Virus genome (UHGV): UHGV-0211441 | DNA: 35,609 bases | Origin: a virus | Reading direction: 5' to 3' (one strand) | Part shown: positions 1 to 35,609 of the stretch, one piece after another | Layout: the number at the start of each line of letters is the position of its first letter | How positions within the stretch are numbered: position 1 is the stretch's first letter | Notes under the pieces: generated by a model | Told to the model about the DNA's origin: nothing | Seen by the model: only the letters and a program-made list of their open reading frames with translations | The model's database searches: none | Translations under genes and position numbers: made by a program

Positions 1-66
1 GTGGAATTTTGTGGCGCTGGCTGCCGCAATCGGGGTGGCCGGTTTAGGTATCTACCTGATCAACCG

Positions 67-672
67 ATGGATGGGCGCATGAACGGAAAATACACCCTGA
101 TTTATGCGGATCCGCCGTGGACATACCGCGATAAAGCCAATGATGGGAAACGCGGCGCCGGGCATAAATACCAGACCATGACACTACTGGATATCTGCCG
201 TTTGCCAGTGTGGGAACTGGCCGCCGATAACTGCCTGCTGGCTATGTGGTGGGTACCGACGATGCCGCTCGAGGCATTGAAGGTGATCGAGGCGTGGGGC
301 TTTCGTCTCATGACCATGAAGGGATTCACCTGGAATAAGTGCGGAAGCCGGCAGACCGACAAGCTCGTTATGGGAATGGGGCATATGACGCGAGCAAACA
401 GCGAAGATTGCTTGTTTGCTGTGAAGGGGAATCTTCCTGCCCGGCTGGATGCCGGGATCATCCAGTCTTTCACTGCGCCGCGGCTCGAACATTCCAGAAA
501 ACCCGACTGTGTGCGCGAAATGCTGGTGCAGCTGCTTGGCGACGTTCCCCGCATTGAGTTATTCGCGCGGCAGTCGTCGCACGGTTTTGATGTTTGGGGA
601 AATCAGTGTGAATCACCTGCGGTGGAATTACTGCCTGGATTTGCGGAATATATTGTGAATGCGCGCGTATAA
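67..672 (+). CDS. DNA N6-adenine methyltransferase, MT-A70 (Dam-like) family
   Basis: Motif LIYADPPW (DPPW/DPPY catalytic motif IV of N6-adenine MTases) lies close to the N-terminus, typical of MT-A70 phage methylases. The ORF is open from position 1 (GTG); the Met at 67 (MDGRMNGKY...) is chosen as the plausible start, so the 5' end is uncertain. Confidence 0.75.
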   Translation: MDGRMNGKYTLIYADPPWTYRDKANDGKRGAGHKYQTMTLLDICRLPVWELAADNCLLAMWWVPTMPLEALKVIEAWGFRLMTMKGFTWNKCGSRQTDKLVMGMGHMTRANSEDCLFAVKGNLPARLDAGIIQSFTAPRLEHSRKPDCVREMLVQLLGDVPRIELFARQSSHGFDVWGNQCESPAVELLPGFAEYIVNARV

Positions 673-701
673 TTTATTTACGAACAAAAAATAGATAAGC
701 A

Positions 702-727
702 GGGGGATTCACGTATCCCCCAATTTT
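702..727. terminator. GC-rich hairpin (GGGGGAT-N6-ATCCCCC) followed by AATTTT, between the convergent Dam and Toprim-like genes; probable bidirectional terminator
   Basis: Perfect 7-bp GC-rich stem seen directly. It sits in the 60-bp gap between the stop codons of two convergent genes. Confidence 0.4.
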
Positions 728-733
728 GATAGT

Positions 734-1258
734 TCAGATCATAACAGATTTTTCTTCTTTGCCTCTAAGCATATCAACTATTAATTGTATTTTTTTACAA
801 TTAGGGGAGTCTAAAACATCTGCAGTAAATAAAGTGGCATAGCTATCCCTGTCTGTGCATGGCCCATTAAGTAATGGGTGAAGCAGAGCTTTGCAACTTT
901 GATTTGTTGTACCTTTCTTCTTACCAAGCACATCTAAAAGTAACCCCTCTAAGCAAGGTTCTGAACCAACAAGATTTATTCCTGCGCTTAAAGCTTTCTT
1001 GATATTTGCTTTGGGCCAAATGATATCAGTATCCAATAGCACAATAACAAAATCATAGCCATCGCAACGCTTACAAGATATGGCATGAGACATAACATGT
1101 TCGGGGCCTTTCCCACCAGCTGTGACTATGGATACTTTAAATGAACCATTGGAAAATAATGATTTTAAGTGAGAGAGGAATGCTTTTTCAGCATGACCCT
1201 CTCCAACAAGTAATAGGGTTTTAGTGACGCTTCGGCGTACCACTTTCCTTTTTGCCAT
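734..1258 (-). CDS. Small Toprim-like protein (DUF4276/RloB-like), partner of the upstream AAA_21 ATPase
   Basis: 174 aa. N-terminal LLVGEGHAE resembles the Toprim acidic motif, and a downstream DxD motif is present (VIVLLDTDIIW). The gene lies 10 bp downstream of the ATPase gene on the same strand and has the same low GC. The family assignment is from motif recognition only. Confidence 0.55.
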   Translation of the reverse strand: MAKRKVVRRSVTKTLLLVGEGHAEKAFLSHLKSLFSNGSFKVSIVTAGGKGPEHVMSHAISCKRCDGYDFVIVLLDTDIIWPKANIKKALSAGINLVGSEPCLEGLLLDVLGKKKGTTNQSCKALLHPLLNGPCTDRDSYATLFTADVLDSPNCKKIQLIVDMLRGKEEKSVMI

Positions 1259-1268
1259 TGTTTAATCC

Positions 1269-2492
1269 TTAAATTTCAATGTTTGGTACGCCGCCTAATG
1301 CGCCAGTAATGTATTTAGAGTAAAGATTGTCTTGACTTCTCAAGCCTTGGATTTCATCAAGTCTCCAAGCTTCACTAACGCTATCATTTTTTTCAACCAA
1401 GTAAATGTTATGTTTATTTACGTATTTAAGTATTTCTGCAGTGTGGCAGCTAAATATTAGTTGTGAAGAATGCTGGTTGATACCCTCATTTGCGAACATA
1501 TCAAGTAATTCGCGAATCATATAAGGATGGAGGTCGCTATCTAGTTCGTCAATAACAGCAACTCCACCAAAATGTAATGCAGATATTAATTTATAAATAA
1601 AATAGAAGCATGCTTGAGTTCCAGTGGACTCCATGATGAAAGGGATTTTAAATGTTTCACCATTATGCTCATGTACGCCATAGGGCATAAACTTCTGCTC
1701 TAACTCTCCTGTCTTTTTATCCATGATTTCATCTTCTTTTATTATTATATCTTTTAGGCCAAAATCCATTCTTGTTAAGTATTTTTTTGCCTTTTCAAAT
1801 AACTCAGGCTCATGGTGGTAATATTCTGCTGCACTCAAGACTTTACCATAATTAAAGTTTGATTTTCCAAATACATTTAAATTATTCTCAATGCTATAGA
1901 AAATGTAATGCATTGCACCGGCTGTTATATTATCATCTTTCCTTCTGAAGTATGATATAGCTGATGCATTTTTAGGCACAGTTCTTAGTTCTGATACAGG
2001 GAAGTCATTTGTGTTACTTTTTACTTTATATTCATTTGTGGTTGCATCATATTTTCTATAAAAAATAGATGAGAATAAACGGCTTGATTTGTATTTTAGC
2101 TCTTCATGTAATACCGTTTTTTTGTCGAGTTTCAAAAAATATTTAAATTCGACATGATTCATTTCGCCATCAATGAGCCTGCTATCAACAAAGCAAATCT
2201 CAATTTCCGAAGGTTCATCCATATTGCAAATGTGTGGATACATAGGCAGTGATTCGGAATTATCCATTGATTTAAATGATTCACTGCAAAACCAGCTTAA
2301 AAAAGCCAGTGGTTTAAGCATATTTGATTTGCCAGAACCATTAGCACCCATTACGGCTAATACTTTAGTTATCCTCGTATCCACCCATTGTTTGTCCAGT
2401 GACGACTCTGAAGAGTTTGCCTTAAGAGTGAGATCTACGAGCTGCTCGTCTTTGAACGAGTGGAAGTTTTTGAAGCGATACCATTTTATCAT
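1269..2492 (-). CDS. AAA_21/ABC-type ATPase (OLD/AbiL/PARIS AriA-like abortive-infection ATPase)
   Basis: 407 aa. Walker A GANGSGKSN; Walker B/D-loop VAVIDELDSDLHP. N-terminus MIKWYRFKNFHSF and C-terminus ...YITGALGGVP match the usual ends of AAA_21 defence ATPases. Low-GC gene. Confidence 0.8.
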   Translation of the reverse strand: MIKWYRFKNFHSFKDEQLVDLTLKANSSESSLDKQWVDTRITKVLAVMGANGSGKSNMLKPLAFLSWFCSESFKSMDNSESLPMYPHICNMDEPSEIEICFVDSRLIDGEMNHVEFKYFLKLDKKTVLHEELKYKSSRLFSSIFYRKYDATTNEYKVKSNTNDFPVSELRTVPKNASAISYFRRKDDNITAGAMHYIFYSIENNLNVFGKSNFNYGKVLSAAEYYHHEPELFEKAKKYLTRMDFGLKDIIIKEDEIMDKKTGELEQKFMPYGVHEHNGETFKIPFIMESTGTQACFYFIYKLISALHFGGVAVIDELDSDLHPYMIRELLDMFANEGINQHSSQLIFSCHTAEILKYVNKHNIYLVEKNDSVSEAWRLDEIQGLRSQDNLYSKYITGALGGVPNIEI

Positions 2493-2603
2493 ATTGGGCC
2501 CGTTTAGACTTTTTTTTGTTTAACTGGCTCTACTATTGCAGGTGAAATGATGTTTGTCCATCCCGATTCGTGCGAAAAACAATCGCTTGTGGAGCGTTTC
2601 TGT

Positions 2604-2632
2604 TTGCGAAGGGGGAGTTATGATAGTATAAA
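2604..2632 (+). promoter_or_regulatory. Candidate sigma70 promoter (TTGCGA-N17-TATAAA) upstream of the 63-aa ORF
   Basis: Hexamers and spacing read directly from the sequence, with an AT-rich context upstream of a GGGG Shine-Dalgarno (SD) sequence and a GTG start. Not validated. Confidence 0.3.
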
Positions 2633-2674
2633 CACTGTTTTTATATACAGTAATTTGCGGGGGGATTTGGGGTT

Positions 2675-2866
2675 GTGGTTGACAAGAACGATGCAGGAGT
2701 CCTTCTCCCCGATGATGGCGACGTCCTGATAAGGTGCAAAAGTGGTAAGGCCAGAAAGCTCCGCGATGTGCATCCGGATGAACATGTAGCAACACTTAAC
2801 GCTTTGTTTGAATTAGCTAAATTGTCTGGCTACACCATTATAAAACCAGACGGGACTGTGCTATAA
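2675..2866 (+). CDS. Hypothetical small protein (63 aa), GTG start
   Basis: ORF preceded by a GGGG SD sequence and a candidate promoter. No recognisable family. Confidence 0.35.
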   Translation: MVDKNDAGVLLPDDGDVLIRCKSGKARKLRDVHPDEHVATLNALFELAKLSGYTIIKPDGTVL

Positions 2867-2934
2867 TTAACTCGTTGGCCTGAACACCCAACACATTGTA
2901 TTTCTGAGCAATTGCTGCGCTAAAGGGGAACCCA

Positions 2935-3531
2935 ATGGCGCAGTATTCTTTTGTAAAAGCACCAGGCAATGTTTTAATTCCGGCGACGCCTGACGCGCGC
3001 GAATTTTTAGAAAAAAAAGTCCGCATGGGCGGCATTTTGTATGCGGATTTCAAGCAGGCAAGAAACCCGGCATTCCACCGTAAATTTTTTGCCCTCCTGA
3101 ATCTGGGCTTTGATTACTGGCAACCGTCCGGCGGTGCGATATCGCCAGCCGATAAAAAACTGGTACACGGCTATGTGCAGCTGGTGGCCCACTATGCCGG
3201 GCATGCCGACACTTTGCTGGAACTGGCGGATCAGTATCTCCGCGATGAAGCAGAAAAACGCGCCGGGAATATCAGCGCGGTAAAATCGTTTGAAGCATTC
3301 CGTTCCTGGGTGACTATCGAAGCCGGTTTTTATATCGAATACCAGATGCCTGATGGCACTACCCGCAAAGAACCAAAATCCATATCGTTCGCAAAAATGG
3401 ACGATGTAGAATTTTCCCAGCTGTATAAATCCGTATTAGATGTCCTCTGGAATTTTATTTTATTCCGCACCTTCCCGACGCAGCAGGCGGCCGAAAACGC
3501 AGCCTCGCAATTATTCAGCTATGCCGCGTGA
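2935..3531 (+). CDS. Phage protein, DUF1367-like (lambdoid nin-region protein)
   Basis: 198 aa. The start ATG is preceded by AAGGGGAA. The sequence resembles a conserved lambdoid prophage family, assigned from memory with moderate confidence. Confidence 0.55.
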   Translation: MAQYSFVKAPGNVLIPATPDAREFLEKKVRMGGILYADFKQARNPAFHRKFFALLNLGFDYWQPSGGAISPADKKLVHGYVQLVAHYAGHADTLLELADQYLRDEAEKRAGNISAVKSFEAFRSWVTIEAGFYIEYQMPDGTTRKEPKSISFAKMDDVEFSQLYKSVLDVLWNFILFRTFPTQQAAENAASQLFSYAA

Positions 3532-3542
3532 GAAATATTGCC

Positions 3543-3845
3543 ATGACCAAAGACGATAAACGCTGGCTGGAAGACGTTGCATCACTGGGTTGCGTCGTAT
3601 GCAGAAATCTAGGCTACGGCGCCACACCTGCAGAAGTTCACCACATCCGCAAAGGGCAGGGCATCGCCCAGCGCGCCGACAATAAAAAAACACTCCCGCT
3701 TTGCCCGCCACACCACAGAACCGGCGGACACGGTGTAGCTATCCATGCAGGGCAAAAAACGTGGGAAGAAAACTACGGTACCGAATCTGAATTACTCAAT
3801 CAGGTAATCGCTGAGGTGGGGGAATTACGTTTATGCAGAATTTAA
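3543..3845 (+). CDS. HNH-type zinc-finger nuclease, DUF968/Ref-like
   Basis: CVVC...EVHHI...LCPPHH motifs (CxxC/HH zinc-binding HNH signature). An alternative GTG start at 3528 overlaps the upstream stop. Confidence 0.6.
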   Translation: MTKDDKRWLEDVASLGCVVCRNLGYGATPAEVHHIRKGQGIAQRADNKKTLPLCPPHHRTGGHGVAIHAGQKTWEENYGTESELLNQVIAEVGELRLCRI

Positions 3846-4000
3846 TTCCATCTCTAGGAGCAGCAGATAAATCTAGAAAGTGTGGTTGGCCAACGCGACG
3901 GGAAAGCATGAAATTCTGTCTGGCTCCTTTTTCCATTCTGGCGGGTGGCGATTTTGCCCCTCTCTATGCTCGCGCACGCGCGCGTTTAGGGGGGTGATTT

Positions 4001-4297
4001 ATGCCGCTGGTTGCCACCTTCCGAACAGACTGGTTCCGCGTCATTACCGACCTGACCAGGAAAAACCTCACCACTCAGCAAATCGCCGATGAACTTGGCG
4101 TTTCGAAATCTGCCGTTCTCGGTTGGAAATCCGGATCAGAACCTCGCCACGGTCACGGTGAGGCGCTGATCGCTCTCTGGTGTCTGGCTACCAGCTCAGA
4201 CCGTAAAAAACTCCCCACTGTGCTTTATCGGCAGTGGTGGACGTTCCGCCGCCCTGTTTTTGGTCGGGAAACTGACCAGAAGGGCAACACACAATGA
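4001..4297 (+). CDS. Small helix-turn-helix DNA-binding protein (candidate late-gene regulator or terminase-associated HTH protein)
   Basis: 98 aa. Strong RBS GGGGGGTGA. HTH segment LTTQQIADELGVSKSAVLGWKSG. It is the first gene of the late (+ strand) block. Confidence 0.5.
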   Translation: MPLVATFRTDWFRVITDLTRKNLTTQQIADELGVSKSAVLGWKSGSEPRHGHGEALIALWCLATSSDRKKLPTVLYRQWWTFRRPVFGRETDQKGNTQ

Positions 4298-4324
4298 CGA
4301 CTCACTAATTCAGGAGTGAACAAA

Positions 4325-4768
4325 ATGGCTCGACCGAAAAAAAATATCGAGACGCCGGGGCAGGAAAAAACCGTGACGGATGAAATTACGATTGTGGCGG
4401 AATCGCAGTTGCTGAATTCCGAAACTGTGCCGGCTCCGGTCGCTGTGGAGAAAAAAGCCTCAGCGCCAGAAATTCAACAGCGTGTAGCGCAGCTGCTTGA
4501 TGGTACCGCTCTTGCCGAACGTAACGCGATCCTTGCCGCTCTCAATTCTCAGGGTGCAACAATCATCGCTCGTTTTGATGAACTGGATTTTATTTCCATT
4601 AATGGCCAGCGCCTTACCGACAACCTCGAATTTCTTACCCTCGTACGCAAAGCCACTGATGTAAGTACCGGCGGCGCGGGCGCAATGGTGACGAACGAAG
4701 AGGGCAAGCCGCAGCCAGTACGCGGCGCACCTGTATTAACCGAACACGGCTGGCATGTGCCGGGCTAA
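4325..4768 (+). CDS. Hypothetical virion-module protein
   Basis: ATG at 4325 with AGGAG 8 nt upstream. The tool ORF starts at GTG 4316. No family recognised. Confidence 0.45.
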   Translation: MARPKKNIETPGQEKTVTDEITIVAESQLLNSETVPAPVAVEKKASAPEIQQRVAQLLDGTALAERNAILAALNSQGATIIARFDELDFISINGQRLTDNLEFLTLVRKATDVSTGGAGAMVTNEEGKPQPVRGAPVLTEHGWHVPG

Positions 4769-4779
4769 GGGGGAATCGT

Positions 4780-5004
4780 ATGTGTGGAGGCGGCGCACCA
4801 AAAGTCGTACAGCAGGATCCGCAGGCTGAGGCCGATGCAGCAGCCGATGCAGCAGCGAAGGCCGCGAACGCCGACGCCGCAGCGCGTAAGAAGCGCAAGA
4901 AAGGTTCCTCGCTGCTGGCAAGCGGTGCCGAAGGCGCAACGGATACAGGTTCATCCCTGCTTTCCTCCGGCGCTCAGGCAGCAAAAAACACCTTAGGGGC
5001 ATAA
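4780..5004 (+). CDS. T7 gp7.3-like small Ala/Lys-rich virion protein
   Basis: 74 aa, low-complexity Ala-rich, with a basic patch ARKKRKKGSSLLASG comparable to the T7 gp7.3 C-terminal region (recalled from memory, not verified). Positioned immediately upstream of the portal gene as in T7. SD is AAGGGGGAA. Confidence 0.45.
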   Translation: MCGGGAPKVVQQDPQAEADAAADAAAKAANADAAARKKRKKGSSLLASGAEGATDTGSSLLSSGAQAAKNTLGA

Positions 5005-5007
5005 TCG

Positions 5008-6630
5008 ATGGATGAACTCGCCGTAAAGCTGGTTAAGCGTGCCGATACGCTGAAAGCCAACCGACAGGTGCACGAAAGCGTCTGGCGGGAATGCTATGAC
5101 TATACCTATCCGCTGCGCGGCGCGGGGCTATCCGATGAGGTACTGGACGCACAGAGCGCAAAATCGAAGGTGGCACGGCTGCTTGACGGCACGGCCACCG
5201 ACAGCGCCCGCATGCTGGCGTCTGCTCTCATGTCCGGCATGACCCCGGCAAACGCGCAATGGCTGAACCTCGACAGCGAATCACTGCCGGATGATGCCGC
5301 CGCGTGGTTGTCCACCTGCGCAACGCTGGTATGGGAAAACATCCACGCCGCCAACTTCGACGCCGAAGGCTATGAGGCGAATCTCGATGTGGTGTGCGCC
5401 GGCTGGTTCGCGCTGTACATCGACGAAGACCGCGAAGAGGGCGGATTCTCGTTCCAGCAGTGGCCGCTGGCGCAGTGCTTTGTCACATCCACTCGCCGCG
5501 ATGGCATCGTGGACACGATTTATCGCCGCTACCAGCTCACCGCAGAGCAGGCGATTAAAGAATTTGGCGCGGATAAGGTCAGTAAGAAGATTCGCGAGGC
5601 GGCCGCCAAAAAGCCGGATGACAAATTCGACTTCCTGCATTGCATTTTCCCGCGTGAAAACTACGTAGTGAATGCGCGCCTGGCTAAAAACTTGCGTTTT
5701 GCATCCTACAACGTGGAGGTGAGCGGCAAGCTCATTGTGCGCGAATCCGGTTATCACGAATTCCCCTGCTGCGTACCGCGCTGGATGAAAATCCCCGGCA
5801 CGCCGTACGGTATCGGCCCGGTATACGACGCGCTGCCAGACTGCAAAGAGCTGAACGAAACGAAGCGCATGGAGAAGGCCGCGCAGGATCTGGCGATTGC
5901 CGGGATGTGGATTGCGGAAGACGACGGCGTGCTTAACCCGCGTACGGTCAAAGTAGGCCCGCGCCGCATCATCGTGGCGAACAGCGTAGACAGCATGAAA
6001 CCGTTGCTCACCGGCGCAGATTTCAATGTGGCCTTTACCGCAGAAGAACGCCTGCAGGCATCTATCCGCAAAATTATGATGGCCGACCAGCTGCAACCGC
6101 AGGACGGCCCGGCGATGACCGCTACTGAAGTGCATGTGCGTGTAGCGTTGATCCGCCAGTTGCTTGGCCCGGTCTATGGCCGATTCCAGGCTGAATACCT
6201 GCAACCGCTGGTAGAGCGCTGTTTCGGTCTGGCATTCCGTGCCGGTGTATTCCCGCCTGCGCCGGATAGCCTGCAAAACGCCAATTTCAACGTGCGCTAT
6301 ATCTCGCCGCTTGCCCGCGCGCAGCAGCTGGAGAACGTCACCGCCATTGAACGTTTCAGCGCGAATATTGCGAACCTCACCAACATCGACCAGGAGGTTA
6401 TCGATCTTCTCGATGCCGATGAAGCCGGTCGTGTGGTGGCTGATGCGCTCGGCGTGCCGGCTAAGGTTGTTCGTACTTCCGATGCGGTCGCAGAAATTCG
6501 CGAGAAGCGCCAGAAGGAACGACAGCAGCAGGCAGGGCAGGCGCTGATGATGCAGGCAGGTAGCGAAGCGGCAACCACAGCAGGGCAGCAGGTGGGCGCA
6601 GCGCTGGGCCAACGAGTAGCGGGGGGCTAA
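5008..6630 (+). CDS. Portal (head-to-tail connector) protein, T7 gp8-like
   Basis: 540 aa. Length, position and conserved central segments (EFPCCVPRW...GIGPVYDALPD...) are consistent with the T7 connector family. The Gln/Ala-rich C-terminus is also as in T7 gp8. Family assigned from memory of T7 gp8. Confidence 0.8.
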   Translation: MDELAVKLVKRADTLKANRQVHESVWRECYDYTYPLRGAGLSDEVLDAQSAKSKVARLLDGTATDSARMLASALMSGMTPANAQWLNLDSESLPDDAAAWLSTCATLVWENIHAANFDAEGYEANLDVVCAGWFALYIDEDREEGGFSFQQWPLAQCFVTSTRRDGIVDTIYRRYQLTAEQAIKEFGADKVSKKIREAAAKKPDDKFDFLHCIFPRENYVVNARLAKNLRFASYNVEVSGKLIVRESGYHEFPCCVPRWMKIPGTPYGIGPVYDALPDCKELNETKRMEKAAQDLAIAGMWIAEDDGVLNPRTVKVGPRRIIVANSVDSMKPLLTGADFNVAFTAEERLQASIRKIMMADQLQPQDGPAMTATEVHVRVALIRQLLGPVYGRFQAEYLQPLVERCFGLAFRAGVFPPAPDSLQNANFNVRYISPLARAQQLENVTAIERFSANIANLTNIDQEVIDLLDADEAGRVVADALGVPAKVVRTSDAVAEIREKRQKERQQQAGQALMMQAGSEAATTAGQQVGAALGQRVAGG

Positions 6631-6863
6631 TGGCTATAAAACAAGTATCACCGGCGGACTACAAACGCATTTTCGAGGAAATGCCAGGCGGCCCGCAGGT
6701 ACTGGATGAATTAACGCGCCGATTCGGGCGTGCGGCGTATGTCCCCGGCGGCACCGAGGGCGATCGCGAAACCTGTTACCGGGCCGGACAACGTGCCGTG
6801 CTCGATTTCATTCTGATGCAAATCAACCGTGCAGATGGAGTAAACGACGATGTGGAAGATTAA
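6630..6863 (+). CDS. Hypothetical small protein (77 aa) between portal and scaffold
   Basis: ATG overlaps the portal stop (TAATG) with a GGGGGG SD sequence. No family recognised. Confidence 0.4.
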   Translation: MAIKQVSPADYKRIFEEMPGGPQVLDELTRRFGRAAYVPGGTEGDRETCYRAGQRAVLDFILMQINRADGVNDDVED

Positions 6864-7698
6864 ACACTTATTCATGAACGCCGAGCAGGGCGCCGAAGCG
6901 CCAGCAGGCAGCACAGGGGGCAATGATGGTGGCAATGGCGGTGGTGCTGAAAATCCGGGCGCTGATAATCCTGCTGGTATTTCACTTCTCAGCACCGGCG
7001 CAGGTGAACCGGGCGCGAATGACTGGATACCTGAAAAATACCGCGTTATGGGCGAAGGTGGAAAACTCGACATTGAAGGCTCTGCCCGCAAACTGGCGGA
7101 TGCTCATACGTCGCTTGAAAAGCGCCTTGGCAGCGTCGGCACGCCGCCAAAAACTGCTGATGACTACGCCCCAGAGGTAAAGGCCGAAGGCTTTAACTGG
7201 GAAGAATTCAAAGCTGACCCGCGCATGCAGTCGTTTATGAAATCGGCACACGGCAAGGGGATCACCAACGACCAGATGAGTTTCATCATCAGCGAGTATG
7301 CGCAAATCGCCCCGTCGCTGGTTAACGGTGCAGCGGAACTGGATGCTGAATCCGCTACCACGCAGCTGCGCGAAGTCTGGAAGACTGACGCCGAATTTAA
7401 CAAGAATATCGGCCTGGCCTTCCGCGCGTTCAATTCCCTGACCGATGAAGGCGATCGCGGCCGCATCGATGAAATCGGAAATAACCCGATGGTGATCCGC
7501 ATGCTGGCGAAAATCGGCGCGGAAATGCAGGAGGATGCACCAGCGGGCGCCGACAGCAACCCGGCAGAGCAGCAGACCATCCGCGACCTGATGAAGTCCG
7601 AAGCGTACATGAATCCGAAGCATACCGACCATGAACGTGTATCTGCACAGGTGAAAGCGTACTACCAGAAGCGTTACGGTGATCAAACCGTAGCGTGA
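6850..7698 (+). CDS. Scaffolding protein (T7 gp9-like)
   Basis: 282-aa acidic protein between portal and capsid, with a Gly/Asn-rich N-terminus. Confidence 0.6.
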   Translation: MWKIKHLFMNAEQGAEAPAGSTGGNDGGNGGGAENPGADNPAGISLLSTGAGEPGANDWIPEKYRVMGEGGKLDIEGSARKLADAHTSLEKRLGSVGTPPKTADDYAPEVKAEGFNWEEFKADPRMQSFMKSAHGKGITNDQMSFIISEYAQIAPSLVNGAAELDAESATTQLREVWKTDAEFNKNIGLAFRAFNSLTDEGDRGRIDEIGNNPMVIRMLAKIGAEMQEDAPAGADSNPAEQQTIRDLMKSEAYMNPKHTDHERVSAQVKAYYQKRYGDQTVA

Positions 7699-7731
7699 CA
7701 TGTCACGACAACTTAACCCGAGGAAAGACCA

Positions 7732-7896
7732 ATGAGCGACAAGAATCAACCTTTGAATCTTGAACAGCAGGAATTCATTTTCCGAACCAAAGCGGAATTA
7801 TTGGCCGAGCTTATTAAATTCCAAATCCCCGGTAAATCCGAAGCGGAAGAACTGGCAGAAGTGGTCAATGCCGCATTCGATAAATTAACGGCTTAA
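7732..7896 (+). CDS. Small hypothetical protein (54 aa), first gene of a two-gene moron-like cassette
   Basis: Start preceded by the conserved cassette CGAGGAAAGACCAATG. Not in the supplied ORF track because it is under 60 aa. Confidence 0.45.
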   Translation: MSDKNQPLNLEQQEFIFRTKAELLAELIKFQIPGKSEAEELAEVVNAAFDKLTA

Positions 7897-7911
7897 TTCG
7901 AGGAAAGACCA

Positions 7912-8181
7912 ATGAGTGAAGCAAAACCGCAAGATGGCAGCACCGTGAAAGGCTATAGAAAATTAAGCGACGCAGAAATCGCAGCAATGAATCGCCTAAA
8001 AGAACTGAGTCGCAATTTTATTCGCGAGTTGCGAAATATTCAGTTGGATTTGTTACCGCAGGATCCAGTTCTCTCTGATCGCACTGCTGCTTACCGTAGT
8101 GCCGCGTTGGCGACCACAAAAATGCAGGAAGCCTGTATGTGGGGATGCCGTGCGGTAGCCCGCCCGGATGGAGACTGCTAA
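7912..8181 (+). CDS. Small hypothetical protein (89 aa), second moron gene; candidate anti-defence or host-interaction factor
   Basis: Same CGAGGAAAGACCAATG cassette. Followed by its own intrinsic terminator, and inserted between the scaffold and capsid genes. Confidence 0.55.
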   Translation: MSEAKPQDGSTVKGYRKLSDAEIAAMNRLKELSRNFIRELRNIQLDLLPQDPVLSDRTAAYRSAALATTKMQEACMWGCRAVARPDGDC

Positions 8182-8199
8182 ATAATTCCTCGCGAACTA

Positions 8200-8228
8200 A
8201 GCCAGCCTAACCCGCTGGCTTTTTTATT
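8200..8228 (+). terminator. Rho-independent terminator (AGCCAGC-N7-GCTGGCT + TTTTTATTT)
   Basis: Stem-loop and T-run seen directly, 19 nt after the stop of the 89-aa ORF. Confidence 0.7.
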
Positions 8229-8229
8229 T

Positions 8230-8250
8230 GGTCGGGATTCCGACCGCGCA
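8230..8250 (+). repeat. Copy 1 of the repeated hairpin motif GGTCGGGATTCCGACCGCGCA
   Basis: 6-bp stem GGTCGG/CCGACC with loop GATT. 20 of 21 bp are identical to copy 3 at 20961. Confidence 0.8.
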
Positions 8251-8396
8251 CCTCGCTAACAATCACCCCACAACCAGCCCGGCGGGGACGCCGGATACCT
8301 GATTTTCCCGCAATGCGCCAGCGCCAACCGCATTGTGCTGATTTGGGCCGGGAAACCGATACCCCGCAGGCGATACTTTCTGGAGTGATTGTTATG

Positions 8397-9305
8397 TCAT
8401 TTGATACCGCTAAGAACATGATCACCGCTGCGTATGTTCAGCAGTTCCATGATTCTTTCGAAATTGCCGCGCAGCAGAAGGATTCCCGCCTGCAAGCTGC
8501 TGTTTTCGACCGTGGCAACATTACCGGTGCGTCGTTCACCATCAACGATATGGGTACCATCGAAATGACCCAGATCACCGAGCGTTTCGGTGATACCGTC
8601 TGGGATCTGCCTGATGCCGGCACCCGTAATGCGCTGATGGCTGACTATGGCGTATTCGTGCCGGTGGAAAAGCGCGACCTGCGCAAACTGCTGGCTGACC
8701 CGCAGGGGCCATATTTGCAGCTGACGCTGGCCGCATCCAACCGCAAAAAAGATGATGTCATCTATCGCGCACTGCTGGATGACGTTCTGCGCAAAACCTC
8801 CAACACTGGCGCGTACGCTCCGGTTGCGCTTCCCGCATCGCAGAAAATCGTCGCCGGCGGTACCGGGATGACCAAAGCGAAGCTGATCGCCGCCAAAGCC
8901 ATGTTCCGTCGTAACGAGTGTGACGAGCAGAACGGTGAAGAGCTGTATATCACCTACAACGCCGACATGCTGACCCAAATCCTCAGCGATACCACGCTGA
9001 CCAGCGCCGATTTCATGGCAGTGAAAATGCTGCAGGAAGGCGCAGTGTCTGGTAACTGGCTGGGCTTTAAGTGGCTGGCGTATGAAAAACTGGATTCTGC
9101 TTCAGCAGGTGATCCCGCTGTCACCACCAAAACCGCCGCAGCTTGGTGTAAATCTGCTGTGCATTTCGGTACCGGCGAAGAGTACAACGTCGATATCGGC
9201 CCGCGCCGCGATAAAAACAACACCATTCAGATTTCCGTCGATGCGTCCTATGGCGCAGGCCGCGCAGCGGAAAACAAAGTAGTCGCCATCGATTTCGTAG
9301 CATAA
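8397..9305 (+). CDS. Major capsid protein (T7 gp10-like)
   Basis: 302 aa. SD GGAGTGA. Position follows scaffold, and the gene is followed by a strong terminator as with T7 gene 10/Tphi. Confidence 0.75.
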   Translation, partial: SFDTAKNMITAAYVQQFHDSFEIAAQQKDSRLQAAVFDRGNITGASFTINDMGTIEMTQITERFGDTVWDLPDAGTRNALMADYGVFVPVEKRDLRKLLADPQGPYLQLTLAASNRKKDDVIYRALLDDVLRKTSNTGAYAPVALPASQKIVAGGTGMTKAKLIAAKAMFRRNECDEQNGEELYITYNADMLTQILSDTTLTSADFMAVKMLQEGAVSGNWLGFKWLAYEKLDSASAGDPAVTTKTAAAWCKSAVHFGTGEEYNVDIGPRRDKNNTIQISVDASYGAGRAAENKVVAIDFVA

Positions 9306-9321
9306 AGCCGCTGGTGCCTTT

Positions 9322-9349
9322 GCCGGGGGATATCCCCCGGCCTTTTTTC
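9322..9349 (+). terminator. Strong rho-independent terminator (GCCGGGGGATATCCCCCGGC + TTTTTT) after the capsid gene
   Basis: Perfect 20-bp palindrome plus a T6 run, seen directly. Confidence 0.85.
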
Positions 9350-9364
9350 ATCTGAGGTAAGGCT

Positions 9365-9928
9365 ATGGCTGACAGTATTTCTATCTGCTCTAACGCACTG
9401 CTGGCGCTCGGCGCACACCCGATTAACAGTTTTGACGAAAACACCGATCACGCCCGCCTGTGCTCAAACCTTTATCCCACCGTACGCAATAAGCTGCTGC
9501 GCGCACATCCGTGGAACTGCGTTGTAAAACGTGTGGTTCTCTCTCCTGTCATTACAGCGCCGGTATTCGGTTTCCGCTTTCAGTTCGCACTACCCGGTGA
9601 TCTTCTTCGCGTTCTGTCCGTTGGTGAACCTTACGACGATATTCCGTACCGAGTCGAAGGCAACCGGCTGCTGGCGAACGTGCAGGTACTGAAGCTGCGT
9701 TATGTGTTTCGCAACGAAGACGAATCCACCTGGGATGCCGCGCTTGTTGATGTGGCGGAAATGATGATGCAGGCAAAGCTGGCCTATGCCGTCACCGGCT
9801 CTACCAGTCTGCGCGACAGTCTAGCCCAGGAATCGCTGGTACTGCTGAAGCAGGCGAAGGCTGTGGACGGTCAGGAAGACCCACCGGAAGAGCTTGGCGG
9901 CTATCCAACGTACGAATCGAGGTTCTGA
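9365..9928 (+). CDS. Tail tubular protein A (T7 gp11-like)
   Basis: 187 aa. The N-terminal segment resembles the N-terminal region of T7 gp11, as recalled from memory. Position after the capsid gene. Confidence 0.65.
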   Translation: MADSISICSNALLALGAHPINSFDENTDHARLCSNLYPTVRNKLLRAHPWNCVVKRVVLSPVITAPVFGFRFQFALPGDLLRVLSVGEPYDDIPYRVEGNRLLANVQVLKLRYVFRNEDESTWDAALVDVAEMMMQAKLAYAVTGSTSLRDSLAQESLVLLKQAKAVDGQEDPPEELGGYPTYESRF

Positions 9929-9929
9929 A

Positions 9930-11924
9930 ATGCGCGCCAATCTGATTAAAACAAACTTCACCGCCGGCGAAATTTCCCCGCGTCTAATGGGGCGTGTTGA
10001 TATCGATCGCTATGCAAACGGCGCGAAGACGCTGGAAAATAGCGTGGTCGTGGTGCAGGGCGGGGTAATGCGTCGCCCCGGCTCGCAGTTCGTAGCGGCC
10101 ACAAAGTACGGCGATAAAAAATCCCGCCTCATTCCGTACGTTTTCAATCGCACGCAGGCGTACATTCTGGAGTTTGGCGACGGCTATTTGCGAATTTACC
10201 AGGACGGTAAGCAGCTGGTGAACGAAGACAACACGCCGTACGAAATCGCCAGCCCGTACACCTCTGACATGTTGCCATCGGTAAATTACGTTCAGGGTGC
10301 TGATACCATGTTTCTGGTGCATCAGGCCGTTAAACCGCATCGCCTGCAGCGACGCGGGCAAACCGATTGGGTTCTGGAGCCAGCACCATTTATCGTTGAA
10401 CCCTTCGACGAAGTGCGCGACACGCCGCAAAAATGGTGCAAGCCATCAGTGAAAGAATTCGTCGGATCGGAAATCACGTTGACCCTGAGCGATGAAGAAC
10501 CGCCAGAAGGTAGCGAAGACCCGCCGCCGTTTACTGGTGATGGTTGGGTGTCTGAAGATGTGGGCTCGTACGTCAGGATTAACAGCGGTCTGGTGCTGAT
10601 TAAGAGCGTGACCAGTGCGCAGGTTGCCGTCGGTACCATTCGCACCGATTTAAGCGCAACGCAGGCAGCATCGCCGGGCGCCTGGACTCGCGAGGATTCC
10701 GTCTGGACGGATGAATTTGGATACCCGGGTGCAGTAACGCTTTACCAGCAGCGGCTGGTTCTGGCTGGTTCGCCGCAGTATCCGCAAACTATCTGGTGGA
10801 GCGAATCGGGCGTATACCTCTCTTTCGAGCTGGGAACCGATGACGACGACGCGATCAGCTTTACGCTGTCTTCTGACCAGCTTAACCCGATTGTGCACCT
10901 TGCACAGATGAATACGCTAATTGCGCTGACGTATGGCGGCGAGTTCACCATTACCGCCGGCAACGATGCGGCGATAACGCCTACCAATATTTCGGTAAAA
11001 AATCCCAGCCCGTACGGGTGCAATGGGATCCGCCCGGTGCGCGTCGGTACCGAGATTATGTTCGTTCAGCGTTCTGGACGTAAACTCTACGCTGTCGCCT
11101 ATGACCCCGACAGCTATGTAGCCTATTCGGCCAACGATATGACCGTACTGGCGGAACACATCACAGAAGGCGGCGTGATCGATATGGCGTATCAGCAACA
11201 ACCTGATGCGTTTACCTGGCTGGTTCGCAATGATGGCGTAATGGTGACGATGGCTATCGACCGGGCGCAGAACGTTGTCGCGTGGTCACGACAGATCACC
11301 AGTGGTGCGTTTGAGTCCGTAGCGACTATTCCCTCAGCGACTGACGATGTGGTGTACGCCATTGTGCGCCGTGCGGTCAACGGCCAGACCGTTCGCTATG
11401 TCGAAATGTTCAGTAACGCCCTGTACACCGATGCAGCCGTGACGGGATCCAGCGACGCCGGCGCAACGACATGGGGCGGCCTGTCGCACCTCGAAGGCGA
11501 GGCCGTCGATATTGTTGCAGACGGCTCTGTGATGCCGCAGGCGGTCGTATCATCCGGCCAAATCACGCTATCGCGTAAAGCCTACAAAGTCGAAATCGGC
11601 CTGCATTTTGAAACGACCATTACCACGCTGACGCCTGAAGTCGCTACATCAGAAGGTACCACGCAGAATACCCGCAAGCGCACCAGTGAAGTCACTATGC
11701 GTTTCCTCCAAACCACTGGCGCCGAGTGCAACGGCCAGGTGATCCCGTTCCGCACGTTCGGGCCAAAAATCCTCAACCAGCCGGCGCCGTTATTCACCGG
11801 CGATCACTACTGGGGAAAACTAGGCTGGGAACGCGGAGAAGACACGCTGACTATTCAGCAGCGCCAGCCGCTGCCGTTCCACCTTCTCGCCATTGTCATC
11901 GTCTTTACCAGCAACGGGGGCTAA
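9930..11924 (+). CDS. Tail tubular protein B (T7 gp12-like)
   Basis: 664 aa. ATG overlaps the gp11 stop (TGAAATG). SD is GAGG. Synteny supports the call. Confidence 0.6.
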   Translation: MRANLIKTNFTAGEISPRLMGRVDIDRYANGAKTLENSVVVVQGGVMRRPGSQFVAATKYGDKKSRLIPYVFNRTQAYILEFGDGYLRIYQDGKQLVNEDNTPYEIASPYTSDMLPSVNYVQGADTMFLVHQAVKPHRLQRRGQTDWVLEPAPFIVEPFDEVRDTPQKWCKPSVKEFVGSEITLTLSDEEPPEGSEDPPPFTGDGWVSEDVGSYVRINSGLVLIKSVTSAQVAVGTIRTDLSATQAASPGAWTREDSVWTDEFGYPGAVTLYQQRLVLAGSPQYPQTIWWSESGVYLSFELGTDDDDAISFTLSSDQLNPIVHLAQMNTLIALTYGGEFTITAGNDAAITPTNISVKNPSPYGCNGIRPVRVGTEIMFVQRSGRKLYAVAYDPDSYVAYSANDMTVLAEHITEGGVIDMAYQQQPDAFTWLVRNDGVMVTMAIDRAQNVVAWSRQITSGAFESVATIPSATDDVVYAIVRRAVNGQTVRYVEMFSNALYTDAAVTGSSDAGATTWGGLSHLEGEAVDIVADGSVMPQAVVSSGQITLSRKAYKVEIGLHFETTITTLTPEVATSEGTTQNTRKRTSEVTMRFLQTTGAECNGQVIPFRTFGPKILNQPAPLFTGDHYWGKLGWERGEDTLTIQQRQPLPFHLLAIVIVFTSNGG

Positions 11925-12376
11925 TGATGATTCGTAACGCCACAGCCGGGGATATTCCGGCGCTTATCGAGCTGGGAACCCGGATGTATCTCGAGTCCCG
12001 TTACTCGCAAAACTCGCCGTTTGATGCTGATAAATGCGCAGAACTGGCGCAAAGCCTGATTTATTCGCCGTCTGGTTGCGTACTGGTCGCCGAAAAAGAC
12101 GGGCAGGTGATCGGCTGGCTTGGCGGCGGTATTGCCGAGCAATTTTTTTCCCGCCAGTTGATGGCCTTCGAGTATGGCTTATTCGTCGCGCCAGAACATC
12201 GTGGCGGCAGCGCCGGCCCGAGACTGGCCCGCGCGTTTATCGACTGGTCAAAAGAGCACGGCGCCGCCGTTATCAACATGGGGATCACCACTGGGGTGCA
12301 CGCAGAACGCACCGGCCAGTTGTATTCGCGTCTCGGCCTGCAGCAAACAGGCCTGCTTTATTCGATGGAGGTTTAA
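11925..12376 (+). CDS. GNAT-family N-acetyltransferase (RimI-like size), embedded in the virion module
   Basis: 150 aa. Acetyl-CoA binding motif VIGWLGGGIAEQF...RGGSAGPRL (Q/RxxGxG/A-like). Confidence 0.7.
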
Positions 12377-12378
12377 CG

Positions 12379-12867
12379 ATGTGCACTGGCGTAGAAATTG
12401 CCCTGGTGGCGTCCACGGTGTTAGCCGCTGGCGGCGCAGCGTATAGCGGCCAGCAGCAGAAAAAAATGGCGAATTATCAGGCCGCCCAGGCTGAAGCTGA
12501 CGCTGACGCGTCAAAAGCGGCTGCAAAGGTTGAAGCCGACCGTATCCGTAAAGCCGGGCGTGAACAGGCTGCTGCGGCTAACGCTTCGCTGGCGGCGTCG
12601 GGTGTTGAAACCGGCGAAGGTACCGCGCTGCGTATCACCTCTGGAATTACTGAAGACGCCGAACAGGACGCCTACCAGACGATCCTTAATGGCGTGAATT
12701 CGTCTAACCGTCTGCAGGCGCAGGCGCAAGCTGACCGCATCAGCGGAAGAAATGCAGCGACGGCTGGAAACATCAGCGCCGGCAGTTCGCTTTTAAGCGC
12801 TGGCGGGACGGCGTATAGCGGCTGGCAAAAGGCTAAAACTGGCAAATACGGATTATATGCGGAGTAA
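12379..12867 (+). CDS. Internal virion protein candidate (gp13/gp14-like), Ala/Gln-rich
   Basis: 162 aa. SD GGAGG. The tool's 277-aa ORF (12034..12867) is an in-frame upstream extension. Confidence 0.4.
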   Translation: MCTGVEIALVASTVLAAGGAAYSGQQQKKMANYQAAQAEADADASKAAAKVEADRIRKAGREQAAAANASLAASGVETGEGTALRITSGITEDAEQDAYQTILNGVNSSNRLQAQAQADRISGRNAATAGNISAGSSLLSAGGTAYSGWQKAKTGKYGLYAE

Positions 12868-12872
12868 TAAAA

Positions 12873-15587
12873 GTGAGAATTCCAACGGGTAATTTTGGCA
12901 ATGTAACGCCGCAGGTACAACCTACGCGCGTCGCAGTAAGCAATGTGGGCGCTGTGGGTAACGCAGTATCCGGTTTTGGTGCTGCTGCGGGGCAGGTAGC
13001 AGAGCAGGTGCAGCGCGATCAGGATAAAGCCGACGTAGCGGCCACGCAGGCTATTCTGACCGATCTGGAAGCTAAATCTAATGACCGCTGGGAAAACCCG
13101 GAGACGGGCGCCACGGTCACGCGTCAGGGCTTTAAATCGTCCGGTGTGGTCACTGATATGGATAAGGCCGATGCTGGCGATTACGAGGAAGCGCGCAAGC
13201 GCGTTCCGCCCAGCCAGTTAAACTATTTTGATGCTCAGTGGAAAGCGGGGCAGGTACGCCGGACAAGCACCTATAGCGGTTTTGAACGTGCACAGACTGA
13301 GGAAGCCCAACGCCAGCAGCTTAACGCGACGGTGACCTCTTCAGTTGAACAGGAGGCCAGCGCCTACGATAACCCGATGCAGGCAGGGCTGATACGCAGC
13401 GCCCGTAAACACTCTATCGAGATGTATGGCCAGGCGCGCGGCTGGCCGCAGGAACGTATCGACGCGGCGGTATCGGAAGCGAACCAAAAAGCGCTGGAGC
13501 AGCGCGCGCAGAACTACGCGGTAACCAATCCAACCGGCTGGCTTAATGGCGATTTTACGCTGGTCAACAGTAGCACCGGCGAACTTGATATGCGCGCCGT
13601 TGGCCTGGTGGAATCTGGCGGCAAGCACCGCAATGCAGACGGTAGCCTTGTTACATCCCCCGCGGGCGCGCAGGGTGAATTCCAGTTGATGCCTGACACC
13701 GGGAAAGAACTGGCGTCTAAACGTGGCGTAGAGTACAACCCGGACGACCCTGTGCAGCATGCGCAGCTGGCGCGCGATTATGCGGGGCAGCTCAGTAAAA
13801 AATATCAGTCTGAAACGTTAGCCGGCGCTGCGTATAACTGGGGGATGGGTAACGTCGATAAGCTGATCGCTAAAGTCGGCGACCCGCGAAAAGGCGAAAT
13901 CTCAATGGCGGATTTTGTTAAGCAGCTGCCAGCCGAAACGCGTGGTTGGCTTTCTCGCTACAACAAAAACAAAACTGGTCTCGACCCGGTAGCAGTAAAC
14001 AAAATCGACAATATCGCCGAATCGCAGATCCGCCAGCAGCGTACGGCGCTTCGCCAGCAGATGGAGCCAATCGTTAATAATACATTTTCTCAGCTGTACA
14101 ACGGTGATGTTCCCGAAGCGATGCCTAATGCCGAAACCATCATGTTCATGTACGGCGAGAAAGGGCAGCAGGTAGTAAAGCAGCTGGATATCGCGATAGA
14201 TACCGCCAGAACATTCCAGGCTATCCAGTACGTTACCCCGGCAGAACAGCAGGCCGAACTGGCGAAAGTGAAGCCGCAGGCAAACGACCCGGATTATGCG
14301 CTGAAACTCGATGCGTATGGCAAACTCAGTGCGCTGGTGCAGAAGAGCAACGCCAATATTCAGGCGCAGCGTGATTCCGCCCGTTTTAATGACGCGCTGC
14401 TCTCCGGCGAGAAACTCGACCCGAGCAACAAATCCATGCAGAAGGCGGCGGACAATACGCCATCGGCGCTTAACTTCCGCATTAACGACGCCACCACTCA
14501 CGACGCCATCGTACAGCAGGTTAACCAGACGGGCATTATCCCATCGCAAGTTACATCGCAGCTGAATGCTATTTCTCGCTCTGATAGCCCAGACGTGGTG
14601 AAGCAGGGGGCTAATTTGTTCGATTCCCTGTACAGGGCGGATCCTGCATCTATTAGCGACATGCCAAAGGATATGCAAAGTTTTTACCTGACAGTTAAAC
14701 AGTTATCCGATGCTGGAATGGCACCCGATGCGGCTGTAAAACAAGCGCAGAACGTTACTTATAACCAGACTGACGCCCTGAAATCGCAATTGTCTTCTAC
14801 GCAGAGCACGAAGGAATACAAAAAAGAGCGTGCCAGCGCGATGGGTTCCGCAGTCAGCAGCATGAAACCATGGTACAGCTTTGGCGGTCCTGCAGCGGAT
14901 GACCAGAATCTTAACGCCGTCAATTTCCGTAACGACTACCAGTCACTTTATGACATCAACTATCGCAACTCGGGTGGTAATGCTGATGTTGCCAAAAAGA
15001 TGACTAATACCCAGATCGCCCGTACCTGGAGTCTTAGCGATGTAAATGGCAGCACCCAGTTTATGAAATACGCGCCTGAAGCGCTCTATAACTACGGGCC
15101 GTCTGGTTGGCAGGCTGCGCAGTGGAAAGAAGAAAAAGAGCGTCTGACTTATGGCGAACGCGGAGAAAAAATTGAAACCAGTCCGACCCAACTAGGAATT
15201 ACATCAGGTTCAGCCCCTGTTATTACATCAAATACACCTGAATCCCGAATCGGTGGTGAACTGGAAATTATCCCTGACGTTTTAACCACGCGTAACGGTG
15301 ATTACGCCATTATGGTACGCATGAAAGATAAAGATGGTAACGAGAGCGTACAGCCATATTACGATAAATTCAGACGTCCCATGCGCTGGAAACCGTCGCT
15401 GGAAGACTGGGAACCATATAAAAAAATGCAGCAAGAGAGAGAACAAAAAGATCAGGAAAAAGTTATTCGTGGTGAAAGTAGATATGACTTTAAAACGAAG
15501 CATCGCGCGCTCGATGAGCAATATCAGCGTTTGCATGATGAGCGTATGAACCGGGTTAAAAACTACTTTTCATGGAGCAATGAATAA
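12873..15587 (+). CDS. Internal virion/ejection protein with soluble lytic transglycosylase (SLT) domain (T7 gp16 N-terminal-like)
   Basis: 904 aa, GTG start with GGAG. SLT motifs: LVESGG (catalytic Glu-Ser), GEFQLMP, AAYNWG. Confidence 0.75.
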   Translation: MRIPTGNFGNVTPQVQPTRVAVSNVGAVGNAVSGFGAAAGQVAEQVQRDQDKADVAATQAILTDLEAKSNDRWENPETGATVTRQGFKSSGVVTDMDKADAGDYEEARKRVPPSQLNYFDAQWKAGQVRRTSTYSGFERAQTEEAQRQQLNATVTSSVEQEASAYDNPMQAGLIRSARKHSIEMYGQARGWPQERIDAAVSEANQKALEQRAQNYAVTNPTGWLNGDFTLVNSSTGELDMRAVGLVESGGKHRNADGSLVTSPAGAQGEFQLMPDTGKELASKRGVEYNPDDPVQHAQLARDYAGQLSKKYQSETLAGAAYNWGMGNVDKLIAKVGDPRKGEISMADFVKQLPAETRGWLSRYNKNKTGLDPVAVNKIDNIAESQIRQQRTALRQQMEPIVNNTFSQLYNGDVPEAMPNAETIMFMYGEKGQQVVKQLDIAIDTARTFQAIQYVTPAEQQAELAKVKPQANDPDYALKLDAYGKLSALVQKSNANIQAQRDSARFNDALLSGEKLDPSNKSMQKAADNTPSALNFRINDATTHDAIVQQVNQTGIIPSQVTSQLNAISRSDSPDVVKQGANLFDSLYRADPASISDMPKDMQSFYLTVKQLSDAGMAPDAAVKQAQNVTYNQTDALKSQLSSTQSTKEYKKERASAMGSAVSSMKPWYSFGGPAADDQNLNAVNFRNDYQSLYDINYRNSGGNADVAKKMTNTQIARTWSLSDVNGSTQFMKYAPEALYNYGPSGWQAAQWKEEKERLTYGERGEKIETSPTQLGITSGSAPVITSNTPESRIGGELEIIPDVLTTRNGDYAIMVRMKDKDGNESVQPYYDKFRRPMRWKPSLEDWEPYKKMQQEREQKDQEKVIRGESRYDFKTKHRALDEQYQRLHDERMNRVKNYFSWSNE

Positions 15588-18481
15588 TGCCTATCTATCC
15601 GCAATCTGATGTTCCAACTAGCGTAATGGATAATGCCCTTCAGGCACCAACGGGTTTTGATGTGTCGTTGCCAGAAGGTACAAACCCGGAACCCCAGCAA
15701 CCACAGCCGTCTGTTTGGGGCGCAGCTTTTCGTCAGAATAATCTTTTGGCTGGAATGTTCCGCCCGGCTAAGCAGTTTGAACCCGTAGAGGGGTATAACC
15801 CTTATGCGGATAAAAGCGAAATAAAGGGCTACGAGCACTGGGGTACCGCTTTCGCGGATTCTCGATCGCCAGAGGAAACCGCCTGGATTAAAAACCAGAT
15901 AGACGATGAAAACGAAGACCGCCGGGTTCTGTCTGAAGCAGGTGCTGAAGGAACTTTAGCCAGTATAGCCGCCGGAGTTATCGACCCCGTCACAGTCGCA
16001 TCGATGTTTATCCCCGGTGCGCAGGGAAGCCTGGCGGTTCGTATTGGTTCTCAGGTTGCTATTGGCGCCGCCGGTACCGCGCTTAGCGAGATCGCGCTCA
16101 ATAACGAGCAGTACACCAGAACAGCAAGGGAGAGCGCCGCACACATCACAGCCGGCGCACTTCTCAGCGGTGTATTTGCCACTGCTGGCGCGATGATCAC
16201 CCCGTCGGTAAGAAACGCGGCCACGCGTGAAGTGGCGGAGGCGCTCGATAATATGAACGCCTCGCCAACGATTAACAACGCAGCCGACGCCCTGGCGGAT
16301 ACCTTACCGAATGGTGGCAGCGTCGGCGCCATGCGTATTCGCGAAGCGACACTGGAAGATCTCACGCCAGTGTCTGGCGGCCCGCTTGGGAAGCTGGCTA
16401 AAAAGGCTGGTAGCTATCTGACGCCGATCACCCGCCTGATGGAATCCCCATCAAAAGAAGCGCGCCGGACAGCGCTGGAGCTGGCAGAGAATAACTTCAC
16501 GCTGGAAGGCAACCTGCGCGGTATTGAAACGCCGGTTGCAGCTGAGACGCGCGTACGTGGCTGGCGCCGCGAAGAGGCGGCCGTCGTTACTGCGAATAAG
16601 CAGGCATACACCCAGTACAAAGCCGAAGGCGGCGATATGGGCTATACGGCCTTCCGTGAACAGGTTGGCGAGGCGCTGCGCAACGGCGACGTGCACGTGA
16701 ATGCGAAAGTGCAGGAAGCGGCACAGGCAATGCGCACAGTCATTAACCGCGTGAAGACGGCACAGCAGGAACTGGGCTTGCTTCCGCCGGATGCCGAACT
16801 GAAAGCGATGGGACAGACCAGCTATTTCCCGCGCGTGTACAAGGTAGGGAAAATCGTTAGCGAGCGCGATAAATTCCGCAATATGCTGGTTGACTGGTGG
16901 TCACGCGGTGAGAAAACCATGTCTCGCGAAGATGCAGAAATCGCTGCCGATACCACGATTAACCGTATTGTCGGGGCCAAAATTCCTCAGGAGTTCGCCA
17001 ACGTCTTTATGGTGAAAGCGCCGGGTAGCACTAAATCGCGCACGTTGAGCGTTCCCGATCGCCTGATGAAAGATTATCTGGAGAGCGACGCTAACTACGT
17101 CCTGCAGCGTCATATTCGTGAAGCCTCGGCAGAAATCGAATTAACTCGCACCTTCGGCAACAAGTCGTTGGATTCGCAGCTCGCTGCCATCCAGGACGAA
17201 TACGATGCGCTGATGCGTTTACGCCCGGCAGAGCAGGAAAAGCTGGCGAGGGCACGCGAAGCCGACCTGCGCGATATTCTGGCGCTCCGCGATCGCCTCG
17301 TTGGTACCTACGGTATGCCGGATGACCCATCATCATTTTTCGTCCGCGCCGGTGCTTTCCTGCGTAGCGCCAACTTTGTAACGAAACTTGGCGGCATGAC
17401 GGTATCCGCTATCCCGGATCTGGCACGCGGCATGATGGTTAACGGCTTCAGCAATACCATGCGTGGGTATGGCGCACTGATCACCCGCTCGCCGGCTTAC
17501 CTCGCCAGCCGGGCGGAGCAGAAGAAAATGGCCGTTGGGCTGGAAACCATACTGCATACCCGCGCGCGTACGATGGGGGATCTGGTCGATAGCTCTTCAC
17601 GTACAACAGCTGCAGAAGCTGGCATGGAACGTATTACCGATGTGTTCGGCAAGCTGACCATGATGGGCCACTTTGACGATATGAACAAATCGGTGAATGG
17701 CATGATCACGTCCGACGGTATTCTGTCCGGCGCATTCCCTGCGAAGCGCCTGGCAAAACTCGGCATCAATGAGAATATGGCCGAACGCATTCAGCGAGAA
17801 TTTCAGAAGCACGGCGAAATTATTCAGGGCTGGCATATTGGCAATTTCGAAAAATGGGATGACCAGTACGCTGCCGGCTTGCTGCAATCTGCTGTGCTGA
17901 AGGATGTAAACAATACCGTTATCACGCCGGGTATCGGCGATACGCCGCTGTGGGCCAGTACCCCGCTGGGGAAAACTGTATTCCAGTTTAAGTCTTTTGC
18001 TACAGCGTCATATAACCGCGCGACTCTCGGCGGTCTGCAGGAAGGTACCGCGCAATTCTATTACGGTACCGCCTTCCAGATTGGCCTGGGCTCTTTGACC
18101 TATGCGCTTAAGCAGGCGGCTAACGGTCGGGAGGTTGATTTGACGCCGCAAAAGATGGTACTCGAGGGCATCGACCGTTCTGGTATCCTCGGCCCGCTGA
18201 TGGAGTATAACAACATGGCGGAAAAGGCAACTGGTGGGATGATAGGACTCGGGCCATTGCTCGGCACCGGTACGCAGTCCCGCTACGCCAGCCGTGGCTT
18301 TATCGGTTCTGCTCTGGGGCCAACCTTTGGCCTGCTGGATACCGTTACCGATGTAACCGCAGGCGTGCTCAATGGCGACGCCGGCGACCGAGTGCTGCAT
18401 AGCGTGCGTACGCTGTTACCAGGTAATAATCTGTTCTGGATTGCGCCGCTGATTAACCAGGTAGACCCCGGTATGCGATAG
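15587..18481 (+). CDS. Internal virion core protein (gp15/gp16-like)
   Basis: 964 aa, ATGA overlap with the upstream gene. Size and synteny support the call. Confidence 0.55.
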   Translation: MPIYPQSDVPTSVMDNALQAPTGFDVSLPEGTNPEPQQPQPSVWGAAFRQNNLLAGMFRPAKQFEPVEGYNPYADKSEIKGYEHWGTAFADSRSPEETAWIKNQIDDENEDRRVLSEAGAEGTLASIAAGVIDPVTVASMFIPGAQGSLAVRIGSQVAIGAAGTALSEIALNNEQYTRTARESAAHITAGALLSGVFATAGAMITPSVRNAATREVAEALDNMNASPTINNAADALADTLPNGGSVGAMRIREATLEDLTPVSGGPLGKLAKKAGSYLTPITRLMESPSKEARRTALELAENNFTLEGNLRGIETPVAAETRVRGWRREEAAVVTANKQAYTQYKAEGGDMGYTAFREQVGEALRNGDVHVNAKVQEAAQAMRTVINRVKTAQQELGLLPPDAELKAMGQTSYFPRVYKVGKIVSERDKFRNMLVDWWSRGEKTMSREDAEIAADTTINRIVGAKIPQEFANVFMVKAPGSTKSRTLSVPDRLMKDYLESDANYVLQRHIREASAEIELTRTFGNKSLDSQLAAIQDEYDALMRLRPAEQEKLARAREADLRDILALRDRLVGTYGMPDDPSSFFVRAGAFLRSANFVTKLGGMTVSAIPDLARGMMVNGFSNTMRGYGALITRSPAYLASRAEQKKMAVGLETILHTRARTMGDLVDSSSRTTAAEAGMERITDVFGKLTMMGHFDDMNKSVNGMITSDGILSGAFPAKRLAKLGINENMAERIQREFQKHGEIIQGWHIGNFEKWDDQYAAGLLQSAVLKDVNNTVITPGIGDTPLWASTPLGKTVFQFKSFATASYNRATLGGLQEGTAQFYYGTAFQIGLGSLTYALKQAANGREVDLTPQKMVLEGIDRSGILGPLMEYNNMAEKATGGMIGLGPLLGTGTQSRYASRGFIGSALGPTFGLLDTVTDVTAGVLNGDAGDRVLHSVRTLLPGNNLFWIAPLINQVDPGMR

Positions 18482-19003
18482 CTATTTCGATTTACATGAT
18501 TCTGGAGAAACCCCAAACCCAAATATGAGGGTTTTTCCTGAATCACTGTAGTAATTGAGCATTATTGTCTTATGTTCTTTCCGTGCTTCGTAGAATAGTC
18601 TCTCCTGTGATGACATAGGGTAAATACCATCAGGTGTACAATATAATTTTTTTAGGTCTTCTTTTGTCGAATTTATAGCTGCTTCCGAGGAGGATTTTAT
18701 AAAATCCTTTGTGTAAACGTTATCGCCGTAACTGAATACAGTTTTACTTCCTTCCGCATAATTTTTATTAGATTCGCTTAGGTCTGCATTCTCTTTGTAG
18801 GAACGTAGGTTTAATACTGACACATTTAGTACAATTTTTTTACCGTTATCGATACCGCTAATGACCTTATAGTCAGTGTACGGGTTAGTAATTTGTATTC
18901 CTGGGCCTGATATTGGGACGATATATCCTGAATCCTCAATTAAATCTGTGGAGGCAGAGGCAATCAAGGGAAAAATTAGCAATAATGGGATGAGTTTTTT
19001 CAT
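18482..19003 (-). CDS. Secreted/periplasmic protein of unknown function (moron), signal peptide MKKLIPLLLIFPLIASA|ST, two Cys
   Basis: 173 aa, antisense to the structural operon. Markedly AT-rich and Asn/Lys/Ser-rich. Signal peptide with AxA signal-peptidase I cleavage site, no lipobox. Confidence 0.65.
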   Translation of the reverse strand: MKKLIPLLLIFPLIASASTDLIEDSGYIVPISGPGIQITNPYTDYKVISGIDNGKKIVLNVSVLNLRSYKENADLSESNKNYAEGSKTVFSYGDNVYTKDFIKSSSEAAINSTKEDLKKLYCTPDGIYPMSSQERLFYEARKEHKTIMLNYYSDSGKTLIFGFGVSPESCKSK

Positions 19004-19020
19004 TCTAATGTTCCTTGTGA

Positions 19021-19037
19021 TAGTCAGGATTCCGACC
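19021..19037 (+). repeat. Copy 2 (degenerate) of the hairpin motif: TAGTCAGGATTCCGACC
   Basis: 14 of 16 positions match the other copies. Lies in the divergent region between the antisense moron and the terminase genes. Confidence 0.7.
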
Positions 19038-19084
19038 TTTGAAAGAATACATCATAGCCCTATGGATAACCACGGGGCTTTTTT

Positions 19085-19432
19085 ATGCATTCAGATTACA
19101 AAACTCGCCTTACTGCTCTTAGCGATAAGCTCACCGATGTAGTTCTGGAAGAAGCCGATCCGGACAACTGGCCGGGGGCAGGGAAGGAAATCACAAAGCA
19201 CACCAAACAGGAACGCGGCGATCGGTACTGGCATAAGAAGAATGCGGCTGCATCGCTAACTCTGCTGGTAAAAGTCCATTCACTTATTGGTATGCATACT
19301 CGCGGAGGCACGCCGAAGCCCGGCGGAGAAGATCCGGACGATGAAGCGTTCCAGTTAGGTCAGCAGGTAGCAGCTGCTGAGCGTAAAGCGCTGGAAGTCA
19401 TCGAGAGGATACAGCACAAAGGCAAAAAATGA
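19085..19432 (+). CDS. Candidate terminase small subunit (T7 gp18-like)
   Basis: 115 aa. Its stop overlaps the terL start (ATGA). No strong SD. Confidence 0.4.
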   Translation: MHSDYKTRLTALSDKLTDVVLEEADPDNWPGAGKEITKHTKQERGDRYWHKKNAAASLTLLVKVHSLIGMHTRGGTPKPGGEDPDDEAFQLGQQVAAAERKALEVIERIQHKGKK

Positions 19433-21039
19433 TTTCGTTCCTGGCCTTCTTTTTGATGTGGGCGGAACGGATGAACTGGGATGTGCCGGACTGCCACTAT
19501 AAAGCCTGCCACTGGCTGGAGCATCGCGGAAACCTCGCGGTGCTTCGCTGTTTTCGTGGCTTTGGTAAATCAACCATCCTGGGTGTTTATAACGCCTGGC
19601 GGTATTACTGCGATCGCCAGTACCGTATTCTGCATCAGTCTGAATCCGACACAACCGCCAGAAAGACCAGCCGCGATACACAAAACGTTCTGCGCAATCA
19701 TCCTCTGACGAAAGGCATGTTGCCGGACGGCATCGGTACCATCGAGCAATGGTGGGTAAACGGCGCGCTGGATATGCGTAACGCCAGCATGTTCGCGAAA
19801 GGCATTCTGTCGAACGTCACCGGCGCCCGTGCCAACGAATGCCAGAATGATGACGTGGAAGTGCCCGGCAATATCCAGACCCCGGAGGCTCGAGAAAAAC
19901 TGCGCTATCGCCTGAGTGAGCAGACGCATATTTTGATACCCGGAGGCCGGAAATTGTTTATCGGTACGCCGCATACACACGATAGCCTTTACGACGAGAA
20001 AGAAGCAGAGGGCGCTGATTGCCTGACGATAAAGCTATTCGATAAAGAGCACCGCGTCGAGGCGAAGAAGGCAACCAAAAAACGATACCGGATACCGTTC
20101 CGCCCGGAATATGTTTTCGTGGGTATCCACAAGGCCGCCCGGTTATTGATCGAGGGTACTGATTATCGATTGACGGAAGACGGTGTAGAGTTCGCGGCGC
20201 CGCCTGAAACTGTCGTGGATTTTTATGCCGGCTGCGCGTGGCCAGGCCGTTTCGATCATGATGAATTACTGCTGCGCCGTAAAGAGTGCCGCACCGTCAA
20301 CGAATGGGATAGCCAGTACCAGTTGCACAGTAAACCGGTTGGCGAGGTTCGCCTCGATCCCGACCGTATTCGCGAGTACAACGTCCAGCCTGAAATTCGT
20401 TACGCGAACCGTTCCTGCTCGATGTGGCTGGGCCAGACGCAAATCGTCGGTGCTGTCGCCTGGTGGGATGTGGCCACCGGCAAAGTTAAGGCCGATGCTT
20501 CGGCATTTTCCCTTATTTTCACCGATGCCCGCGGGCATCTTTACTGGCACGTTTGCCAGGGATTAACTGGTGAGCTGGCAGAGTTTGACGACAACGACAA
20601 AATCACCGGCGGTCAGGTAATGCAGATTAAAGAGCTGGTGCTGAAGTACCAGATCCCGCTGGTCTGTGTAGAAGTAAACGGCCCCGGCAGTTTCGCCGGG
20701 AAGTTGCTTATTCAGGCCCTGAAGGGTACCGGCTGCGGCGTACGGGAAGAATTCAGCGTCACCAACAAACAAAAACGCATCCTCGATGCATTCGAAGCGC
20801 CGCTGTCGTCCCGGTTCCTGTGGGCGCATACCGATGTGCTAGATGGCCCGATGTATGACCAGATGCGCGATTTTAACCCGGCGTTAACTAACCAACCAGA
20901 CGACTTTATTGATTCGGGATCCGGTGCGATCAGCGCTACACCTGTACGTATCGGGAAATTAGTCGGGATTCCGACCGCGCAGGCGAGGGAGCATTGGCAG
21001 CCATATGATGGCGACATTTCGGTCGCTGTAGATTACTAG
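19429..21039 (+). CDS. Terminase large subunit (T7 gp19-like)
   Basis: 536 aa. Walker A CFRGFGKST; family assigned from motif recognition. Confidence 0.8.
   Translation: MISFLAFFLMWAERMNWDVPDCHYKACHWLEHRGNLAVLRCFRGFGKSTILGVYNAWRYYCDRQYRILHQSESDTTARKTSRDTQNVLRNHPLTKGMLPDGIGTIEQWWVNGALDMRNASMFAKGILSNVTGARANECQNDDVEVPGNIQTPEAREKLRYRLSEQTHILIPGGRKLFIGTPHTHDSLYDEKEAEGADCLTIKLFDKEHRVEAKKATKKRYRIPFRPEYVFVGIHKAARLLIEGTDYRLTEDGVEFAAPPETVVDFYAGCAWPGRFDHDELLLRRKECRTVNEWDSQYQLHSKPVGEVRLDPDRIREYNVQPEIRYANRSCSMWLGQTQIVGAVAWWDVATGKVKADASAFSLIFTDARGHLYWHVCQGLTGELAEFDDNDKITGGQVMQIKELVLKYQIPLVCVEVNGPGSFAGKLLIQALKGTGCGVREEFSVTNKQKRILDAFEAPLSSRFLWAHTDVLDGPMYDQMRDFNPALTNQPDDFIDSGSGAISATPVRIGKLVGIPTAQAREHWQPYDGDISVAVDY
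20961..20981 (+). repeat. Copy 3 of the hairpin motif AGTCGGGATTCCGACCGCGCA, inside the 3' end of terL and 76 bp upstream of the tailspike gene
   Basis: Identical over 20 bp to copy 1. Confidence 0.8.
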
Positions 21040-21056
21040 CCGCCGGAGCTTCCCTT

Positions 21057-23435
21057 ATGTCGGTACCTAACCAGACCCCCTATAACATTTATACTGCGAA
21101 TGGTCTTACGACTGTTTTCACGTATGAGTTTTATATCATCAGCGCCAGCGACCTGCAGGTGAGCATAAACGGAGACGTTGTTACCAGTGGGTACACCGTT
21201 GCAGGTGTAGGCAATAAGGACGGCGGCGATATTACCTTTCTGACACCACCGGCAAACGGTGCCGTCGTCATGCTTGAACGTGTGGTGCCAACGTACCGAC
21301 TCACTGATTACCAGGACAACGGCGATCTGCTGGCGGATACCGTTAACAAGGATTTTGACCGTATCTGGATGGCTATCCAGAGAGCTTTTATCGATCTTGG
21401 TTTCGCACTGACGCGTCCGATTTTTGGCGGGCCGTTCAATGCAAAAGGTTACCGTATTGCTAATCTTGGCGACCCGGTAGACCCGCAGGATGCAGTTACA
21501 AAAAAATGGTATCAGGAACAAAATTCTTTAAGTCTCACAAGGACGCTTCGGGTACCAAAAAATGAGGCGCTAACCCAGCTCCCGCCGGCTCATCTGCGTA
21601 AAGGTAAAGTACAGGCATACGATGCGGCAACGGGTGATAGCTTGCCTGTGTTCCCGGGTAGCATTGACTGGCAAACGGCGCTTAATTTGCAAAGCGCTGA
21701 CGGCTTAAAATATATCGGTCGCTGTCCATCTATTGAGGCTCTTCGTGGTATCGAACCGACGAAGATACAGCAGAAAATTGATGTAGCTGAATACTTCCCC
21801 GGCTTAGGTTGTGGCGGTGGGTATTTTGAGTATGACCATCTGGACGAGGAAAGTATCGACGATGGCGGAAGTGTTATTGTCACCAGCGGCGGTGCCCGAT
21901 GGAAACGAGTAACAGATCAGTTACTGCCGGTTCATTTTGGTGCTAAGCCAGGAAACACAGATGACTCTACAGACGCCATACTGCGTTACGCTGCAGCTTC
22001 GGAAGGTAAGACCGTAGATTTCCGTGGCAGCTACTGGACAATTTCCTCAACCCTCGATTTAACGAAGGTTGCCAGAATTATCAGCGATACATCAGGGATT
22101 TTTAAAGTAAACCCGGTTGGCTTTAATGGCGACTACGCAATCACTATAGGTAATCCAAATTTACCTTATGGTGAAGGCAGAGCTAATCGCGTCGTAGTTG
22201 TCGGCAGTCTTTATGTTGATGCACTCAACCGTGATGCAGCGCTGCACGGTGTTTATTTAAAAGGGCAGTGGCTTAATATTGGTCATATTCGTGCCAGTGG
22301 TTTTAATGGAATAGGTATTCACAGGGAAGCAATATGGGATTCTACCTTCCTGCGCTTGCAGACTGAACTTTGCGGCAATACATCTAACTATGCCTATTAT
22401 TCTACGGGAGGCGGTGACACCGATAATACAAACCATGTTGTGTCTATGCAGGTAGAACAGTCATACGACAAAGCGATTTATGCATCTGGTATCAGGGATG
22501 TTATTCATAACATTCACTGTGAAAGAACTTATATCACGACTACAGAGGCGGGTGACACTACGATCGCCGGTTTAAATTATATTACTTGTCGCTTTAATCT
22601 AGGTAACTCCGTTATCGGTCAGGCTGTCATTGATGCATCACCGAAAGCAACTGCACCAGACGGAACACCGACGGTTTCGACAGTACCCTCAGTAGTGATG
22701 ACGATGGATTTTTCTGACGTCAGAACAATTGCTGCGCCGGGTGCGGTGGTCTCCTGTGACTTTGGGCGTTCGACTACATACGGCGGCCTGGTTGCCGGGG
22801 ATATCATTATTGCAGAACCTGCGTCTAAAATTACGCTGGAATCCCCGAGGGCAACAGGCACGTTGCAGGTAGGGTCTGAAATTATCGTTAATAACCCGGA
22901 TGTGGCGACATTCAGACCGCGCGCGAATGCGCTTGGCGTTCAGATCAATAGTGGCGTAATAGGCACATTGCTGTTTAATAATAACTATCGTGGAAATATT
23001 ACTTTTAATAACGTCACGGTAACTAATCCAGTAGGGGATTTACGCGCACCGGCGGGTTCAGGTTCAGCAACATCCATTGGGGCTTTATATGCCCCTGTGA
23101 CTTTTAACGAATGCACCTTATCAACAGTGAACGGTGCTTTTGGGTCGAGGGCGGTATTTAAAGGCGGGAGGATTGGTACGGTTGCGCTGAGTTCGCAAGC
23201 TGCTTTCGAATTTTACGATATTAATATCGGTGTCTTTGGCTTTTCTGAAAACAGAGCATTTATAACCCGTGGTGTAAAAGCCGATGTAGTGAATAGCTGG
23301 AATTATCCAGCGCATTATCAATGGCCTGCCGGCGCGATATCAGAACGAATTGGGAAAATTAATTCCGGAGATGGTGTTGTATATCTGAGTAAAGATAGCG
23401 CAACAATCAACTGGGCACCTGTAGTGTCTGCATGA
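21057..23435 (+). CDS. Tailspike/tail fibre: T7 gp17-like N-terminal adaptor domain plus large C-terminal receptor-binding domain (possible beta-helical polysaccharide depolymerase)
   Basis: 792 aa. The N-terminal ~150 aa align with the T7 gp17 N-terminal region (recalled from memory, motif-level only). The C-terminus is Gly/Thr/Asn-rich, typical of beta-helix spikes. Confidence 0.75.
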   Translation: MSVPNQTPYNIYTANGLTTVFTYEFYIISASDLQVSINGDVVTSGYTVAGVGNKDGGDITFLTPPANGAVVMLERVVPTYRLTDYQDNGDLLADTVNKDFDRIWMAIQRAFIDLGFALTRPIFGGPFNAKGYRIANLGDPVDPQDAVTKKWYQEQNSLSLTRTLRVPKNEALTQLPPAHLRKGKVQAYDAATGDSLPVFPGSIDWQTALNLQSADGLKYIGRCPSIEALRGIEPTKIQQKIDVAEYFPGLGCGGGYFEYDHLDEESIDDGGSVIVTSGGARWKRVTDQLLPVHFGAKPGNTDDSTDAILRYAAASEGKTVDFRGSYWTISSTLDLTKVARIISDTSGIFKVNPVGFNGDYAITIGNPNLPYGEGRANRVVVVGSLYVDALNRDAALHGVYLKGQWLNIGHIRASGFNGIGIHREAIWDSTFLRLQTELCGNTSNYAYYSTGGGDTDNTNHVVSMQVEQSYDKAIYASGIRDVIHNIHCERTYITTTEAGDTTIAGLNYITCRFNLGNSVIGQAVIDASPKATAPDGTPTVSTVPSVVMTMDFSDVRTIAAPGAVVSCDFGRSTTYGGLVAGDIIIAEPASKITLESPRATGTLQVGSEIIVNNPDVATFRPRANALGVQINSGVIGTLLFNNNYRGNITFNNVTVTNPVGDLRAPAGSGSATSIGALYAPVTFNECTLSTVNGAFGSRAVFKGGRIGTVALSSQAAFEFYDINIGVFGFSENRAFITRGVKADVVNSWNYPAHYQWPAGAISERIGKINSGDGVVYLSKDSATINWAPVVSA

Positions 23436-23443
23436 GGATAGTT

Positions 23444-23656
23444 ATGGAAATTGTAAAATCTGAGAATGGTTACGTTGTGCGTGAAAACGGTCAGTGGAAG
23501 GAGGGGTGTTACGAAACTGAAGAGGTAGCAGAATTAGCGGTAACAAATTTATCCGACATGGATCTATCCCAGCTTTGGATGCTTGTTCTTATGGATAACA
23601 GAAAAGCCATAACGATGGCTGATTATGAAAGTTATATCAGCACCATGCAGCAGTAA
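23444..23656 (+). CDS. Hypothetical small acidic protein downstream of the tailspike
   Basis: Start chosen at MEIVKSENG with a GAGGA SD sequence. The tool ORF begins 12 nt earlier. Confidence 0.4.
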   Translation: MEIVKSENGYVVRENGQWKEGCYETEEVAELAVTNLSDMDLSQLWMLVLMDNRKAITMADYESYISTMQQ

Positions 23657-23667
23657 TTGAATTAGAT

Positions 23668-23683
23668 AGTCGGGATTCCGACC
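23668..23683 (+). repeat. Copy 4 of the hairpin motif AGTCGGGATTCCGACC, followed by a nested inverted-repeat structure (23690..23738)
   Basis: Exact match to the core. Downstream lie GCCTTACCC...GGGTAAGGC 9-bp arms enclosing an ATCACT...AGTGAT inner palindrome. Confidence 0.8.
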
Positions 23684-23739
23684 TGTTTAACGCCTTACCC
23701 TCACATCACTACACACAGTGATCCCCGTGGGGGTAAGGC

Positions 23740-23970
23740 ATGCGAATGAAGAATTTGCCGGATGTGGCGGCGGGAGCGTCGTATATAACATCCACCGTTA
23801 GTGGCAGCTACTGGTTGCTGCAACTTCTCGATAAGGTAAGTCCGAGCCAGTGGGCAGCTATCGGTGTTCTGGGTAGCCTTTTCTTTGGGCTGCTTACCTA
23901 CCTCACAAATTTGTACTTCAAAATCAAAGACCGACGAAAAAAGGCACAGGGCTATGAGCAACAAAGCTAA
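23740..23970 (+). CDS. Pinholin, phage 21 S21-like (class II holin, dual-start MRM)
   Basis: [41 protein letters not shown] is near-identical in pattern to S21. Two TMDs and a charged C-terminus. Confidence 0.85.
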
Positions 23971-24490
23971 GTTCAGTGCCGCAATGCTGGCACTCCTGGC
24001 CGCCGGTGCGTCAGCGCCGGTACTGTTCGATCAGTTTATAGGTGAACGCGAGGGTAACACGCTAACGGCGGTTATCGATCCCGGTGGGGTTTGGTCAATA
24101 TGCCGGGGGGTAACGCGCATCGATGGCCGCCCGGTAGTGAAAGGAATGAAGTTAACGCAGCGCCAGTGTGACCATTACAACGCGATCGAACGCGATAAGG
24201 CGCTGGCATGGGTACAAAAGAATGTTCACGTTCCGCTAACTGAGCCGCAGAAAGTCGGCATTGCCAGCTTTTGCCCGTACAACATCGGGCCGGGTAAATG
24301 CTTCCCTTCGACGTTTTATCGCAAGCTGAATGCCGGCGACCGCAAAGGGGCATGTGCTGAGATACGGCGCTGGGTATTCGATGGCGGCCGGGATTGCCGG
24401 TTAACGAAAGGGCAGGCCAACGGCTGTTACGGGCAGGTTGACCGCCGTGATCAGGAAAGTGCGCTGACGTGCTGGGGGCTTTACGAATGA
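23954..24490 (+). CDS. SAR endolysin (T4-lysozyme-family muramidase, R21-like)
   Basis: N-terminal weakly hydrophobic Ala/Gly-rich SAR domain ([18 protein letters not shown]). Catalytic E-x8-D-x5-T region [22 protein letters not shown]. Overlaps the holin 3' end. Confidence 0.85.
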
Positions 24491-24846
24491 ATGGCAACGC
24501 GAAATTACTTATTGCGGGGATATCGCTGGCGCTGGTCGCTGGCATTTTCTGGGCGGGATATTTGAAAGGCTGGTATGCGCATTCTGAGCACGTTAATAGC
24601 CAGGCGAAGACGCGGGAAAAGAAGCAAGAAAAAGCTGTAGCAGCTGGCGAACAGAAGGCGGCGACAGCGAGCGCTGAAGCCAAAGTGATTTACCGTACTG
24701 TTTATCGTGATGTGGTGAAATATGTCAACGACCCGAATCATACTAAGTGCCAGTTTGATCCTGCTGCTGTGCAGCTGCGCCAGCGAGCAATCGACGCGGC
24801 CAACAATATCCCCGGATTTGATGAACCCGCCATGCAAACTAAGTAA
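24487..24846 (+). CDS. Rz-like i-spanin
   Basis: N-terminal TMD (LLIAGISLALVAGIFWAGYL), coiled-coil periplasmic domain, ATGA overlap with the endolysin stop. Confidence 0.7.
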   Translation: MNGNAKLLIAGISLALVAGIFWAGYLKGWYAHSEHVNSQAKTREKKQEKAVAAGEQKAATASAEAKVIYRTVYRDVVKYVNDPNHTKCQFDPAAVQLRQRAIDAANNIPGFDEPAMQTK

Positions 24847-24961
24847 CGCAGGTTCAGATAGTGATGCTGACCTGCTGGCCGATACTCAGACGGCTGAGTG
24901 CGGGCAGGAGTTGCGCACCAACATCTATCGTTGGCAATCTTGGTACCGCGCGACTGAATAA
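24722..24961 (+). CDS. Rz1-like o-spanin lipoprotein, overlapped (+1 frame) with Rz
   Basis: Lipobox L-C-S-C after a hydrophobic signal. Pro-rich mature region. Begins inside Rz and extends beyond it. Confidence 0.6.
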   Translation: MSTTRIILSASLILLLCSCASEQSTRPTISPDLMNPPCKLSNAGSDSDADLLADTQTAECGQELRTNIYRWQSWYRATE

Positions 24962-25099
24962 TTTTTGCTTATTTGGCTGTTATTCTGTCAGAAGATGGTG
25001 GCTGGAAATGGAGTAAGTAACTGATTGTTATAAGCTCAAATAATGCTCTATGTTCGGATTAAAATTGTATGTGATTGATAATTATATCTTTCACGACCA

Positions 25100-25155
25100 A
25101 TTTAAAATCCCTCGGCGTTCGCGCTGTGTGGGTTCAAGTCCCACTCCGGGTACCA
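25100..25155 (+). other. attP-like core: 3' ~56 nt of a tRNA-Leu (leuX-like: anticodon loop through T-arm, acceptor 3' strand and CCA); no 5' half present
   Basis: ATTTAAAATCCCTCGGCGTTCGCGCTGTGTGGGTTCAAGTCCCACTCCGGGTACCA matches the 3' portion of enterobacterial leuX tRNA as recalled from memory. No complementary 5' acceptor strand (ACCCGGA) is upstream. It lies between the lysis genes and int. Confidence 0.7.
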
Positions 25156-25197
25156 TTGGGATAAAGTAGAATAATCAAAGCAATAAGCAGTGTCGTG

Positions 25198-25220
25198 AAA
25201 CCACCTCCGGGTGGTTTTTT
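25198..25220 (+). terminator. Rho-independent terminator (AAACCACC-TCCG-GGTGGTTT + TTTTTT) just downstream of the tRNA fragment
   Basis: Seen directly. Confidence 0.5.
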
Positions 25221-25284
25221 CATTTCTGAAGCGTCATTTCCGAAGATGCGTCCGAAGATTGTTTTTCTACGAACGCATAGCGAT

Positions 25285-26301
25285 TCATTTTTTCTGACCG
25301 CCAACAACCGGCACAATTTTAGTTTTCCTGTCATATATCGCCGTTTGTCTCGAATTCTTATGACCAGAAATTGCCTGCTTCTCCTCGAGGCTTCCTTCCA
25401 GATCAGAGACACCTTTAGCCTTCAGATCGTGAAATGTGAAATCTATCTGCAGGTGTGGGTACTTCTCCTGTGCTGCAATTTTGGCTTCGCGCCAGCGTGA
25501 ATTAAAACCGTCGCGAGTGTATTTACTGCCGCTGGTCTGGTGAATGACGAACAGGCTACGGATACCCGACTTTAACGGCAGGGAACGGGCGAGGGCGACG
25601 GCAGCGCGGAGACGTGGCGACCATGCCTTGATTTGCTTCACTCCTGTTTTCCCCTGGCGGATAAATATCCCGGTTTCCCGTATCTGGTCTTCAGTTAAAG
25701 CCAGCACATCGCTTTGTCTGGCCAGACACAAATAAGCTATTTCCATGGTGGCGCGCACTACGTCAGGAGCAACATCGTAAACCGCTTTGTATTCTTCGTC
25801 GGTGATGTAACGCTCTCGGGCTGTCTCTTTGAACTTCTTAACGCCCTGGCAGGGATTGTGCTGGACGTAACCCCGCTCGTAACCCCAGCGGAATACCCTC
25901 GAAAGAAAACTCTTTTCCCGGTTGGCCTGCGTTTTACTGGCAATGCCTCGTTGATCCATATATCGCCGGATGTGTTCAGGTTTAATTTTATCAGGGTTAA
26001 CTTTCCCGAATACTGGCAATACTTTTCCTGCGTATTTCGTATAGTCTTTTCTGGTTTCTGCCGCTAAATCCTGCCAGTCCGGGGACGCCATAAACTGTTC
26101 TGTGAGCGCCTGGAACGTTTTCCTTTCCGTCACTTCACCTACAGCTTTTTCATATGCCAGCCATACAGCGGATTGTGGTTCATTTAACCCACACAGGCGG
26201 ATCCCTTTGTTGTCTTTCGTACGGAATTCAAATGCAGCCTTTCCCCGGTATACTCGCGGGGGCATCCAGCTATCGGCAGGATTCTTTCGCTTTCCGGCCA
26301 T
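25285..26301 (-). CDS. Tyrosine integrase, lambda-Int family (N-terminal arm-type DNA-binding domain)
   Basis: 338 aa from MAGKRKNPADSWMPPRVYRGK. The N-terminus parallels the lambda Int arm-binding domain. C-terminal HDLKAKG...IYDR region carries the catalytic His and Tyr. Adjacent to the tRNA-fragment att core. Confidence 0.9.
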   Translation of the reverse strand: MAGKRKNPADSWMPPRVYRGKAAFEFRTKDNKGIRLCGLNEPQSAVWLAYEKAVGEVTERKTFQALTEQFMASPDWQDLAAETRKDYTKYAGKVLPVFGKVNPDKIKPEHIRRYMDQRGIASKTQANREKSFLSRVFRWGYERGYVQHNPCQGVKKFKETARERYITDEEYKAVYDVAPDVVRATMEIAYLCLARQSDVLALTEDQIRETGIFIRQGKTGVKQIKAWSPRLRAAVALARSLPLKSGIRSLFVIHQTSGSKYTRDGFNSRWREAKIAAQEKYPHLQIDFTFHDLKAKGVSDLEGSLEEKQAISGHKNSRQTAIYDRKTKIVPVVGGQKK

Positions 26302-26533
26302 CGAATATAGCTCCAAAATCAGGTTCGTCATTTTCGTGCGTTATCTCTTCCTTCTGGCCGCGGTACTTGATCGGGTTCAGGAAGTGGCCCCATGTGGTTT
26401 TAGGGTGGCCATCTGCTCTTTCCATGAAGAAGATGCCGGCCCGGCGCAGCGCCTCACATTGTTTTGATTTAAGTGGCGTCCCCGTCAGCTCGATCATTTC
26501 CTCTCTGGTTATGATGTCGTGATCGTGTCTCAT
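26270..26533 (-). CDS. Excisionase (lambda Xis-like winged helix)
   Basis: 87 aa. ITREEMIELTG...QCEALRRAGIFFMERADGHPKTTW parallels the lambda Xis winged-helix pattern (lambda Xis sequence quoted from memory). Overlaps the int start by ~30 nt. Uses the GAGGAAAGACCATG cassette. Confidence 0.6.
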   Translation of the reverse strand: MRHDHDIITREEMIELTGTPLKSKQCEALRRAGIFFMERADGHPKTTWGHFLNPIKYRGQKEEITHENDEPDFGAIFDGRKAKESCR

Positions 26534-26693
26534 GGTCTTTCCTCAGCATGCCGGCTATAGCGTTGTCTGCTGTATCGCAAGCGCGCTGGATATCGGACTG
26601 GGTCAGAGTCCTCTTTCTAACGCTGGCTGATAGCCTGCCAATTTTGATATCGAATTCTGAAAGTAAAACTACACCTGGTTGCCAACGTAGCAT
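26469..26693 (-). CDS. Hypothetical small protein (74 aa), overlaps xis 5' end in another frame
   Basis: ATG with GGAG at -10. The 64-nt overlap with xis makes it uncertain. Confidence 0.25.
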   Translation of the reverse strand: MLRWQPGVVLLSEFDIKIGRLSASVRKRTLTQSDIQRACDTADNAIAGMLRKDHETRSRHHNQRGNDRADGDAT

Positions 26694-26742
26694 TGTGATC
26701 TCCGGTTTATTGGTAGACCACAATGCTATCGGTAGTGATGGG

Positions 26743-26928
26743 TTATTTCTGATTACGCTTAATCAGGTTTTGTTTCGGTCGGAATGCGCCATCTTCACGC
26801 GTTATTTTGATATTGCGAGGGAAGTGCATGCCGAGTTCGCAACGGGCCCGCGCTTCGATAATTGCATTGGTTCCATCTGGTAAAACGACATGAACCGCAT
26901 CACCTTTCTTCAGGGATAGTCTCAGCAT
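26743..26928 (-). CDS. Hypothetical small protein (62 aa)
   Basis: ATG one nt after the upstream gene's stop (TAATATG). KGDAVHVVLPDGT segment; no confident family. Confidence 0.35.
   Translation of the reverse strand: MLRLSLKKGDAVHVVLPDGTNAIIEARARCELGMHFPRNIKITREDGAFRPKQNLIKRNQK
26748..26765. repeat. 18-bp dyad element TCTGATTACGCTTAATCA, copy A (identical copy B at 31501..31518)
   Basis: Exact 18-bp identity between two sites ~4.7 kb apart. Internal inverted repeat TGATTA-CGCT-TAATCA. Confidence 0.8.
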
Positions 26929-26929
26929 A

Positions 26930-27496
26930 TTAGCGTACCTGCAGTGAACGTTCGCCGATTTCAATATGGGCGCCCGGAACCGGGTTTAAGAGTTCTTCCG
27001 GGACTTCCCCACCATCTGCGGTAATCTGAGCTGCGGCCGCTTCTGCTGACTCGATAGCCTCTTTGATTGCCTTTTTGTCAGGCGCAACTACTGTCTGAAC
27101 GGTCACCAATTCATCCGGGAGTAAATCAACGTTATCGATCACCACGTTGATTGCACCTTTACGGGCGGTGAAGGTGTTTTTTGCCGTTTTTACGGTATCC
27201 TGTCCGGCGGCCAGAAGGCACTGGAGAACATATTTCTTCAGGTTGGTGATCTTACCTTCGAAAGACTTTTTACGGGCGGCCAGGCGTTTGGCTTCTTCGT
27301 CGCAGGTTTTCGCCAGGCCTTCAAGGTTGCGAACGTGGACGAATACCGCGTCCAGTTTGTCGCCGAGCTGCAGCTCGAGCCCCTCCATTGTATCGGCGAT
27401 CATTTCAGCTGACAGACCAGAACCGTCTTCGTTTTCCAGAAGCGCCTGGAGTTTAGACATATCAGCAGCGATAGCAATTGCAGTTGTGGAAGTCAT
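26930..27496 (-). CDS. Sipho_Gp157-like coiled-coil protein (recombination-module associated)
   Basis: 188 aa. SD GAGGAGAAAG. Coiled-coil composition and its position directly downstream of the annealing-protein gene. Confidence 0.45.
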   Translation of the reverse strand: MTSTTAIAIAADMSKLQALLENEDGSGLSAEMIADTMEGLELQLGDKLDAVFVHVRNLEGLAKTCDEEAKRLAARKKSFEGKITNLKKYVLQCLLAAGQDTVKTAKNTFTARKGAINVVIDNVDLLPDELVTVQTVVAPDKKAIKEAIESAEAAAAQITADGGEVPEELLNPVPGAHIEIGERSLQVR

Positions 27497-29640
27497 TATG
27501 CTTTCTCCTCGGCTTTATTCAGTTCTTTGATGCGTCCGTCTTTAATCGTTATGAGTCGGCGCAAGCGGCCAGACAGATAGCGTTCATGTTGTGCGTCACC
27601 GTTGGCCTGTGCGGCCTTAATGTGAACATCGATTTCACGTGCGATAGGGGAGAACACGCCGTTTATTTCGTTCACTGTCACGCCATGTGCCAGGGTGTTA
27701 GCAACACGGCTAAGTTTGTCGTCAAACTCCTGGCGAAGACGTGCAGCGTCCTCTGCGGTTTCGCTGGCATTCTTCAGATCAAACTCTGCCTTGTTTTTCT
27801 GGCGGTATTCCAGATTGTCGTAAAGGCCCATGAAGATATCGCCACTGAAGCCGAGGCCAGATAAAGCCTTTTTGGTTGCATCAGTCAGCGATTTTTTTGT
27901 TGCCTCACCATCGCAGGTAATACCGTACTTACTGCCGTAAATGTATGGCGTGCAACCGTAGGCCGTTTCCTCGCCGCGCACACCATTCAGGATGTACCAG
28001 AGTCGCACGGTAACGACGTGATGCTGCTCGTTGACGGTATTTCCATTCCCGTCGAGCACTAACTCCCATGACGCATTGTTATCTTTCCCTTTCACCTGGC
28101 GTGTAATGGGGGCGCCGATATCGAAACGTTCCTCGAGGATGTCCACACCCCAGCCGATTCCCTTTGGCCCAAACTCGCGAGTGGCAAGCATGGTTAAATA
28201 GGTACCGTTGATCGAGGTACCGCCGCCGTTCTGCGTAAAGGCTTTAGTAAACCGTTCATCAGTTTTGAATACACGTTTCCACAGTTCTAAATTATCCTGT
28301 CCGATACTCTGCGCGCCGGCAGACTTCATTACTTCTTCAGCGTCAGGCAGTCTTTCAGCATGAATAATTTGCTTTGCCAGCACCTCGGCGTTATCAGCTA
28401 TTGTTTCCGCTTTAGTGCTTAACTTCTCTACTGGCTGTTCTGCATCACCAGAGGCATATACGCCATAGCCCATATCGTTGAGCGTCTCACGCGCCTGTTT
28501 GGCCTGGGTATCGGTTACCACCGGCTGTGGTGCTTCCGCTTTTTCGACCACGTTTGACGCGGTATTTTGCGTTGCCTCTGGTTGTTTAACGGATCCTTTC
28601 TCGGTTTCGTCAAAGCGGCCGTTTGCTTCCAGCCATGAATCAATGTGGCGGCGTAGGCTGTCAGGGAAATGGTAGGTATCTTTTGCCGGTACGTTCTGCA
28701 CTACACCAAAAATACTGTCTCGGTCATATTTGAGAATGTGCTCCGTGGTGCGAAGCGCCATTGACCAACGTTTAAAATCTTCGCGCTCGTCTGCAATGAT
28801 TTTCTCAGCATCGCGAAGGTTGCCTGATAATACTGGCGCGTCGGGAGAAATAGGGAGTAGGGCGACAGCGATCTCCTGATCCAGTGTTGCATAGGTATGT
28901 TTATAACCACGTTTTGGCGCGATTTTTACGTTGGTATCAGTGCTGGCGGCGCCGAGTGAGGAATTTTGGCCTGGTACCATTTCTTCACGTTTACCGGGAT
29001 TCTCAAGCCAGCGTTTTACAAATTGAGAAATAGCCGCTTTGCCCGGAGTCTGGTTTTCAAAATGGGAGAAAATGCCCTGAATAAGATTATTCAGCCCTTC
29101 AACATGCATGTGCTTAACTGGTTCGTTATTGTGCAGAGCACACAGAACGTTAAGGTTAAAACGATCTTCTTCTTCCAGTTCGGTATCACGGTTATTCAGG
29201 TTATCCAGATAATCCACAACCTGAGAATAGATATGGCCGTCAATCTGAGCGGTGCTAAACAGCAGAACGGCTGCAAAGCGTTCACCTGGGGAAACGGTCA
29301 TTAAATCGATAACATCATCGTCAGCGGGTAAATTTGATTCCTCACCGGCGGTGCCGTTCGCGGCAATGGAAACCCATTTTTCACCGTCGAAAGTATGTTG
29401 CTGGGCGAATAGCTCGTCGAACTGGCCAACGGTCGGCAGCGGCTGGCCTTCTTCGTGTTCCCACAGCTTCGGTTTAAAATAGTTGTCACCGTTCGCCGGG
29501 TAAGATTCCCAGAGTTTGCCGGTGATAATGCTTTCGGCGATTTTCTTGTTTGGTGCTTCGACGGCGATCGCCAGCTGCACGGCGCCGCAGTCTTTGATAG
29601 CCGATTTTTTTGGTTCGAATAAGCCGTTGTAGATGGTCAT
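27496..29640 (-). CDS. Single-strand annealing protein with C-terminal Rad52/Sak-like domain and ~400-aa N-terminal extension of unknown function
   Basis: 714 aa. The C-terminal region ...GEATKKSLTDATKKALSGLGFSGDIFMG parallels the Rad52 motif ...VTDGLKRALRSFGNALGN. Starts with the CGAGGAAAGACCAATG cassette. Confidence 0.6.
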   Translation of the reverse strand: MTIYNGLFEPKKSAIKDCGAVQLAIAVEAPNKKIAESIITGKLWESYPANGDNYFKPKLWEHEEGQPLPTVGQFDELFAQQHTFDGEKWVSIAANGTAGEESNLPADDDVIDLMTVSPGERFAAVLLFSTAQIDGHIYSQVVDYLDNLNNRDTELEEEDRFNLNVLCALHNNEPVKHMHVEGLNNLIQGIFSHFENQTPGKAAISQFVKRWLENPGKREEMVPGQNSSLGAASTDTNVKIAPKRGYKHTYATLDQEIAVALLPISPDAPVLSGNLRDAEKIIADEREDFKRWSMALRTTEHILKYDRDSIFGVVQNVPAKDTYHFPDSLRRHIDSWLEANGRFDETEKGSVKQPEATQNTASNVVEKAEAPQPVVTDTQAKQARETLNDMGYGVYASGDAEQPVEKLSTKAETIADNAEVLAKQIIHAERLPDAEEVMKSAGAQSIGQDNLELWKRVFKTDERFTKAFTQNGGGTSINGTYLTMLATREFGPKGIGWGVDILEERFDIGAPITRQVKGKDNNASWELVLDGNGNTVNEQHHVVTVRLWYILNGVRGEETAYGCTPYIYGSKYGITCDGEATKKSLTDATKKALSGLGFSGDIFMGLYDNLEYRQKNKAEFDLKNASETAEDAARLRQEFDDKLSRVANTLAHGVTVNEINGVFSPIAREIDVHIKAAQANGDAQHERYLSGRLRRLITIKDGRIKELNKAEEKA

Positions 29641-29672
29641 TGGTCTTTCCTCGTTTGTAACTAATTCGCTGG

Positions 29673-29957
29673 TTAGGCATCTTGTTTAATTTCAGGGAGC
29701 AGTCCAGCGATCACGCGTTCTGCCGTTTTTTTTGCTTCTTCCAACTGTTCTAGTTCGCGTTCGAGATGAACCTTTTGGCTTTCTGCCAGTTCTTTAATTT
29801 CTGATGAATCGACTTTGAGATAGCTCTCGCCGTTTCTACCTTCCGCTAAAATCCCGGAGGAGCGGCATTCGTTACTGCAAATATTGATAATTCTGTTTGC
29901 GCGATCTAAGCGGTCTTTAATTTCGCGAATTCTTTCAAGCAATTTTCTAATATCCAT
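29673..29957 (-). CDS. Hypothetical coiled-coil protein (94 aa), early-left operon
   Basis: Start at MDIRKLL with the GAGGAAAGACCATG cassette. The tool ORF is extended 13 codons upstream. Confidence 0.5.
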   Translation of the reverse strand: MDIRKLLERIREIKDRLDRANRIINICSNECRSSGILAEGRNGESYLKVDSSEIKELAESQKVHLERELEQLEEAKKTAERVIAGLLPEIKQDA

Positions 29958-30000
29958 GGTCTTTCCTCTTGGTTGCAGGCGCAGGTCACGCGCCACTTAA

Positions 30001-30324
30001 TTAAAACGGTACGTCGTTTTCTTCAATCGGAGAGTGGTCGATGCACAGCAGCTGCTGGATCTTGTCATCGACCGCGGCGATTTGTCTTTTCGCATCGGCT
30101 GCAATGATTTCTTTCTGGGCGCGCAGTTGGTCAACCTGCAATGCGATAATGTCGAAAGGCTCTGGTTGATTTACTTCGATATTTATTTCGCGTGTTTCCA
30201 GCAATACGTAAGCATCAGGATAGTTTTGTGACATGTCACAAGTAAAAATCATGAACTTTTCAGATGAAAACGTGTTGGTTGTGTAGTGGATGTATAGCTT
30301 TACGGGGATGGTAAGCGCTTCCAT
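30001..30324 (-). CDS. Hypothetical protein (107 aa), first substantial gene of the leftward operon
   Basis: Start at MEALTIPVKL with an AAGGAG SD sequence. The tool ORF is extended upstream. Confidence 0.5.
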   Translation of the reverse strand: MEALTIPVKLYIHYTTNTFSSEKFMIFTCDMSQNYPDAYVLLETREINIEVNQPEPFDIIALQVDQLRAQKEIIAADAKRQIAAVDDKIQQLLCIDHSPIEENDVPF

Positions 30325-30540
30325 AGCGACTCCTTGGTGATGTATACTCAGAGCCGATCGGCGACTCTGTCGTTGGTCTTTCCTCGCTACAGGGTTGGTC
30401 CCCTGTAGCACTCCTGGCGGATTGGTCTCCGCTGGGGTAAATCAGCCCACTCCGGTGGGCTTTTTTACGCCTGAAGGTTGCCGGTCTTTCCCGGCTGTCA
30501 GGATGGTCAGTCCCATTGGTCTTTCCTCGTTACCGTGTGA

Positions 30541-30566
30541 AAAAAATGCCCCGGGCGCCGGGGCCA
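30541..30566 (-). terminator. Rho-independent terminator in the pL leader (GCCCCGG-CGC-CCGGGGC + UUUUUUU on the leftward transcript)
   Basis: Seen directly on the minus strand. Confidence 0.7.
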
Positions 30567-30744
30567 AGACTACACACAGCAATTCACATTCGTTGCGGTC
30601 TTTCCCGCATGTCATCGTACTGTCGGCGACCCGAAGAATTCTTGCCCGTCTTTCCGGACTGTCAGAACTGTTTCTGAACAACTGCCGCGTGGTTAGTGCG
30701 TCGTTGATGTGATGGAGCTTAACCAAAGGTAAGTTGCTGGTCAA

Positions 30745-30812
30745 CGCAATTTACTTAAAAAATGTTAAGCTTGAAAGGGTGCGATTATAACTAAATGAAT
30801 TGTATGGTTATT
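30745..30812 (-). promoter_or_regulatory. pL-like leftward early promoter region with operator CTTA-N8-TAAG (30754..30769)
   Basis: Minus-strand candidates: TTCAAG-N16-TAAATT with the operator in the spacer, or TATAAT at 30784..30789. The 16-bp dyad CTTAAAAAATGTTAAG has the same half-sites as the pR operator. Confidence 0.4.
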
Positions 30813-31209
30813 TTTTTTGTGATTTTTTTCTTGTTGCTAAGAGCTCTTCAAATAGCTTGTTAAAGCCTTCAACGCGAGACTCCAATTCAGTCAAATGTCT
30901 ATCTTTTTCAGATTCGGGAAGTGAATCAAATAGATCCAGAAGTTTTAACTGGCGAGCATCTAATTCTTTTGGCAATTCTTCAACGGGGAGGGGGGATTGA
31001 TCTTCGTCGCCGTATAAGAGCCAGGTAGGGGAACACTTGAGAGCTTTACTCAATTTGAACAGGTTTTGCCCTCTAGGTTCTGTCTCACCGTTTTCCCATT
31101 TGAAAATTGTGACGTGCGAAACCTTCACAGCATCGGCCAGCTTTTGCTGTGACATATCGAGTTCTGTTCTTCTGCGACGAATACGGTCGTTTAGCTCTGC
31201 GTTTTTCAT
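30808..31209 (-). CDS. cI-like repressor, XRE-family HTH, no S24 peptidase domain
   Basis: 133 aa. HTH QQKLADAVKVSHVTIFKWENGE. C-terminal coiled coil. Essentially leaderless start, like lambda cI from pRM. Confidence 0.8.
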   Translation of the reverse strand: MKNAELNDRIRRRRTELDMSQQKLADAVKVSHVTIFKWENGETEPRGQNLFKLSKALKCSPTWLLYGDEDQSPLPVEELPKELDARQLKLLDLFDSLPESEKDRHLTELESRVEGFNKLFEELLATRKKSQKK

Positions 31210-31228
31210 GGGGTTAATGTAAATTAAT

Positions 31229-31255
31229 TTGACTTAGCTTTTGTTAAGTTATAAT
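31229..31255 (+). promoter_or_regulatory. pR-like promoter TTGACT-N15-TATAAT with dyad operator ACTTAGCTTTTGTTAAGT (31232..31249) in the spacer
   Basis: Near-consensus hexamers seen directly, but the 15-bp spacer is short. Drives cro, whose GTG start has an AAGGAGG SD sequence. Confidence 0.55.
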
Positions 31256-31287
31256 TTCCAAACAAACGTTAACGAAGGAGGTACCCA

Positions 31288-31482
31288 GTGCTAACCGAAG
31301 ATGCAGTTAAGTATTTTGGCAGTAAGGCCAAATTGGCGAAGGCACTCGATGTCTCGCAACCAGCTGTTTCACGTTGGGGAACGATGATCCCTGAAAAGAG
31401 GGCTGCTCGTTTGTCACTGATGACTGATGGTGTTCTGGTCTATGACCCGAAGGCTTACCAACTGCCAGCTAAATCAGCTTAA
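31288..31482 (+). CDS. Cro-like repressor (YdaS/Cro HTH family)
   Basis: 64 aa. KLAKALDVSQPAVSRWG HTH. Divergent from cI. Confidence 0.75.
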   Translation: MLTEDAVKYFGSKAKLAKALDVSQPAVSRWGTMIPEKRAARLSLMTDGVLVYDPKAYQLPAKSA

Positions 31483-31500
31483 CAATCCGCGTGATCTAAA

Positions 31501-31518
31501 TCTGATTACGCTTAATCA
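31501..31518. repeat. 18-bp dyad element TCTGATTACGCTTAATCA, copy B (between cro and the CII-like gene, the nutR/tR1-equivalent position)
   Basis: Identical to copy A at 26748. Confidence 0.8.
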
Positions 31519-31542
31519 ATTTTCAGCGACAGGAGACGCGAA

Positions 31543-31989
31543 GTGGAGAACCTCGAGGAACTGAAACGAGAGATATTCAGCTGGGCAGCTGAAAGCGGGC
31601 AGGAGCTGGTTGCTATCGAGATAAGCCGTATGTGGTTTCGTCTCGGTGGTAACACCGGTGTGCTGAAGCTGCACCAGATTGAAGATGCAGATGGAAATGC
31701 AGACTGGCGGGCCATCAACAATAACCGCCAACAGATTTTTCGCTGGCTGCGTGGTGAGACGAAAGCGGCCAGAACTAAAACCCAGACGCTGGCTAAAGCG
31801 ATGGAAGCGGCATTGCCGGCAGAACGCTACGCGCGCCTGGACATGTCCACCCAGTATTTGATCTGCGTCGCCATACGCGAGTTTGCGGCGGCCATTATCG
31901 CGTTATTGCTCGAGGCCAGAGACGGCCCGCAGCAAGTCGCGAAGGCATTGCAAGCGATGCGAGAAACACAGCGCCTGACCAGCGTTTAA
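31543..31989 (+). CDS. CII/YdaT-like regulator candidate
   Basis: 148 aa, GTG start with AGGAG. Its position after cro mirrors ydaS-ydaT/cro-cII pairs. Similarity is judged from memory only. Confidence 0.4.
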   Translation: MENLEELKREIFSWAAESGQELVAIEISRMWFRLGGNTGVLKLHQIEDADGNADWRAINNNRQQIFRWLRGETKAARTKTQTLAKAMEAALPAERYARLDMSTQYLICVAIREFAAAIIALLLEARDGPQQVAKALQAMRETQRLTSV

Positions 31990-32011
31990 CCTGTACCGAG
32001 GAAAGACCAAC

Positions 32012-32230
32012 ATGCAGACAACTACAGACCGTATCACCTGGCGGAACGGCTTCCGCCTGAATGGTGAGCCTGCCTTCATGTGTGACGTGCAGGAGATTTT
32101 CGAAGAACGTCTCACTGCCAAAAAATGGGAACTCTACGAACTGCGCAAAGCCGAGCTGCGGGAAGAGAACCTCACGCCTAAAGAATACGAAAACGCCTGC
32201 CGCCAGCTGGCCGATATGCTGGGGATCTGA
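32012..32230 (+). CDS. Hypothetical small protein (72 aa)
   Basis: CGAGGAAAGACCAACATG cassette. Confidence 0.5.
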   Translation: MQTTTDRITWRNGFRLNGEPAFMCDVQEIFEERLTAKKWELYELRKAELREENLTPKEYENACRQLADMLGI

Positions 32231-32232
32231 TT

Positions 32233-33216
32233 ATGAGTATGACGCTTATGGCCAAAGCTATGGCTATCAAGACCGGTAATCCGATTAGAAAACTGGTGCT
32301 GATCAAACTGGCCGATAATGCCAATGATTACGGCGAATGCTGGCCGTCTTACAAACATATTGCGGATCACTGCGAGTGCAGCAAAAGCGCAGTACGCGAT
32401 CACATCGATGCGTTGATTTCTATGGGCCTACTGGTGAAAGAAAACCGCCCGGGTGTAAAAAACGGGAAGGGTAACGCGTCGAATCTGTACTGTATGAAAC
32501 TTGATAACCCTATGCCGCCAAAAAGCATAGCCCCTATGCCGTCAGAAAGCACAGGTATGCCGCCAAAAAGCATAGCCCCTATGCCGTGTGGCGGCACCAG
32601 AACCAGTCACTCTTTTGAACCAGTCATAGAACCTAAAGATCCCCCTACCCCCCAAACGGGGGAAAACGGCGAGCGTATTTTTTCTGATGCTCAAAAAGCG
32701 CTTGAGTTTTACAACGAAAAAACCGGTACCCGCTGCCGTGACCTTAAACCGTTTGTGATGATGCTGACGCCGACCACTACCCGGGACGGGTATACCCTGG
32801 CAGAAATCCAACTGGTGATCCGCTGGGTGCTCGCTACATGGCGCCGCCGCGGAGAAAGCCTGCCGAAGCCAGCGAACATCTGCCGGGTAAATCGCTTTGA
32901 TGGTTATCTCGCTGACGCTGAAGCATGGGCAGTGACCGAAACCGATATTGACCCGGAAGCCGTCATGAGCGGCTACAACGAAATTTTTGCTGATACGTTG
33001 CCAGCGGCAGAACTGGACGACGATCGCCGCCGGATGATTACCAGACTGGCCGCCCACATGAAAAACAAAACTACAGGCGCATTCCTGGGCTACTTCGAAA
33101 AATTCCGTGCTGATGCGTCAGATTTTTATTTCGGCCTCAGCGGAGGATGGCGCGCTAGCTTTGACTACCTGATGAAACCTGAAACGTTACGTAAAACCCG
33201 GGAAGGTTCGCTATGA
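32233..33216 (+). CDS. Replication initiator (lambda O-like; N-terminal HTH_36-type DNA-binding domain) with internal iterons
   Basis: 327 aa. N-terminus IRKLVLIKLADNANDYGECWPSYKHIADHCECSKSAVRDHIDALISMGLL is typical of phage replication initiators. Internal repeats PMPPKSIAPMP x2 correspond to DNA iterons. Confidence 0.75.
   Translation: MSMTLMAKAMAIKTGNPIRKLVLIKLADNANDYGECWPSYKHIADHCECSKSAVRDHIDALISMGLLVKENRPGVKNGKGNASNLYCMKLDNPMPPKSIAPMPSESTGMPPKSIAPMPCGGTRTSHSFEPVIEPKDPPTPQTGENGERIFSDAQKALEFYNEKTGTRCRDLKPFVMMLTPTTTRDGYTLAEIQLVIRWVLATWRRRGESLPKPANICRVNRFDGYLADAEAWAVTETDIDPEAVMSGYNEIFADTLPAAELDDDRRRMITRLAAHMKNKTTGAFLGYFEKFRADASDFYFGLSGGWRASFDYLMKPETLRKTREGSL
32508..32590 (+). repeat. Candidate replication origin: four TATGCCG-containing iterons (two 32-bp direct repeats TATGCCGCCAAAAAGCATAGCCCCTATGCCGT) inside the initiator gene, followed by an A/T-rich stretch (~32675..32725)
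   Basis: Direct repeats at 32511..32542 and 32556..32587 seen directly. Analogous to lambda ori inside gene O. Confidence 0.5.
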
Positions 33217-34601
33217 CTCCGCAGGAACTGGAAGCTTGTGTGCTGGCCGGACTGCTGAACGGCGGCGCAAGCCCGGACGCGTTCGACGTGATCGCCTCTA
33301 CTCCTGAAGAATCTTTCAGCATCGGTTTTCACCGTCGCGCGTTCTCCGAAATTAAAAAACAGGCGCTGGCGAACGGTCTGATCGACATGTTGTTTGTCAG
33401 TGAAGCGCTGGGCGGTAGCAGCCTGGCTGATTTATCAGAGATTACGCGCATGCCTGCCACTGTACCGAACCTGAAGGGTTACGCCGGGAAAATGGTTAAG
33501 GCGTGGCGCAGTCGCCGTATGGCTGAATTACTGCAGCAGGGTGCTGACGGTATCCGCCAGGCCAATAATCAGGAGCAGCGCGATCAGGTTGTCGAAAGTG
33601 CGGTGGCGCAGCTGCTGGACATGACCGGCGATACTGGCGACGTGCAGCCGGTTCACATCAGCGATTTGCTGCCAACCTACATGGAGACGGTACAGAAACG
33701 CATGGACGGCGAAGCCGGTACCCGAAACCTGAAGACTGGTATCGACGAACTGGATGATGCCACCGGCGGAATTAACCTGCAGGATTTGATTGTTGTCGCT
33801 GGCCGCCCGGGCATGGGTAAAACAGAGTTTGCGCTGAAGATTGTCGATGGTGTTACCGCTGCCGGCGGCGGGGCGCTGATATTCAGTATGGAAATGGCCG
33901 CAGCGCAAATCGTAGAACGCTCTCTGGCGGGCTCTGGCAACATGTCGGTGTCACGCCTGCGTAATCCCCTCGATATGCAGGACGAGGACTGGGCGCGCTT
34001 TACAGCGGCCATGGAGACCATGAACGGGCGTGATATCTGGATCGTTGACGCTACCGATCTCACGATTGAGCAAATCCGCGCCGTTGCCGAGACACATAAG
34101 CGCCGTTATCCGCATCTGGCGATGATTGTTGTTGATTACCTCGGCCTGATTAAAAAGCCGAAGGCAGAGCGTAACGATCTGGCGATCGCCCATATTTCCC
34201 GAAACCTTAAAACTATGGCTATGCGCCTGCATACGCCGACGTTTGCACTCAGCCAGCTTTCGCGCGCGGTGGATTCCCGCCCGGCAGGCCAGCGCCGCCC
34301 GGTTATGTCAGACCTCCGCGACTCCGGTTCTATTGAGCAGGATGCCGACAGCATCATGTTTCTGTACCGCGATGAAGTCTACAACCCGGAAAGCCCGGCA
34401 GCGGGCATCGCCGAAATCATCCTGGGGAAAAGCCGATTCAGTGCCGCCGGCGCGGTTATCTACCAGGAGTTTAAAAACGGCCATTTCCTTCACGTCGATC
34501 AGCATGTCGGCAAAGAGAAAACACGTATTCAACTGGAGGCAGCAAAACCACGAAAACAACCGCGTAAATACTCAGAGAAATATAACACTGATGCATTTTA
34601 A
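33213..34601 (+). CDS. Replicative DNA helicase, DnaB family
   Basis: 462 aa. Walker A GRPGMGKTEFAL; Walker B MIVVDYLGLI. Overlaps the initiator stop (ATGA). Confidence 0.9.
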   Translation: MTPQELEACVLAGLLNGGASPDAFDVIASTPEESFSIGFHRRAFSEIKKQALANGLIDMLFVSEALGGSSLADLSEITRMPATVPNLKGYAGKMVKAWRSRRMAELLQQGADGIRQANNQEQRDQVVESAVAQLLDMTGDTGDVQPVHISDLLPTYMETVQKRMDGEAGTRNLKTGIDELDDATGGINLQDLIVVAGRPGMGKTEFALKIVDGVTAAGGGALIFSMEMAAAQIVERSLAGSGNMSVSRLRNPLDMQDEDWARFTAAMETMNGRDIWIVDATDLTIEQIRAVAETHKRRYPHLAMIVVDYLGLIKKPKAERNDLAIAHISRNLKTMAMRLHTPTFALSQLSRAVDSRPAGQRRPVMSDLRDSGSIEQDADSIMFLYRDEVYNPESPAAGIAEIILGKSRFSAAGAVIYQEFKNGHFLHVDQHVGKEKTRIQLEAAKPRKQPRKYSEKYNTDAF

Positions 34602-34639
34602 CCGCGCCTGACCAGCGCGATATAACCGAGGAAAGACCA

Positions 34640-35308
34640 ATGACCACAAATTTAAATTACCCAAAACCAGTTAATCCGGATGATGGCTGCAACTGGTTAC
34701 CCGTTATTTTATGGCGCATGAACGCCGGCGCCCGCGCGCGTAGTCGTTCTGTATTTGTTGCCGCACCGCGACCAGAACCAGTGCCGGGGATTACTCCGCA
34801 AAAGCCAATTAAACGCGAAGCGCCGCTGCCAGCAGTTTCAGGCCGTCGCCGTAAAACCCATCTCGGTACCGTGATTTATTCCAAAGGCGAAAAAACCGTG
34901 CGCCTGAGCGAAGGTGTCACCGTCTGGTCTGCCGGCGCTAATGAGCATTTCGACAAAAAGACCGGTCAGCGTGTCGGCGGTGCTGGCCGTCATCGCCTGG
35001 TACTCGACAGCGTTCGTCCACTGCTTGCCAGCGACGATCAACCGGGCGCCGGGAAAGTTACCGCGCAGCAGCTGGTTGCCGTGATGAAAGGTAAAACTCT
35101 TTCTTATCAGACCATTCTCGCCCAGCTACAGAAACACTATCCAGAATGCCAGGTAACGATTAAAGAAATTCAGGATCGCGTATTCAGCATGTTCAATTCG
35201 AATTATGTCGGTATCACTCGGCATGACGATACGCCGGTAGTTCATTTCACGCTTAACAGCGTGGATCCCCGTTATTACGTCGAGTCAGCGAAAAACAAGA
35301 GGGTTTAA
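34640..35308 (+). CDS. Hypothetical protein (222 aa), nin-like region
   Basis: CGAGGAAAGACCAATG cassette. No family recognised. Confidence 0.5.
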   Translation: MTTNLNYPKPVNPDDGCNWLPVILWRMNAGARARSRSVFVAAPRPEPVPGITPQKPIKREAPLPAVSGRRRKTHLGTVIYSKGEKTVRLSEGVTVWSAGANEHFDKKTGQRVGGAGRHRLVLDSVRPLLASDDQPGAGKVTAQQLVAVMKGKTLSYQTILAQLQKHYPECQVTIKEIQDRVFSMFNSNYVGITRHDDTPVVHFTLNSVDPRYYVESAKNKRV

Positions 35309-35311
35309 GGC

Positions 35312-35545
35312 ATGGCCGGGCAATCAGATTACCTGCCGCCCGGCCTACCGCTCAATCGCGCCAAATGGCCGCAGGAGTACCAGCTCAAAGAGCACTACGA
35401 CATGCGCGCCTCGGCACTCATACGACAGCTGTTTGAGAAGAAAGTCACTCGACAGGTCATCGTAGAGCAGATTGCAGCGACGCCGGAAAGCTACCGGGAG
35501 TTTTTCAAAGAGCGGTTAAATTTTTGGCGGGAGAAACGAACATGA
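35312..35545 (+). CDS. Hypothetical small protein (77 aa)
   Basis: ORF with a start 4 nt after the upstream stop. Confidence 0.4.
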   Translation: MAGQSDYLPPGLPLNRAKWPQEYQLKEHYDMRASALIRQLFEKKVTRQVIVEQIAATPESYREFFKERLNFWREKRT

Positions 35546-35609
35546 AGCGATTTTTTAAACCAGACCTGGAACATTCAAGCCGTCGCACGCTGCTGCTTTT
35601 CGCGCTGGC
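35541..35609 (+). CDS. 5' fragment of an ORF truncated by the window end (MKRFFKPDLEHSSRRTLLLFALA...), in frame with the ORF at position 1
   Basis: ATGA overlap with the upstream gene. 23 codons, then the window ends. Confidence 0.3.

Follow-up and report, generated by a model that had tools for sequence, protein, structure and literature searches.

An AbiL-type ATPase and RloB/Toprim gene pair in a temperate phage genome: a member of a known family of candidate anti-phage systems

Main finding

The window analysed here, the whole 35,609-nucleotide stretch of UHGV virus genome UHGV-0211441, carries within a low-GC block of this temperate phage two co-oriented minus-strand genes separated by a 10-bp gap, and their sequences place them recognisably in AbiL, a known family of candidate anti-phage systems that consist of an ABC ATPase and a small RloB/Toprim nuclease. 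By analogy with characterised relatives, we consider it probable that the insert is a horizontally acquired, self-contained AbiL-type moron of two genes that would work by abortive infection. It is not a new kind of system: the family is known, standard tools detect it, and GenBank already has the exact cassette in annotated form, in two phages at 99% DNA identity, with the labels 'ATP-binding protein' and 'RloB domain-containing protein' only. What is gained is the annotation 'AbiL-type defence candidate' for two generically labelled genes.

The cassette and its surroundings

Both open reading frames of the initial annotation are present exactly as it gave them, including the spacer, and so is every motif that it quoted (GANGSGKS, VIDELDSDLHP, MIKWYRFKNF, GALGGVP, LLVGEGHAE and LLDTD). 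Since each gene has hundreds of homologues across the Gammaproteobacteria, with conserved motifs, these are not chance reading frames. The GC contrast is real, although its values have to be corrected: the block at 680-2540 has 35.8% GC (about 38% had been claimed) against 52.6% in the remaining window (about 56% claimed), and is the lowest-GC 2-kb stretch of the window. The true segment is also slightly wider than that span, as judged by comparison with 80 sister prophages, in which blastn homology of the cassette-less relatives stops at about 653 and restarts at about 2621. The ends of the cassette show neither direct nor inverted repeats of any significance, and a transposon-like insertion was rejected on this ground; an RNA component (type III antitoxin or similar) was likewise rejected, an Rfam scan of the cassette having given no match at E <= 1.

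Table 1. Features of the cassette (positions refer to the window)
Feature	Position	Strand	Remarks
Cassette-specific DNA	654..2620	none	Low GC (36.2%); absent from most sister prophages
GC-rich hairpin GGGGGAT-ACGTGA-ATCCCCC	702..721	none	Flanked by T-rich stretches; in the gap between the converging MT-A70 and RloB genes; likely bidirectional terminator
AbiLii-like RloB-family protein, 174 aa	734..1258	-	Proposed Toprim-type metal-dependent nuclease effector
PCLEG motif (P101 C102 L103 E104 G105)	944..958	-	Invariant; after beta-4; further conserved acidic residue
Toprim motif 2, DTD	1025..1033	-	D76 and D78 invariant; end of beta-3
Toprim motif 1, VGEGHAE	1187..1207	-	Follows immediately on beta-1; E20 and G21 invariant, E24 present in 90% or more
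AbiLi-like ABC (AAA_21, Rad50/SMC-type) ATPase, 407 aa	1269..2492	-	Pfam, PADLOC, AF2/Foldseek
ATPase H-loop, H350	within 1440-1451	-	Invariant
Walker B and D-loop, VIDELDSDLHP (residues 313-323)	1524..1556	-	D315, E316, D318 and P323 invariant
ABC signature-like motif, ESTGTQ (residues 288-293)	1614..1631	-	E288, S289, G291 and T292 invariant
Walker A/P-loop, GANGSGKS (residues 49-56)	2325..2348	-	G49, N51, G54 and K55 invariant in 35 homologues
Putative sigma-70 promoter of the operon	2532..2560	-	TGGACA and TG-extended AATAGT, spaced by 17 nt; ATG about 40 nt further downstream

The cassette is present in 4 of the 80 sister prophages, and the slot is otherwise occupied by orphan methyltransferases, HNH genes and other cargo, which together with the foreign GC bears out the earlier view that this is a moron, gained by horizontal transfer, in a prophage slot whose content varies. 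Beyond this phage, the pair is found in Klebsiella, Enterobacter and Providencia prophages, in Dickeya and Collimonas chromosomes, on an Edaphovirga contig and on a 5-kb Photobacterium plasmid, and it is strictly conserved in about eight unrelated contexts, always with a cassette GC under that of the flanks. In all contexts examined the ATPase gene lies immediately upstream of the RloB gene, at a spacing that ranges from about 11 nt to a 4-nt overlap, and the two proteins co-diverge, from 97/91% identity down to 37/45%. The cassette was matched neither in E. coli complete genomes nor, at the DNA level, in PLSDB plasmids.

The neighbouring genes called for some re-labelling. The upstream gene taken for a Dam methylase encodes an MT-A70-family adenine methyltransferase and not a Dam/D12-class enzyme, and 'nin-like' is only loosely right for the downstream genes, since these encode a DUF1367 protein and a RecA-dependent-nuclease/DUF968 protein. 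The promoter-like site and the terminator-like hairpin (Table 1) both lie within cassette-specific DNA, and the former, which is identical in Klebsiella relatives, may drive the operon; it comes from a consensus scan whose overall yield of sites did not exceed that of shuffled sequence. A near-consensus LexA box (2633-2652) lies in the interval from the cassette to the next gene and is conserved in 77/77 sister loci whether they have the cassette or not. Because of this conservation, and because it lies outside cassette-specific DNA, the box belongs to the phage backbone, and LexA regulation of the cassette was rejected; read-across regulation from the box may occur.

The ATPase

The ATPase had been placed in AAA_21, and this is upheld by Pfam (7.6e-27). 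In addition, the PADLOC AbiLi profile PDLC02335 matches it over residues 1-406 with 236 bits (E 9.7e-71), and homologues are plentiful (n=378). The AF2 model (pLDDT 90) finds its best Foldseek matches in Rad50, PtuA and SMC heads, at E values from 1e-11 to 1e-9, and the predicted structure is that of a Rad50/SMC/PtuA-like ABC head with its motifs intact, the invariance of the residues in Table 1 being judged on 35 homologues. A sequence search of the PDB with the ATPase gave no solved relative, only marginal matches to PtuA or retron ATPases. The GenBank version of the protein is 371 aa long rather than 407, but the sequences are collinear at the DNA level, with conservation of the start that gives 407 aa, so that the discrepancy comes down to the choice of start codon, and a frameshift or truncation was rejected.

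The small RloB/Toprim protein

The gene for the small protein has a Shine-Dalgarno sequence (AAGGA) that overlaps the ATPase stop codon. Its product matches the PADLOC AbiLii models PDLC02338 (3e-12) and PDLC02337 (3.1e-06), as well as Pfam RloB at 3.5e-07 and 31.0 bits, which is 0.5 bit under the gathering cut-off of 31.5. In a Pfam scan, RloB was matched by 33/33 members of the small-protein family, and with the predicted fold and the motifs in agreement, the claim of an RloB-like protein with a Toprim-like fold stands. The model (pLDDT 91) has an alternating beta-alpha core of four strands with a helical tail; the sheet is parallel and its strands alternate with helices, while beta-1 is followed by a conserved Glu and beta-3 by the DxD, as expected of a Toprim fold, and the longest structural alignments are with OLD-family nucleases (the Toprim regions of OLD and GajA). 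In this model, the invariant E20/E24, D76-x-D78 and E104 would sit at Toprim catalytic positions, and their clustering in space is suggested by the topology only. The Glu of the PCLEG motif aligns with a Glu of the lactococcal AbiLii-like ORF56. (Numbering in the small-protein alignment, A1, is one lower than that of the protein, Met1 being omitted.) Searching PDB sequences with the A1 profile gave no solved relative, the matches being TAL-effector and Rab noise.

Two further ideas about this protein have to be given up. The first was that it is a DUF4276-type partner: there is no PF14103 match at E <= 1 for the 174-aa protein, a single one among the 33 homologues reaches E 0.057, and Pfam scans of the protein and its 33 homologues led us to reject membership of both DUF4276 and DUF4435. 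The second was that it represents a compact, little-characterised variant. In fact, proteins of about 170 aa are the rule in the RloB subfamily, in which 228 clusters fall below 1e-30 and nearly all are 160-180 aa long, and a lactococcal AbiL-type partner has 192 aa. The best 150 representatives of the family span 116-228 aa and, at these lengths, are not ATPase-Toprim fusions.

What the pair might do

We think it most likely, by analogy, that the pair works by abortive infection or as a toxin-antitoxin module, the ATPase first holding the nuclease back and then letting it go. In the lysogen, an oligomer of the ATPase, the proposed sensor and restrainer, would bind the nuclease and hold it inactive in an antitoxin-like manner, until a cue from a superinfecting phage altered the nucleotide or conformational state of the ATPase. 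The nuclease would then be freed or activated and would cut an essential nucleic acid, for which tRNA (as with PARIS AriB and P2 Old) or DNA (as with Gabija GajA) are the candidates, and the cleavage would abort infection before progeny were made. It is from such systems that we infer a physical complex, toxicity, a trigger, a substrate and anti-phage activity for this cassette.

Could it instead be a plain toxin-antitoxin addiction module, which looks after the upkeep of a prophage or mobile element by post-segregational killing or maintenance and excludes no phage? An RloB-type toxin and an AAA antitoxin do act as such a pair in E. coli (PMC10440598), and our pair occurs both as nearly the sole content of a 5-kb plasmid and as an isolated chromosomal island. 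We nevertheless regard this as unlikely, since the founding AbiL gives phage resistance (PMC13064643), the cassette occupies prophage accessory slots beside other conflict-related cargo, and all related ABC ATPase and Toprim systems characterised so far are anti-phage (PMC11464382, PMC10568477); toxin-antitoxin behaviour and defence are, moreover, not mutually exclusive.

It is very improbable that the cassette is a modification or restriction accessory coupled to the adjacent MT-A70 gene, with a nuclease that cuts DNA without the phage methylation (compare Campylobacter RloA/RloB in type I restriction-modification loci). The convergent neighbour is indeed an MT-A70 adenine methyltransferase, the slot is often occupied by methyltransferases, and the RloB family takes its name from restriction-linked reading frames (PMC10440598, PMC13064643), but about 40 sister prophages have the MT-A70 gene without the cassette, the Dickeya, Collimonas, Providencia and Photobacterium cassettes have no adjacent methyltransferase, and the MT-A70 and RloB genes converge on a terminator-like hairpin. 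Least credible of all is a split SbcCD/RecF/OLD-like ATPase-nuclease with which the phage would replicate, recombine or repair its own DNA. Rad50 and SMC heads are among the nearest folds of the ATPase, and the cassette has replication genes on one side and recombination-type genes, that of the RecA-dependent nuclease among them, on the other; but the cassette runs against the direction of the early/late operon around it, has a foreign GC, is missing from 76 of 80 otherwise similar prophages, recurs on chromosomes and plasmids outside any phage, and comes without a partner of the Mre11/SbcD type.

To return to the AbiL-type defence module that we favour, it is possible, if doubtful, that the AbiL-like clade of enterobacterial prophages, with about 24% ATPase identity to its lactococcal counterpart, has a trigger or substrate unlike those of PARIS, Old and Gabija; for example, its minimal RloB nuclease of 174 aa might, upon sensing a specific phage protein, attack an RNA or DNA target of its own. 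On this reading, the compact and well-modelled pair, with a host that is tractable, could be the one through which the AbiL mechanism is solved. In any case, a small, confidently modelled and prophage-borne version from Klebsiella-type hosts would be a convenient model for studying trigger, target and restraint in AbiL, and because the exclusion systems that prophages encode influence the success of therapeutic phages, the cassette is also of relevance to phage therapy.

Comparison with known systems

Known since the late 1990s, AbiL is today classed together with PARIS, Old and Gabija among the ABC ATPase and Toprim systems (PMC11464382). The initial annotation had described a split ATPase and Toprim pair as 'AbiL/PARIS-like', and it is the AbiL half of this description that survives: as PADLOC and DefenseFinder define AbiL, we find an AbiLi profile, an AbiLii (RloB) profile and adjacent, co-oriented genes. 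AbiL of the Lactococcus lactis plasmid pND861, which is reported to confer abortive infection (Deng 1999, as cited in PMC13064643), has the same order, its ABC/AAA_21 ATPase gene preceding that of a small RloB/Toprim protein, and both it and our cassette are borne by mobile elements, the one on a plasmid and the other in a prophage accessory slot of Gram-negative Enterobacterales. A lactococcal prophage pair (410 and 192 aa) likewise matches AbiLi PDLC02335 at 4.4e-76, a score similar to that of the cassette ATPase, and its TEGxxE, DxD and E motifs align with those of our small protein. The distance is nonetheless considerable: the lactococcal AbiL-type ATPase is only 24% identical to ours, the small proteins give no significant BLASTP match and are linked solely by a profile alignment (hhalign probability 18%), and the cassette protein fits the AbiLii sub-model PDLC02338 best, rather than PDLC02337. 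In the literature we found no published tests of proteobacterial AbiL homologues.

PARIS (AriA/AriB, class 4 OLD-like) is likewise a split ABC ATPase and Toprim nuclease, often carried by phages or satellites, and provides the best-understood mechanism for this architecture, in which a hexamer of the ATPase sequesters the nuclease until a trigger frees it to cleave tRNA (PMC11464382); its effector, like that of P2 Old, is a tRNase (PMC11464382, PMC12445682). The PARIS effector is, however, a DUF4435 protein of about 300 aa and not a 174-aa RloB protein; DUF4435 was matched at E <= 1 by 0/33 RloB family members, and the AriB model is absent from the PADLOC matches. AriA models do match the cassette ATPase, at 1.7e-29 (generic, a 304-position model covering essentially the same residues as Pfam AAA_21) and 8.1e-12 (specific), but AbiLi outranks both, and AriA is absent from the best 50 Foldseek matches. 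The anti-restriction-protein (Ocr-like) trigger that the initial annotation proposed is a property taken over from PARIS, and the literature that we found reports none for AbiL.

OLD-family nucleases (P2 Old, Ts/Bp OLD and Gabija GajA) have the same two catalytic modules as the cassette, and their Toprim regions are the best extended structural matches of the small protein, with its EGxxE-like and DxD motifs. OLD and GajA are single polypeptides, whereas here a stop codon and the 10-bp spacer separate two reading frames, which sets the cassette apart from OLD proper (classes 1-3); Pfam OLD-like_TOPRIM is touched by only 1/33 RloB members (E 0.023), and the UvrD-like GajB partner of Gabija is absent beside the cassette. 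Campylobacter RloA/RloB and the NetFlax AAA(D29):TOPRIM_OLD(D44) pairs belong to the same Pfam families as our two proteins, but lie in type I restriction-modification loci or are described as toxin-antitoxin modules, without a prophage context or a demonstrated defence phenotype. The AlphaFold interfaces of the NetFlax AAA:TOPRIM pairs were unconvincing (PMC10440598), while experiments in E. coli have shown the RloB-homologous D44 toxin to be neutralised by its AAA partner (PMC10440598, Fig. 6B).

Genomic setting

The window is a temperate phage or prophage, carrying an integrase, a CI-like repressor, YdaT, a DnaB helicase, a T7-type tail-fibre N-terminal domain and lysozyme. The feature picked out by the initial annotation is real and correctly delimited, and its interpretation was largely correct: both ORFs lie exactly where it placed them (10 bp apart on the same strand, with an AAGGA ribosome-binding site overlapping the ATPase stop codon), and every peptide motif that it quoted was found. 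The contrast in base composition also holds, although the figures of 38% and 56% GC were slightly off, since 680-2540 measures 35.8% against 52.6% in the remainder of the window; this block is the lowest-GC 2 kb in the window. The upstream gene, taken for a Dam methylase, instead encodes an MT-A70-family adenine methyltransferase and no Dam/D12 enzyme, while downstream lie a 63-aa ORF, a DUF1367 protein and a RecA-dependent-nuclease/DUF968 protein.

Features in and around the two-gene cassette (window coordinates)
Feature	Position	Strand	Detail
ATPase ORF	1269..2492	-	407 aa
RloB-family ORF	734..1258	-	174 aa
Promoter-like site	2560..2532		TGGACA, 17 nt, TG-n-AATAGT
GC-rich hairpin	702-721		separates convergent genes
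LexA/SOS box	2633-2652		near-consensus CTGT-N8-ACAG; minus-strand sequence TACTGTATATAAAAACAGTG
63-aa ORF	2675-2866		LexA box occupies the stretch 23-42 nt upstream of it
ORF	4001-4297		sole sizeable ORF in 3845-4316
173-aa ORF	18482-19003	-	~37% GC

What do the two proteins look like?

The ATPase matches Pfam AAA_21 above the gathering cut-off (7.6e-27) and, over residues 1-406, the PADLOC model for the AbiL ATPase, AbiLi (9.7e-71). Across 35 homologues (38-81% identity), Walker A (G49, N51, G54, K55), an ABC signature-like ESxGT motif (E288, S289, G291, T292), Walker B (D315, E316), the D-loop (D318) and the H-loop (H350) are invariant. Because the solved structures closest to its confident AlphaFold model (pLDDT 90, pTM 0.88) are Rad50, Septu/retron PtuA and SMC/cohesin heads (E 1e-11 to 1e-9), the protein is, as modelled, an ABC-type head in which a short helical insertion replaces the Rad50 coiled coil.

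The 174-aa partner reaches 31.0 bits with Pfam RloB (3.5e-07), where the cut-off is 31.5, and scores 3e-12 and 3e-06 with AbiLii, the PADLOC model for the small AbiL protein; all 33 aligned homologues match RloB, the best at 2e-11, and a single one touches OLD-like_TOPRIM (0.023). Its model, built from the 33-sequence alignment, is likewise confident (pLDDT 91.2, pTM 0.87), with four strands alternating with helices before a helical tail. Four groups are invariant: E20-G21 (immediately behind beta-1), D76-x-D78 (where beta-3 ends), P101-C-L-E104-G (following beta-4), and G49-K50 with K123; E24 is kept in at least 90% of sequences (the alignment omitted Met1, so its numbering is one lower). By the topology of the model, the invariant residues lie where those of a Toprim catalytic site would be expected.

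Is the pair mobile?

The cassette is a mobile, self-contained pair. In all contexts examined the ATPase gene lies directly upstream of the RloB gene, with anything from a gap of ~11 nt to a 4-nt overlap: in the same slot of Klebsiella prophages, an Enterobacter hormaechei lambdoid prophage, a Providencia prophage end (by tail-fibre genes and an integrase), the chromosomes of Dickeya and Collimonas, amid housekeeping genes, an Edaphovirga contig and a 5.3-kb Photobacterium plasmid. Divergence has gone hand in hand in the two proteins (identities, ATPase/RloB, of 97/91, 81/76, 80/71, 59/51, 52/52, 39/47 and 37/45%), and the flanks are higher in GC in every compared context. This distribution makes it less likely that the cassette is a pure addiction module, is coupled to the neighbouring methyltransferase or serves phage DNA metabolism.

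The suggestion of a variable accessory slot, between the MT-A70 gene and the 63-aa ORF, is supported by the differing cargo of sister phages. Among 80 IMG/VR prophages sharing the DUF1367 gene (85-99% identity), four carry the cassette; homology to those lacking it ends at ~653 and restarts at ~2621, and the slot spans 1.2 to 3.6 kb, holding elsewhere HNH endonuclease-like genes, Dcm-type and D12 Dam-type methyltransferases, a DUF6338 protein or a 311-aa HNH_5-like gene. None of three alternative cargo genes tested matches a PADLOC model. The 311-aa gene (two sister prophages, L090 and L095; interval positions ~231-1168, minus strand, 32% GC), with a weak, below-cut-off HNH_5 match (1.1e-05) and no PADLOC match, is possibly another moron or candidate defence gene, and the DUF6338 protein (L073 and L055; 217 or 178 aa, 4e-15, 40% GC) is apparently membrane-associated.

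What surrounds it?

The promoter-like site, identical in Klebsiella relatives, and the hairpin both fall inside the cassette-specific segment and are likely its regulatory signals. Outside that DNA, the LexA box heads the nin-like operon (63-aa ORF, DUF1367, RecA-dependent nuclease), and all 77 of the 77 sister prophage loci retain it; since its half-sites are almost always intact while the spacer varies, this operon appears to be under SOS control. A few genes downstream of their cassette, the cassette-bearing Klebsiella sister prophages L008-L011 have a 97-aa gene (~3787-4080) with a precomputed match to Acb2_Tad1_hairpin, an anti-CBASS/Thoeris sponge family; the window's counterpart stretch is shorter, and its ORF gave weak HTH matches only. 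The 173-aa ORF, embedded amid plus-strand virion genes and with no Pfam match, may be another moron.

How might it work?

Reviews list the mechanism of AbiL explicitly as undetermined (PMC13064643), and the cassette is of value both for the defence-system label it gives its genes and as a compact Gram-negative model of this family. Lactococcal AbiL is an abortive infection system acting after phage transcription, according to the summary of Deng 1999 in PMC13064643; in E. coli an RloB-homologous toxin is neutralised by its partner AAA ATPase (PMC10440598, Fig. 6B); and relatives that are better studied operate along similar lines. In PARIS, AriB is sequestered by the AriA hexamer and, once set free by a trigger, cuts tRNA-Lys (PMC11464382); anticodon arms of tRNA are removed by P2 Old (PMC12445682; bioRxiv 10.64898/2026.07.10.737580), and GajA nicks DNA (PMC8136825). 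From this literature we propose, as the best-supported model, that the ATPase would sense a cue and restrain the RloB-family nuclease, a putative toxic effector that might act on tRNA or DNA. The trigger named by the initial annotation, an anti-restriction protein, is a result specific to PARIS.

Is this a new system?

The cassette DNA is 99.2% identical to GenBank entries for Stenotrophomonas phages vB_SmeS_BUCT708 and vB_SmeS_BUCT709, annotated as 'ATP-binding protein' (or 'AAA family ATPase') and 'RloB domain-containing protein'; a 371-aa ATPase in one record reflects start-codon choice only. Along the first 3.8 kb of the window, OM816834.1 and OM816835.1 (L001, L100) run collinear with it at 93% identity, rising to 99% within the cassette. 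These two, deposited as 'Stenotrophomonas maltophilia' phages, share gene order with prophages L008-L011, whose RloB NCBI assigns to Klebsiella pneumoniae, and window GC (~52%) is well under the ~66% expected for Stenotrophomonas. Their host assignment may be worth checking.

The small partner had suggested a compact, little-characterised variant, but a profile run against 1.84 billion cluster representatives returned 1784 matches at E <= 1e-3; 228 were at E <= 1e-30, and almost all of these have 160-180 aa. A short partner is normal for AbiL, because this ~170-aa subfamily is large and the AbiL-type partner in lactococcal prophage proPhi7 has 192 aa. Nor did the PARIS-like or DUF4276-type readings stand: AbiLi far outscores the AriA, PtuA, HEC-01 and ATPase-Toprim models, no small-protein homologue (0 of 33) matches DUF4435 in the Pfam scan, and one alone touches DUF4276, at 0.057. 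The contrast with AriB (~300 aa) reflects the cassette not being PARIS. Against the AbiLi model that our ATPase matches, the proPhi7 pair (410 and 192 aa, annotated 'abortive phage resistance protein') scores 4e-76, and against an AbiLii model 5e-18; it also has TEGxxE, DxD and E motifs that align with those of our small protein. The cassette thus adds a further member, one deposited before, to the known AbiL family, and represents no new variant or class.

Follow-up and report, generated by a model that had tools for sequence, protein, structure and literature searches.

The same 11-nt translation-initiation cassette recurs throughout the window (the whole 35,609-nt stretch of viral DNA that was analysed). 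Our preferred interpretation, to which we assign a probability of roughly 0.6, is that the cassette, GAGGAAAGACC(A)AUG, serves as the shared binding site for an antisense small RNA (sRNA) encoded by the phage, which would block the Shine-Dalgarno (SD) sequence and the AUG of about seven genes.

Nine exact matches of GAGGAAAGACC were found in the window against 0.01 expected, and none of 100 shuffled sequences contained nine. A window-wide search revealed no one-mismatch variants. All nine copies are oriented sense to the local operon, in seven of them a C stands just 5′ of the motif, and in eight an ATG follows within 0–3 nt:

7720–7730, plus strand: 1-nt spacer, ATG at 7732, 54-aa moron
7900–7910, plus strand: 1-nt spacer, ATG at 7912, 89-aa protein
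26534–26544, minus strand: 0-nt spacer, ATG at 26533, excisionase gene xis (DUF4224, phrog_1266)
29642–29652, minus strand: 1-nt spacer, ATG at 29640, 714-aa exonuclease-family gene
29958–29968, minus strand: 0-nt spacer, ATG at 29957, 94-aa ORF
30375–30385, minus strand: 'orphan' copy followed by AACGAC, without start codon
30518–30528, minus strand: 1-nt spacer, ATG at 30516, 24-codon uORF in the early-left leader
31998–32008, plus strand: 3-nt spacer, ATG at 32012, 72-aa gene (phrog_2465)
34628–34638, plus strand: 1-nt spacer, ATG at 34640, 222-aa gene (phrog_4183)

The initial annotation had listed the eight start-linked copies, all of which are present with the spacing it gave, but had overlooked the ninth, start-less copy at 30375–30385, on which the proposed mechanism turns. 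Two details were corrected: the uORF starts at 30516 rather than 30515, and the gene at 29640, previously called an annealing-protein gene, encodes an exonuclease/endonuclease-family protein (phrog_2489; RefSeq name 'phage-associated endonuclease') for which an annealing role is not demonstrable. The leader copy lies directly 3′ of an RprA-like terminator, and its uORF extends into sequence that is complementary to the sRNA. Family searches gave no match for the 54-aa moron, whose family members in relatives are also led by the cassette. The 89-aa protein contains an Acb2/Tad1 hairpin domain (PF24729, E=1.2e-16) and, judged by this domain, is an anti-defence-like moron. Ordinary, varied SD sequences precede the remaining approximately 36 genes of the window.

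In 86 of 87 related prophage loci we found 3–8 exact copies of the cassette, located at matching genes even where protein identity is as low as 51%. Altogether, 2.39 Mb of related loci contain 472 exact copies (0.6 expected), as opposed to 54 with one mismatch (19 expected). Relatives from five host genera, the most distant at 51% protein identity, have exact orthologous copies despite diverged flanks; where the flanks of orthologous sites diverge by 15–50%, none of the 11 positions varies. Exact copies far outnumber one-mismatch copies and stay exact amid diverging flanks: the cassette is under strong selection. Its letters are unchanged throughout an entire family of enterobacterial prophages; it is not a quirk of one window. 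The exact reuse had been called unusual on the grounds that phage ribosome-binding sites (RBSs) vary; the RBSs of the relatives proved not to be divergent, and the claim is now stronger than when first made. The sequence most frequently found 3′ of the cassette is AATGAC (118 of 471 instances), and the start-less context AACGAC occurs in 52 instances. The start-less copy is as invariant as the others and lacks a start codon in most relatives.

Read on the plus strand, the orphan copy is GGTCTTTCCTC, the seed of a predicted sRNA, which thus carries the exact complement of the cassette, UUGGUCUUUCCUC. The elements of the putative sRNA gene are as follows:

30343–30348, plus strand: -10-like hexamer TATACT, conserved (TATAAT in some relatives)
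30355–30466, plus strand: predicted antisense sRNA of approximately 112 nt, opposite the early-left leader
30387–30408, plus strand: sRNA hairpin 1, loop UUGGUC
30417–30432, plus strand: sRNA hairpin 2, loop UUGGUC
30444–30461, plus strand: intrinsic (Rho-independent) terminator, then a T-run

In the predicted fold a 5′ stem (GAUCGG.../...UUGGUC) is followed by single-stranded UUUCCUC, the two hairpins and the terminator, which begins 59 nt past the orphan copy. The fold has a minimum free energy of -59 kcal/mol (z = -6.5), and the sequence matches the sRNA covariance model with 123 bits. A search of Rfam with the plus-strand RNA gave no match to any known family. Structure and covariation were assessed with RNAalifold on an alignment of 23 distinct homologues. 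With the antisense strand 98.9% of the 702 pair cells were standard, including 138 G·U pairs, whereas the sense-strand reading gave 79.8%; the antisense strand was the more stable one in all 23 sequences (mean difference 16.7 kcal/mol). The G·U-rich standard pairing and the greater stability indicate that the fold is that of the antisense strand. Double (compensatory) changes occur in 12 of the 31 pairs, none of 500 shuffles scored as high for pairing or for covariation, and slid controls were 42–50% paired. The stems covary, whereas no change is seen in the two UUGGUC loops or in the unpaired seed. In all 23 homologues the T-run of the terminator is on the plus strand. A 5-nt gap separates the -10 box from CCGATC, the motif conserved at the sRNA 5′ end, in each of three lineages, although the DNA further upstream is unrelated. 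A conserved, strand-specific structured RNA element with a terminator and a -10 box is thereby established; we infer that it is transcribed, acts in trans and is repressive. Two features count against this interpretation: the predicted promoter has a good -10 box alone, with a weak -35, and UUGGUCUUUCCUC is only partly exposed, UUUCCUC being predicted to be single-stranded and the UUGGUC part of the seed to be sequestered in the 5′ stem.

The complementarity between seed and cassette is perfect, and both change together between lineages. Two more distant lineages have uniform cassette variants of their own. The cassette reads GAGGCATGACC in the Serratia lineage and GGAGCATAACC in the third lineage, and each homologous sRNA carries the matching complement. 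One sRNA per locus was found in 86 of the 87 lineage-1 loci, and three other loci (L286, L302 and L323) had neither a repeated cassette nor a match to the sRNA model. Complementarity extends over 18 nt (CGAGGAAAGACCAAUGAC) at the exonuclease-family gene copy, also over 18 nt at the 222-aa gene copy, and reaches into AAUGAC in unrelated genes. Net cofold binding energies were -12.5 to -18.7 kcal/mol for seven cassette translation-initiation regions, compared with a mean of -4.7 kcal/mol for 36 others; the sole other strong binder was a 107-aa gene, which overlaps the sRNA in cis. Any antisense transcript over a cassette copy contains its complement, so that in lineages 2 and 3, where the sRNA overlaps the RBS of the exonuclease gene itself, the co-variation of seed and cassette is partly automatic. 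Nor is the co-variation between loop and cassette strict: in L006, L035, L281 and L284 the loop is GUGGUU and the seed ends in ...CCUA, yet the targets are still GAGGAAAGACC. Two further observations count against the sRNA: L319 has two cassette types and only one sRNA match, and lineage 3 tolerates several cassette variants.

Alternatively, the cassette could merely be a very good cis-acting RBS that was made uniform by gene exchange, serving as a linker or boundary for modular recombination without any reader in trans. Its GAGG SD core, near-optimal spacing and A/C-rich spacer fit this idea, and recombination functions are encoded by the phage. Portability had been proposed in the initial annotation, together with a search of relatives for the cassette beside variable cargo. 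In the scaffold-capsid slot of relatives that search found at least four unrelated moron families, each led by the cassette. The 94-aa ORF, missing in BUCT708 and many relatives, is an indel between two cassette copies, and a common upstream sequence is joined at the cassette to differing genes (among them two xis alleles and several 222-aa-type genes). The portability proposal is thus supported in part, but most copies are at orthologous positions and were inherited by descent. We regard the linker explanation as unlikely. Pairing with the 3′ end of E. coli 16S rRNA is possible for GAGG(A) only, and an SD sequence with its spacer should tolerate many changes, yet 11/11 positions are invariant amid flanks diverged by 15–50%. 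Moreover, identity flanking the copies is too low for gene conversion, the start-less copy is left unexplained, and sister lineages within one bacterial order have different, internally uniform cassettes, so that there is no single ribosomal optimum.

Small hairpins accompany several cassettes and the early-left leader:

29978–29994, minus strand: mRNA hairpin GGCGC-GUGACCU-GCGCC, 9 nt 5′ of the 94-aa ORF cassette
31970–31986, plus strand: mRNA hairpin AGCGC-CUGACCA-GCGUU, 11 nt 5′ of the 72-aa gene cassette
34603–34619, plus strand: mRNA hairpin CGCGC-CUGACCA-GCGCG, 8 nt 5′ of the 222-aa gene cassette
30481–30657, minus strand: early-left leader segment with three small GAAAGA-loop hairpins
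30481–30494, minus strand: leader hairpin CCGG-GAAAGA-CCGG
30501–30513, minus strand: leader hairpin GGA-CUGACCA-UCC
30595–30608, minus strand: leader hairpin GCGG-GAAAGA-CCGC
30646–30657, minus strand: leader hairpin CCG-GAAAGA-CGG

The conserved YUGACCW loops of the cassette-upstream hairpins are complementary to the sRNA loops, as is GACCA of the 31970–31986 loop to UUGGUC. The G·U pairs of these hairpins number six on the sense strand and none on the antisense strand. All four leader hairpins are partly complementary to the seed or the loops of the sRNA, and GGAAAGAC occurs 12 times (1.1 expected), always in the sense orientation.

The cassette could also be read by a protein or by some other non-sRNA factor, encoded by phage or host, such as a RegA-like repressor or the reader of the mycobacteriophage Start-Associated Sequences; the antisense RNA would then act in cis only, with the early-left leader or the exonuclease RBS as its target. 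The motif is strand-specific and position-locked to start codons, the sense words GGAAAGACC and GACCA recur in the leader loops and the cassette-upstream hairpins as possible protein sites or decoys, and L319 combines two cassette types in one genome. The analogous Start-Associated Sequences of mycobacteriophages (see below) were also proposed to bind RNA or protein. We consider such a reader improbable: ten early and moron proteins were scanned without yielding an RNA-binding candidate, and an RNA confined to cis gives no reason why the orphan copy does not deviate from the others in 86 loci or why three unpaired UUGGUC motifs are invariant. The earlier suggestion of a shared translational-regulator site is supported in principle, with an antisense sRNA encoded in the window as the candidate instead of a RegA-like protein.

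In T4, RegA and RegB shut off many early genes in a coordinated, post-transcriptional manner via translation-initiation regions, RegB recognising GGAG in SD sequences. Both are protein effectors of loose sequence specificity, in contrast to the exact 11-mer matched by RNA here, and no homologue of either was seen among the ten proteins scanned. The cassette overlaps the SD of a mostly early gene subset and often has a small stem-loop 5′ of it, as is common at processing sites, so that a RegB-like endoribonuclease site or another RNA-processing signal was considered. It is very unlikely: no nuclease candidate was found, no observation requires cleavage, and processing would be compatible with the sRNA anyway since an sRNA-mRNA duplex could recruit RNase III or RNase E. 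Hardly credible is an asymmetric operator or 'stoperator' for a phage repressor or other DNA-binding protein, because, although the repeat is asymmetric, transcription-oriented and intergenic like Cluster A stoperators, its distance from the start codon is fixed at 0–3 nt, it contains the SD, the hairpins accompanying it show RNA-level covariation and strand-specific G·U pairs, and the cI/cro divergent promoter region of the window has no copy.

The closest analogues are the mycobacteriophage Start-Associated Sequences and the P1 c4 antisense RNA. The former (SAS, with the related ESAS) belong to Cluster K mycobacteriophages (Pope et al. 2011, PMC3203893). Like the cassette, SAS are short, asymmetric, SD-containing repeats a few nucleotides before starts, mostly ATG; they occur in about 10–20 copies of one orientation, chiefly before non-structural genes from various families, have an inverted repeat 5′ of about half of the copies, and are kept across subclusters (PMC3203893). 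Each K1 genome has one reverse-oriented copy away from gene starts (Pope et al. 2011, PMC3203893). ESAS repeats are without RNA covariation (PMC3203893), whereas the cassette-associated hairpins covary. The sequences (GGGATAGGAGCCC versus GAGGAAAGACC) and the hosts (Actinobacteria versus Enterobacterales) differ, and the function of SAS was still unverified in the 2025 literature, whereas the cassette has a specific complementary candidate RNA gene.

The c4 RNA of P1/P7 (immI operon) is a small phage RNA required for full repression of ant expression. It pairs with short complementary sites covering the RBS, and P1 and P7 have matched changes in c4 and target, each with its own immunity specificity. 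c4 is processed from its targets' own transcript and controls one operon via two sites, whereas the sRNA predicted here would be transcribed from the opposite strand, with an identical target at about seven genes in three transcription units. Lambda OOP (against cII), P22 sar (against ant) and the P4 CI immunity RNA are short terminated RNAs from temperate-phage immunity or early regions, which pair with early transcripts and reduce expression of early functions. OOP and sar each act on one overlapping target, and the P4 CI RNA acts on leader repeats and terminates transcription. To our knowledge none of these has a multi-gene regulon of an identical RBS cassette on mobile morons.

In the proposed mechanism the sRNA would pair over 13–18 nt with the SD, the spacer, the AUG and at times codon 2, and thereby block 30S binding, so that the target genes would be held off until early transcripts exceed the sRNA. 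Its trans targets would be the xis, exonuclease, 94-aa, 72-aa and 222-aa genes, the leader uORF and the two late morons; the early-left leader would be the cis target. There is no clear reason to repress late-operon anti-defence morons alongside early genes, an observation counted against the sRNA reading. The sRNA, whose gene had been unannotated here until now, probably shuts off translation of the cassette genes jointly, and newly arriving genes led by the cassette would fall under the same control.

The 11-nt sequence GAGGAAAGACC, here called the cassette, has a GAGG core and occurs nine times in the 35.6-kb window, where 0.01 exact matches are expected. One-mismatch variants were not found in the window. 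Exact reuse of this sequence at start codons, reported in the initial annotation, was confirmed: all eight starts were located, with the cassette 0-3 nt 5′ of the ATG (spacer 0, 1 or 3 nt). The earlier count had missed a ninth copy, which has no start codon, and the ATG of the uORF was placed at 30516 rather than 30515.

Cassette copies in the window (position of the start codon, or of the copy itself where no start follows)
7732, plus strand: moron of the late operon
7912, plus strand: moron of the late operon, Acb2/Tad1 hairpin domain
26533, minus strand: xis
29640, minus strand: 714-aa exonuclease gene
29957, minus strand: 94-aa ORF
30516, minus strand: 24-codon uORF
32012, plus strand: gene of the early arms
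34640, plus strand: gene of the early arms
30375-30385, minus strand: ninth copy, followed by AACGAC, no start codon

All nine copies are sense-oriented to their own operon, seven of them in the early arms and two at morons of the late operon. The remaining ~36 genes of the window have varied, ordinary Shine-Dalgarno sequences (SDs) in a crude gene table. The 714-aa product had been named an annealing protein, which was not demonstrated; it falls into an exonuclease/endonuclease family (phrog_2489; RefSeq name). The cII position is occupied by a 148-aa gene (31543-31989, plus strand), called 'toxin YdaT family protein' in a RefSeq relative, for which PADLOC returned no match. The segment at ~25094-25224 shares 88-92% identity with the attP/insertion site annotated in phage mEp390 and with the ends of many E. 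coli prophages, and a near-identical prophage in E. coli 23GD11002 adjoins a tRNA-Gly/Cys/Leu cluster. Together these matches make it probable that the segment is the attachment site and overlaps the 3′ end of a tRNA.

Relatives were checked for ordinary ribosome binding sites (RBSs), and the opposite was seen: they keep the exact cassette. The nearest named phage, 'Stenotrophomonas' phage BUCT708 (~85% identity in the early region), has five exact cassettes at orthologous genes with different flanks. Among 80 IMG/VR loci collected via the exonuclease protein (51-99% identity) the exact 11-mer is present in all 80, in 3-8 copies each and once in the truncated L081. Over 2.39 Mb, both strands counted, there are 472 exact cassettes but only 54 with one mismatch; ~15 of these 54 are at RBS positions. 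The copies fall into a few orthologous site classes: the exonuclease, xis, 222-aa, 72-aa and 94-aa genes, the leader of the early-left (PL) transcript, and the start-less site. Strong selection maintains the cassette as a trait of the family. Genome records give Raoultella, Escherichia whittamii, Rosenbergiella and Enterobacter as hosts, and among 5426 complete E. coli genomes 10 contain a member of the family. The record of BUCT708 names Stenotrophomonas maltophilia, yet its genome has 50% G+C and all relatives were found in Enterobacterales; this host assignment looks doubtful.

The late region was surveyed in 80 loci collected via the capsid protein (L082-L161). There the cassettes are restricted to the scaffold-capsid slot, which measures 116-138 nt where it is empty, as in many relatives, and ~340-1157 nt where it is filled, as in others. 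At least four unrelated families of small genes in this slot open with AAC(T/A)TAAnnn-GAGGAAAGACC-(A/G)(A/G)TG; the slot genes of a few relatives have a one-mismatch cassette or an ordinary RBS instead. As a hot spot for small cargo genes, the slot (7698-8313, plus strand, in the window) houses at least five different families among relatives, including an Acb2/Tad1 hairpin-domain protein (PF24729; 7912-8181). A terminator-like hairpin (8199-8221) lies 3′ of the cargo. Elsewhere in the window, between the methyltransferase and the late genes, two minus-strand genes (734-2492) form a prophage-borne defence module that matches the abortive-infection system AbiL: AbiLii for the 174-aa product (E=3e-12) and AbiLi for the 407-aa product (E=1e-70).

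In the early region the 94-aa ORF (29673-29968, minus strand), which has no family match, lies between two cassettes. It is absent from BUCT708, present in 14 of the first 81 loci, and looks like an insertion or deletion via recombination between cassettes. Among relatives the same upstream sequence joins different downstream genes at the cassette junction. The initial suggestion that the genes arrived as portable cassettes thus holds in part: judging from the slot families, the 94-aa ORF and the shared junctions the cassette moves with cargo genes, though most copies were inherited in place.

Two further lineages have cassettes of their own. The form GAGGCATGACC is present in 4-6 copies at the same kinds of site in L285, a prophage of Serratia whose exonuclease is 33% identical, and in eleven relatives, and the third lineage has GGAGCATAACC plus GAGGATTAACC-type forms. 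Mixed cassette types occur in this third lineage and in the hybrid L319. The hosts of all three lineages are Enterobacterales, whose 16S rRNA 3′ ends are essentially the same; since the cassettes differ nevertheless, the ribosome alone does not set one optimum, and a reader specific to each lineage is needed to account for the uniformity within it. Of the cassette, only GAGG(A) matches the anti-SD at the E. coli 16S 3′ end. Extended pairing of GACCAA with 16S positions 1527-1533 would call for a bulge and for helix 45 to open, and was rejected as the reason for 11 invariant positions. Weighed between its movement with cargo genes and these lineage-specific forms, a purely cis-acting RBS made uniform through modular exchange is an unlikely explanation of the cassette.

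A reader of the cassette could be sought in its complement. All 12 GGAAAGAC words in the window are sense-oriented, which rules out an antisense copy encoded elsewhere in the phage; the complement can be made only by transcription opposite a cassette. This directed attention to an intrinsic terminator (AGCCCAC-TCCG-GTGGGCT-TTTTT) found by the promoter/terminator scan at 30444-30461 on the plus strand, amid genes that all run on the minus strand. In plus-strand orientation the start-less cassette reads GGTCTTTCCTC; two hairpins, both with the loop TTGGTC, come next, and then the terminator.

Alignment of 42 distinct flanks revealed a TATACT/TATAAT box with CCGATC 5 nt downstream. The word TTGGTCTTTCCTC and the loops are invariant, the T-run is always on the plus-equivalent strand, and the stems show many compensatory changes. 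The −35 of the predicted promoter is weak; the −10 box is conserved at a fixed spacing. In a trimmed set of 23 distinct sequences RNAalifold gave −34.2 kcal/mol with double changes in 12 of 31 pairs. Of the pair cells 98.9% are paired, compared with 42-50% in slid-alignment controls, and none of 500 shuffles attained the observed pairing or covariation score. The copy of this RNA encoded in the window has a minimum free energy of −59 kcal/mol (z = −6.5). The structure belongs to the antisense strand because of its G·U pairs: 138 G·U cells would become A·C on the sense strand, where 79.8% of cells are paired. The antisense strand is the stabler one in 23/23 sequences, by a mean of 16.7 kcal/mol.

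A covariance model built on this structure detects a single copy in each locus, in every case opposite the exonuclease gene. Of the 87 loci of lineage 1, the family that uses GAGGAAAGACC, 86 give a score; the match in the window is 30355-30466 (123 bits). Three loci without a repeated cassette (L286, L302 and L323) gave no match. Among the matches listed in an IMG/VR scan for GAGGAAAGACCAATG, many of them probable chance singletons, the model also scored in 34 of 100 contigs found solely by the cassette string. Lineages 2 (Serratia-type) and 3 have weaker yet significant homologues, which lie opposite the exonuclease gene's own RBS, contain the complement of the lineage's cassette (...UUGGUCAUGCCUC or ...UUGGUUAUGCUCC), and share the terminator and the spacing from −10 box to CCGATC with lineage 1. 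BUCT708 retains an ATG at the start-less site, so the orphan copy of lineage 1 looks like a relic of the exonuclease-type gene start seen in lineages 2 and 3. At ~5850-6000 in the cassette-less L302 and L323 an antisense-oriented terminator (GGCCCGC-TTCG-GCGGG-TTTTT) lies upstream of the exonuclease gene, in the same region as a TAGAAT box and several CAUUGG repeats. Possibly this element is the same RNA in strongly diverged form, with CCAAUG as another target word.

The predicted antisense RNA has no Rfam family. A search of the whole window at E<=1 matched RprA only; C4 was absent from a focused scan at E<=10 too, whose top plus-strand match was rsmX (21 bits, gathering score 56). In RefSeq nothing is annotated over the region, and in BUCT708 (L001, OM816834) a 37-aa hypothetical protein is annotated there (32436-32549). 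Neither the cassette nor its complement was found in a phage context in the searchable literature. The svsR RNA of prophage NC-SV is a different RNA, from the 3′ end of cI.

Pairing with target genes was scored by duplexes of the seed, the cassette complement, and by net cofold energies; full-length duplex predictions gave meaningless long-range structures. Seed-only duplexes reach −24.7 to −32.6 kcal/mol with seven cassette-bearing translation-initiation regions (TIRs), compared with a mean of −12.7 for 36 others. With unfolding costs included the net cofold energies are −12.5 to −18.7 and, for the others, −4.7 on average. The only comparable TIR without a cassette belongs to the 107-aa gene, the leader of which is transcribed directly opposite the RNA. 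The seven cassette TIRs are thus the best predicted partners of an RNA whose seed and both loops are invariant, and its exact complementarity to them runs for 13-18 nt over SD and AUG. With a covarying fold on the strand predicted to be transcribed and a conserved unpaired seed that matches several TIRs, it shares two hallmarks of trans-acting, base-pairing enterobacterial small RNAs of Hfq-type architecture. At the exonuclease and 222-aa genes the predicted pairing is 18 nt long and spans SD, AUG and codon 2. Family-wide, the commonest context after the cassette is AATGAC.

A GC-stem hairpin with a YUGACCW loop is located 8-12 nt 5′ of the cassette in 88 of 190 distinct contexts. Its stems show covariation and contain six G·U pairs, all of them compatible with the sense strand alone. 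GACCA of these loops is complementary to UGGUC of the antisense RNA loops, and a hairpin of the antisense RNA is on the side of the seed facing the target hairpin. By this complementarity and geometry a kissing contact between the two loops appears possible. Strict co-variation of hairpin loop and cassette is contradicted by natural variants, some of which have GUGGUU as the loop and ...CCUA at the end of the seed although their cassettes are unchanged, so this co-variation is only loose. That of seed and cassette in lineages 2 and 3 is partly automatic.

Taken together, these observations favour the cassette being the target of a phage antisense RNA, with a probability of roughly 0.6. By the precedent of established enterobacterial small RNAs and of the phage antisense RNAs c4, OOP and sar, the RNA would be made, would pair in trans with the cassettes and, by covering SD and AUG, would block initiation.

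That some protein reads the cassette, the antisense RNA acting in cis only, would also provide a reader, and we consider it improbable. A translational regulator like T4 RegA had been proposed initially; ten window proteins scanned gave no match to RegA/RegB homologues. CsrA-type recognition was rejected since each cassette site has just one GGA. The GAAAGA and CUGACCA loops resemble those of lambda and P22 boxB. Antitermination of the N/boxB type was dropped in favour of complementarity to the antisense RNA, since there is no Arg-rich N-like ORF (the first early-left gene encodes an acidic 107-aa protein) and no GAAAGA/CUGACCA-type hairpin follows cro in the window. An RNA-processing site, also raised at the outset, is very unlikely, and a DNA operator hardly plausible.

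PL transcription converges on the gene of the antisense RNA, and since the leader is perfectly complementary to this RNA, titration is to be expected upon full derepression. Such titration could, speculatively, create a threshold switch. The leader also contains three hairpins with GAAAGA loops that share GGAAAGAC(C) with the cassette, and by this match they would be further partial sites for the RNA. Just downstream of the PL-like promoter an RprA-like element (30538-30639, minus strand) scores 37.7 bits, below the RF00034 gathering score of 70. Only its 3′ half, AAUUGCUGUGUGUAGUCUU with a strong terminator, agrees almost completely with the RprA consensus; the 5′ half has a GCGG-GAAAGA-CCGC hairpin complementary to the antisense RNA seed. 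The same 3′ module is found at a different position in L285 (9065-9105). The element could be a phage mimic of the host RNA or a sponge for the antisense RNA.

Cassette, antisense RNA and leader may form a complete RNA circuit, a tentative reading whose steps are doubtful when taken jointly. Every cassette gene, that is, excision, recombination and replication-associated genes and anti-defence morons, would be silenced by the antisense RNA in the lysogen or as long as transcripts are scarce. The derepressed leader, with its two cassettes, three GAAAGA-loop hairpins and full-length complement, would act as a sponge and release these genes simultaneously. The cassette-seed pairs AAAGACC, CATGACC and CATAACC would be specificity groups, acting also on superinfecting relatives and amounting to a form of translational immunity. 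Mobile morons would enter the regulon just by having the 11-mer.

Closest in function and anatomy is the start-associated sequence (SAS) of Cluster K mycobacteriophages, a 13-bp repeat with an SD core located 3-7 bp from the starts of non-structural genes in 11-19 copies, half of them preceded by an inverted repeat, ESAS (PMC3203893). The cassette is likewise a short asymmetric SD-core repeat a few nt 5′ of starts, multi-copy (nine), in one orientation to transcription, mostly at non-structural genes of unrelated families, and with an upstream hairpin in many contexts; unlike ESAS, the hairpin stems here covary. SAS is defined by the consensus GGGATAGGAGCCC with <=2 mismatches and is restricted to Cluster K genomes (PMC3203893). 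The cassette has a different motif and occurs in Enterobacterales prophages, which makes it an analogue of SAS rather than a member. SAS has been known since 2011 with no reader identified (PMC3203893), and in 2025 its function still awaited verification. In each K1 genome just one SAS copy is reverse-oriented and lies away from gene starts (Pope et al., PMC3203893). By analogy this copy might encode an anti-SAS RNA, which may account for SAS.

The proposed mechanism is closest to that of the P1 c4 antisense RNA, whose short complementary target sites overlap an RBS. The two differ in coding strand, number of targets and portability, and C4 of Rfam (P1/P7) has no sequence or structure match to the window.

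The cassette adds a second, independent start-associated repeat, this one in Gram-negative prophages and with a concrete, testable candidate for its reader. It also flags an RNA gene that public records leave blank or call a 37-aa hypothetical protein. If the reading is true, a phage regulon would be defined by one portable 11-nt RBS address, and one RNA would serve as the gate for excision, recombination, replication-associated genes and anti-defence morons. Such a regulon would also illustrate how a phage brings newly acquired genes under its control. The lineage-specific pairs of seed and cassette would suggest a new layer of phage specificity, and would offer a compact, orthogonal pair of small RNA and RBS for engineering.

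Follow-up and report, generated by a model that had tools for sequence, protein, structure and literature searches.

A predicted Acb2-family sponge gene and an orphan leader gene in a variable slot between the scaffold and capsid genes of a Klebsiella-type temperate podophage

Two small open reading frames (ORFs), of 54 and 89 aa, lie between the scaffold and major capsid genes of the virus genome UHGV-0211441, raising the question of whether they help to build the virion, form a self-contained moron, or represent anti-defence cargo carried within a structural operon. A preliminary description of the DNA favoured the latter two ideas in combination. The window, meaning the whole 35,609-nt stretch that was analysed, holds a temperate podophage of ~35 kb, and the region studied here falls inside its late structural block. 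The phage is a Klebsiella-type temperate podophage with T7-type portal and tail modules, and the closest protein matches of both small ORFs come from Klebsiella species. The earlier label "T7-like" holds for the portal, the terminase, and the tail-fibre N-terminus, all T7-type, but not for the lifestyle or the complete gene set, as the phage is temperate and encodes an integrase, a helix-turn-helix (HTH) repressor, and a Bbp19 gene. The scaffold gene is syntenic with the "endoprotease"/scaffold of Yersinia phage YeP4, and tail genes come after the capsid gene. Both ORFs were located where they had been described, among the following features.

5008-6630, + strand: portal gene (PF12236)
6630-6863, + strand: Bbp19 gene (PF25181)
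6850-7698, + strand: scaffold gene, 282 aa (phrog_3742 at 1.8e-80); left flank of the slot and final backbone gene of its transcription unit
7719-7734, + strand: translation-initiation cassette CGAGGAAAGACCAATG, copy 1, with the ribosome-binding site (RBS) and start codon of ORF54; exact match
7732-7896, + strand: ORF54, an orphan of 54 aa, acidic and modelled as helix-loop-helix; optional first gene of the slot
7899-7914, + strand: translation-initiation cassette CGAGGAAAGACCAATG, copy 2, with the RBS and start codon of acb2; exact match
7912-8181, + strand: ORF89, acb2 homolog, 89 aa (PF24729); predicted cyclic di-/trinucleotide sponge
8199-8229, + strand: rho-independent terminator of the portal-scaffold unit, a backbone element (terminator scan and fold)
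8230-8245, + strand: hairpin motif GGTCGGGATTCCGACC, a backbone punctuation element before the capsid leader, conserved in YeP4
8394-9305, + strand: major capsid gene, 303 aa (PF19821 at 1.2e-67); right flank of the slot
25285-26331, - strand: integrase
30808-31209, - strand: HTH repressor

Insertion boundaries and transcriptional setting

Boundaries of the inserted DNA were drawn by comparing junctions with relatives whose slot is empty (YeP4 and the loci L033 and L046). The block comprises 490 bp (7709-8198, + strand) and stands in place of 11 bp, TATACCAATCG, that the empty allele has there. In L033, whose scaffold gene is 99% identical, the junction reads ...GTAGCGTGACATGTCACGA-TATACCAATCG-AAGCCAGCC, the last part being the terminator; as these 11 bp are swapped for 7709-8198 in the window, the cargo sits between the scaffold stop codon and a pre-existing scaffold terminator. 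In YeP4, the gap between scaffold and capsid genes is 213 bp and contains no ORF, and the identical terminator and hairpin are retained (AGCCAGCCTAACCGCTGGCTTTTT...GGTCGGGA). Direct passage from scaffold to capsid gene is indeed common among relatives, as had been supposed, occurring in YeP4 and in 42 of 94 relatives sampled by scaffold homology, with gaps of 181-221 bp.

A terminator does follow the two ORFs. Both the terminator scan and the minimum-free-energy fold place it at 8199-8229, with an 8-bp stem at 8199-8221 plus a T-tract. The earlier claim that it is the cargo's own did not survive comparison, however, as the same AAGCCAGCCTAACCCGCTGGCTTTTTT terminator and hairpin directly follow the scaffold gene in the cargo-less YeP4, L033, and L046; a terminator that travels with the cargo is ruled out by its presence without cargo in YeP4 and L033. 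In one allele carrying Acb4 (L008, ~5560-5590), another terminator stem, GCCCGCCAATGCGCGGGC, is joined to the same T-tract and hairpin; compared with 8199-8221 of the window, the right-hand exchange point of that allele thus falls not ahead of the stem but at the T-tract.

A scan limited to sigma-70 consensus sites, which a phage-specific late promoter within the slot would escape, returned no + strand promoter between 6000 and 10500. With no such promoter detected and a terminator that belongs to the backbone, the block loses its description as a self-contained expression unit. The term moron fits in part: the block is an accessory insertion in a structural operon, between genes that are adjacent in relatives, but it lacks its own promoter and terminator. 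Given a position upstream of the backbone terminator and no detected promoter, the cargo would be made as the 3' tail of a late transcript, such that ORF54 and acb2 are probably expressed at the end of the portal-Bbp19-scaffold message while structural proteins accumulate. The forward orientation within the late unit likewise points to late lytic expression, and no feature of the block speaks for the prophage-state expression raised earlier.

The hairpin motif immediately after the terminator (8230-8245) was also as described. Further copies occur at 19022-19037, 20961-20976, and 23668-23683, with a weak copy at 4262-4277, between a terminator-like T-tract immediately upstream and the portal operon downstream. 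In the form (A/G)GTC(G/A)GGATTCCGACC, the motif repeatedly marks the start of late gene blocks, and two copies directly follow a T-tract terminator. This arrangement suggests late transcription units punctuated by a terminator and then the hairpin, and the hairpin itself may mark a late promoter, an activator site, or a point of RNA processing. The capsid leader that comes next (8246-8393, ~150 nt) is highly conserved across relatives as far as YeP4, and the segment 8182-8396, including terminator and hairpin motif, folds far better than shuffled sequences (z = -3.9). Rfam returned no family for the capsid leader region, and across 7600-8500 gave only a sub-threshold Trp-leader match over the terminator (20.9 bits versus 41), taken as chance.

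ORF89 and the Acb2 family

The proposal that the 89-aa protein is an Acb2-type anti-defence sponge is borne out by profile searches. Against Pfam, ORF89 matches PF24729 (Acb2/Tad1 hairpin) at E=1.2e-16, with 61 bits versus a gathering cutoff of 27, over profile positions 1-58 of 58. Searches of all PDB chains with phmmer retrieved the PaMx33/PaP2-type Acb2 "p26" (8h2j/8ixz, ~3e-5; 2.8e-5 for 8h2j) and T4 Vs.4 (7uq2, 4.4e-4). A profile built from 38 homologs reached Acb2 structures at 1.2e-13 (PaMx33-type) and 2.8e-12 (T4 Vs.4) and matched Acb2 entries only. The database holds 432 homologs; of the listed ones that have a Pfam entry, all are PF24729, and the nearest, at 97% identity, are Klebsiella quasipneumoniae proteins already named "Acb2/Tad1 domain-containing protein".

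Structural comparison agrees, weakly. The AlphaFold2 (AF2) model of ORF89 (pLDDT 80) has short N-terminal strands and long helices at 20-42 and 57-81, in keeping with the ~90-aa protomer and two long antiparallel helices of Acb2. Foldseek searches of the PDB with the monomer model rank T4 Vs.4 first to third at E 0.12-0.21; these values are non-significant on their own, and the assignment therefore rests on sequence profiles. Tad1 is set apart by a larger protomer, an extra domain with a gcADPR pocket, and homology to solved Tad1; ORF89 has 89 aa and a single hairpin domain, and the 38-homolog profile found no Tad1 entry in the PDB at E<=1, so this identity was rejected. ORF89 is thus a clear member of the Acb2 family and a predicted cyclic-oligonucleotide sponge. 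The family itself is already well studied, a recent preprint having worked with 4,204 non-redundant homologs (PMC12393519), and near-identical Klebsiella proteins bear the Acb2/Tad1 name. The window also contains an AbiL-like defence pair (734-2492, - strand), comprising a 407-aa AAA_21 ATPase (PADLOC AbiLi, 9.7e-71) and a 174-aa RloB-like protein (AbiLii, 3e-12), so this phage carries both a defence system and an anti-defence gene.

Residues that hold ligands in PaMx33 Acb2, established by experiment (PMC10312549 and PMC12393519), can be traced into ORF89 through HMMER alignments. Y15/L18/K30/P85 of ORF89 correspond to the dinucleotide-pocket residues Y11/L14/K26/P90 of PaMx33, and R62/A65/L66/T69 correspond to the trinucleotide-pocket residues R67/A70/I71/T74, which define a subset of the Acb2 family rather than the whole. 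Across the 38 enterobacterial homologs, Y15, K30, R62, and T69 show either no variation or at least 90% conservation. By homology, ORF89 should sequester CBASS dinucleotides and cA3-type trinucleotides, as the PaMx33 and JBD67 proteins do. We infer a hexamer, in which cyclic dinucleotides such as 3'3'-cGAMP would be held in the Tyr/Lys pocket and cyclic trinucleotides (cA3/cAAG) in the Arg/Thr pocket, so that CBASS effectors would stay inactive.

The ligand range deserves caution. T4 Acb2 does not bind cA3 despite a conserved Thr (PMC10312549), and certain homologs, such as Acb2_43, bind 3'cADPR and not CBASS signals (PMC12393519), so a few residues are an unsafe guide. ORF89 might accordingly be an Acb2 fold whose specificity has moved to another immune signal, such as the 3'cADPR of Thoeris, and the short N-terminal strands of its AF2 model recall the N-terminal beta-strand through which Acb2_43 binds. 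This reading is very unlikely, however, as all four PaMx33-type cyclic dinucleotide contacts are kept, whereas Acb2_43 uses L6, V7, H5, K19, and K55. In addition, the slots of relatives often pair Acb2 with Tad2, a Thoeris sponge, which suits complementary rather than redundant specificities and favours CBASS oligonucleotides as the ligands of ORF89.

Slot polymorphism, ORF54, and module exchange

Relatives with a homologous scaffold gene were gathered, from 80 viral contigs and 18 genome loci, and the gap between scaffold and capsid genes was measured. In the unbiased set of 94 loci, the slot is empty in 42 (gap 181-221 bp) and occupied in 52 (gap 405-1237 bp). Clustering of the slot ORFs, with representatives confirmed by Pfam, showed that 36 of the 52 occupied slots (36 of all 94 loci) carry at least one of the sponges Acb2, Acb4 (PF13876, equated with Acb4 in PMC11722364), and Tad2 (PF11195), single or stacked. 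Acb2 was counted in 18 of the 94 loci, Acb4 in 14, and Tad2-like proteins in 8. Each of the three occurs alone, and stacked architectures include Tad2-Acb2, ORF54-Acb2, ORF54-Acb4, ORF54-Tad2, ORF54-Tad2-Acb4, and ORF54-Tad2-Acb2. The 15 backbones whose scaffolds are at least 96% identical show six different slot states, so turnover is fast and the site is an anti-signalling hot spot with quickly changing content.

These data bear directly on whether ORF54 and ORF89 are virion-assembly accessories, such as scaffold or decoration helpers of the structural module. Such a role would suit their location between the scaffold and capsid genes and their shared orientation with the late genes, but both are missing in 42 of the 94 relatives, including backbones whose scaffold and capsid are 98-99% identical, and unrelated sponge genes take the place of ORF89 at the same site. 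ORF89 is moreover an Acb2-family protein whose gene adjoins lysis genes in unrelated siphophages. The empty slots, the family membership, and the replacement by other sponges leave an assembly role scarcely tenable and effectively refuted.

Several slot occupants in relatives are unannotated. Minus-strand ORFs of ~83-105 aa occur in E. coli 23GD11002 (L004, 13091-13342), in L040/L042/L044/L045 (~3868-4242), and in L098 (3883-4176); they form two families, one of which looks signal-peptide-bearing (97-aa protein). On the plus strand, there are proteins of 158-190 aa (L023, 3730-4206; L058, 3883-4455) and 238 aa (L069, 3986-4702). Pfam searches with the minus-strand ORFs and the 97-aa, 158-190-aa, and 238-aa proteins gave no match, and all are candidates for anti-defence or lysogenic-conversion genes.

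ORF54 is harder to place. Pfam gave no family at E<=10, the best PHROGs value was only 0.15, PADLOC gave no match, and PDB sequences yielded only chance matches to FANCF at E about 1. Nine close clusters of homologs were found, all in Klebsiella-type prophages, and an exhaustive HMM search of 1.84 billion representative proteins recovered five clusters, all of the same orphan family except one repetitive 1257-aa protein. The AF2 model is a helix-loop-helix (pLDDT 74); Foldseek searches of PDB and BFVD (best E 1.6-2.7) are uninformative for a helical hairpin of 54 aa. The protein is acidic (pI 4.6, charge -4.5), which makes protein binding likelier than nucleotide binding.

Could ORF54 be a spurious or decaying frame carried between two RBS cassettes? 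It is only 54 aa long, its family is not detectable, it occurs in just 3 of the 94 unbiased loci, and its variants include a truncated one (P0129, 37 aa) and one that resembles a frameshift (P0132). Yet the full-length frame is kept at 75-98% identity across contexts with differing downstream cargo, variable sites fall 13/5/20 by codon position, codon differences divide almost evenly into synonymous and nonsynonymous (181 versus 170), the RBS cassette is exact and strong, and the helix-loop-helix model is confident. A non-functional frame is therefore unlikely, and ORF54 looks like a real gene, a lineage-restricted orphan under purifying selection. It occurs in this slot only, and in all of the ~20 contexts examined it stands first there, followed by a sponge from any of three families unrelated to one another (Acb2, Acb4, or Tad2), and never alone, an association that is suggestive only, as these contexts are not independent. 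The most likely role of ORF54 is that of a small accessory or anti-defence factor that binds protein, not that of a nucleotide sponge. That it founds a small anti-defence family tied to sponges as a class, for example as a counter to sponge-sensing immunity such as Panoptes, is a bolder idea and distinctly unlikely. Panoptes, a defence system present in K. pneumoniae KP67, is activated by Acb2 and Tad1 and to a slight degree by Tad2 (PMC12657218); hypothetically, it offers a plausible selective reason for the presence/absence polymorphism of sponges.

Both small ORFs use the conserved cassette noted in the preliminary description, with exact copies of CGAGGAAAGACCAATG at 7719 and 7899 that form a direct repeat 180 bp apart. 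Allowing up to three mismatches, the window contains eight copies versus 0.3 expected, and none of 100 shuffles reached eight. In relatives, too, this cassette or a variant close to it stands ahead of most forward-oriented cargo genes of the slot. Copies are also present in the early operons (29638-29653, - strand; 30514-30529, - strand; 34627-34642, + strand), with near copies at 29954 (-), 30371 (-), and 31997 (+), and the early genes so headed include ORFs of 714 aa and 222 aa, both without a Pfam match. The 16-nt RBS/ATG cassette is a phage-wide standard translation-initiation region.

The repeat also hints at how modules may be exchanged. In one relative (L034), acb2 stands directly behind cassette copy 1, and this allele differs from the window by exactly the 180-bp ORF54 unit, as if that unit had been gained or lost between cassette repeats. 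Recombination at the cassette is a reasonable putative mechanism for stacking and swapping modules, and the shared RBS cassette plausibly serves as a recombination junction between cargo modules. The acb2 coding sequence alone is 82% identical in nucleotides in the unrelated siphophages vB_EcoS-716R3 and Kpn_R1, and over part of its length in HK639; there it sits after lysis (spanin) genes and behind a different RBS. By these comparisons, acb2 moves between phage families and the cassette belongs to the podophage backbone, and the other RBSs in unrelated phages rule out that the cassette is part of the acb2 cargo. In vB_EcoS-716R3 (L002, ~3330-3360), a near copy of the cassette, TCGAGGATAAACCAATG, lies just downstream of acb2, ahead of an ORF of three codons, and may be left over from an exchange with the podophage lineage.

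Significance and comparison with known systems

The whole reading, in which an Acb2-family sponge and ORF54 are modules of a late-transcribed, fast-turning anti-signalling slot upstream of a backbone terminator, is given a probability of about 0.8. What it shows directly is that ORF89 belongs to the Acb2 family and keeps the pocket residues, where the insertion begins and ends, that the terminator comes from the backbone, and that the slot is polymorphic; it extends by inference to the hexamer, the ligand range, the timing of expression, recombination at the cassette, and any role of ORF54. What is new is modest: another phage lineage, a position at the tail of a late structural unit, modular junctions at an RBS cassette, and an orphan leader gene. 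The analysis adds a well-defined enterobacterial member to the Acb2 family with both ligand pockets conserved, and indicates that one lineage of temperate Klebsiella-type podophages keeps a dedicated, fast-turning sponge slot at what would be the 3' end of a late structural transcript. This slot is a hunting ground, with ORF54, the 158-190-aa and 238-aa proteins, and the minus-strand ORFs as anti-defence or conversion candidates. The natural, near-isogenic empty, Acb2, Acb4, and Tad2 alleles would also allow a clean weighing of the benefit of sponges (against CBASS and Thoeris) versus their cost (Panoptes) in Klebsiella.

Among characterized proteins, ORF89 most resembles the Acb2 of PaMx33/PaP2 (8H2J, 8IXZ) and T4 Vs.4 (7UQ2), sharing PF24729, a similar length, a predicted fold in which short N-terminal strands precede a pair of long antiparallel helices, and the Tyr/Leu/Lys/Pro dinucleotide pocket. 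Its Arg/Thr trinucleotide pocket is conserved as in PaMx33 and JBD67, unlike T4. It differs from the PaMx33 and T4 proteins in that a strong match needs the family profile rather than a single sequence. The enterobacterial subfamily has a signature of its own, with an invariant MSEAKPQDGSTVKGYR N-terminus and a Cys-rich C-terminus ending CMWxCRAVARPDxDC.

Classical lambdoid morons, in the Hendrix/Juhala definition, come with a promoter and a terminator of their own, and their expression from the prophage is common. The inserted block is similar to these in being extra DNA between genes that are adjacent in relatives, with cargo that varies among relatives, yet it has neither promoter nor terminator of its own. 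Minus-strand inserts in certain relatives, such as L004, are closer to the classical moron than the block in the window.

ORF54 invites comparison with Sequestin (PF21825), a short alpha-helical sponge that is fused or adjacent to Tad2/Acb4 (PMC12265669). Both are short and alpha-helical, ORF54 adjoins Tad2, Acb4, or Acb2 genes, and the same guilt-by-association logic applies. ORF54 is smaller, however, at 54 aa versus about 60-80 aa, and acidic, whereas sponge pockets are described as positively charged. Identity with Sequestin is not supported, as ORF54 has no PF21825 match at E<=10 and no significant Foldseek match in BFVD or PDB.

The closest parallel to the slot as a whole is the anti-signalling hot spot of N4-like phages, whose cargo includes Tad2, Acb4, and Sequestin (bioRxiv 10.64898/2026.06.04.730250). 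Like this N4-like/Migulavirinae locus, the slot is compact and holds varying combinations of sponges, Tad2 and Acb4 in both, together with uncharacterised small genes. The lineage differs, the phage described here being temperate with a T7-type portal and a BPP-1-type Bbp19. The location differs as well: the N4-like hot spot lies between early or replication genes, whereas this slot lies between the scaffold stop codon and the terminator of a late structural unit. Finally, modules here are headed by a repeated 16-nt RBS cassette, and Acb2 is the commonest cargo.

Follow-up and report, generated by a model that had tools for sequence, protein, structure and literature searches.

How does a temperate podophage switch on T7-type late genes when it has no RNA polymerase of its own? 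The window analysed here, the whole 35,609-nucleotide stretch of the virus genome UHGV-0211441, is the complete genome of such a phage, in which a T7-type structural gene order is combined with lambdoid early genes. Genes for a phage RNA polymerase, a sigma factor or a Q protein are absent. Every large ORF of the window was assigned another function and none matched an RNA polymerase family, in agreement with an earlier sequence-only reading of this DNA; the phage-encoded single-subunit enzyme that a T7-type promoter presupposes is absent from the window. Temperate podophages with T7-type structural genes and without RNA polymerase are common in Enterobacterales, and we found no description of how late genes are switched on in them.

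A repeated motif gives a clue. The exact pattern RGTCRGGATTCCGACC occurs four times on the + strand of the whole window, at 8230, 19022, 20961 and 23668; none is expected, and not one of 100 shuffles contained any match. The four-copy hairpin motif that the sequence-only reading had placed at late-module boundaries is therefore real. Three of its coordinates were right and one, 19021, was off by a single base, but the four copies are not the full set, because a fifth, degenerate copy (copy 0, GGTCGGGAAACTGACC, 4262-4277) ahead of the first late gene had been overlooked. The motif is an imperfect palindrome of 16 bp with the arms GGTCGG/CCGACC and a variable 4-bp centre. Each copy shares the strand of the late genes and precedes a gene module by 40-150 bp, and the early region has none. 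Copy 0 (site P0), a variant with a degenerate centre, lies in the 3' end of the gene for a 98-aa helix-turn-helix (HTH) protein (4001..4297, + strand), before the first late gene (ATG at 4325). Copy 1 (P1, GGTCGGGATTCCGACC, 8230..8245) follows an intrinsic terminator and precedes the capsid gene. Copy 2 (P2, AGTCAGGATTCCGACC, 19022..19037) precedes terS/terL; terS is 48 bp downstream, and the antisense ORF 18482-19003 has its start codon 19 bp away. Copy 3 (P3, AGTCGGGATTCCGACC, 20961..20976) is in frame within terL, at codons 512-516 (VGIPT), and stands before the tailspike gene. Copy 4 (P4, AGTCGGGATTCCGACC, 23668..23683) is located between ORF 23432-23656 and the holin gene, before the holin-lysozyme-Rz cassette. 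Copies 1 and 3 are identical across 20 nt, GTCGGGATTCCGACCGCGCA, as had been claimed (20-21 bp). The positions of the four copies relative to the gene modules had also been described correctly, except that the end of copy 3 is 80 nt, not 76, from the tailspike ATG.

It had further been stated that no sigma70-like -10 box lies next to the motif. This is wrong: a weak -10 hexamer, NANNNT, is found exactly 12 bp after every copy in the window, with A(-11) and T(-7) invariant. These hexamers, all on the + strand, are CACAAT at P0 (4290..4295, overlapping the HTH stop codon), AACAAT at P1 (8258..8263), CATCAT at P2 (19050..19055), GAGCAT at P3 (20989..20994, terL codons E521-H522) and TACCCT at P4 (23696..23701), and they agree with TATAAT at 3-4 of six positions. 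Outside the 15-mer, information across 158 unique sites peaks only at A+14 (89%), A+17 (63%) and T+18 (87%). A+14 and T+18 are both present in 126 of 126 copies from loci encoding relatives of the window's late proteins, as against 5 of 30 chance copies in unrelated viral contigs and 4 of 121 in unrelated bacterial genomes; many of the 126 sites are orthologous, so that these counts overstate independence. The independent evidence for the hexamer consists of the five paralogous site classes and of drift at its inner positions only (e.g., TACCCT/TACTCT/TAACCT/TACCTT and GAACAT/GAGCAT/GAAGAT/GAAAAT), in which A2 and T6 never change. The distance from motif to hexamer is 12 bp, and 11 bp in a few relatives. 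With a spacer of 16-18 bp, the -35 position falls within the motif itself (GGATTC or GGGATT) and matches TTGACA at 0-2 of six positions, and a consensus promoter scan returned no promoter at any copy. A stretch rich in A/T, before the palindrome, forms the first part of each proposed promoter. The A2/T6 hexamer at a fixed distance, together with an absent or poor -35, is consistent with sigma-70 promoters.

The positions of the motif are conserved. A scan of relatives, which the sequence-only reading had proposed, found it at syntenic places in all relatives examined. Two sets of loci were fetched without reference to the motif. Each of the 82 loci selected by TerL has the motif inside terL, at +1533 in all but one, where it is at +1536. 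A second copy precedes terL by about 400 bp in 81 of them, and in the remaining locus the contig begins only 279 bp before terL. Where the sequence reaches past the tailspike, a copy before the lysis cassette is present in most cases, and this copy moves with the cassette, its distance to terL varying from 3.4 to 6.6 kb. The second set comprises 80 IMG/VR loci selected by the HTH protein (49-100% identity). Copy 0 is present in 80 of 80 and adjoins the HTH stop in 33 of 33 distinct HTH/motif combinations (37 rows listed, 80 loci). A further copy 3.4-5.3 kb on, which is the position of the window's capsid copy, was seen in most of these combinations, and the rows without it include short contigs. 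In the relative L002 the place of copy 0 holds the canonical GTCGGGATTCCGACC. The copy inside terL allows selection to be examined. Among 74 unique terL genes, third-position entropy summed over the five codons of the motif is 0.21, which is the lowest of all windows (background mean 4.86 +/- 1.43 over 533 windows). T(-7) of the hexamer is also a third codon position in terL and is invariant while the amino acid varies (H/D/N). The motif codons of terL are thus under purifying selection as DNA rather than as protein.

From the motif, its -10 signature at a fixed distance, their conservation, the purifying selection and the linkage to the HTH gene, we infer that transcription starts at the motif sites. 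The five copies are probably activator-dependent sigma-70 late promoters that lack a -35, with the 98-aa HTH protein as the likely activator. Each copy would be the upstream half of a late promoter for the host sigma-70 RNA polymerase. Because the -10 hexamer stands at a fixed 12 bp, the palindrome would lie at about -40 to -25, centred near -32.5, in place of the -35 element; such centring is unusual for a dimeric HTH activator. The promoters would be silent until the palindrome is bound by the activator, most likely a dimer of the HTH protein made from the early-right gene string, and this binding would recruit or stabilise RNA polymerase and turn on five units. Starts are predicted near 4302, 8270, 19062, 21001 and 23708, 6-8 nt after the hexamers; with the P1 start, the capsid ATG (8394) would have a leader of about 124 nt. 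The P0 unit would contain portal and scaffold, the P2 unit terminase, the P3 unit tailspike and the P4 unit lysis genes. The P1 unit would be a terminator-bracketed capsid unit with read-through to the tail and internal-virion genes.

Terminators on the + strand fit between these units. An intrinsic terminator, AAGCCAGC...GCTGGCTT with a T-run (8199..8229), ends the portal-scaffold-moron unit directly before P1 and is kept in the relatives L002 and YeP5. A strong one, with 8 G-C pairs and a T-run (9322..9351), is located just past the capsid gene and closes the short P1-capsid unit. The motif itself is followed by no T-run at any copy and does not qualify as an intrinsic terminator. Right after the P2 hexamer, a terminator-like hairpin, AGCCC...GGGCT with U6 (19056..19084), abuts the terS ATG. 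It has a predicted energy of -13.2 kcal/mol (z -3.3), and its equivalent in L002 one of -14.4 (z -5.4); RNA started at 19062 reaches -1 kcal/mol. By this folding calculation, the hairpin can form in read-through RNA and not in RNA begun at about 19062.

The HTH gene is the last of the early-right gene string; it adjoins the first motif-controlled unit and lies outside it, and the P0 promoter DNA encodes the disordered C-terminal tail of the protein. The AF2 model has a pLDDT of 75.6 overall and of 86-91 for residues 11-70. Its best Foldseek matches are P22 c2, CapH, C.BclI, SinR and HipB; for P22 c2, C.BclI, SinR and HipB the probability is 1.0 and the target-normalised TM 0.55-0.7, with E only about 0.03. 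BFVD matches are XRE proteins as well. The modelled fold is thus XRE/lambda-repressor-like, of the five-helix type, a class that binds palindromes as dimers. By sequence, the Pfam HTH families stay below their gathering scores (HTH_3, 16.8 bits against 23; HTH_23, 19.4 against 24.6), and a PDB profile search gave E values of at least 0.035. Homologues of the HTH protein stand directly before copy 0 in L002 and YeP5 despite unrelated early modules, which are of the DNA polymerase/VapE type there and lambdoid in the window. A distant homologue on a metagenome contig carries an exact motif and a GACACT hexamer in its own 3' end. No other conserved DNA-binding gene is placed outside the control of the motif, and the HTH gene is kept even where the whole early module has been exchanged. 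The late-activator site for which the sequence-only reading had named the 98-aa protein as a candidate is favoured by these observations and by the syntenic conservation of the motif, which the HTH gene accompanies in every case, although the premise of a missing -10 does not hold.

Known systems show parts of this arrangement. In lambda, the CII sites of pRE, pI and paQ straddle the -35 region and are centred near -32 or -33; these promoters, with a poor -10 and lacking a usable -35, are silent without the activator. The predicted activator sites of the window resemble these in position, in the missing -35 and in the poor -10. CII, however, binds, as a tetramer, the direct repeats TTGC-N6-TTGC and switches on genes for lysogeny, whereas the window has an inverted repeat, an XRE-like fold and five late structural and lysis targets; a separate CII-like gene is present at 31543-31989. 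The C proteins of restriction-modification systems (C.AhdI, C.BclI, C.Kpn2I) are XRE-fold dimers of about 80 aa that activate sigma-70 transcription from short palindromes overlapping the -35 region. The HTH protein shares the small XRE fold, and C proteins are among the best structural matches of its model, but sequence similarity to them is insignificant. C-boxes are of the GACT-N3-AGTC type, and their paired operators lead to activation and then repression; each window promoter has one palindrome, GTCGG-N4/5-CCGAC. As with Mor/C of phage Mu and Ogr of P2 or Delta of P4, one small activator would serve several late promoters that have a -10, no -35 and a conserved dyad each. Mor/C and the zinc-finger Ogr belong to other protein families, their sites are further upstream (about -43.5 and -55), and no homology of the HTH protein to Mor/C or Ogr was detected. 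The layout recalls the class III promoters of the T7 group, in which a short element is repeated before structural modules of the same gene order, and the capsid gene, with a promoter of its own before it and a terminator behind it, recalls phi10-gene 10-Tphi. The element, however, is a palindrome with a sigma-70-type -10 and differs from the 23-bp promoter of a single-subunit polymerase. Late promoters that depend on an activator are classic, and the set in the window would be a new example and not a new principle.

The motif could instead be a promoter element read by another factor, either a host factor or a conserved phage product such as the 150-aa protein of the first late gene (4316-4768), which has a basic N-terminus and would act by positive feedback. 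The HTH protein is connected to the motif by linkage alone, and every conserved late protein is equally co-inherited with it; moreover, conservation within the clade is so high, in the motif arms as in the recognition helix, that no covariation is observable. Yet the 150-aa protein has no detectable DNA-binding domain, and its gene is downstream of P0, which means that P0 must first be fired by something else. The position of the HTH gene outside motif control and its survival of early-module exchange argue for the HTH protein, and the host flanks of L001 and L002 have no motif copies. We regard another factor as rather unlikely. It was also considered that the HTH protein binds the palindrome and joins a polymerase paused at NANNNT, which would then be a pause element and not a promoter -10, and makes it terminator-resistant, as lambda Q does. 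The HTH gene stands where lambdoid phages have Q, behind the nin-region genes as the last of the early-right operon and ahead of the late genes; the late region contains strong terminators, and the hairpin with its U-run follows closely after P2. However, lambda has a single pR' where the window has five separate sites, a terminator is close behind only one of the five, no conserved -35/-10 pair upstream of or within the motif could serve as a constitutive promoter, and the protein resembles no Q family. Such loading sites are very improbable.

The other option of the sequence-only reading had been that the motif works as an RNA hairpin in late transcripts. Such a hairpin would mark a processing site, stabilise the RNA or serve in antitermination in the manner of nut/boxB. 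In its favour, the motif is specific to one strand, a stem of 5-9 bp closed by a tetraloop is predicted for four of the five copies in the window, and the double change of one relative, GTCAGGATCCTGACC, is symmetric (A...T). Symmetric changes are expected just as much of a palindrome bound by a protein, and the stem is not maintained: GTCAG...CCGAC, with an uncompensated A.C mismatch, occurs in 47 of 158 copies (about 30%), and window copy 2 is unfolded (-4.4 kcal/mol, z +0.34). A stem of 5-6 bp is too short for RNase III, Rfam gave no match, and the A/T signature at a fixed distance would be left unexplained. In addition, copy 1 has a terminator immediately before it and copy 0 a weak one, and copy 0 opens the late region. 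The RNA option is thus disfavoured, and we give it slightly less credence again. The least probable reading is negative control, in which the motif is an operator through which the HTH protein shuts down otherwise active late promoters. PHROGs labels the family of the protein (PHROG 16553) 'transcriptional repressor', and a site overlapping the -35 region is in a classic repressor position. Without a -35 and with a weak -10, however, little activity to repress is expected; the HTH gene is in the early lytic string and not in the immunity region, the cI/cro region of the window has no motif, and L002 has the same motif with a different immunity module.

If activation by the HTH protein is the correct reading, it may extend to other phages. 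Piluca and TPWB-05, which form a sister clade, have a divergent HTH homologue with a different recognition helix and, at the same syntenic places, a different repeated motif, ACACCCAACAAAC. This motif shows no -10 at a fixed distance, so the promoter logic may not generalise. The 98-aa protein has relatives in 1288 clusters at 50% identity in public data; IMG/VR holds 525 TerL relatives and 222 HTH protein relatives, and related prophages occur in E. coli, Klebsiella, Raoultella, Citrobacter, Serratia and Yersinia. We suggest tentatively, as a possibility that is still doubtful, that the protein founds a large unrecognised family of phage late activators that, bound to a palindrome centred near -32.5, replace -35 recognition and, with their promoter cassettes, stand in for the polymerase in the many temperate phages with T7-type structural modules and no such enzyme. 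If so, the T7-like promoter-cassette layout would have been kept while lineage-specific motifs co-evolve with the protein, and GTCGG...CCGAC here versus ACACCCAACAAAC in Piluca and TPWB-05 would be one example. The proposal would fill a regulatory gap for temperate podophages without RNA polymerase, with a map of five promoters and their predicted starts and one small candidate activator from a large uncharacterised family. Such a map would aid prophage annotation, namely of late operon boundaries and moron insulation, and the 16-bp operator with its weak -10 could serve as a compact, tightly off, phage-orthogonal expression switch.

The 16-mer RGTCRGGATTCCGACC, an imperfect palindrome, occurs in four exact copies in the window, at 8230, 19022, 20961 and 23668, all on the plus strand, and none of 100 shuffles contained any match to it. 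These copies (P1 to P4) precede the capsid gene, terS/terL, the tailspike gene (the site being inside terL) and the lysis cassette, respectively. The repetition reported by the sequence-only reading was thus borne out; its statements on the positions were correct apart from small coordinate slips. A mismatch-tolerant scan revealed a fifth copy, GGTCGGGAAACTGACC, at 4262-4277 (copy 0, P0). This copy is located within the 3' end of the gene for a 98-aa helix-turn-helix (HTH) protein (4001-4297, plus strand), ~45 bp ahead of the first late gene.

We aligned the five copies with orthologous copies from three relatives: the E. coli prophages L001 (~92% identity) and L002 (~80% identity), and Yersinia phage YeP5. 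A NANNNT hexamer was always found 12 bp past the motif; in the window it is CACAAT at P0, AACAAT at P1, CATCAT at P2, GAGCAT at P3 and TACCCT at P4. Within each site class the hexamer drifts at inner positions, and A2 and T6 never change. An exact-motif scan of IMG/VR gave 158 unique sites, in which the sole information peaks beyond the motif were A+14 (89%), A+17 (63%) and T+18 (87%). When the IMG/VR loci were divided by presence or absence of relatives of the late proteins of the phage, A+14/T+18 was found in 126/126 copies from relatives versus 5/30 copies in unrelated contigs. As a negative control, 596 Gb of bacterial genomes were scanned for the exact motif: the matches listed were single chance copies in unrelated taxa, and 4 of 121 such copies among them carried A+14/T+18. 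A(-11) and T(-7) are the two most important bases of the sigma-70 -10 element. Because the hexamers keep both of them at a fixed distance, the earlier claim that no -10 box accompanies the motif fails. Setting the hexamer at -12 to -7 puts the palindrome at about -40 to -25, and no -35 hexamer is present at the motif sites. We predict that the copies most likely act as five late promoters.

The motif is also conserved in position. TerL-based retrieval, in which the motif was not a criterion, gave 82 loci with 86-100% amino-acid identity. The motif is inside terL in all 82, at +1533 (+1536 in one locus), and ~400 bp upstream of terL in 81, the exception being a contig that begins only 279 bp upstream. 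Most loci that reach past the tailspike have a copy before the lysis cassette at variable distances (3.4-6.6 kb), indicating that this copy moves with the lysis genes. HTH-protein-based retrieval gave 80 loci (49-100% identity), and a copy lies beside the HTH stop codon in all 33 distinct HTH/motif combinations among the 37 rows listed. Most of these rows have a further copy 3.4-5.3 kb on, at the position of the capsid copy of the window; those without it include short contigs. The motif scan of relatives that had been proposed as a check found syntenic copies in both sets of loci. The centre of the motif is variable (GATT, GAAA, GAAT or GATC), and the arms GTCGG/CCGAC are fixed. The terL copy encodes V-G-I-P-T, and in 74 unique terL genes the summed third-position entropy of these five codons was 0.21 versus a mean of 4.86 +/- 1.43, the lowest of 533 terL windows. 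T(-7) falls on the third base of codon 522 and never varies, even though the encoded residue does. These codon patterns indicate that the terL motif is under selection at the DNA level, not for the protein. We conclude that the repeated motif is genuine and strongly selected.

As an inverted repeat whose half-sites lie ~9 bp from each other, the arms have the form typical of a dimeric HTH site. The sequence-only reading also offered an RNA hairpin as the function of the motif. This option is disfavoured, since 47 of the 158 copies have GTCAG...CCGAC, an A.C mismatch without compensation, copy 2 of the window is unfolded (-4.4 kcal/mol, z +0.34), and an Rfam search gave no match. Moreover, an intrinsic terminator lies directly before P1 and a weaker one before P0, so transcripts from upstream would mostly stop short of the motif. 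The motif was likewise rejected as a terminator or known RNA family, and an immunity operator, a pac site and a T7-type promoter were considered and rejected. No match to the consensus sequences of sigma-E, -32, -54 or -28 promoters was found at the motif.

PHROG, Pfam and PADLOC scans showed that the window is a complete temperate podophage genome with late genes in T7-type order: portal (5008-6630), scaffold (6850-7698), capsid (true ATG at 8394, to 9305), tail tubular A and B, internal virion proteins (12034-18481), terS (from 19085), terL (19429-21039), tailspike (21057-23435), and holin, lysozyme and Rz (from 23740). The early region is lambdoid in type, with CI-like (30808-31209, minus strand), CII-like, O, DnaB and NinB genes, and the integrase gene is at 25285-26331. 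These scans found no RNA polymerase, sigma factor or Q-family protein in the window. Megablast of window 7000-25000 against GenBank phages gave zero matches, and relatives were therefore obtained via E. coli prophages and protein search. The lysis cassette adjoins the integrase gene within the window (24961-25285), whereas the lysis genes of L001 abut host DNA; thus, the window seems to represent a phage genome that was excised and is circularly permuted, and attP is probably in the gap 24961-25285. A 77-aa DNA polymerase III theta-like (HOT-like) protein is encoded in the early region (35312-35545, plus strand), and an MT-A70 family DNA methyltransferase gene (1-672, plus strand), possibly cut by the window edge, lies at the window start. 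A low-GC island (36-40%) inserted in the nin region carries a two-gene AbiL abortive-infection/defence system (734-2492, minus strand), consisting of AbiLi (AAA_21 ATPase, 1269-2492) and AbiLii (RloB-like, 734-1258); L001 has DUF2971 and an IS110 element at this spot.

We infer that P0 would drive portal, scaffold and two morons, to the terminator at 8199-8229. P1 would drive capsid, followed by a strong terminator (9322-9351) with read-through to the tail and internal-virion genes. P2, P3 and P4 would serve terminase, tailspike and lysis, respectively. Immediately 3' of the P2 hexamer is a terminator-like hairpin with U6 (19056-19084). It is available to upstream-derived RNA (-13.2 kcal/mol, z -3.3), and RNA begun at the predicted P2 +1 near 19062 is unable to form it; the equivalent hairpin of L002 behaves in the same way. 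An insertion separating the last of the internal virion genes from terS holds an antisense 173-aa ORF of unknown function (18482-19003, minus strand; PHROG 8033, no Pfam or PADLOC match). Its start codon and P2 are 19 bp apart, and a minus-strand TATGAT that could act as its -10 shares bases with the P2 hexamer. In L001 this position holds a shorter ORF of different size, and in L002 it holds none. One moron, of 89 aa (7912-8181, plus strand), lies between scaffold and capsid just ahead of the terminator 8199-8229 and is absent there in L001; it has an Acb2/Tad1 hairpin domain (Pfam PF24729, E 1e-16) and is likely an anti-CBASS/anti-Thoeris nucleotide sponge. The P1 leader extends ~124 nt from the predicted start to the capsid ATG (window 8264-8393). 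Within it lie a hairpin, CCGGCG-GGGA-CGCCGG (8279-8294), and, at 8348-8362, a degenerate sequence resembling the motif, GCCGGGAAACCGATA, also present in many relatives; overall, the leader folds no better than shuffles (z -0.7). In the holin leader (23684-23750), pairing between CCTTACCC and GGGTAAGG is possible around the SD and a dual start, ATG-CGA-ATG, and the corresponding region of YeP5 (1959-2025) offers another pair, AAGCACC/GGTGCTT. This suggests a lambda-S-like 'sdi' structure choosing the holin or antiholin start.

The sequence-only reading had named the 98-aa HTH protein as a candidate activator. Homologues with 47-53% identity are encoded directly upstream of copy 0 in L002 and YeP5, whose early modules (DNA polymerase, VapE primase, LexA-like repressor) are unrelated to the lambdoid module of the window. 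On a metagenome contig, the 3' end of the gene for a distant homologue contains both the exact motif and a GACACT hexamer; two further contigs with distant homologues were too short to show context. The HTH gene itself is not under control of the motif; it closes the early-right gene string, at the position that Q has in lambdoid phages. It is the linkage of the gene to copy 0 that makes the protein a plausible candidate late-gene activator. Its AF2 model (pLDDT 75.6, core 86-91) predicts a lambda-repressor/XRE-type HTH with flanking strands. The best structural matches, with weak E-values, were P22 c2, CapH, R-M controller proteins, SinR and HipB, Pfam HTH families were below threshold, and a PDB sequence search with the HTH profile gave no significant match. 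The C-terminal tail (FGRETDQ...) is disordered, and its coding DNA is the P0 promoter. The protein belongs to a large family without a name (1288 clusters at E <= 1e-3). One homologue (P0036, E 1e-24; L407, 10001-10339) adjoins an integrase and neighbours a P4-like island (Ash, AlpA, DUF927 primase) that lacks both the motif and late genes. This homologue may be what is left of a prophage, or a copy of the late activator of a helper phage carried by a satellite.

Alcaligenes phage Piluca and Acinetobacter phage TPWB-05, whose capsids are 47-52% identical to that of the window, lack the motif. Searching the distant relatives L004-L006 de novo for repeated 11-mers gave nothing obvious, and it was side-by-side reading of upstream regions that revealed the non-palindromic ACACCCAACAAAC. 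It occurs in 6-7 copies on the late strand at the same syntenic late-module boundaries (Piluca: 6, 4837, 19458, 22690, 24199, 26830; TPWB-05: 8451, 11949, 18230, 20861, 22547, 25755). Intergenic copies are followed by a GC hairpin and a T-run abutting the ATG, and no fixed-distance -10 was seen after ACACCCAACAAAC in either phage. In both phages the HTH protein has a 134-aa homologue, whose putative recognition helix differs. Together, the motif and helix differences are consistent with a co-evolving pair of factor and site.

The arrangement follows the same logic as the classic activator-dependent late promoters of Mu Mor/C and P2 Ogr, and membership of the HTH protein in the Q, Mor/C and Ogr families was rejected. 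Lambda CII sites, which straddle the -35 region, are nearest in geometry, and R-M controller proteins are nearest to the HTH protein in fold and size. A conserved cassette ahead of each structural module, with capsid bracketed by promoter and terminator, echoes the T7 class III layout, but here without a phage polymerase. Literature searches on the motif, the HTH protein, YeP4-6 and T7-like temperate late promoters found no account of the motif or protein. These results are chiefly of value as a precise regulatory map that can be tested in a group of temperate podophages that is widespread and unstudied.

Follow-up and report, generated by a model that had tools for sequence, protein, structure and literature searches.

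The DNA between the early-left promoter pL and the first early-left gene of the virus genome UHGV-0211441 (30324..30800) is, we propose with moderate confidence, occupied by two convergent small-RNA units and not by a uORF-dependent attenuator. The window referred to below is the whole stretch of 35,609 nucleotides that was analysed. Structures, strand assignment, complementarity, co-occurrence, and positional conservation were computed here, and from them we infer expression, repression, titration, and Hfq dependence of both predicted RNAs. Leftward transcription from pL would yield a highly structured RNA of ~168 nt that stops at a strong intrinsic terminator, which would limit entry into the exonuclease/xis/int operon. 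From the opposite side, an antisense sRNA of ~113 nt would run rightward, with its -10 box overlapping the 5' UTR of the first gene, and end at a hairpin at 30444..30461. The first-pass annotation had described a leftward transcript 3' of pL that meets a strong intrinsic terminator ahead of the first early-left gene; our analysis agrees with this description of a promoter-proximal terminator and places the transcribed stretch in a lambdoid immunity region.

The pL promoter is located on the minus strand (30716..30744) and is composed of a -35 box TTGACC (30744..30739), a 17-nt spacer, and a -10 box TAAGCT (30721..30716). The TTGACC-17-TAnnnT geometry is kept in relatives with different operators, and the homology among relatives starts exactly at (C)AUCAAC, 7 nt past the pL -10; the transcript would thus begin near 30708-30710. 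An inverted-repeat search recovered two operator-like palindromes, ACTTA-N7/8-TAAGT (30717..30734 and 30753..30769), which match a palindrome between the repressor and cro genes (31232..31249). At the other end of the leader, the start of the first gene at 30324, as annotated previously, is backed by annotated homologues and a full-length PHROG match (minus strand, 30001..30324; 107 aa; phrog_2479, function unknown). Its 5' UTR (30322..30369, minus strand) holds a hairpin CAGAGUC...GGCUCUG (30369..30349) with a U.G pair on the leader strand, the SD sequence AAGGAG (30335..30330), and the ATG (30324..30322).

Of 5426 complete E. coli genomes, 454 have a homologous leader, under which these genome records show no annotation. 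Leader length ranges from 525 to 1600 nt among relatives, with one or two [S A B] units, and some relatives carry inserted ORFs (morons) in their leader. Conservation of the 3' part extends to a Serratia prophage, in which the product of the neighbouring first gene shows just 56% identity. A T-arm-like element in longer related leaders was considered as a tRNA or tmRNA and discarded, as ARAGORN finds neither there.

The predicted short pL transcript (30541..30709, minus strand; ~168 nt) is derived from fold and conservation. Its fold comprises, in order, a 5' hairpin, a CAGAA/UUCUG hairpin, two hairpins termed B1 and B2, an RprA-like single strand, and the terminator; the z-score of the leader fold is -6.14, and the RNA is nearly invariant across 18 distinct short-type relatives. 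The terminator (30540..30564, minus strand; GCCCCGG-CGC-CCGGGGC, then A U7), called by a terminator scan, deserves the label strong given to it previously: on the transcribed strand, a G+C-rich stem of seven G-C pairs (30564..30548) is followed by U7, and relatives carry compensatory changes in the stem. An internal sigma-70 promoter (CTGACA-16-AAGAAT, 30665..30638), which would have given the RprA-like RNA a start of its own, was rejected because its -10 is not conserved (GCGAAT, ACGAAT, or CCAAAT in relatives).

In its last ~45 nt, the short pL RNA would reproduce the processed 3' portion of RprA, an Hfq-dependent sRNA of the host. The core GAAUUGCUGUGUGUAGUCUU (30566..30585, minus strand) is identical to E. 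coli RprA at 20/20 nt; stated in terms of the host RNA, both the conserved RprA 3' region UUGCUGUGUGUAGUCUUUGCCC (20/20 nt to E. coli K-12 rprA) and a Rho-independent terminator with a 7-bp G-C stem and U7 are present. The Rfam model RF00034 aligns end to end with the phage RNA, including the GGAAA-loop hairpin, scoring 37.7 bits here in a 201-nt search (E = 0.0019), 37-50 bits in related prophages, and 37.7-50.2 bits over the window and relatives taken together, all below the gathering score of 70. Other Rfam matches on either strand (rsmX, isrB, and isrD) were weak and dismissed as the generic shape of a hairpin plus terminator. In vivo, RprA also gives rise to an independent, active species made of its last 47 nt (PMC9262595), and the conserved phage module coincides with this part. 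By contrast, the 5' two thirds of the phage RNA are unrelated to RprA, and the element lies in a prophage, behind a phage early promoter, ~70 nt or more 3' of the inferred pL start. Once terminated, the pL transcript is probably itself an sRNA that binds Hfq.

No fewer than 120 viral contigs contain the RprA-like core. In 95 of 100 distinct lambdoid loci the module is found 225-1183 nt downstream of the repressor ORF on the same strand, an arrangement shared by phage LLS. The module also occurs in Erwinia and Dickeya jumbo phages. Within the family it is missing from 27 of 115 distinct leaders (23%), and is therefore dispensable. We rejected two candidate partners for this RNA. Its duplex with the rpoS leader (-18.7 kcal/mol) was no better than that of shuffled sequences (-17.9 +/- 2.6), although RprA itself, as positive control, was clearly set apart (-23.0 versus -13.0 +/- 2.4 kcal/mol, at nt 33-63), and pairing of the RprA-like core with the cassette described below could reach 5-7 bp at most, and fewer in this window. 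Our literature search on phage-borne RprA-like elements found none.

The second unit, a previously undescribed antisense sRNA, is a ~113-nt candidate on the plus strand (30353..30467), called from fold, covariation, and a covariance model. Its predicted fold consists of a 5' hairpin (30356..30378), a single-stranded UUUCCUC (30379..30385), two hairpins with the loop UUGGUC (HP2, 30386..30409; HP3, 30412..30437), and a terminator with U6 (30444..30461), all on the plus strand. The latter hairpin had been noted before, with its T6 run on the plus strand, and it is real; it had also been counted as a second terminator of the leftward transcript, which it is not, because the U-run stands on the plus strand only. 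On the leftward strand UGAUUUACC follows the hairpin, and the terminator scan calls it on the plus strand alone.

Several features show that this structure is conserved, and on the strand opposite the leader. The fold has a minimum free energy of -59.8 kcal/mol (z = -6.36). RNAalifold of the plus-strand RNA reports compensatory changes at 17 of 31 pairs; 97.8% of cells are paired, compared to 86.5% in shuffles (0/500 reached this value) and no more than 56% in slid controls. A second alignment of 31 distinct, mostly new sequences gave 96.6% paired cells and 19 of 31 compensatory pairs. Both UUGGUC loops are invariant while their stems change completely. Strandedness is indicated by wobble pairs, as the whole plus-strand structure contains 103 G.U cells versus 3 A.C. 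The same bias is seen in 16 distinct variants of the hairpins that read as GACCAA loops on the leader strand, in which all nine internal non-Watson-Crick positions are C.A on the leader strand (G.U on the plus strand) without a single leader-strand G.U. Upstream of the terminator, the hairpins with GAAAGA loops have the opposite pattern, with four G.U and no C.A on the leader strand. The covariance model matches 30353..30468 on the plus strand with 122 bits; each locus yields a single full-length match, and other phage groups yield none.

A putative promoter for the sRNA is provided by the -10 box TATACT (30343..30348, plus strand), which is conserved and preceded by a poor -35. Among 67 distinct variants, 66 keep the -10 box, as TATACT (49) or TATAAT (17), 25-48 nt upstream of the seed core, and these also have the downstream T-run; in several lineages it takes the extended form TGaTATAAT. 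A promoter consensus scan of the window did not call the sRNA promoter, for which only the -10 is present and the -35 is poor. Viewed as an independent unit of the sar/OOP type, the RNA thus has a terminator and a conserved -10, and lacks a good -35 in the window. The conserved A/U-rich stretch could alternatively serve as a translational enhancer of the first gene.

The predicted seed of the sRNA, GUCGUUGGUCUUUCCUCG (30369..30386, plus strand), is the complement of one copy (30375..30383) of a short sequence, GGAAAGACC, that recurs throughout the window and that we refer to as the cassette. Within the seed, the 11-mer UGGUCUUUCCU is invariant in 18 of 18 aligned sequences, Serratia included; part of the seed (GUCGUUGGUC) is predicted to be paired inside the sRNA's own 5' hairpin. 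The cassette is about 4-fold enriched in the window, with 23 matches at no more than one mismatch versus 6.2 +/- 2.6 in shuffles, and none of 100 shuffles reached 23. Each of the 11 exact copies runs in the direction of the surrounding genes, and 7 of them stand directly before real start codons; the form (C)GAGGAAAGACC(A)AUG is found in seven genes of the window. In related loci, most copies outside the leader have an ATG 0-4 nt downstream. The invariant seed would therefore be antisense to the common SD/start region of at least seven phage genes, and the sRNA would repress translation of this regulon in trans and the read-through pL mRNA in cis.

The seed can form 12-18 bp with seven translation-start regions, which rank 1, 3-7, and 11 of 385 candidates. 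On the minus strand, the predicted targets are the start region CGAGGAAAGACCAAUGAC of a 714-aa exonuclease gene (29638..29653; 18 bp with the seed, including one G.U, -32.6 kcal/mol), the hairpin GGCGC-GUGACCU-GCGCC (29978..29994) plus cassette and ATG of a 94-aa gene (29955..29994), and the cassette and ATG of a DUF4224 (excisionase-like) gene (26531..26545; -30.1 kcal/mol). On the plus strand, they are the hairpin AGCGC-CUGACCA-GCGUU plus cassette and ATG of a 72-aa early-right gene (31970..32014; -38.6 kcal/mol, rank 1 of 385), the hairpin CGCGC-CUGACCA-GCGCG plus cassette and ATG of a 222-aa gene downstream of the helicase gene (34603..34642; -32.2 kcal/mol), and two cassettes with ATG (7719..7734 and 7899..7914, together 7719..7914) before genes of 54 and 89 aa. 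The latter genes are flanked by the major head gene and by a 282-aa gene that matches a protease weakly (phrog_458, E = 2.4e-9). The UUGGUC loops of the sRNA complement the CUGACCA loops of the hairpins that precede several cassettes, and hairpins with invariant loops are themselves frequent (9 in the window where 1.07 would be expected), all of them oriented with transcription.

Across related loci, cassette and sRNA occur together: AGGAAAGACC is present outside the leader in 273 copies in 133 sRNA-bearing loci and in none of 86 loci without the sRNA. This co-occurrence could also reflect shared ancestry of one phage family. Because the flanks of seed and cassette show no clear lineage-wise covariation, the interaction in trans has no support from compensatory changes.

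Inside the leader, the cassette takes a different form. The first-pass annotation had listed about six degenerate SD-like copies between 30360 and 30680; we count five on the minus strand, four of them exact (30375, 30483, 30518, and 30597) and one with a single mismatch (30647), and they are not degenerate SD sites. Three of them are hexaloops (GAAAGA) of hairpins with covarying stems, and the copy at 30375 is inside the structured RNA gene of the opposite strand. Hairpin B1 (30644..30659, minus strand; GUCCG-GAAAGA-CGGGC) displays GGAAAGAC and occurs with the stems GUCUG/CAGGC, GCCCG/CGGGC, GCCG/CGGC, and GCUCG/CGAGC, with G.U pairs on the leader strand. B2 (30594..30609, minus strand; UGCGG-GAAAGA-CCGCA) displays GGAAAGACC, is placed by the Rfam model on the second RprA hairpin, and has stem variants including UGCGG/CUGCA and GAGG/CUUC. 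The stem of B3 (30480..30495, minus strand; GCCGG-GAAAGA-CCGGC) covaries as well and carries a different loop, AAACGUAA, in distant relatives. The closing G-C pair is invariant in every GAAAGA hairpin and the remaining stem covaries. Hairpin A (30499..30515, minus strand; UGGGA-CUGACCA-UCCUG), with seven distinct and fully Watson-Crick stem variants, exposes a loop complementary to the UGGUC of the sRNA loops. The ATG followed at once by TGA, described earlier for one copy, is present at 30589..30584, and this hexamer is hypervariable among near-identical relatives.

The proposal that such copies act as sinks is still plausible where a regulator is concerned; the matched regulator would be the antisense sRNA, not ribosomes or a protein. 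The copy at 30375 would be the template of the sRNA seed, and the copies at 30483, 30518, 30597, and 30647, three of them in hairpin loops, would be sRNA-complementary sites on the pL RNA. By binding the sRNA at these sites, pL transcripts that are abundant upon induction could titrate it. It is plausible that the start-less leader copies are binding or decoy sites of the sRNA; duplex energies of the sRNA at the leader hairpin-loop sites were indistinguishable from those of mononucleotide shuffles.

The rightward RNA might also be real and act exclusively in cis, like P22 sar or lambda OOP, by pairing with the read-through pL mRNA and causing RNase III cleavage or a block of the first gene; the complementarity to the cassette would then be incidental, and the leader one more place for a repeated ribosome-binding cassette. 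This would fit the position of the RNA gene over the pL leader, 20-30 nt ahead of the SD of the first gene, where the full 113 bp of complementarity in cis require no further assumption, as well as the partial sequestration of the seed in the 5' hairpin and the lack of clear lineage-specific covariation between the flanks. We nevertheless consider it unlikely, given that the cassette-complementary 11-mer is the sole long invariant stretch of the sRNA that is single-stranded or at a hairpin edge, that a purely cis-acting antisense RNA does not need invariant UUGGUC loops over fully changing stems, that complementary loops also occur in hairpins ahead of cassettes at distant genes, and that the cassette is confined to sRNA-bearing phages.

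Alternatively, the invariant-loop hairpins (GAAAGA, CUGACCA, and GACCAA) could be boxB-like sites for a phage RNA-binding protein, either an antiterminator acting past the first terminator or a translational regulator at the cassette, which would then be a protein-recognition element. The boxB elements of lambda and phi21 have short stems under purine-rich or CUAACC-like loops, and the hairpins here, with covarying stems of 4-5 bp under invariant loops of this kind, resemble them; their number and uniform orientation with transcription, and a strong terminator ahead of the operon, point the same way. As in lambda N/nut, short invariant-loop hairpins occupy an early leader upstream of the first gene. 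In contrast to that system, some of our hairpins are on the opposite strand (those with GACCAA loops fold opposite the pL transcript), the terminator is upstream of the first gene, and neither boxA nor an N-like protein is found. A search for boxA (YGCTCTTTA, no more than one mismatch) gave 17 matches in the window versus 14.8 expected, and none within 30324..30800. The earlier statement that no N-like Arg-rich protein is evident is confirmed by Pfam and PHROGs for the left-operon genes and, among the right-operon genes near the immunity region, the repressor, cro-like, YdaT-like, 72-aa, 222-aa, and 77-aa genes; the RepO-like gene, the helicase gene, and anything past the window end are not part of this set. 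The single Arg-rich candidate, an alternative-frame ORF (29486..29680), was discarded, being absent in relatives. Moreover, a single RNA encoded within this region is complementary to each of the three loop types. Together, these points make a protein-binding function of the hairpins decidedly improbable. A dedicated antitermination target, as suggested previously, finds no support, as the leader lacks a boxA-like sequence and the terminator module is absent in the 23% of family leaders mentioned above. As to an RNA-based mechanism of the HK022 put type, in which a two-stem-loop RNA upstream of terminators renders RNA polymerase resistant to them, an Rfam search gave no put match (Rfam may hold no put model), and conserved 5' leader hairpins are present. 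Regulation of the early-left region is probably RNA-based.

We give little credence to the idea that start-less cassettes and hairpins are non-functional scars, with the cassette-plus-hairpin unit being a recombination junction and gene loss leaving empty units stacked in the leader. The variable number of units, the morons in the leaders of some relatives, and the presence of the same unit at real gene junctions would be expected from such a process. The stems, however, covary under invariant loops and closing pairs, which indicates selection on the RNA; in addition, conservation of the leader 3' part reaches the Serratia prophage, and neutral scars cannot produce the strand-specific G.U asymmetry.

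Control of attenuation or antitermination by translation of the 24-codon uORF, the model of the first-pass annotation, in which the stop codon lies at the foot of the second hairpin and start-less SD copies serve as ribosome sinks, is very improbable. The window does have a cassette (GGAAAGACC at 30518..30526) followed by an ATG at 30515 and an ORF that ends at 30442 beside the hairpin (30442..30526 in all, minus strand), and 37 of 114 distinct related leaders, about one in three, carry an ATG at the corresponding cassette. Conservation does not extend to the ORF, however: 71 of the 114 leaders have no such ATG (ACG in a 96%-identical E. coli prophage, AAG in others) and 6 more are devoid of the cassette altogether, the length and frame of the ORF vary with module copy number, the hairpin at its stop has no U-run on the leader strand, and the would-be peptide region is under selection for RNA structure, as its stems covary.

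Two convergent RNA units of the kind we propose have partial precedents. P22 sar, lambda OOP, P1/P7 c4, and the P4 CI RNA are small structured RNAs in or beside the immunity region that end at an intrinsic terminator. Like sar and OOP, the plus-strand sRNA is convergent with the mRNA it overlaps, and like c4 and CI RNA it has repeated short loops complementary to repeated leader sites and a predicted block of ribosome-binding sites. It differs in that its predicted targets are at least seven dispersed genes with one SD/start cassette and not a single downstream gene, and in being encoded antisense to the leader instead of being processed from it. It matches no Rfam family; C4 in particular has no match at E <= 10 on either strand of 29500..32200.

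The cassette itself is reminiscent of the SAS and extended SAS of Cluster K mycobacteriophages, an asymmetric SD-containing motif before many start codons that often has an inverted repeat upstream (PMC3203893). Here, too, an extended motif is located directly upstream of seven start codons, yet in phages of another host phylum and with another sequence, and a complementary sRNA gene co-occurs with it. To our knowledge, no matching regulator is known for SAS.

For the short pL RNA, a parallel is offered by StxS and the promoter-proximal short transcript of lambda, in which a strong terminator close behind a phage promoter generates a short RNA, a by-product of terminator-gated operon control (PMC7547250). 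Like these, the pL RNA would derive from early termination of a phage operon. Their promoter is the late pR', active constitutively in lysogens, with Q allowing read-through, whereas here the promoter is the repressor-controlled early-left promoter and no antiterminator is known. AgvB and AsxR of EHEC are prophage-encoded, Hfq-associated anti-sRNAs at conserved positions in lambdoid prophages (PMC4104026). They share with the RprA-like element a highly conserved 3' module with variable 5' parts, the RprA-like module likewise being found in many contexts. However, they are located downstream of pR' at a moron site and mimic mRNA targets of core sRNAs, while the phage module is downstream of pL and mimics the sRNA itself.

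We tentatively suggest that an RNA-only circuit is layered on the protein repressor switch. In this circuit, the sRNA would act as an "anti-ribosome-binding-site" for the cassette regulon, which includes the exonuclease, excisionase-like, early-right, and head-region genes, and the pL leader, which carries several start-less copies in hairpin loops as well as the borrowed RprA/Hfq 3' module, would act on induction as a dedicated sponge and so free the regulon. Separately, and equally tentatively, the RprA 3' module may be widespread among phages as a mimic of a host stress sRNA. In hundreds of prophages, the early-left promoter is directly followed by a copy of the active 3' part of an envelope-stress sRNA of the host; induction might release large amounts of an RprA mimic or Hfq competitor into the cell, or rprA and the phage module might share an origin. 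If the antisense sRNA regulates every cassette gene, it would be a clear case of a phage translational regulon built from one ribosome-binding sequence and one small RNA and, if true, would offer a testable explanation for the "start-associated sequences" of other phage families. Given that the system is common (454/5426 E. coli genomes and at least 120 viral contigs), its influence may extend to excision, recombination, and induction in a large number of strains, clinical as well as environmental.

The window is a lambdoid temperate phage of the Rac/YdaS-YdaT type, in which the gene for a 133-aa HTH repressor (30808..31209, minus strand) and a P22-Cro-like gene (31288..31482, plus strand) are followed rightward by YdaT-like, RepO-like and helicase genes, while the leftward genes encode 107-aa and 94-aa proteins, a 714-aa exonuclease, a Gp157-family protein, a DUF4224 excisionase-like protein and an integrase. 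Given this layout, the leader features lie downstream of the early-left promoter, pL, within the region it transcribes. This TTGACC-17-TAAGCT promoter (30716..30744, minus strand) is flanked by operator-like palindromes (ACTTA-N8-TAAGT), and its geometry is unchanged in relatives with unrelated operators. Homology among relatives starts exactly 7 nt past the -10, at (C)AUCAAC, suggesting that pL transcription begins near 30708-30710. Of 5426 complete E. coli genomes, 454 have a homologous leader, with no annotation under the match in the records listed. A sigma-70-like site, CTGACA-16-AAGAAT (30638..30665, minus strand), overlaps hairpin B1 (30644..30659), and a start from it would fall approximately where the alignment to the Rfam RprA model begins (30639); it is probably not a promoter, since its -10 varies among relatives.

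Allowing at most one mismatch, the cassette GGAAAGACC occurs 23 times in the window, where 6.2 occurrences are expected; none of 100 shuffles reached 23. All 11 exact copies are co-oriented with transcription, and seven of them read (C)GAGGAAAGACC(A)AUG before real genes. The leader copies noticed in the first-pass annotation are real, with five rather than about six within 30360..30680. The 24-codon uORF described there is present as an ORF; its start codon is poorly conserved, with ATG in only 37 of 114 distinct leaders and ACG in a prophage 96% identical to the window. Likewise, the ATG-TGA pair exists, and the hexamer containing it differs between leaders that match in every other respect. 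The strong first terminator was borne out, with a stem of seven G-C pairs (30564..30548) followed by U7, and is maintained among relatives via compensatory stem changes. We also agree that no N-like protein is evident among the left-operon and immunity-proximal right-operon genes scanned, and no boxA was found in the leader. A 64-aa, strongly Arg/Lys-rich ORF overlapping the exonuclease gene start in another frame (29486..29680, minus strand) was rejected as an N-like protein: relatives lack the start or the ORF, which is thus spurious. The leader does have conserved 5' hairpins, for which a put-like role is conceivable.

Leader copies without a start codon fall into classes. Those at 30647, 30597 and 30483 are GAAAGA hexaloops with an invariant closing G-C pair, on stems of 4-5 bp that vary freely with pairing kept (more than 12 variants, including G.U pairs on the leader strand). 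Two more hairpin classes have invariant loops, CUGACCA and GACCAA, on stems that are wholly different between relatives. Together, the window holds nine invariant-loop hairpins (≥4 bp), compared to 1.07 ± 1.0 in shuffles; 9/9 are co-oriented with transcription, six in the leader and three just upstream of gene-junction cassettes. Depending on the relative, a leader contains one to two units of cassette, CUGACCA hairpin and GAAAGA hairpin.

The GACCAA-loop hairpins provided the key clue to an RNA gene on the opposite strand. In 16 distinct variants, nine internal positions depart from Watson-Crick pairing, and all nine read C.A on the strand of the pL transcript, hence G.U on the plus strand; none is G.U on the leader strand. 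Those GAAAGA hairpins that precede the terminator display the reverse pattern (four G.U, no C.A). We aligned the plus strand from a conserved TATACT to a T-run in 18 distinct sequences, including a Serratia prophage, and RNAalifold returned a 5' hairpin, two UUGGUC-loop hairpins and a terminator, with compensatory changes at 17 of 31 pairs. Paired cells reach 97.8%, where shuffles give 86.5% (0/500) and slid controls no more than 56%, and G.U cells outnumber A.C cells by 103 to 3. The RNA of the window (30353..30467) folds at -59.8 kcal/mol (z = -6.36). A covariance model made from this alignment and searched on 47 sRNA-bearing sources (44 viral loci, two related prophages and the window) gave one full-length match per locus, scoring 122 bits in the window (30353..30468, plus strand), and none in 38 lambdoid loci of other groups. 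Among the 31 distinct sequences from this search, 96.6% of cells are paired and 19 of 31 pairs are compensatory. TATACT or TATAAT, 25-48 nt upstream of the seed core, and the T-run past the last hairpin are each kept in 66 of 67 distinct variants; several lineages carry an extended -10 (TGaTATAAT), and the -35 of the putative promoter in the window is poor. At least 120 viral contigs bear this signature, and Rfam has no matching family. We conclude that a predicted rightward sRNA of ~113 nt is encoded here, and that the hairpin at 30444..30461 is its predicted terminator. The first-pass annotation had assigned this hairpin to the pL transcript as a second terminator, which is contradicted by a U-run found on the plus strand only.

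The only long invariant stretch of the 18-sequence alignment, UGGUCUUUCCU, is contained in GUCGUUGGUCUUUCCUCG (30369..30386), a segment exactly complementary to the cassette copy at 30375. This seed can base-pair with seven genes across the stretch from SD to start codon, forming 12-18 bp of which one, at the U of AUG, is G.U. The predicted targets are the exonuclease, 94-aa and excisionase-like genes, the 72-aa and 222-aa early-right genes and, ahead of the major head gene, two small genes; by duplex energy, these seven rank 1, 3-7 and 11 of 385 candidate start regions. The UUGGUC loops, in turn, complement GACCA in the CUGACCA hairpin loops located 10-15 nt upstream of several cassettes. Outside the leader, AGGAAAGACC has 273 copies in 1040 kb from 133 sRNA-bearing loci and none in 899 kb from 86 lambdoid loci without the sRNA. 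We infer that the sRNA represses translation of the cassette regulon and acts as a cis-antisense RNA on read-through pL mRNA. As no covariation by lineage was found linking the flanks of the seed to those of the cassettes, what points to the putative trans interaction is complementarity and co-occurrence only. The two small head-region genes named above (54 aa and 89 aa, 7690..7914), each preceded by a cassette, are flanked on one side by the major head gene and on the other by a 282-aa gene weakly matching a protease (phrog_458), so that the regulon would extend past the early operons into the structural-gene region.

Outside the sRNA gene, pL RNA contains four seed-complementary sites of roughly 17, 13, 11 and 8 bp, as read from the duplexes, three of them in hairpin loops with invariant closing pairs. 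The leader copies might therefore be sRNA-binding sites on pL RNA, serving either as targets or as decoys titrating the sRNA once pL fires; this step is speculative, given that duplex energies between the sRNA and the leader sites are no better than in shuffles.

Directly upstream of the first terminator lies an RprA-like core (30566..30585, minus strand). RprA is Rfam's sole match on the leader strand. With 201 nt searched, the full length of the model aligns at 37.7 bits (E = 0.0019), below the gathering score of 70; relatives score up to 50 bits. The core is identical to E. coli K-12 rprA at 20/20 nt (GAAUUGCUGUGUGUAGUCUU), followed by the terminator, and the phage module matches the last 47 nt of RprA. 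These 47 nt correspond to a processing product that is present alongside full-length RprA and suffices for one mode of narP repression (PMC9262595). The rpoS pairing of RprA is not reproduced by the phage RNA, and this, together with the low score, speaks against RprA proper. By exact-pattern scan, at least 120 viral contigs contain the core, and the 5' half of RprA is missing from all of them. In 95 of 100 distinct loci, a cI/HTH repressor ORF lies upstream of the module on the same strand, 225-1183 nt away (median 518), and phage LLS likewise has the module downstream of its repressor ORF. RprA 3'-end matches number 6094 places in 5424 E. coli genomes, about 670 more places than genomes, and the surplus presumably represents extra copies besides rprA. 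Within the phage family of the window, 88 of 115 distinct leaders have the module and the others, including E. whittamii and Serratia relatives, lack it, making it a frequent but dispensable pL-proximal unit. We found no description of a phage RprA-like module in the literature.

Further RprA 3'-core matches were seen in Erwinia phages of ~71-76 kb (Ea9-2 and relatives; NC_023579 at 22138..22181), in Erwinia and Dickeya phages of ~255-267 kb (NC_061448 at 206796..206821; Dickeya JA13), where some jumbo-phage matches span merely 18-26 nt, and in Cronobacter phiES15, Escherichia phage Rac-SA53 and an Stx1c phage. In E. coli K-12 (1770372..1770971), the gene after chromosomal rprA, in the same orientation, is ydiL (DUF1870); the phage module lies between the repressor gene and the first early gene. 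Just past U7, CACACGGUAA (30530..30539, minus strand) is complementary to UUGCUGUGUG of the core, and in the MFE fold both form a 10-bp outer helix around the terminator, so the core of read-through transcripts would be sequestered, or the long helix could be an RNase III substrate. An ACACAG-like sequence past the terminator is present in most of the window's family and in the LLS group, not in every group. The six nt directly 5' of the core (UGUGAA, 30586..30591, minus strand) are hypervariable, with UACGAA, CAUCCA, UGCAAA, UGCGAA and UGCUAA as alternatives in leaders otherwise identical over ~140 nt. Prophage anti-sRNAs similarly carry variable 5' seeds beside a conserved 3' module, and the terminated pL RNA as a whole resembles them in combining a conserved 3' module with varied 5' parts (PMC4104026).

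Many related leaders have an apparently structured, conserved insert of ~350 nt between hairpin B2 (30594..30609) and the RprA-like core (loci L003, 2600..2900; L004-L008; L013, 2430..2740; L135, phage LLS, 2500..2800); the copies share blocks including GAGUGCGCUCCCGGUUGUGGUGAA and CCGGUUCGAUUCCGG, the latter a T-arm-like hairpin. Searches of the insert gave no tRNA or tmRNA with ARAGORN and no match in Rfam; LLS, which belongs to another family, has part of the insert. Some leaders carry small ORFs (50-125 aa) right after the second 5' hairpin, replacing hairpin B1 (L005, 2021..2245; L007, 2652..3207; L014, about 2350..2505), indicating that the leader also serves as a moron insertion site. 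The sole deposited phages with this leader are the equally long "Stenotrophomonas" phages BUCT708 and BUCT709 (OM816834 / OM816835, L003), whose immunity region shares ~86-89% identity with the window where the two align. Every other relative found is an enterobacterial prophage, and the stated host looks odd.

The predicted sRNA is akin to P22 sar and lambda OOP, which are convergent antisense RNAs of the immunity region, and resembles P1 c4 and P4 CI RNA, whose loops match repeated leader sites and block a ribosome-binding site. In contrast to all four, its predicted targets form a dispersed regulon. Start-associated sequences resembling the cassette are present in Cluster K mycobacteriophages (PMC3203893), and the terminated pL RNA has a parallel in StxS (PMC7547250). 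The best-supported reading of these sequence patterns has three parts. Transcripts from pL would mostly end at 30541, giving a structured RNA that probably binds Hfq and has a 3' end of the RprA type; the convergent sRNA would restrain the cassette genes as well as any read-through mRNA; and the cassette-like loops of the pL RNA may link the two.
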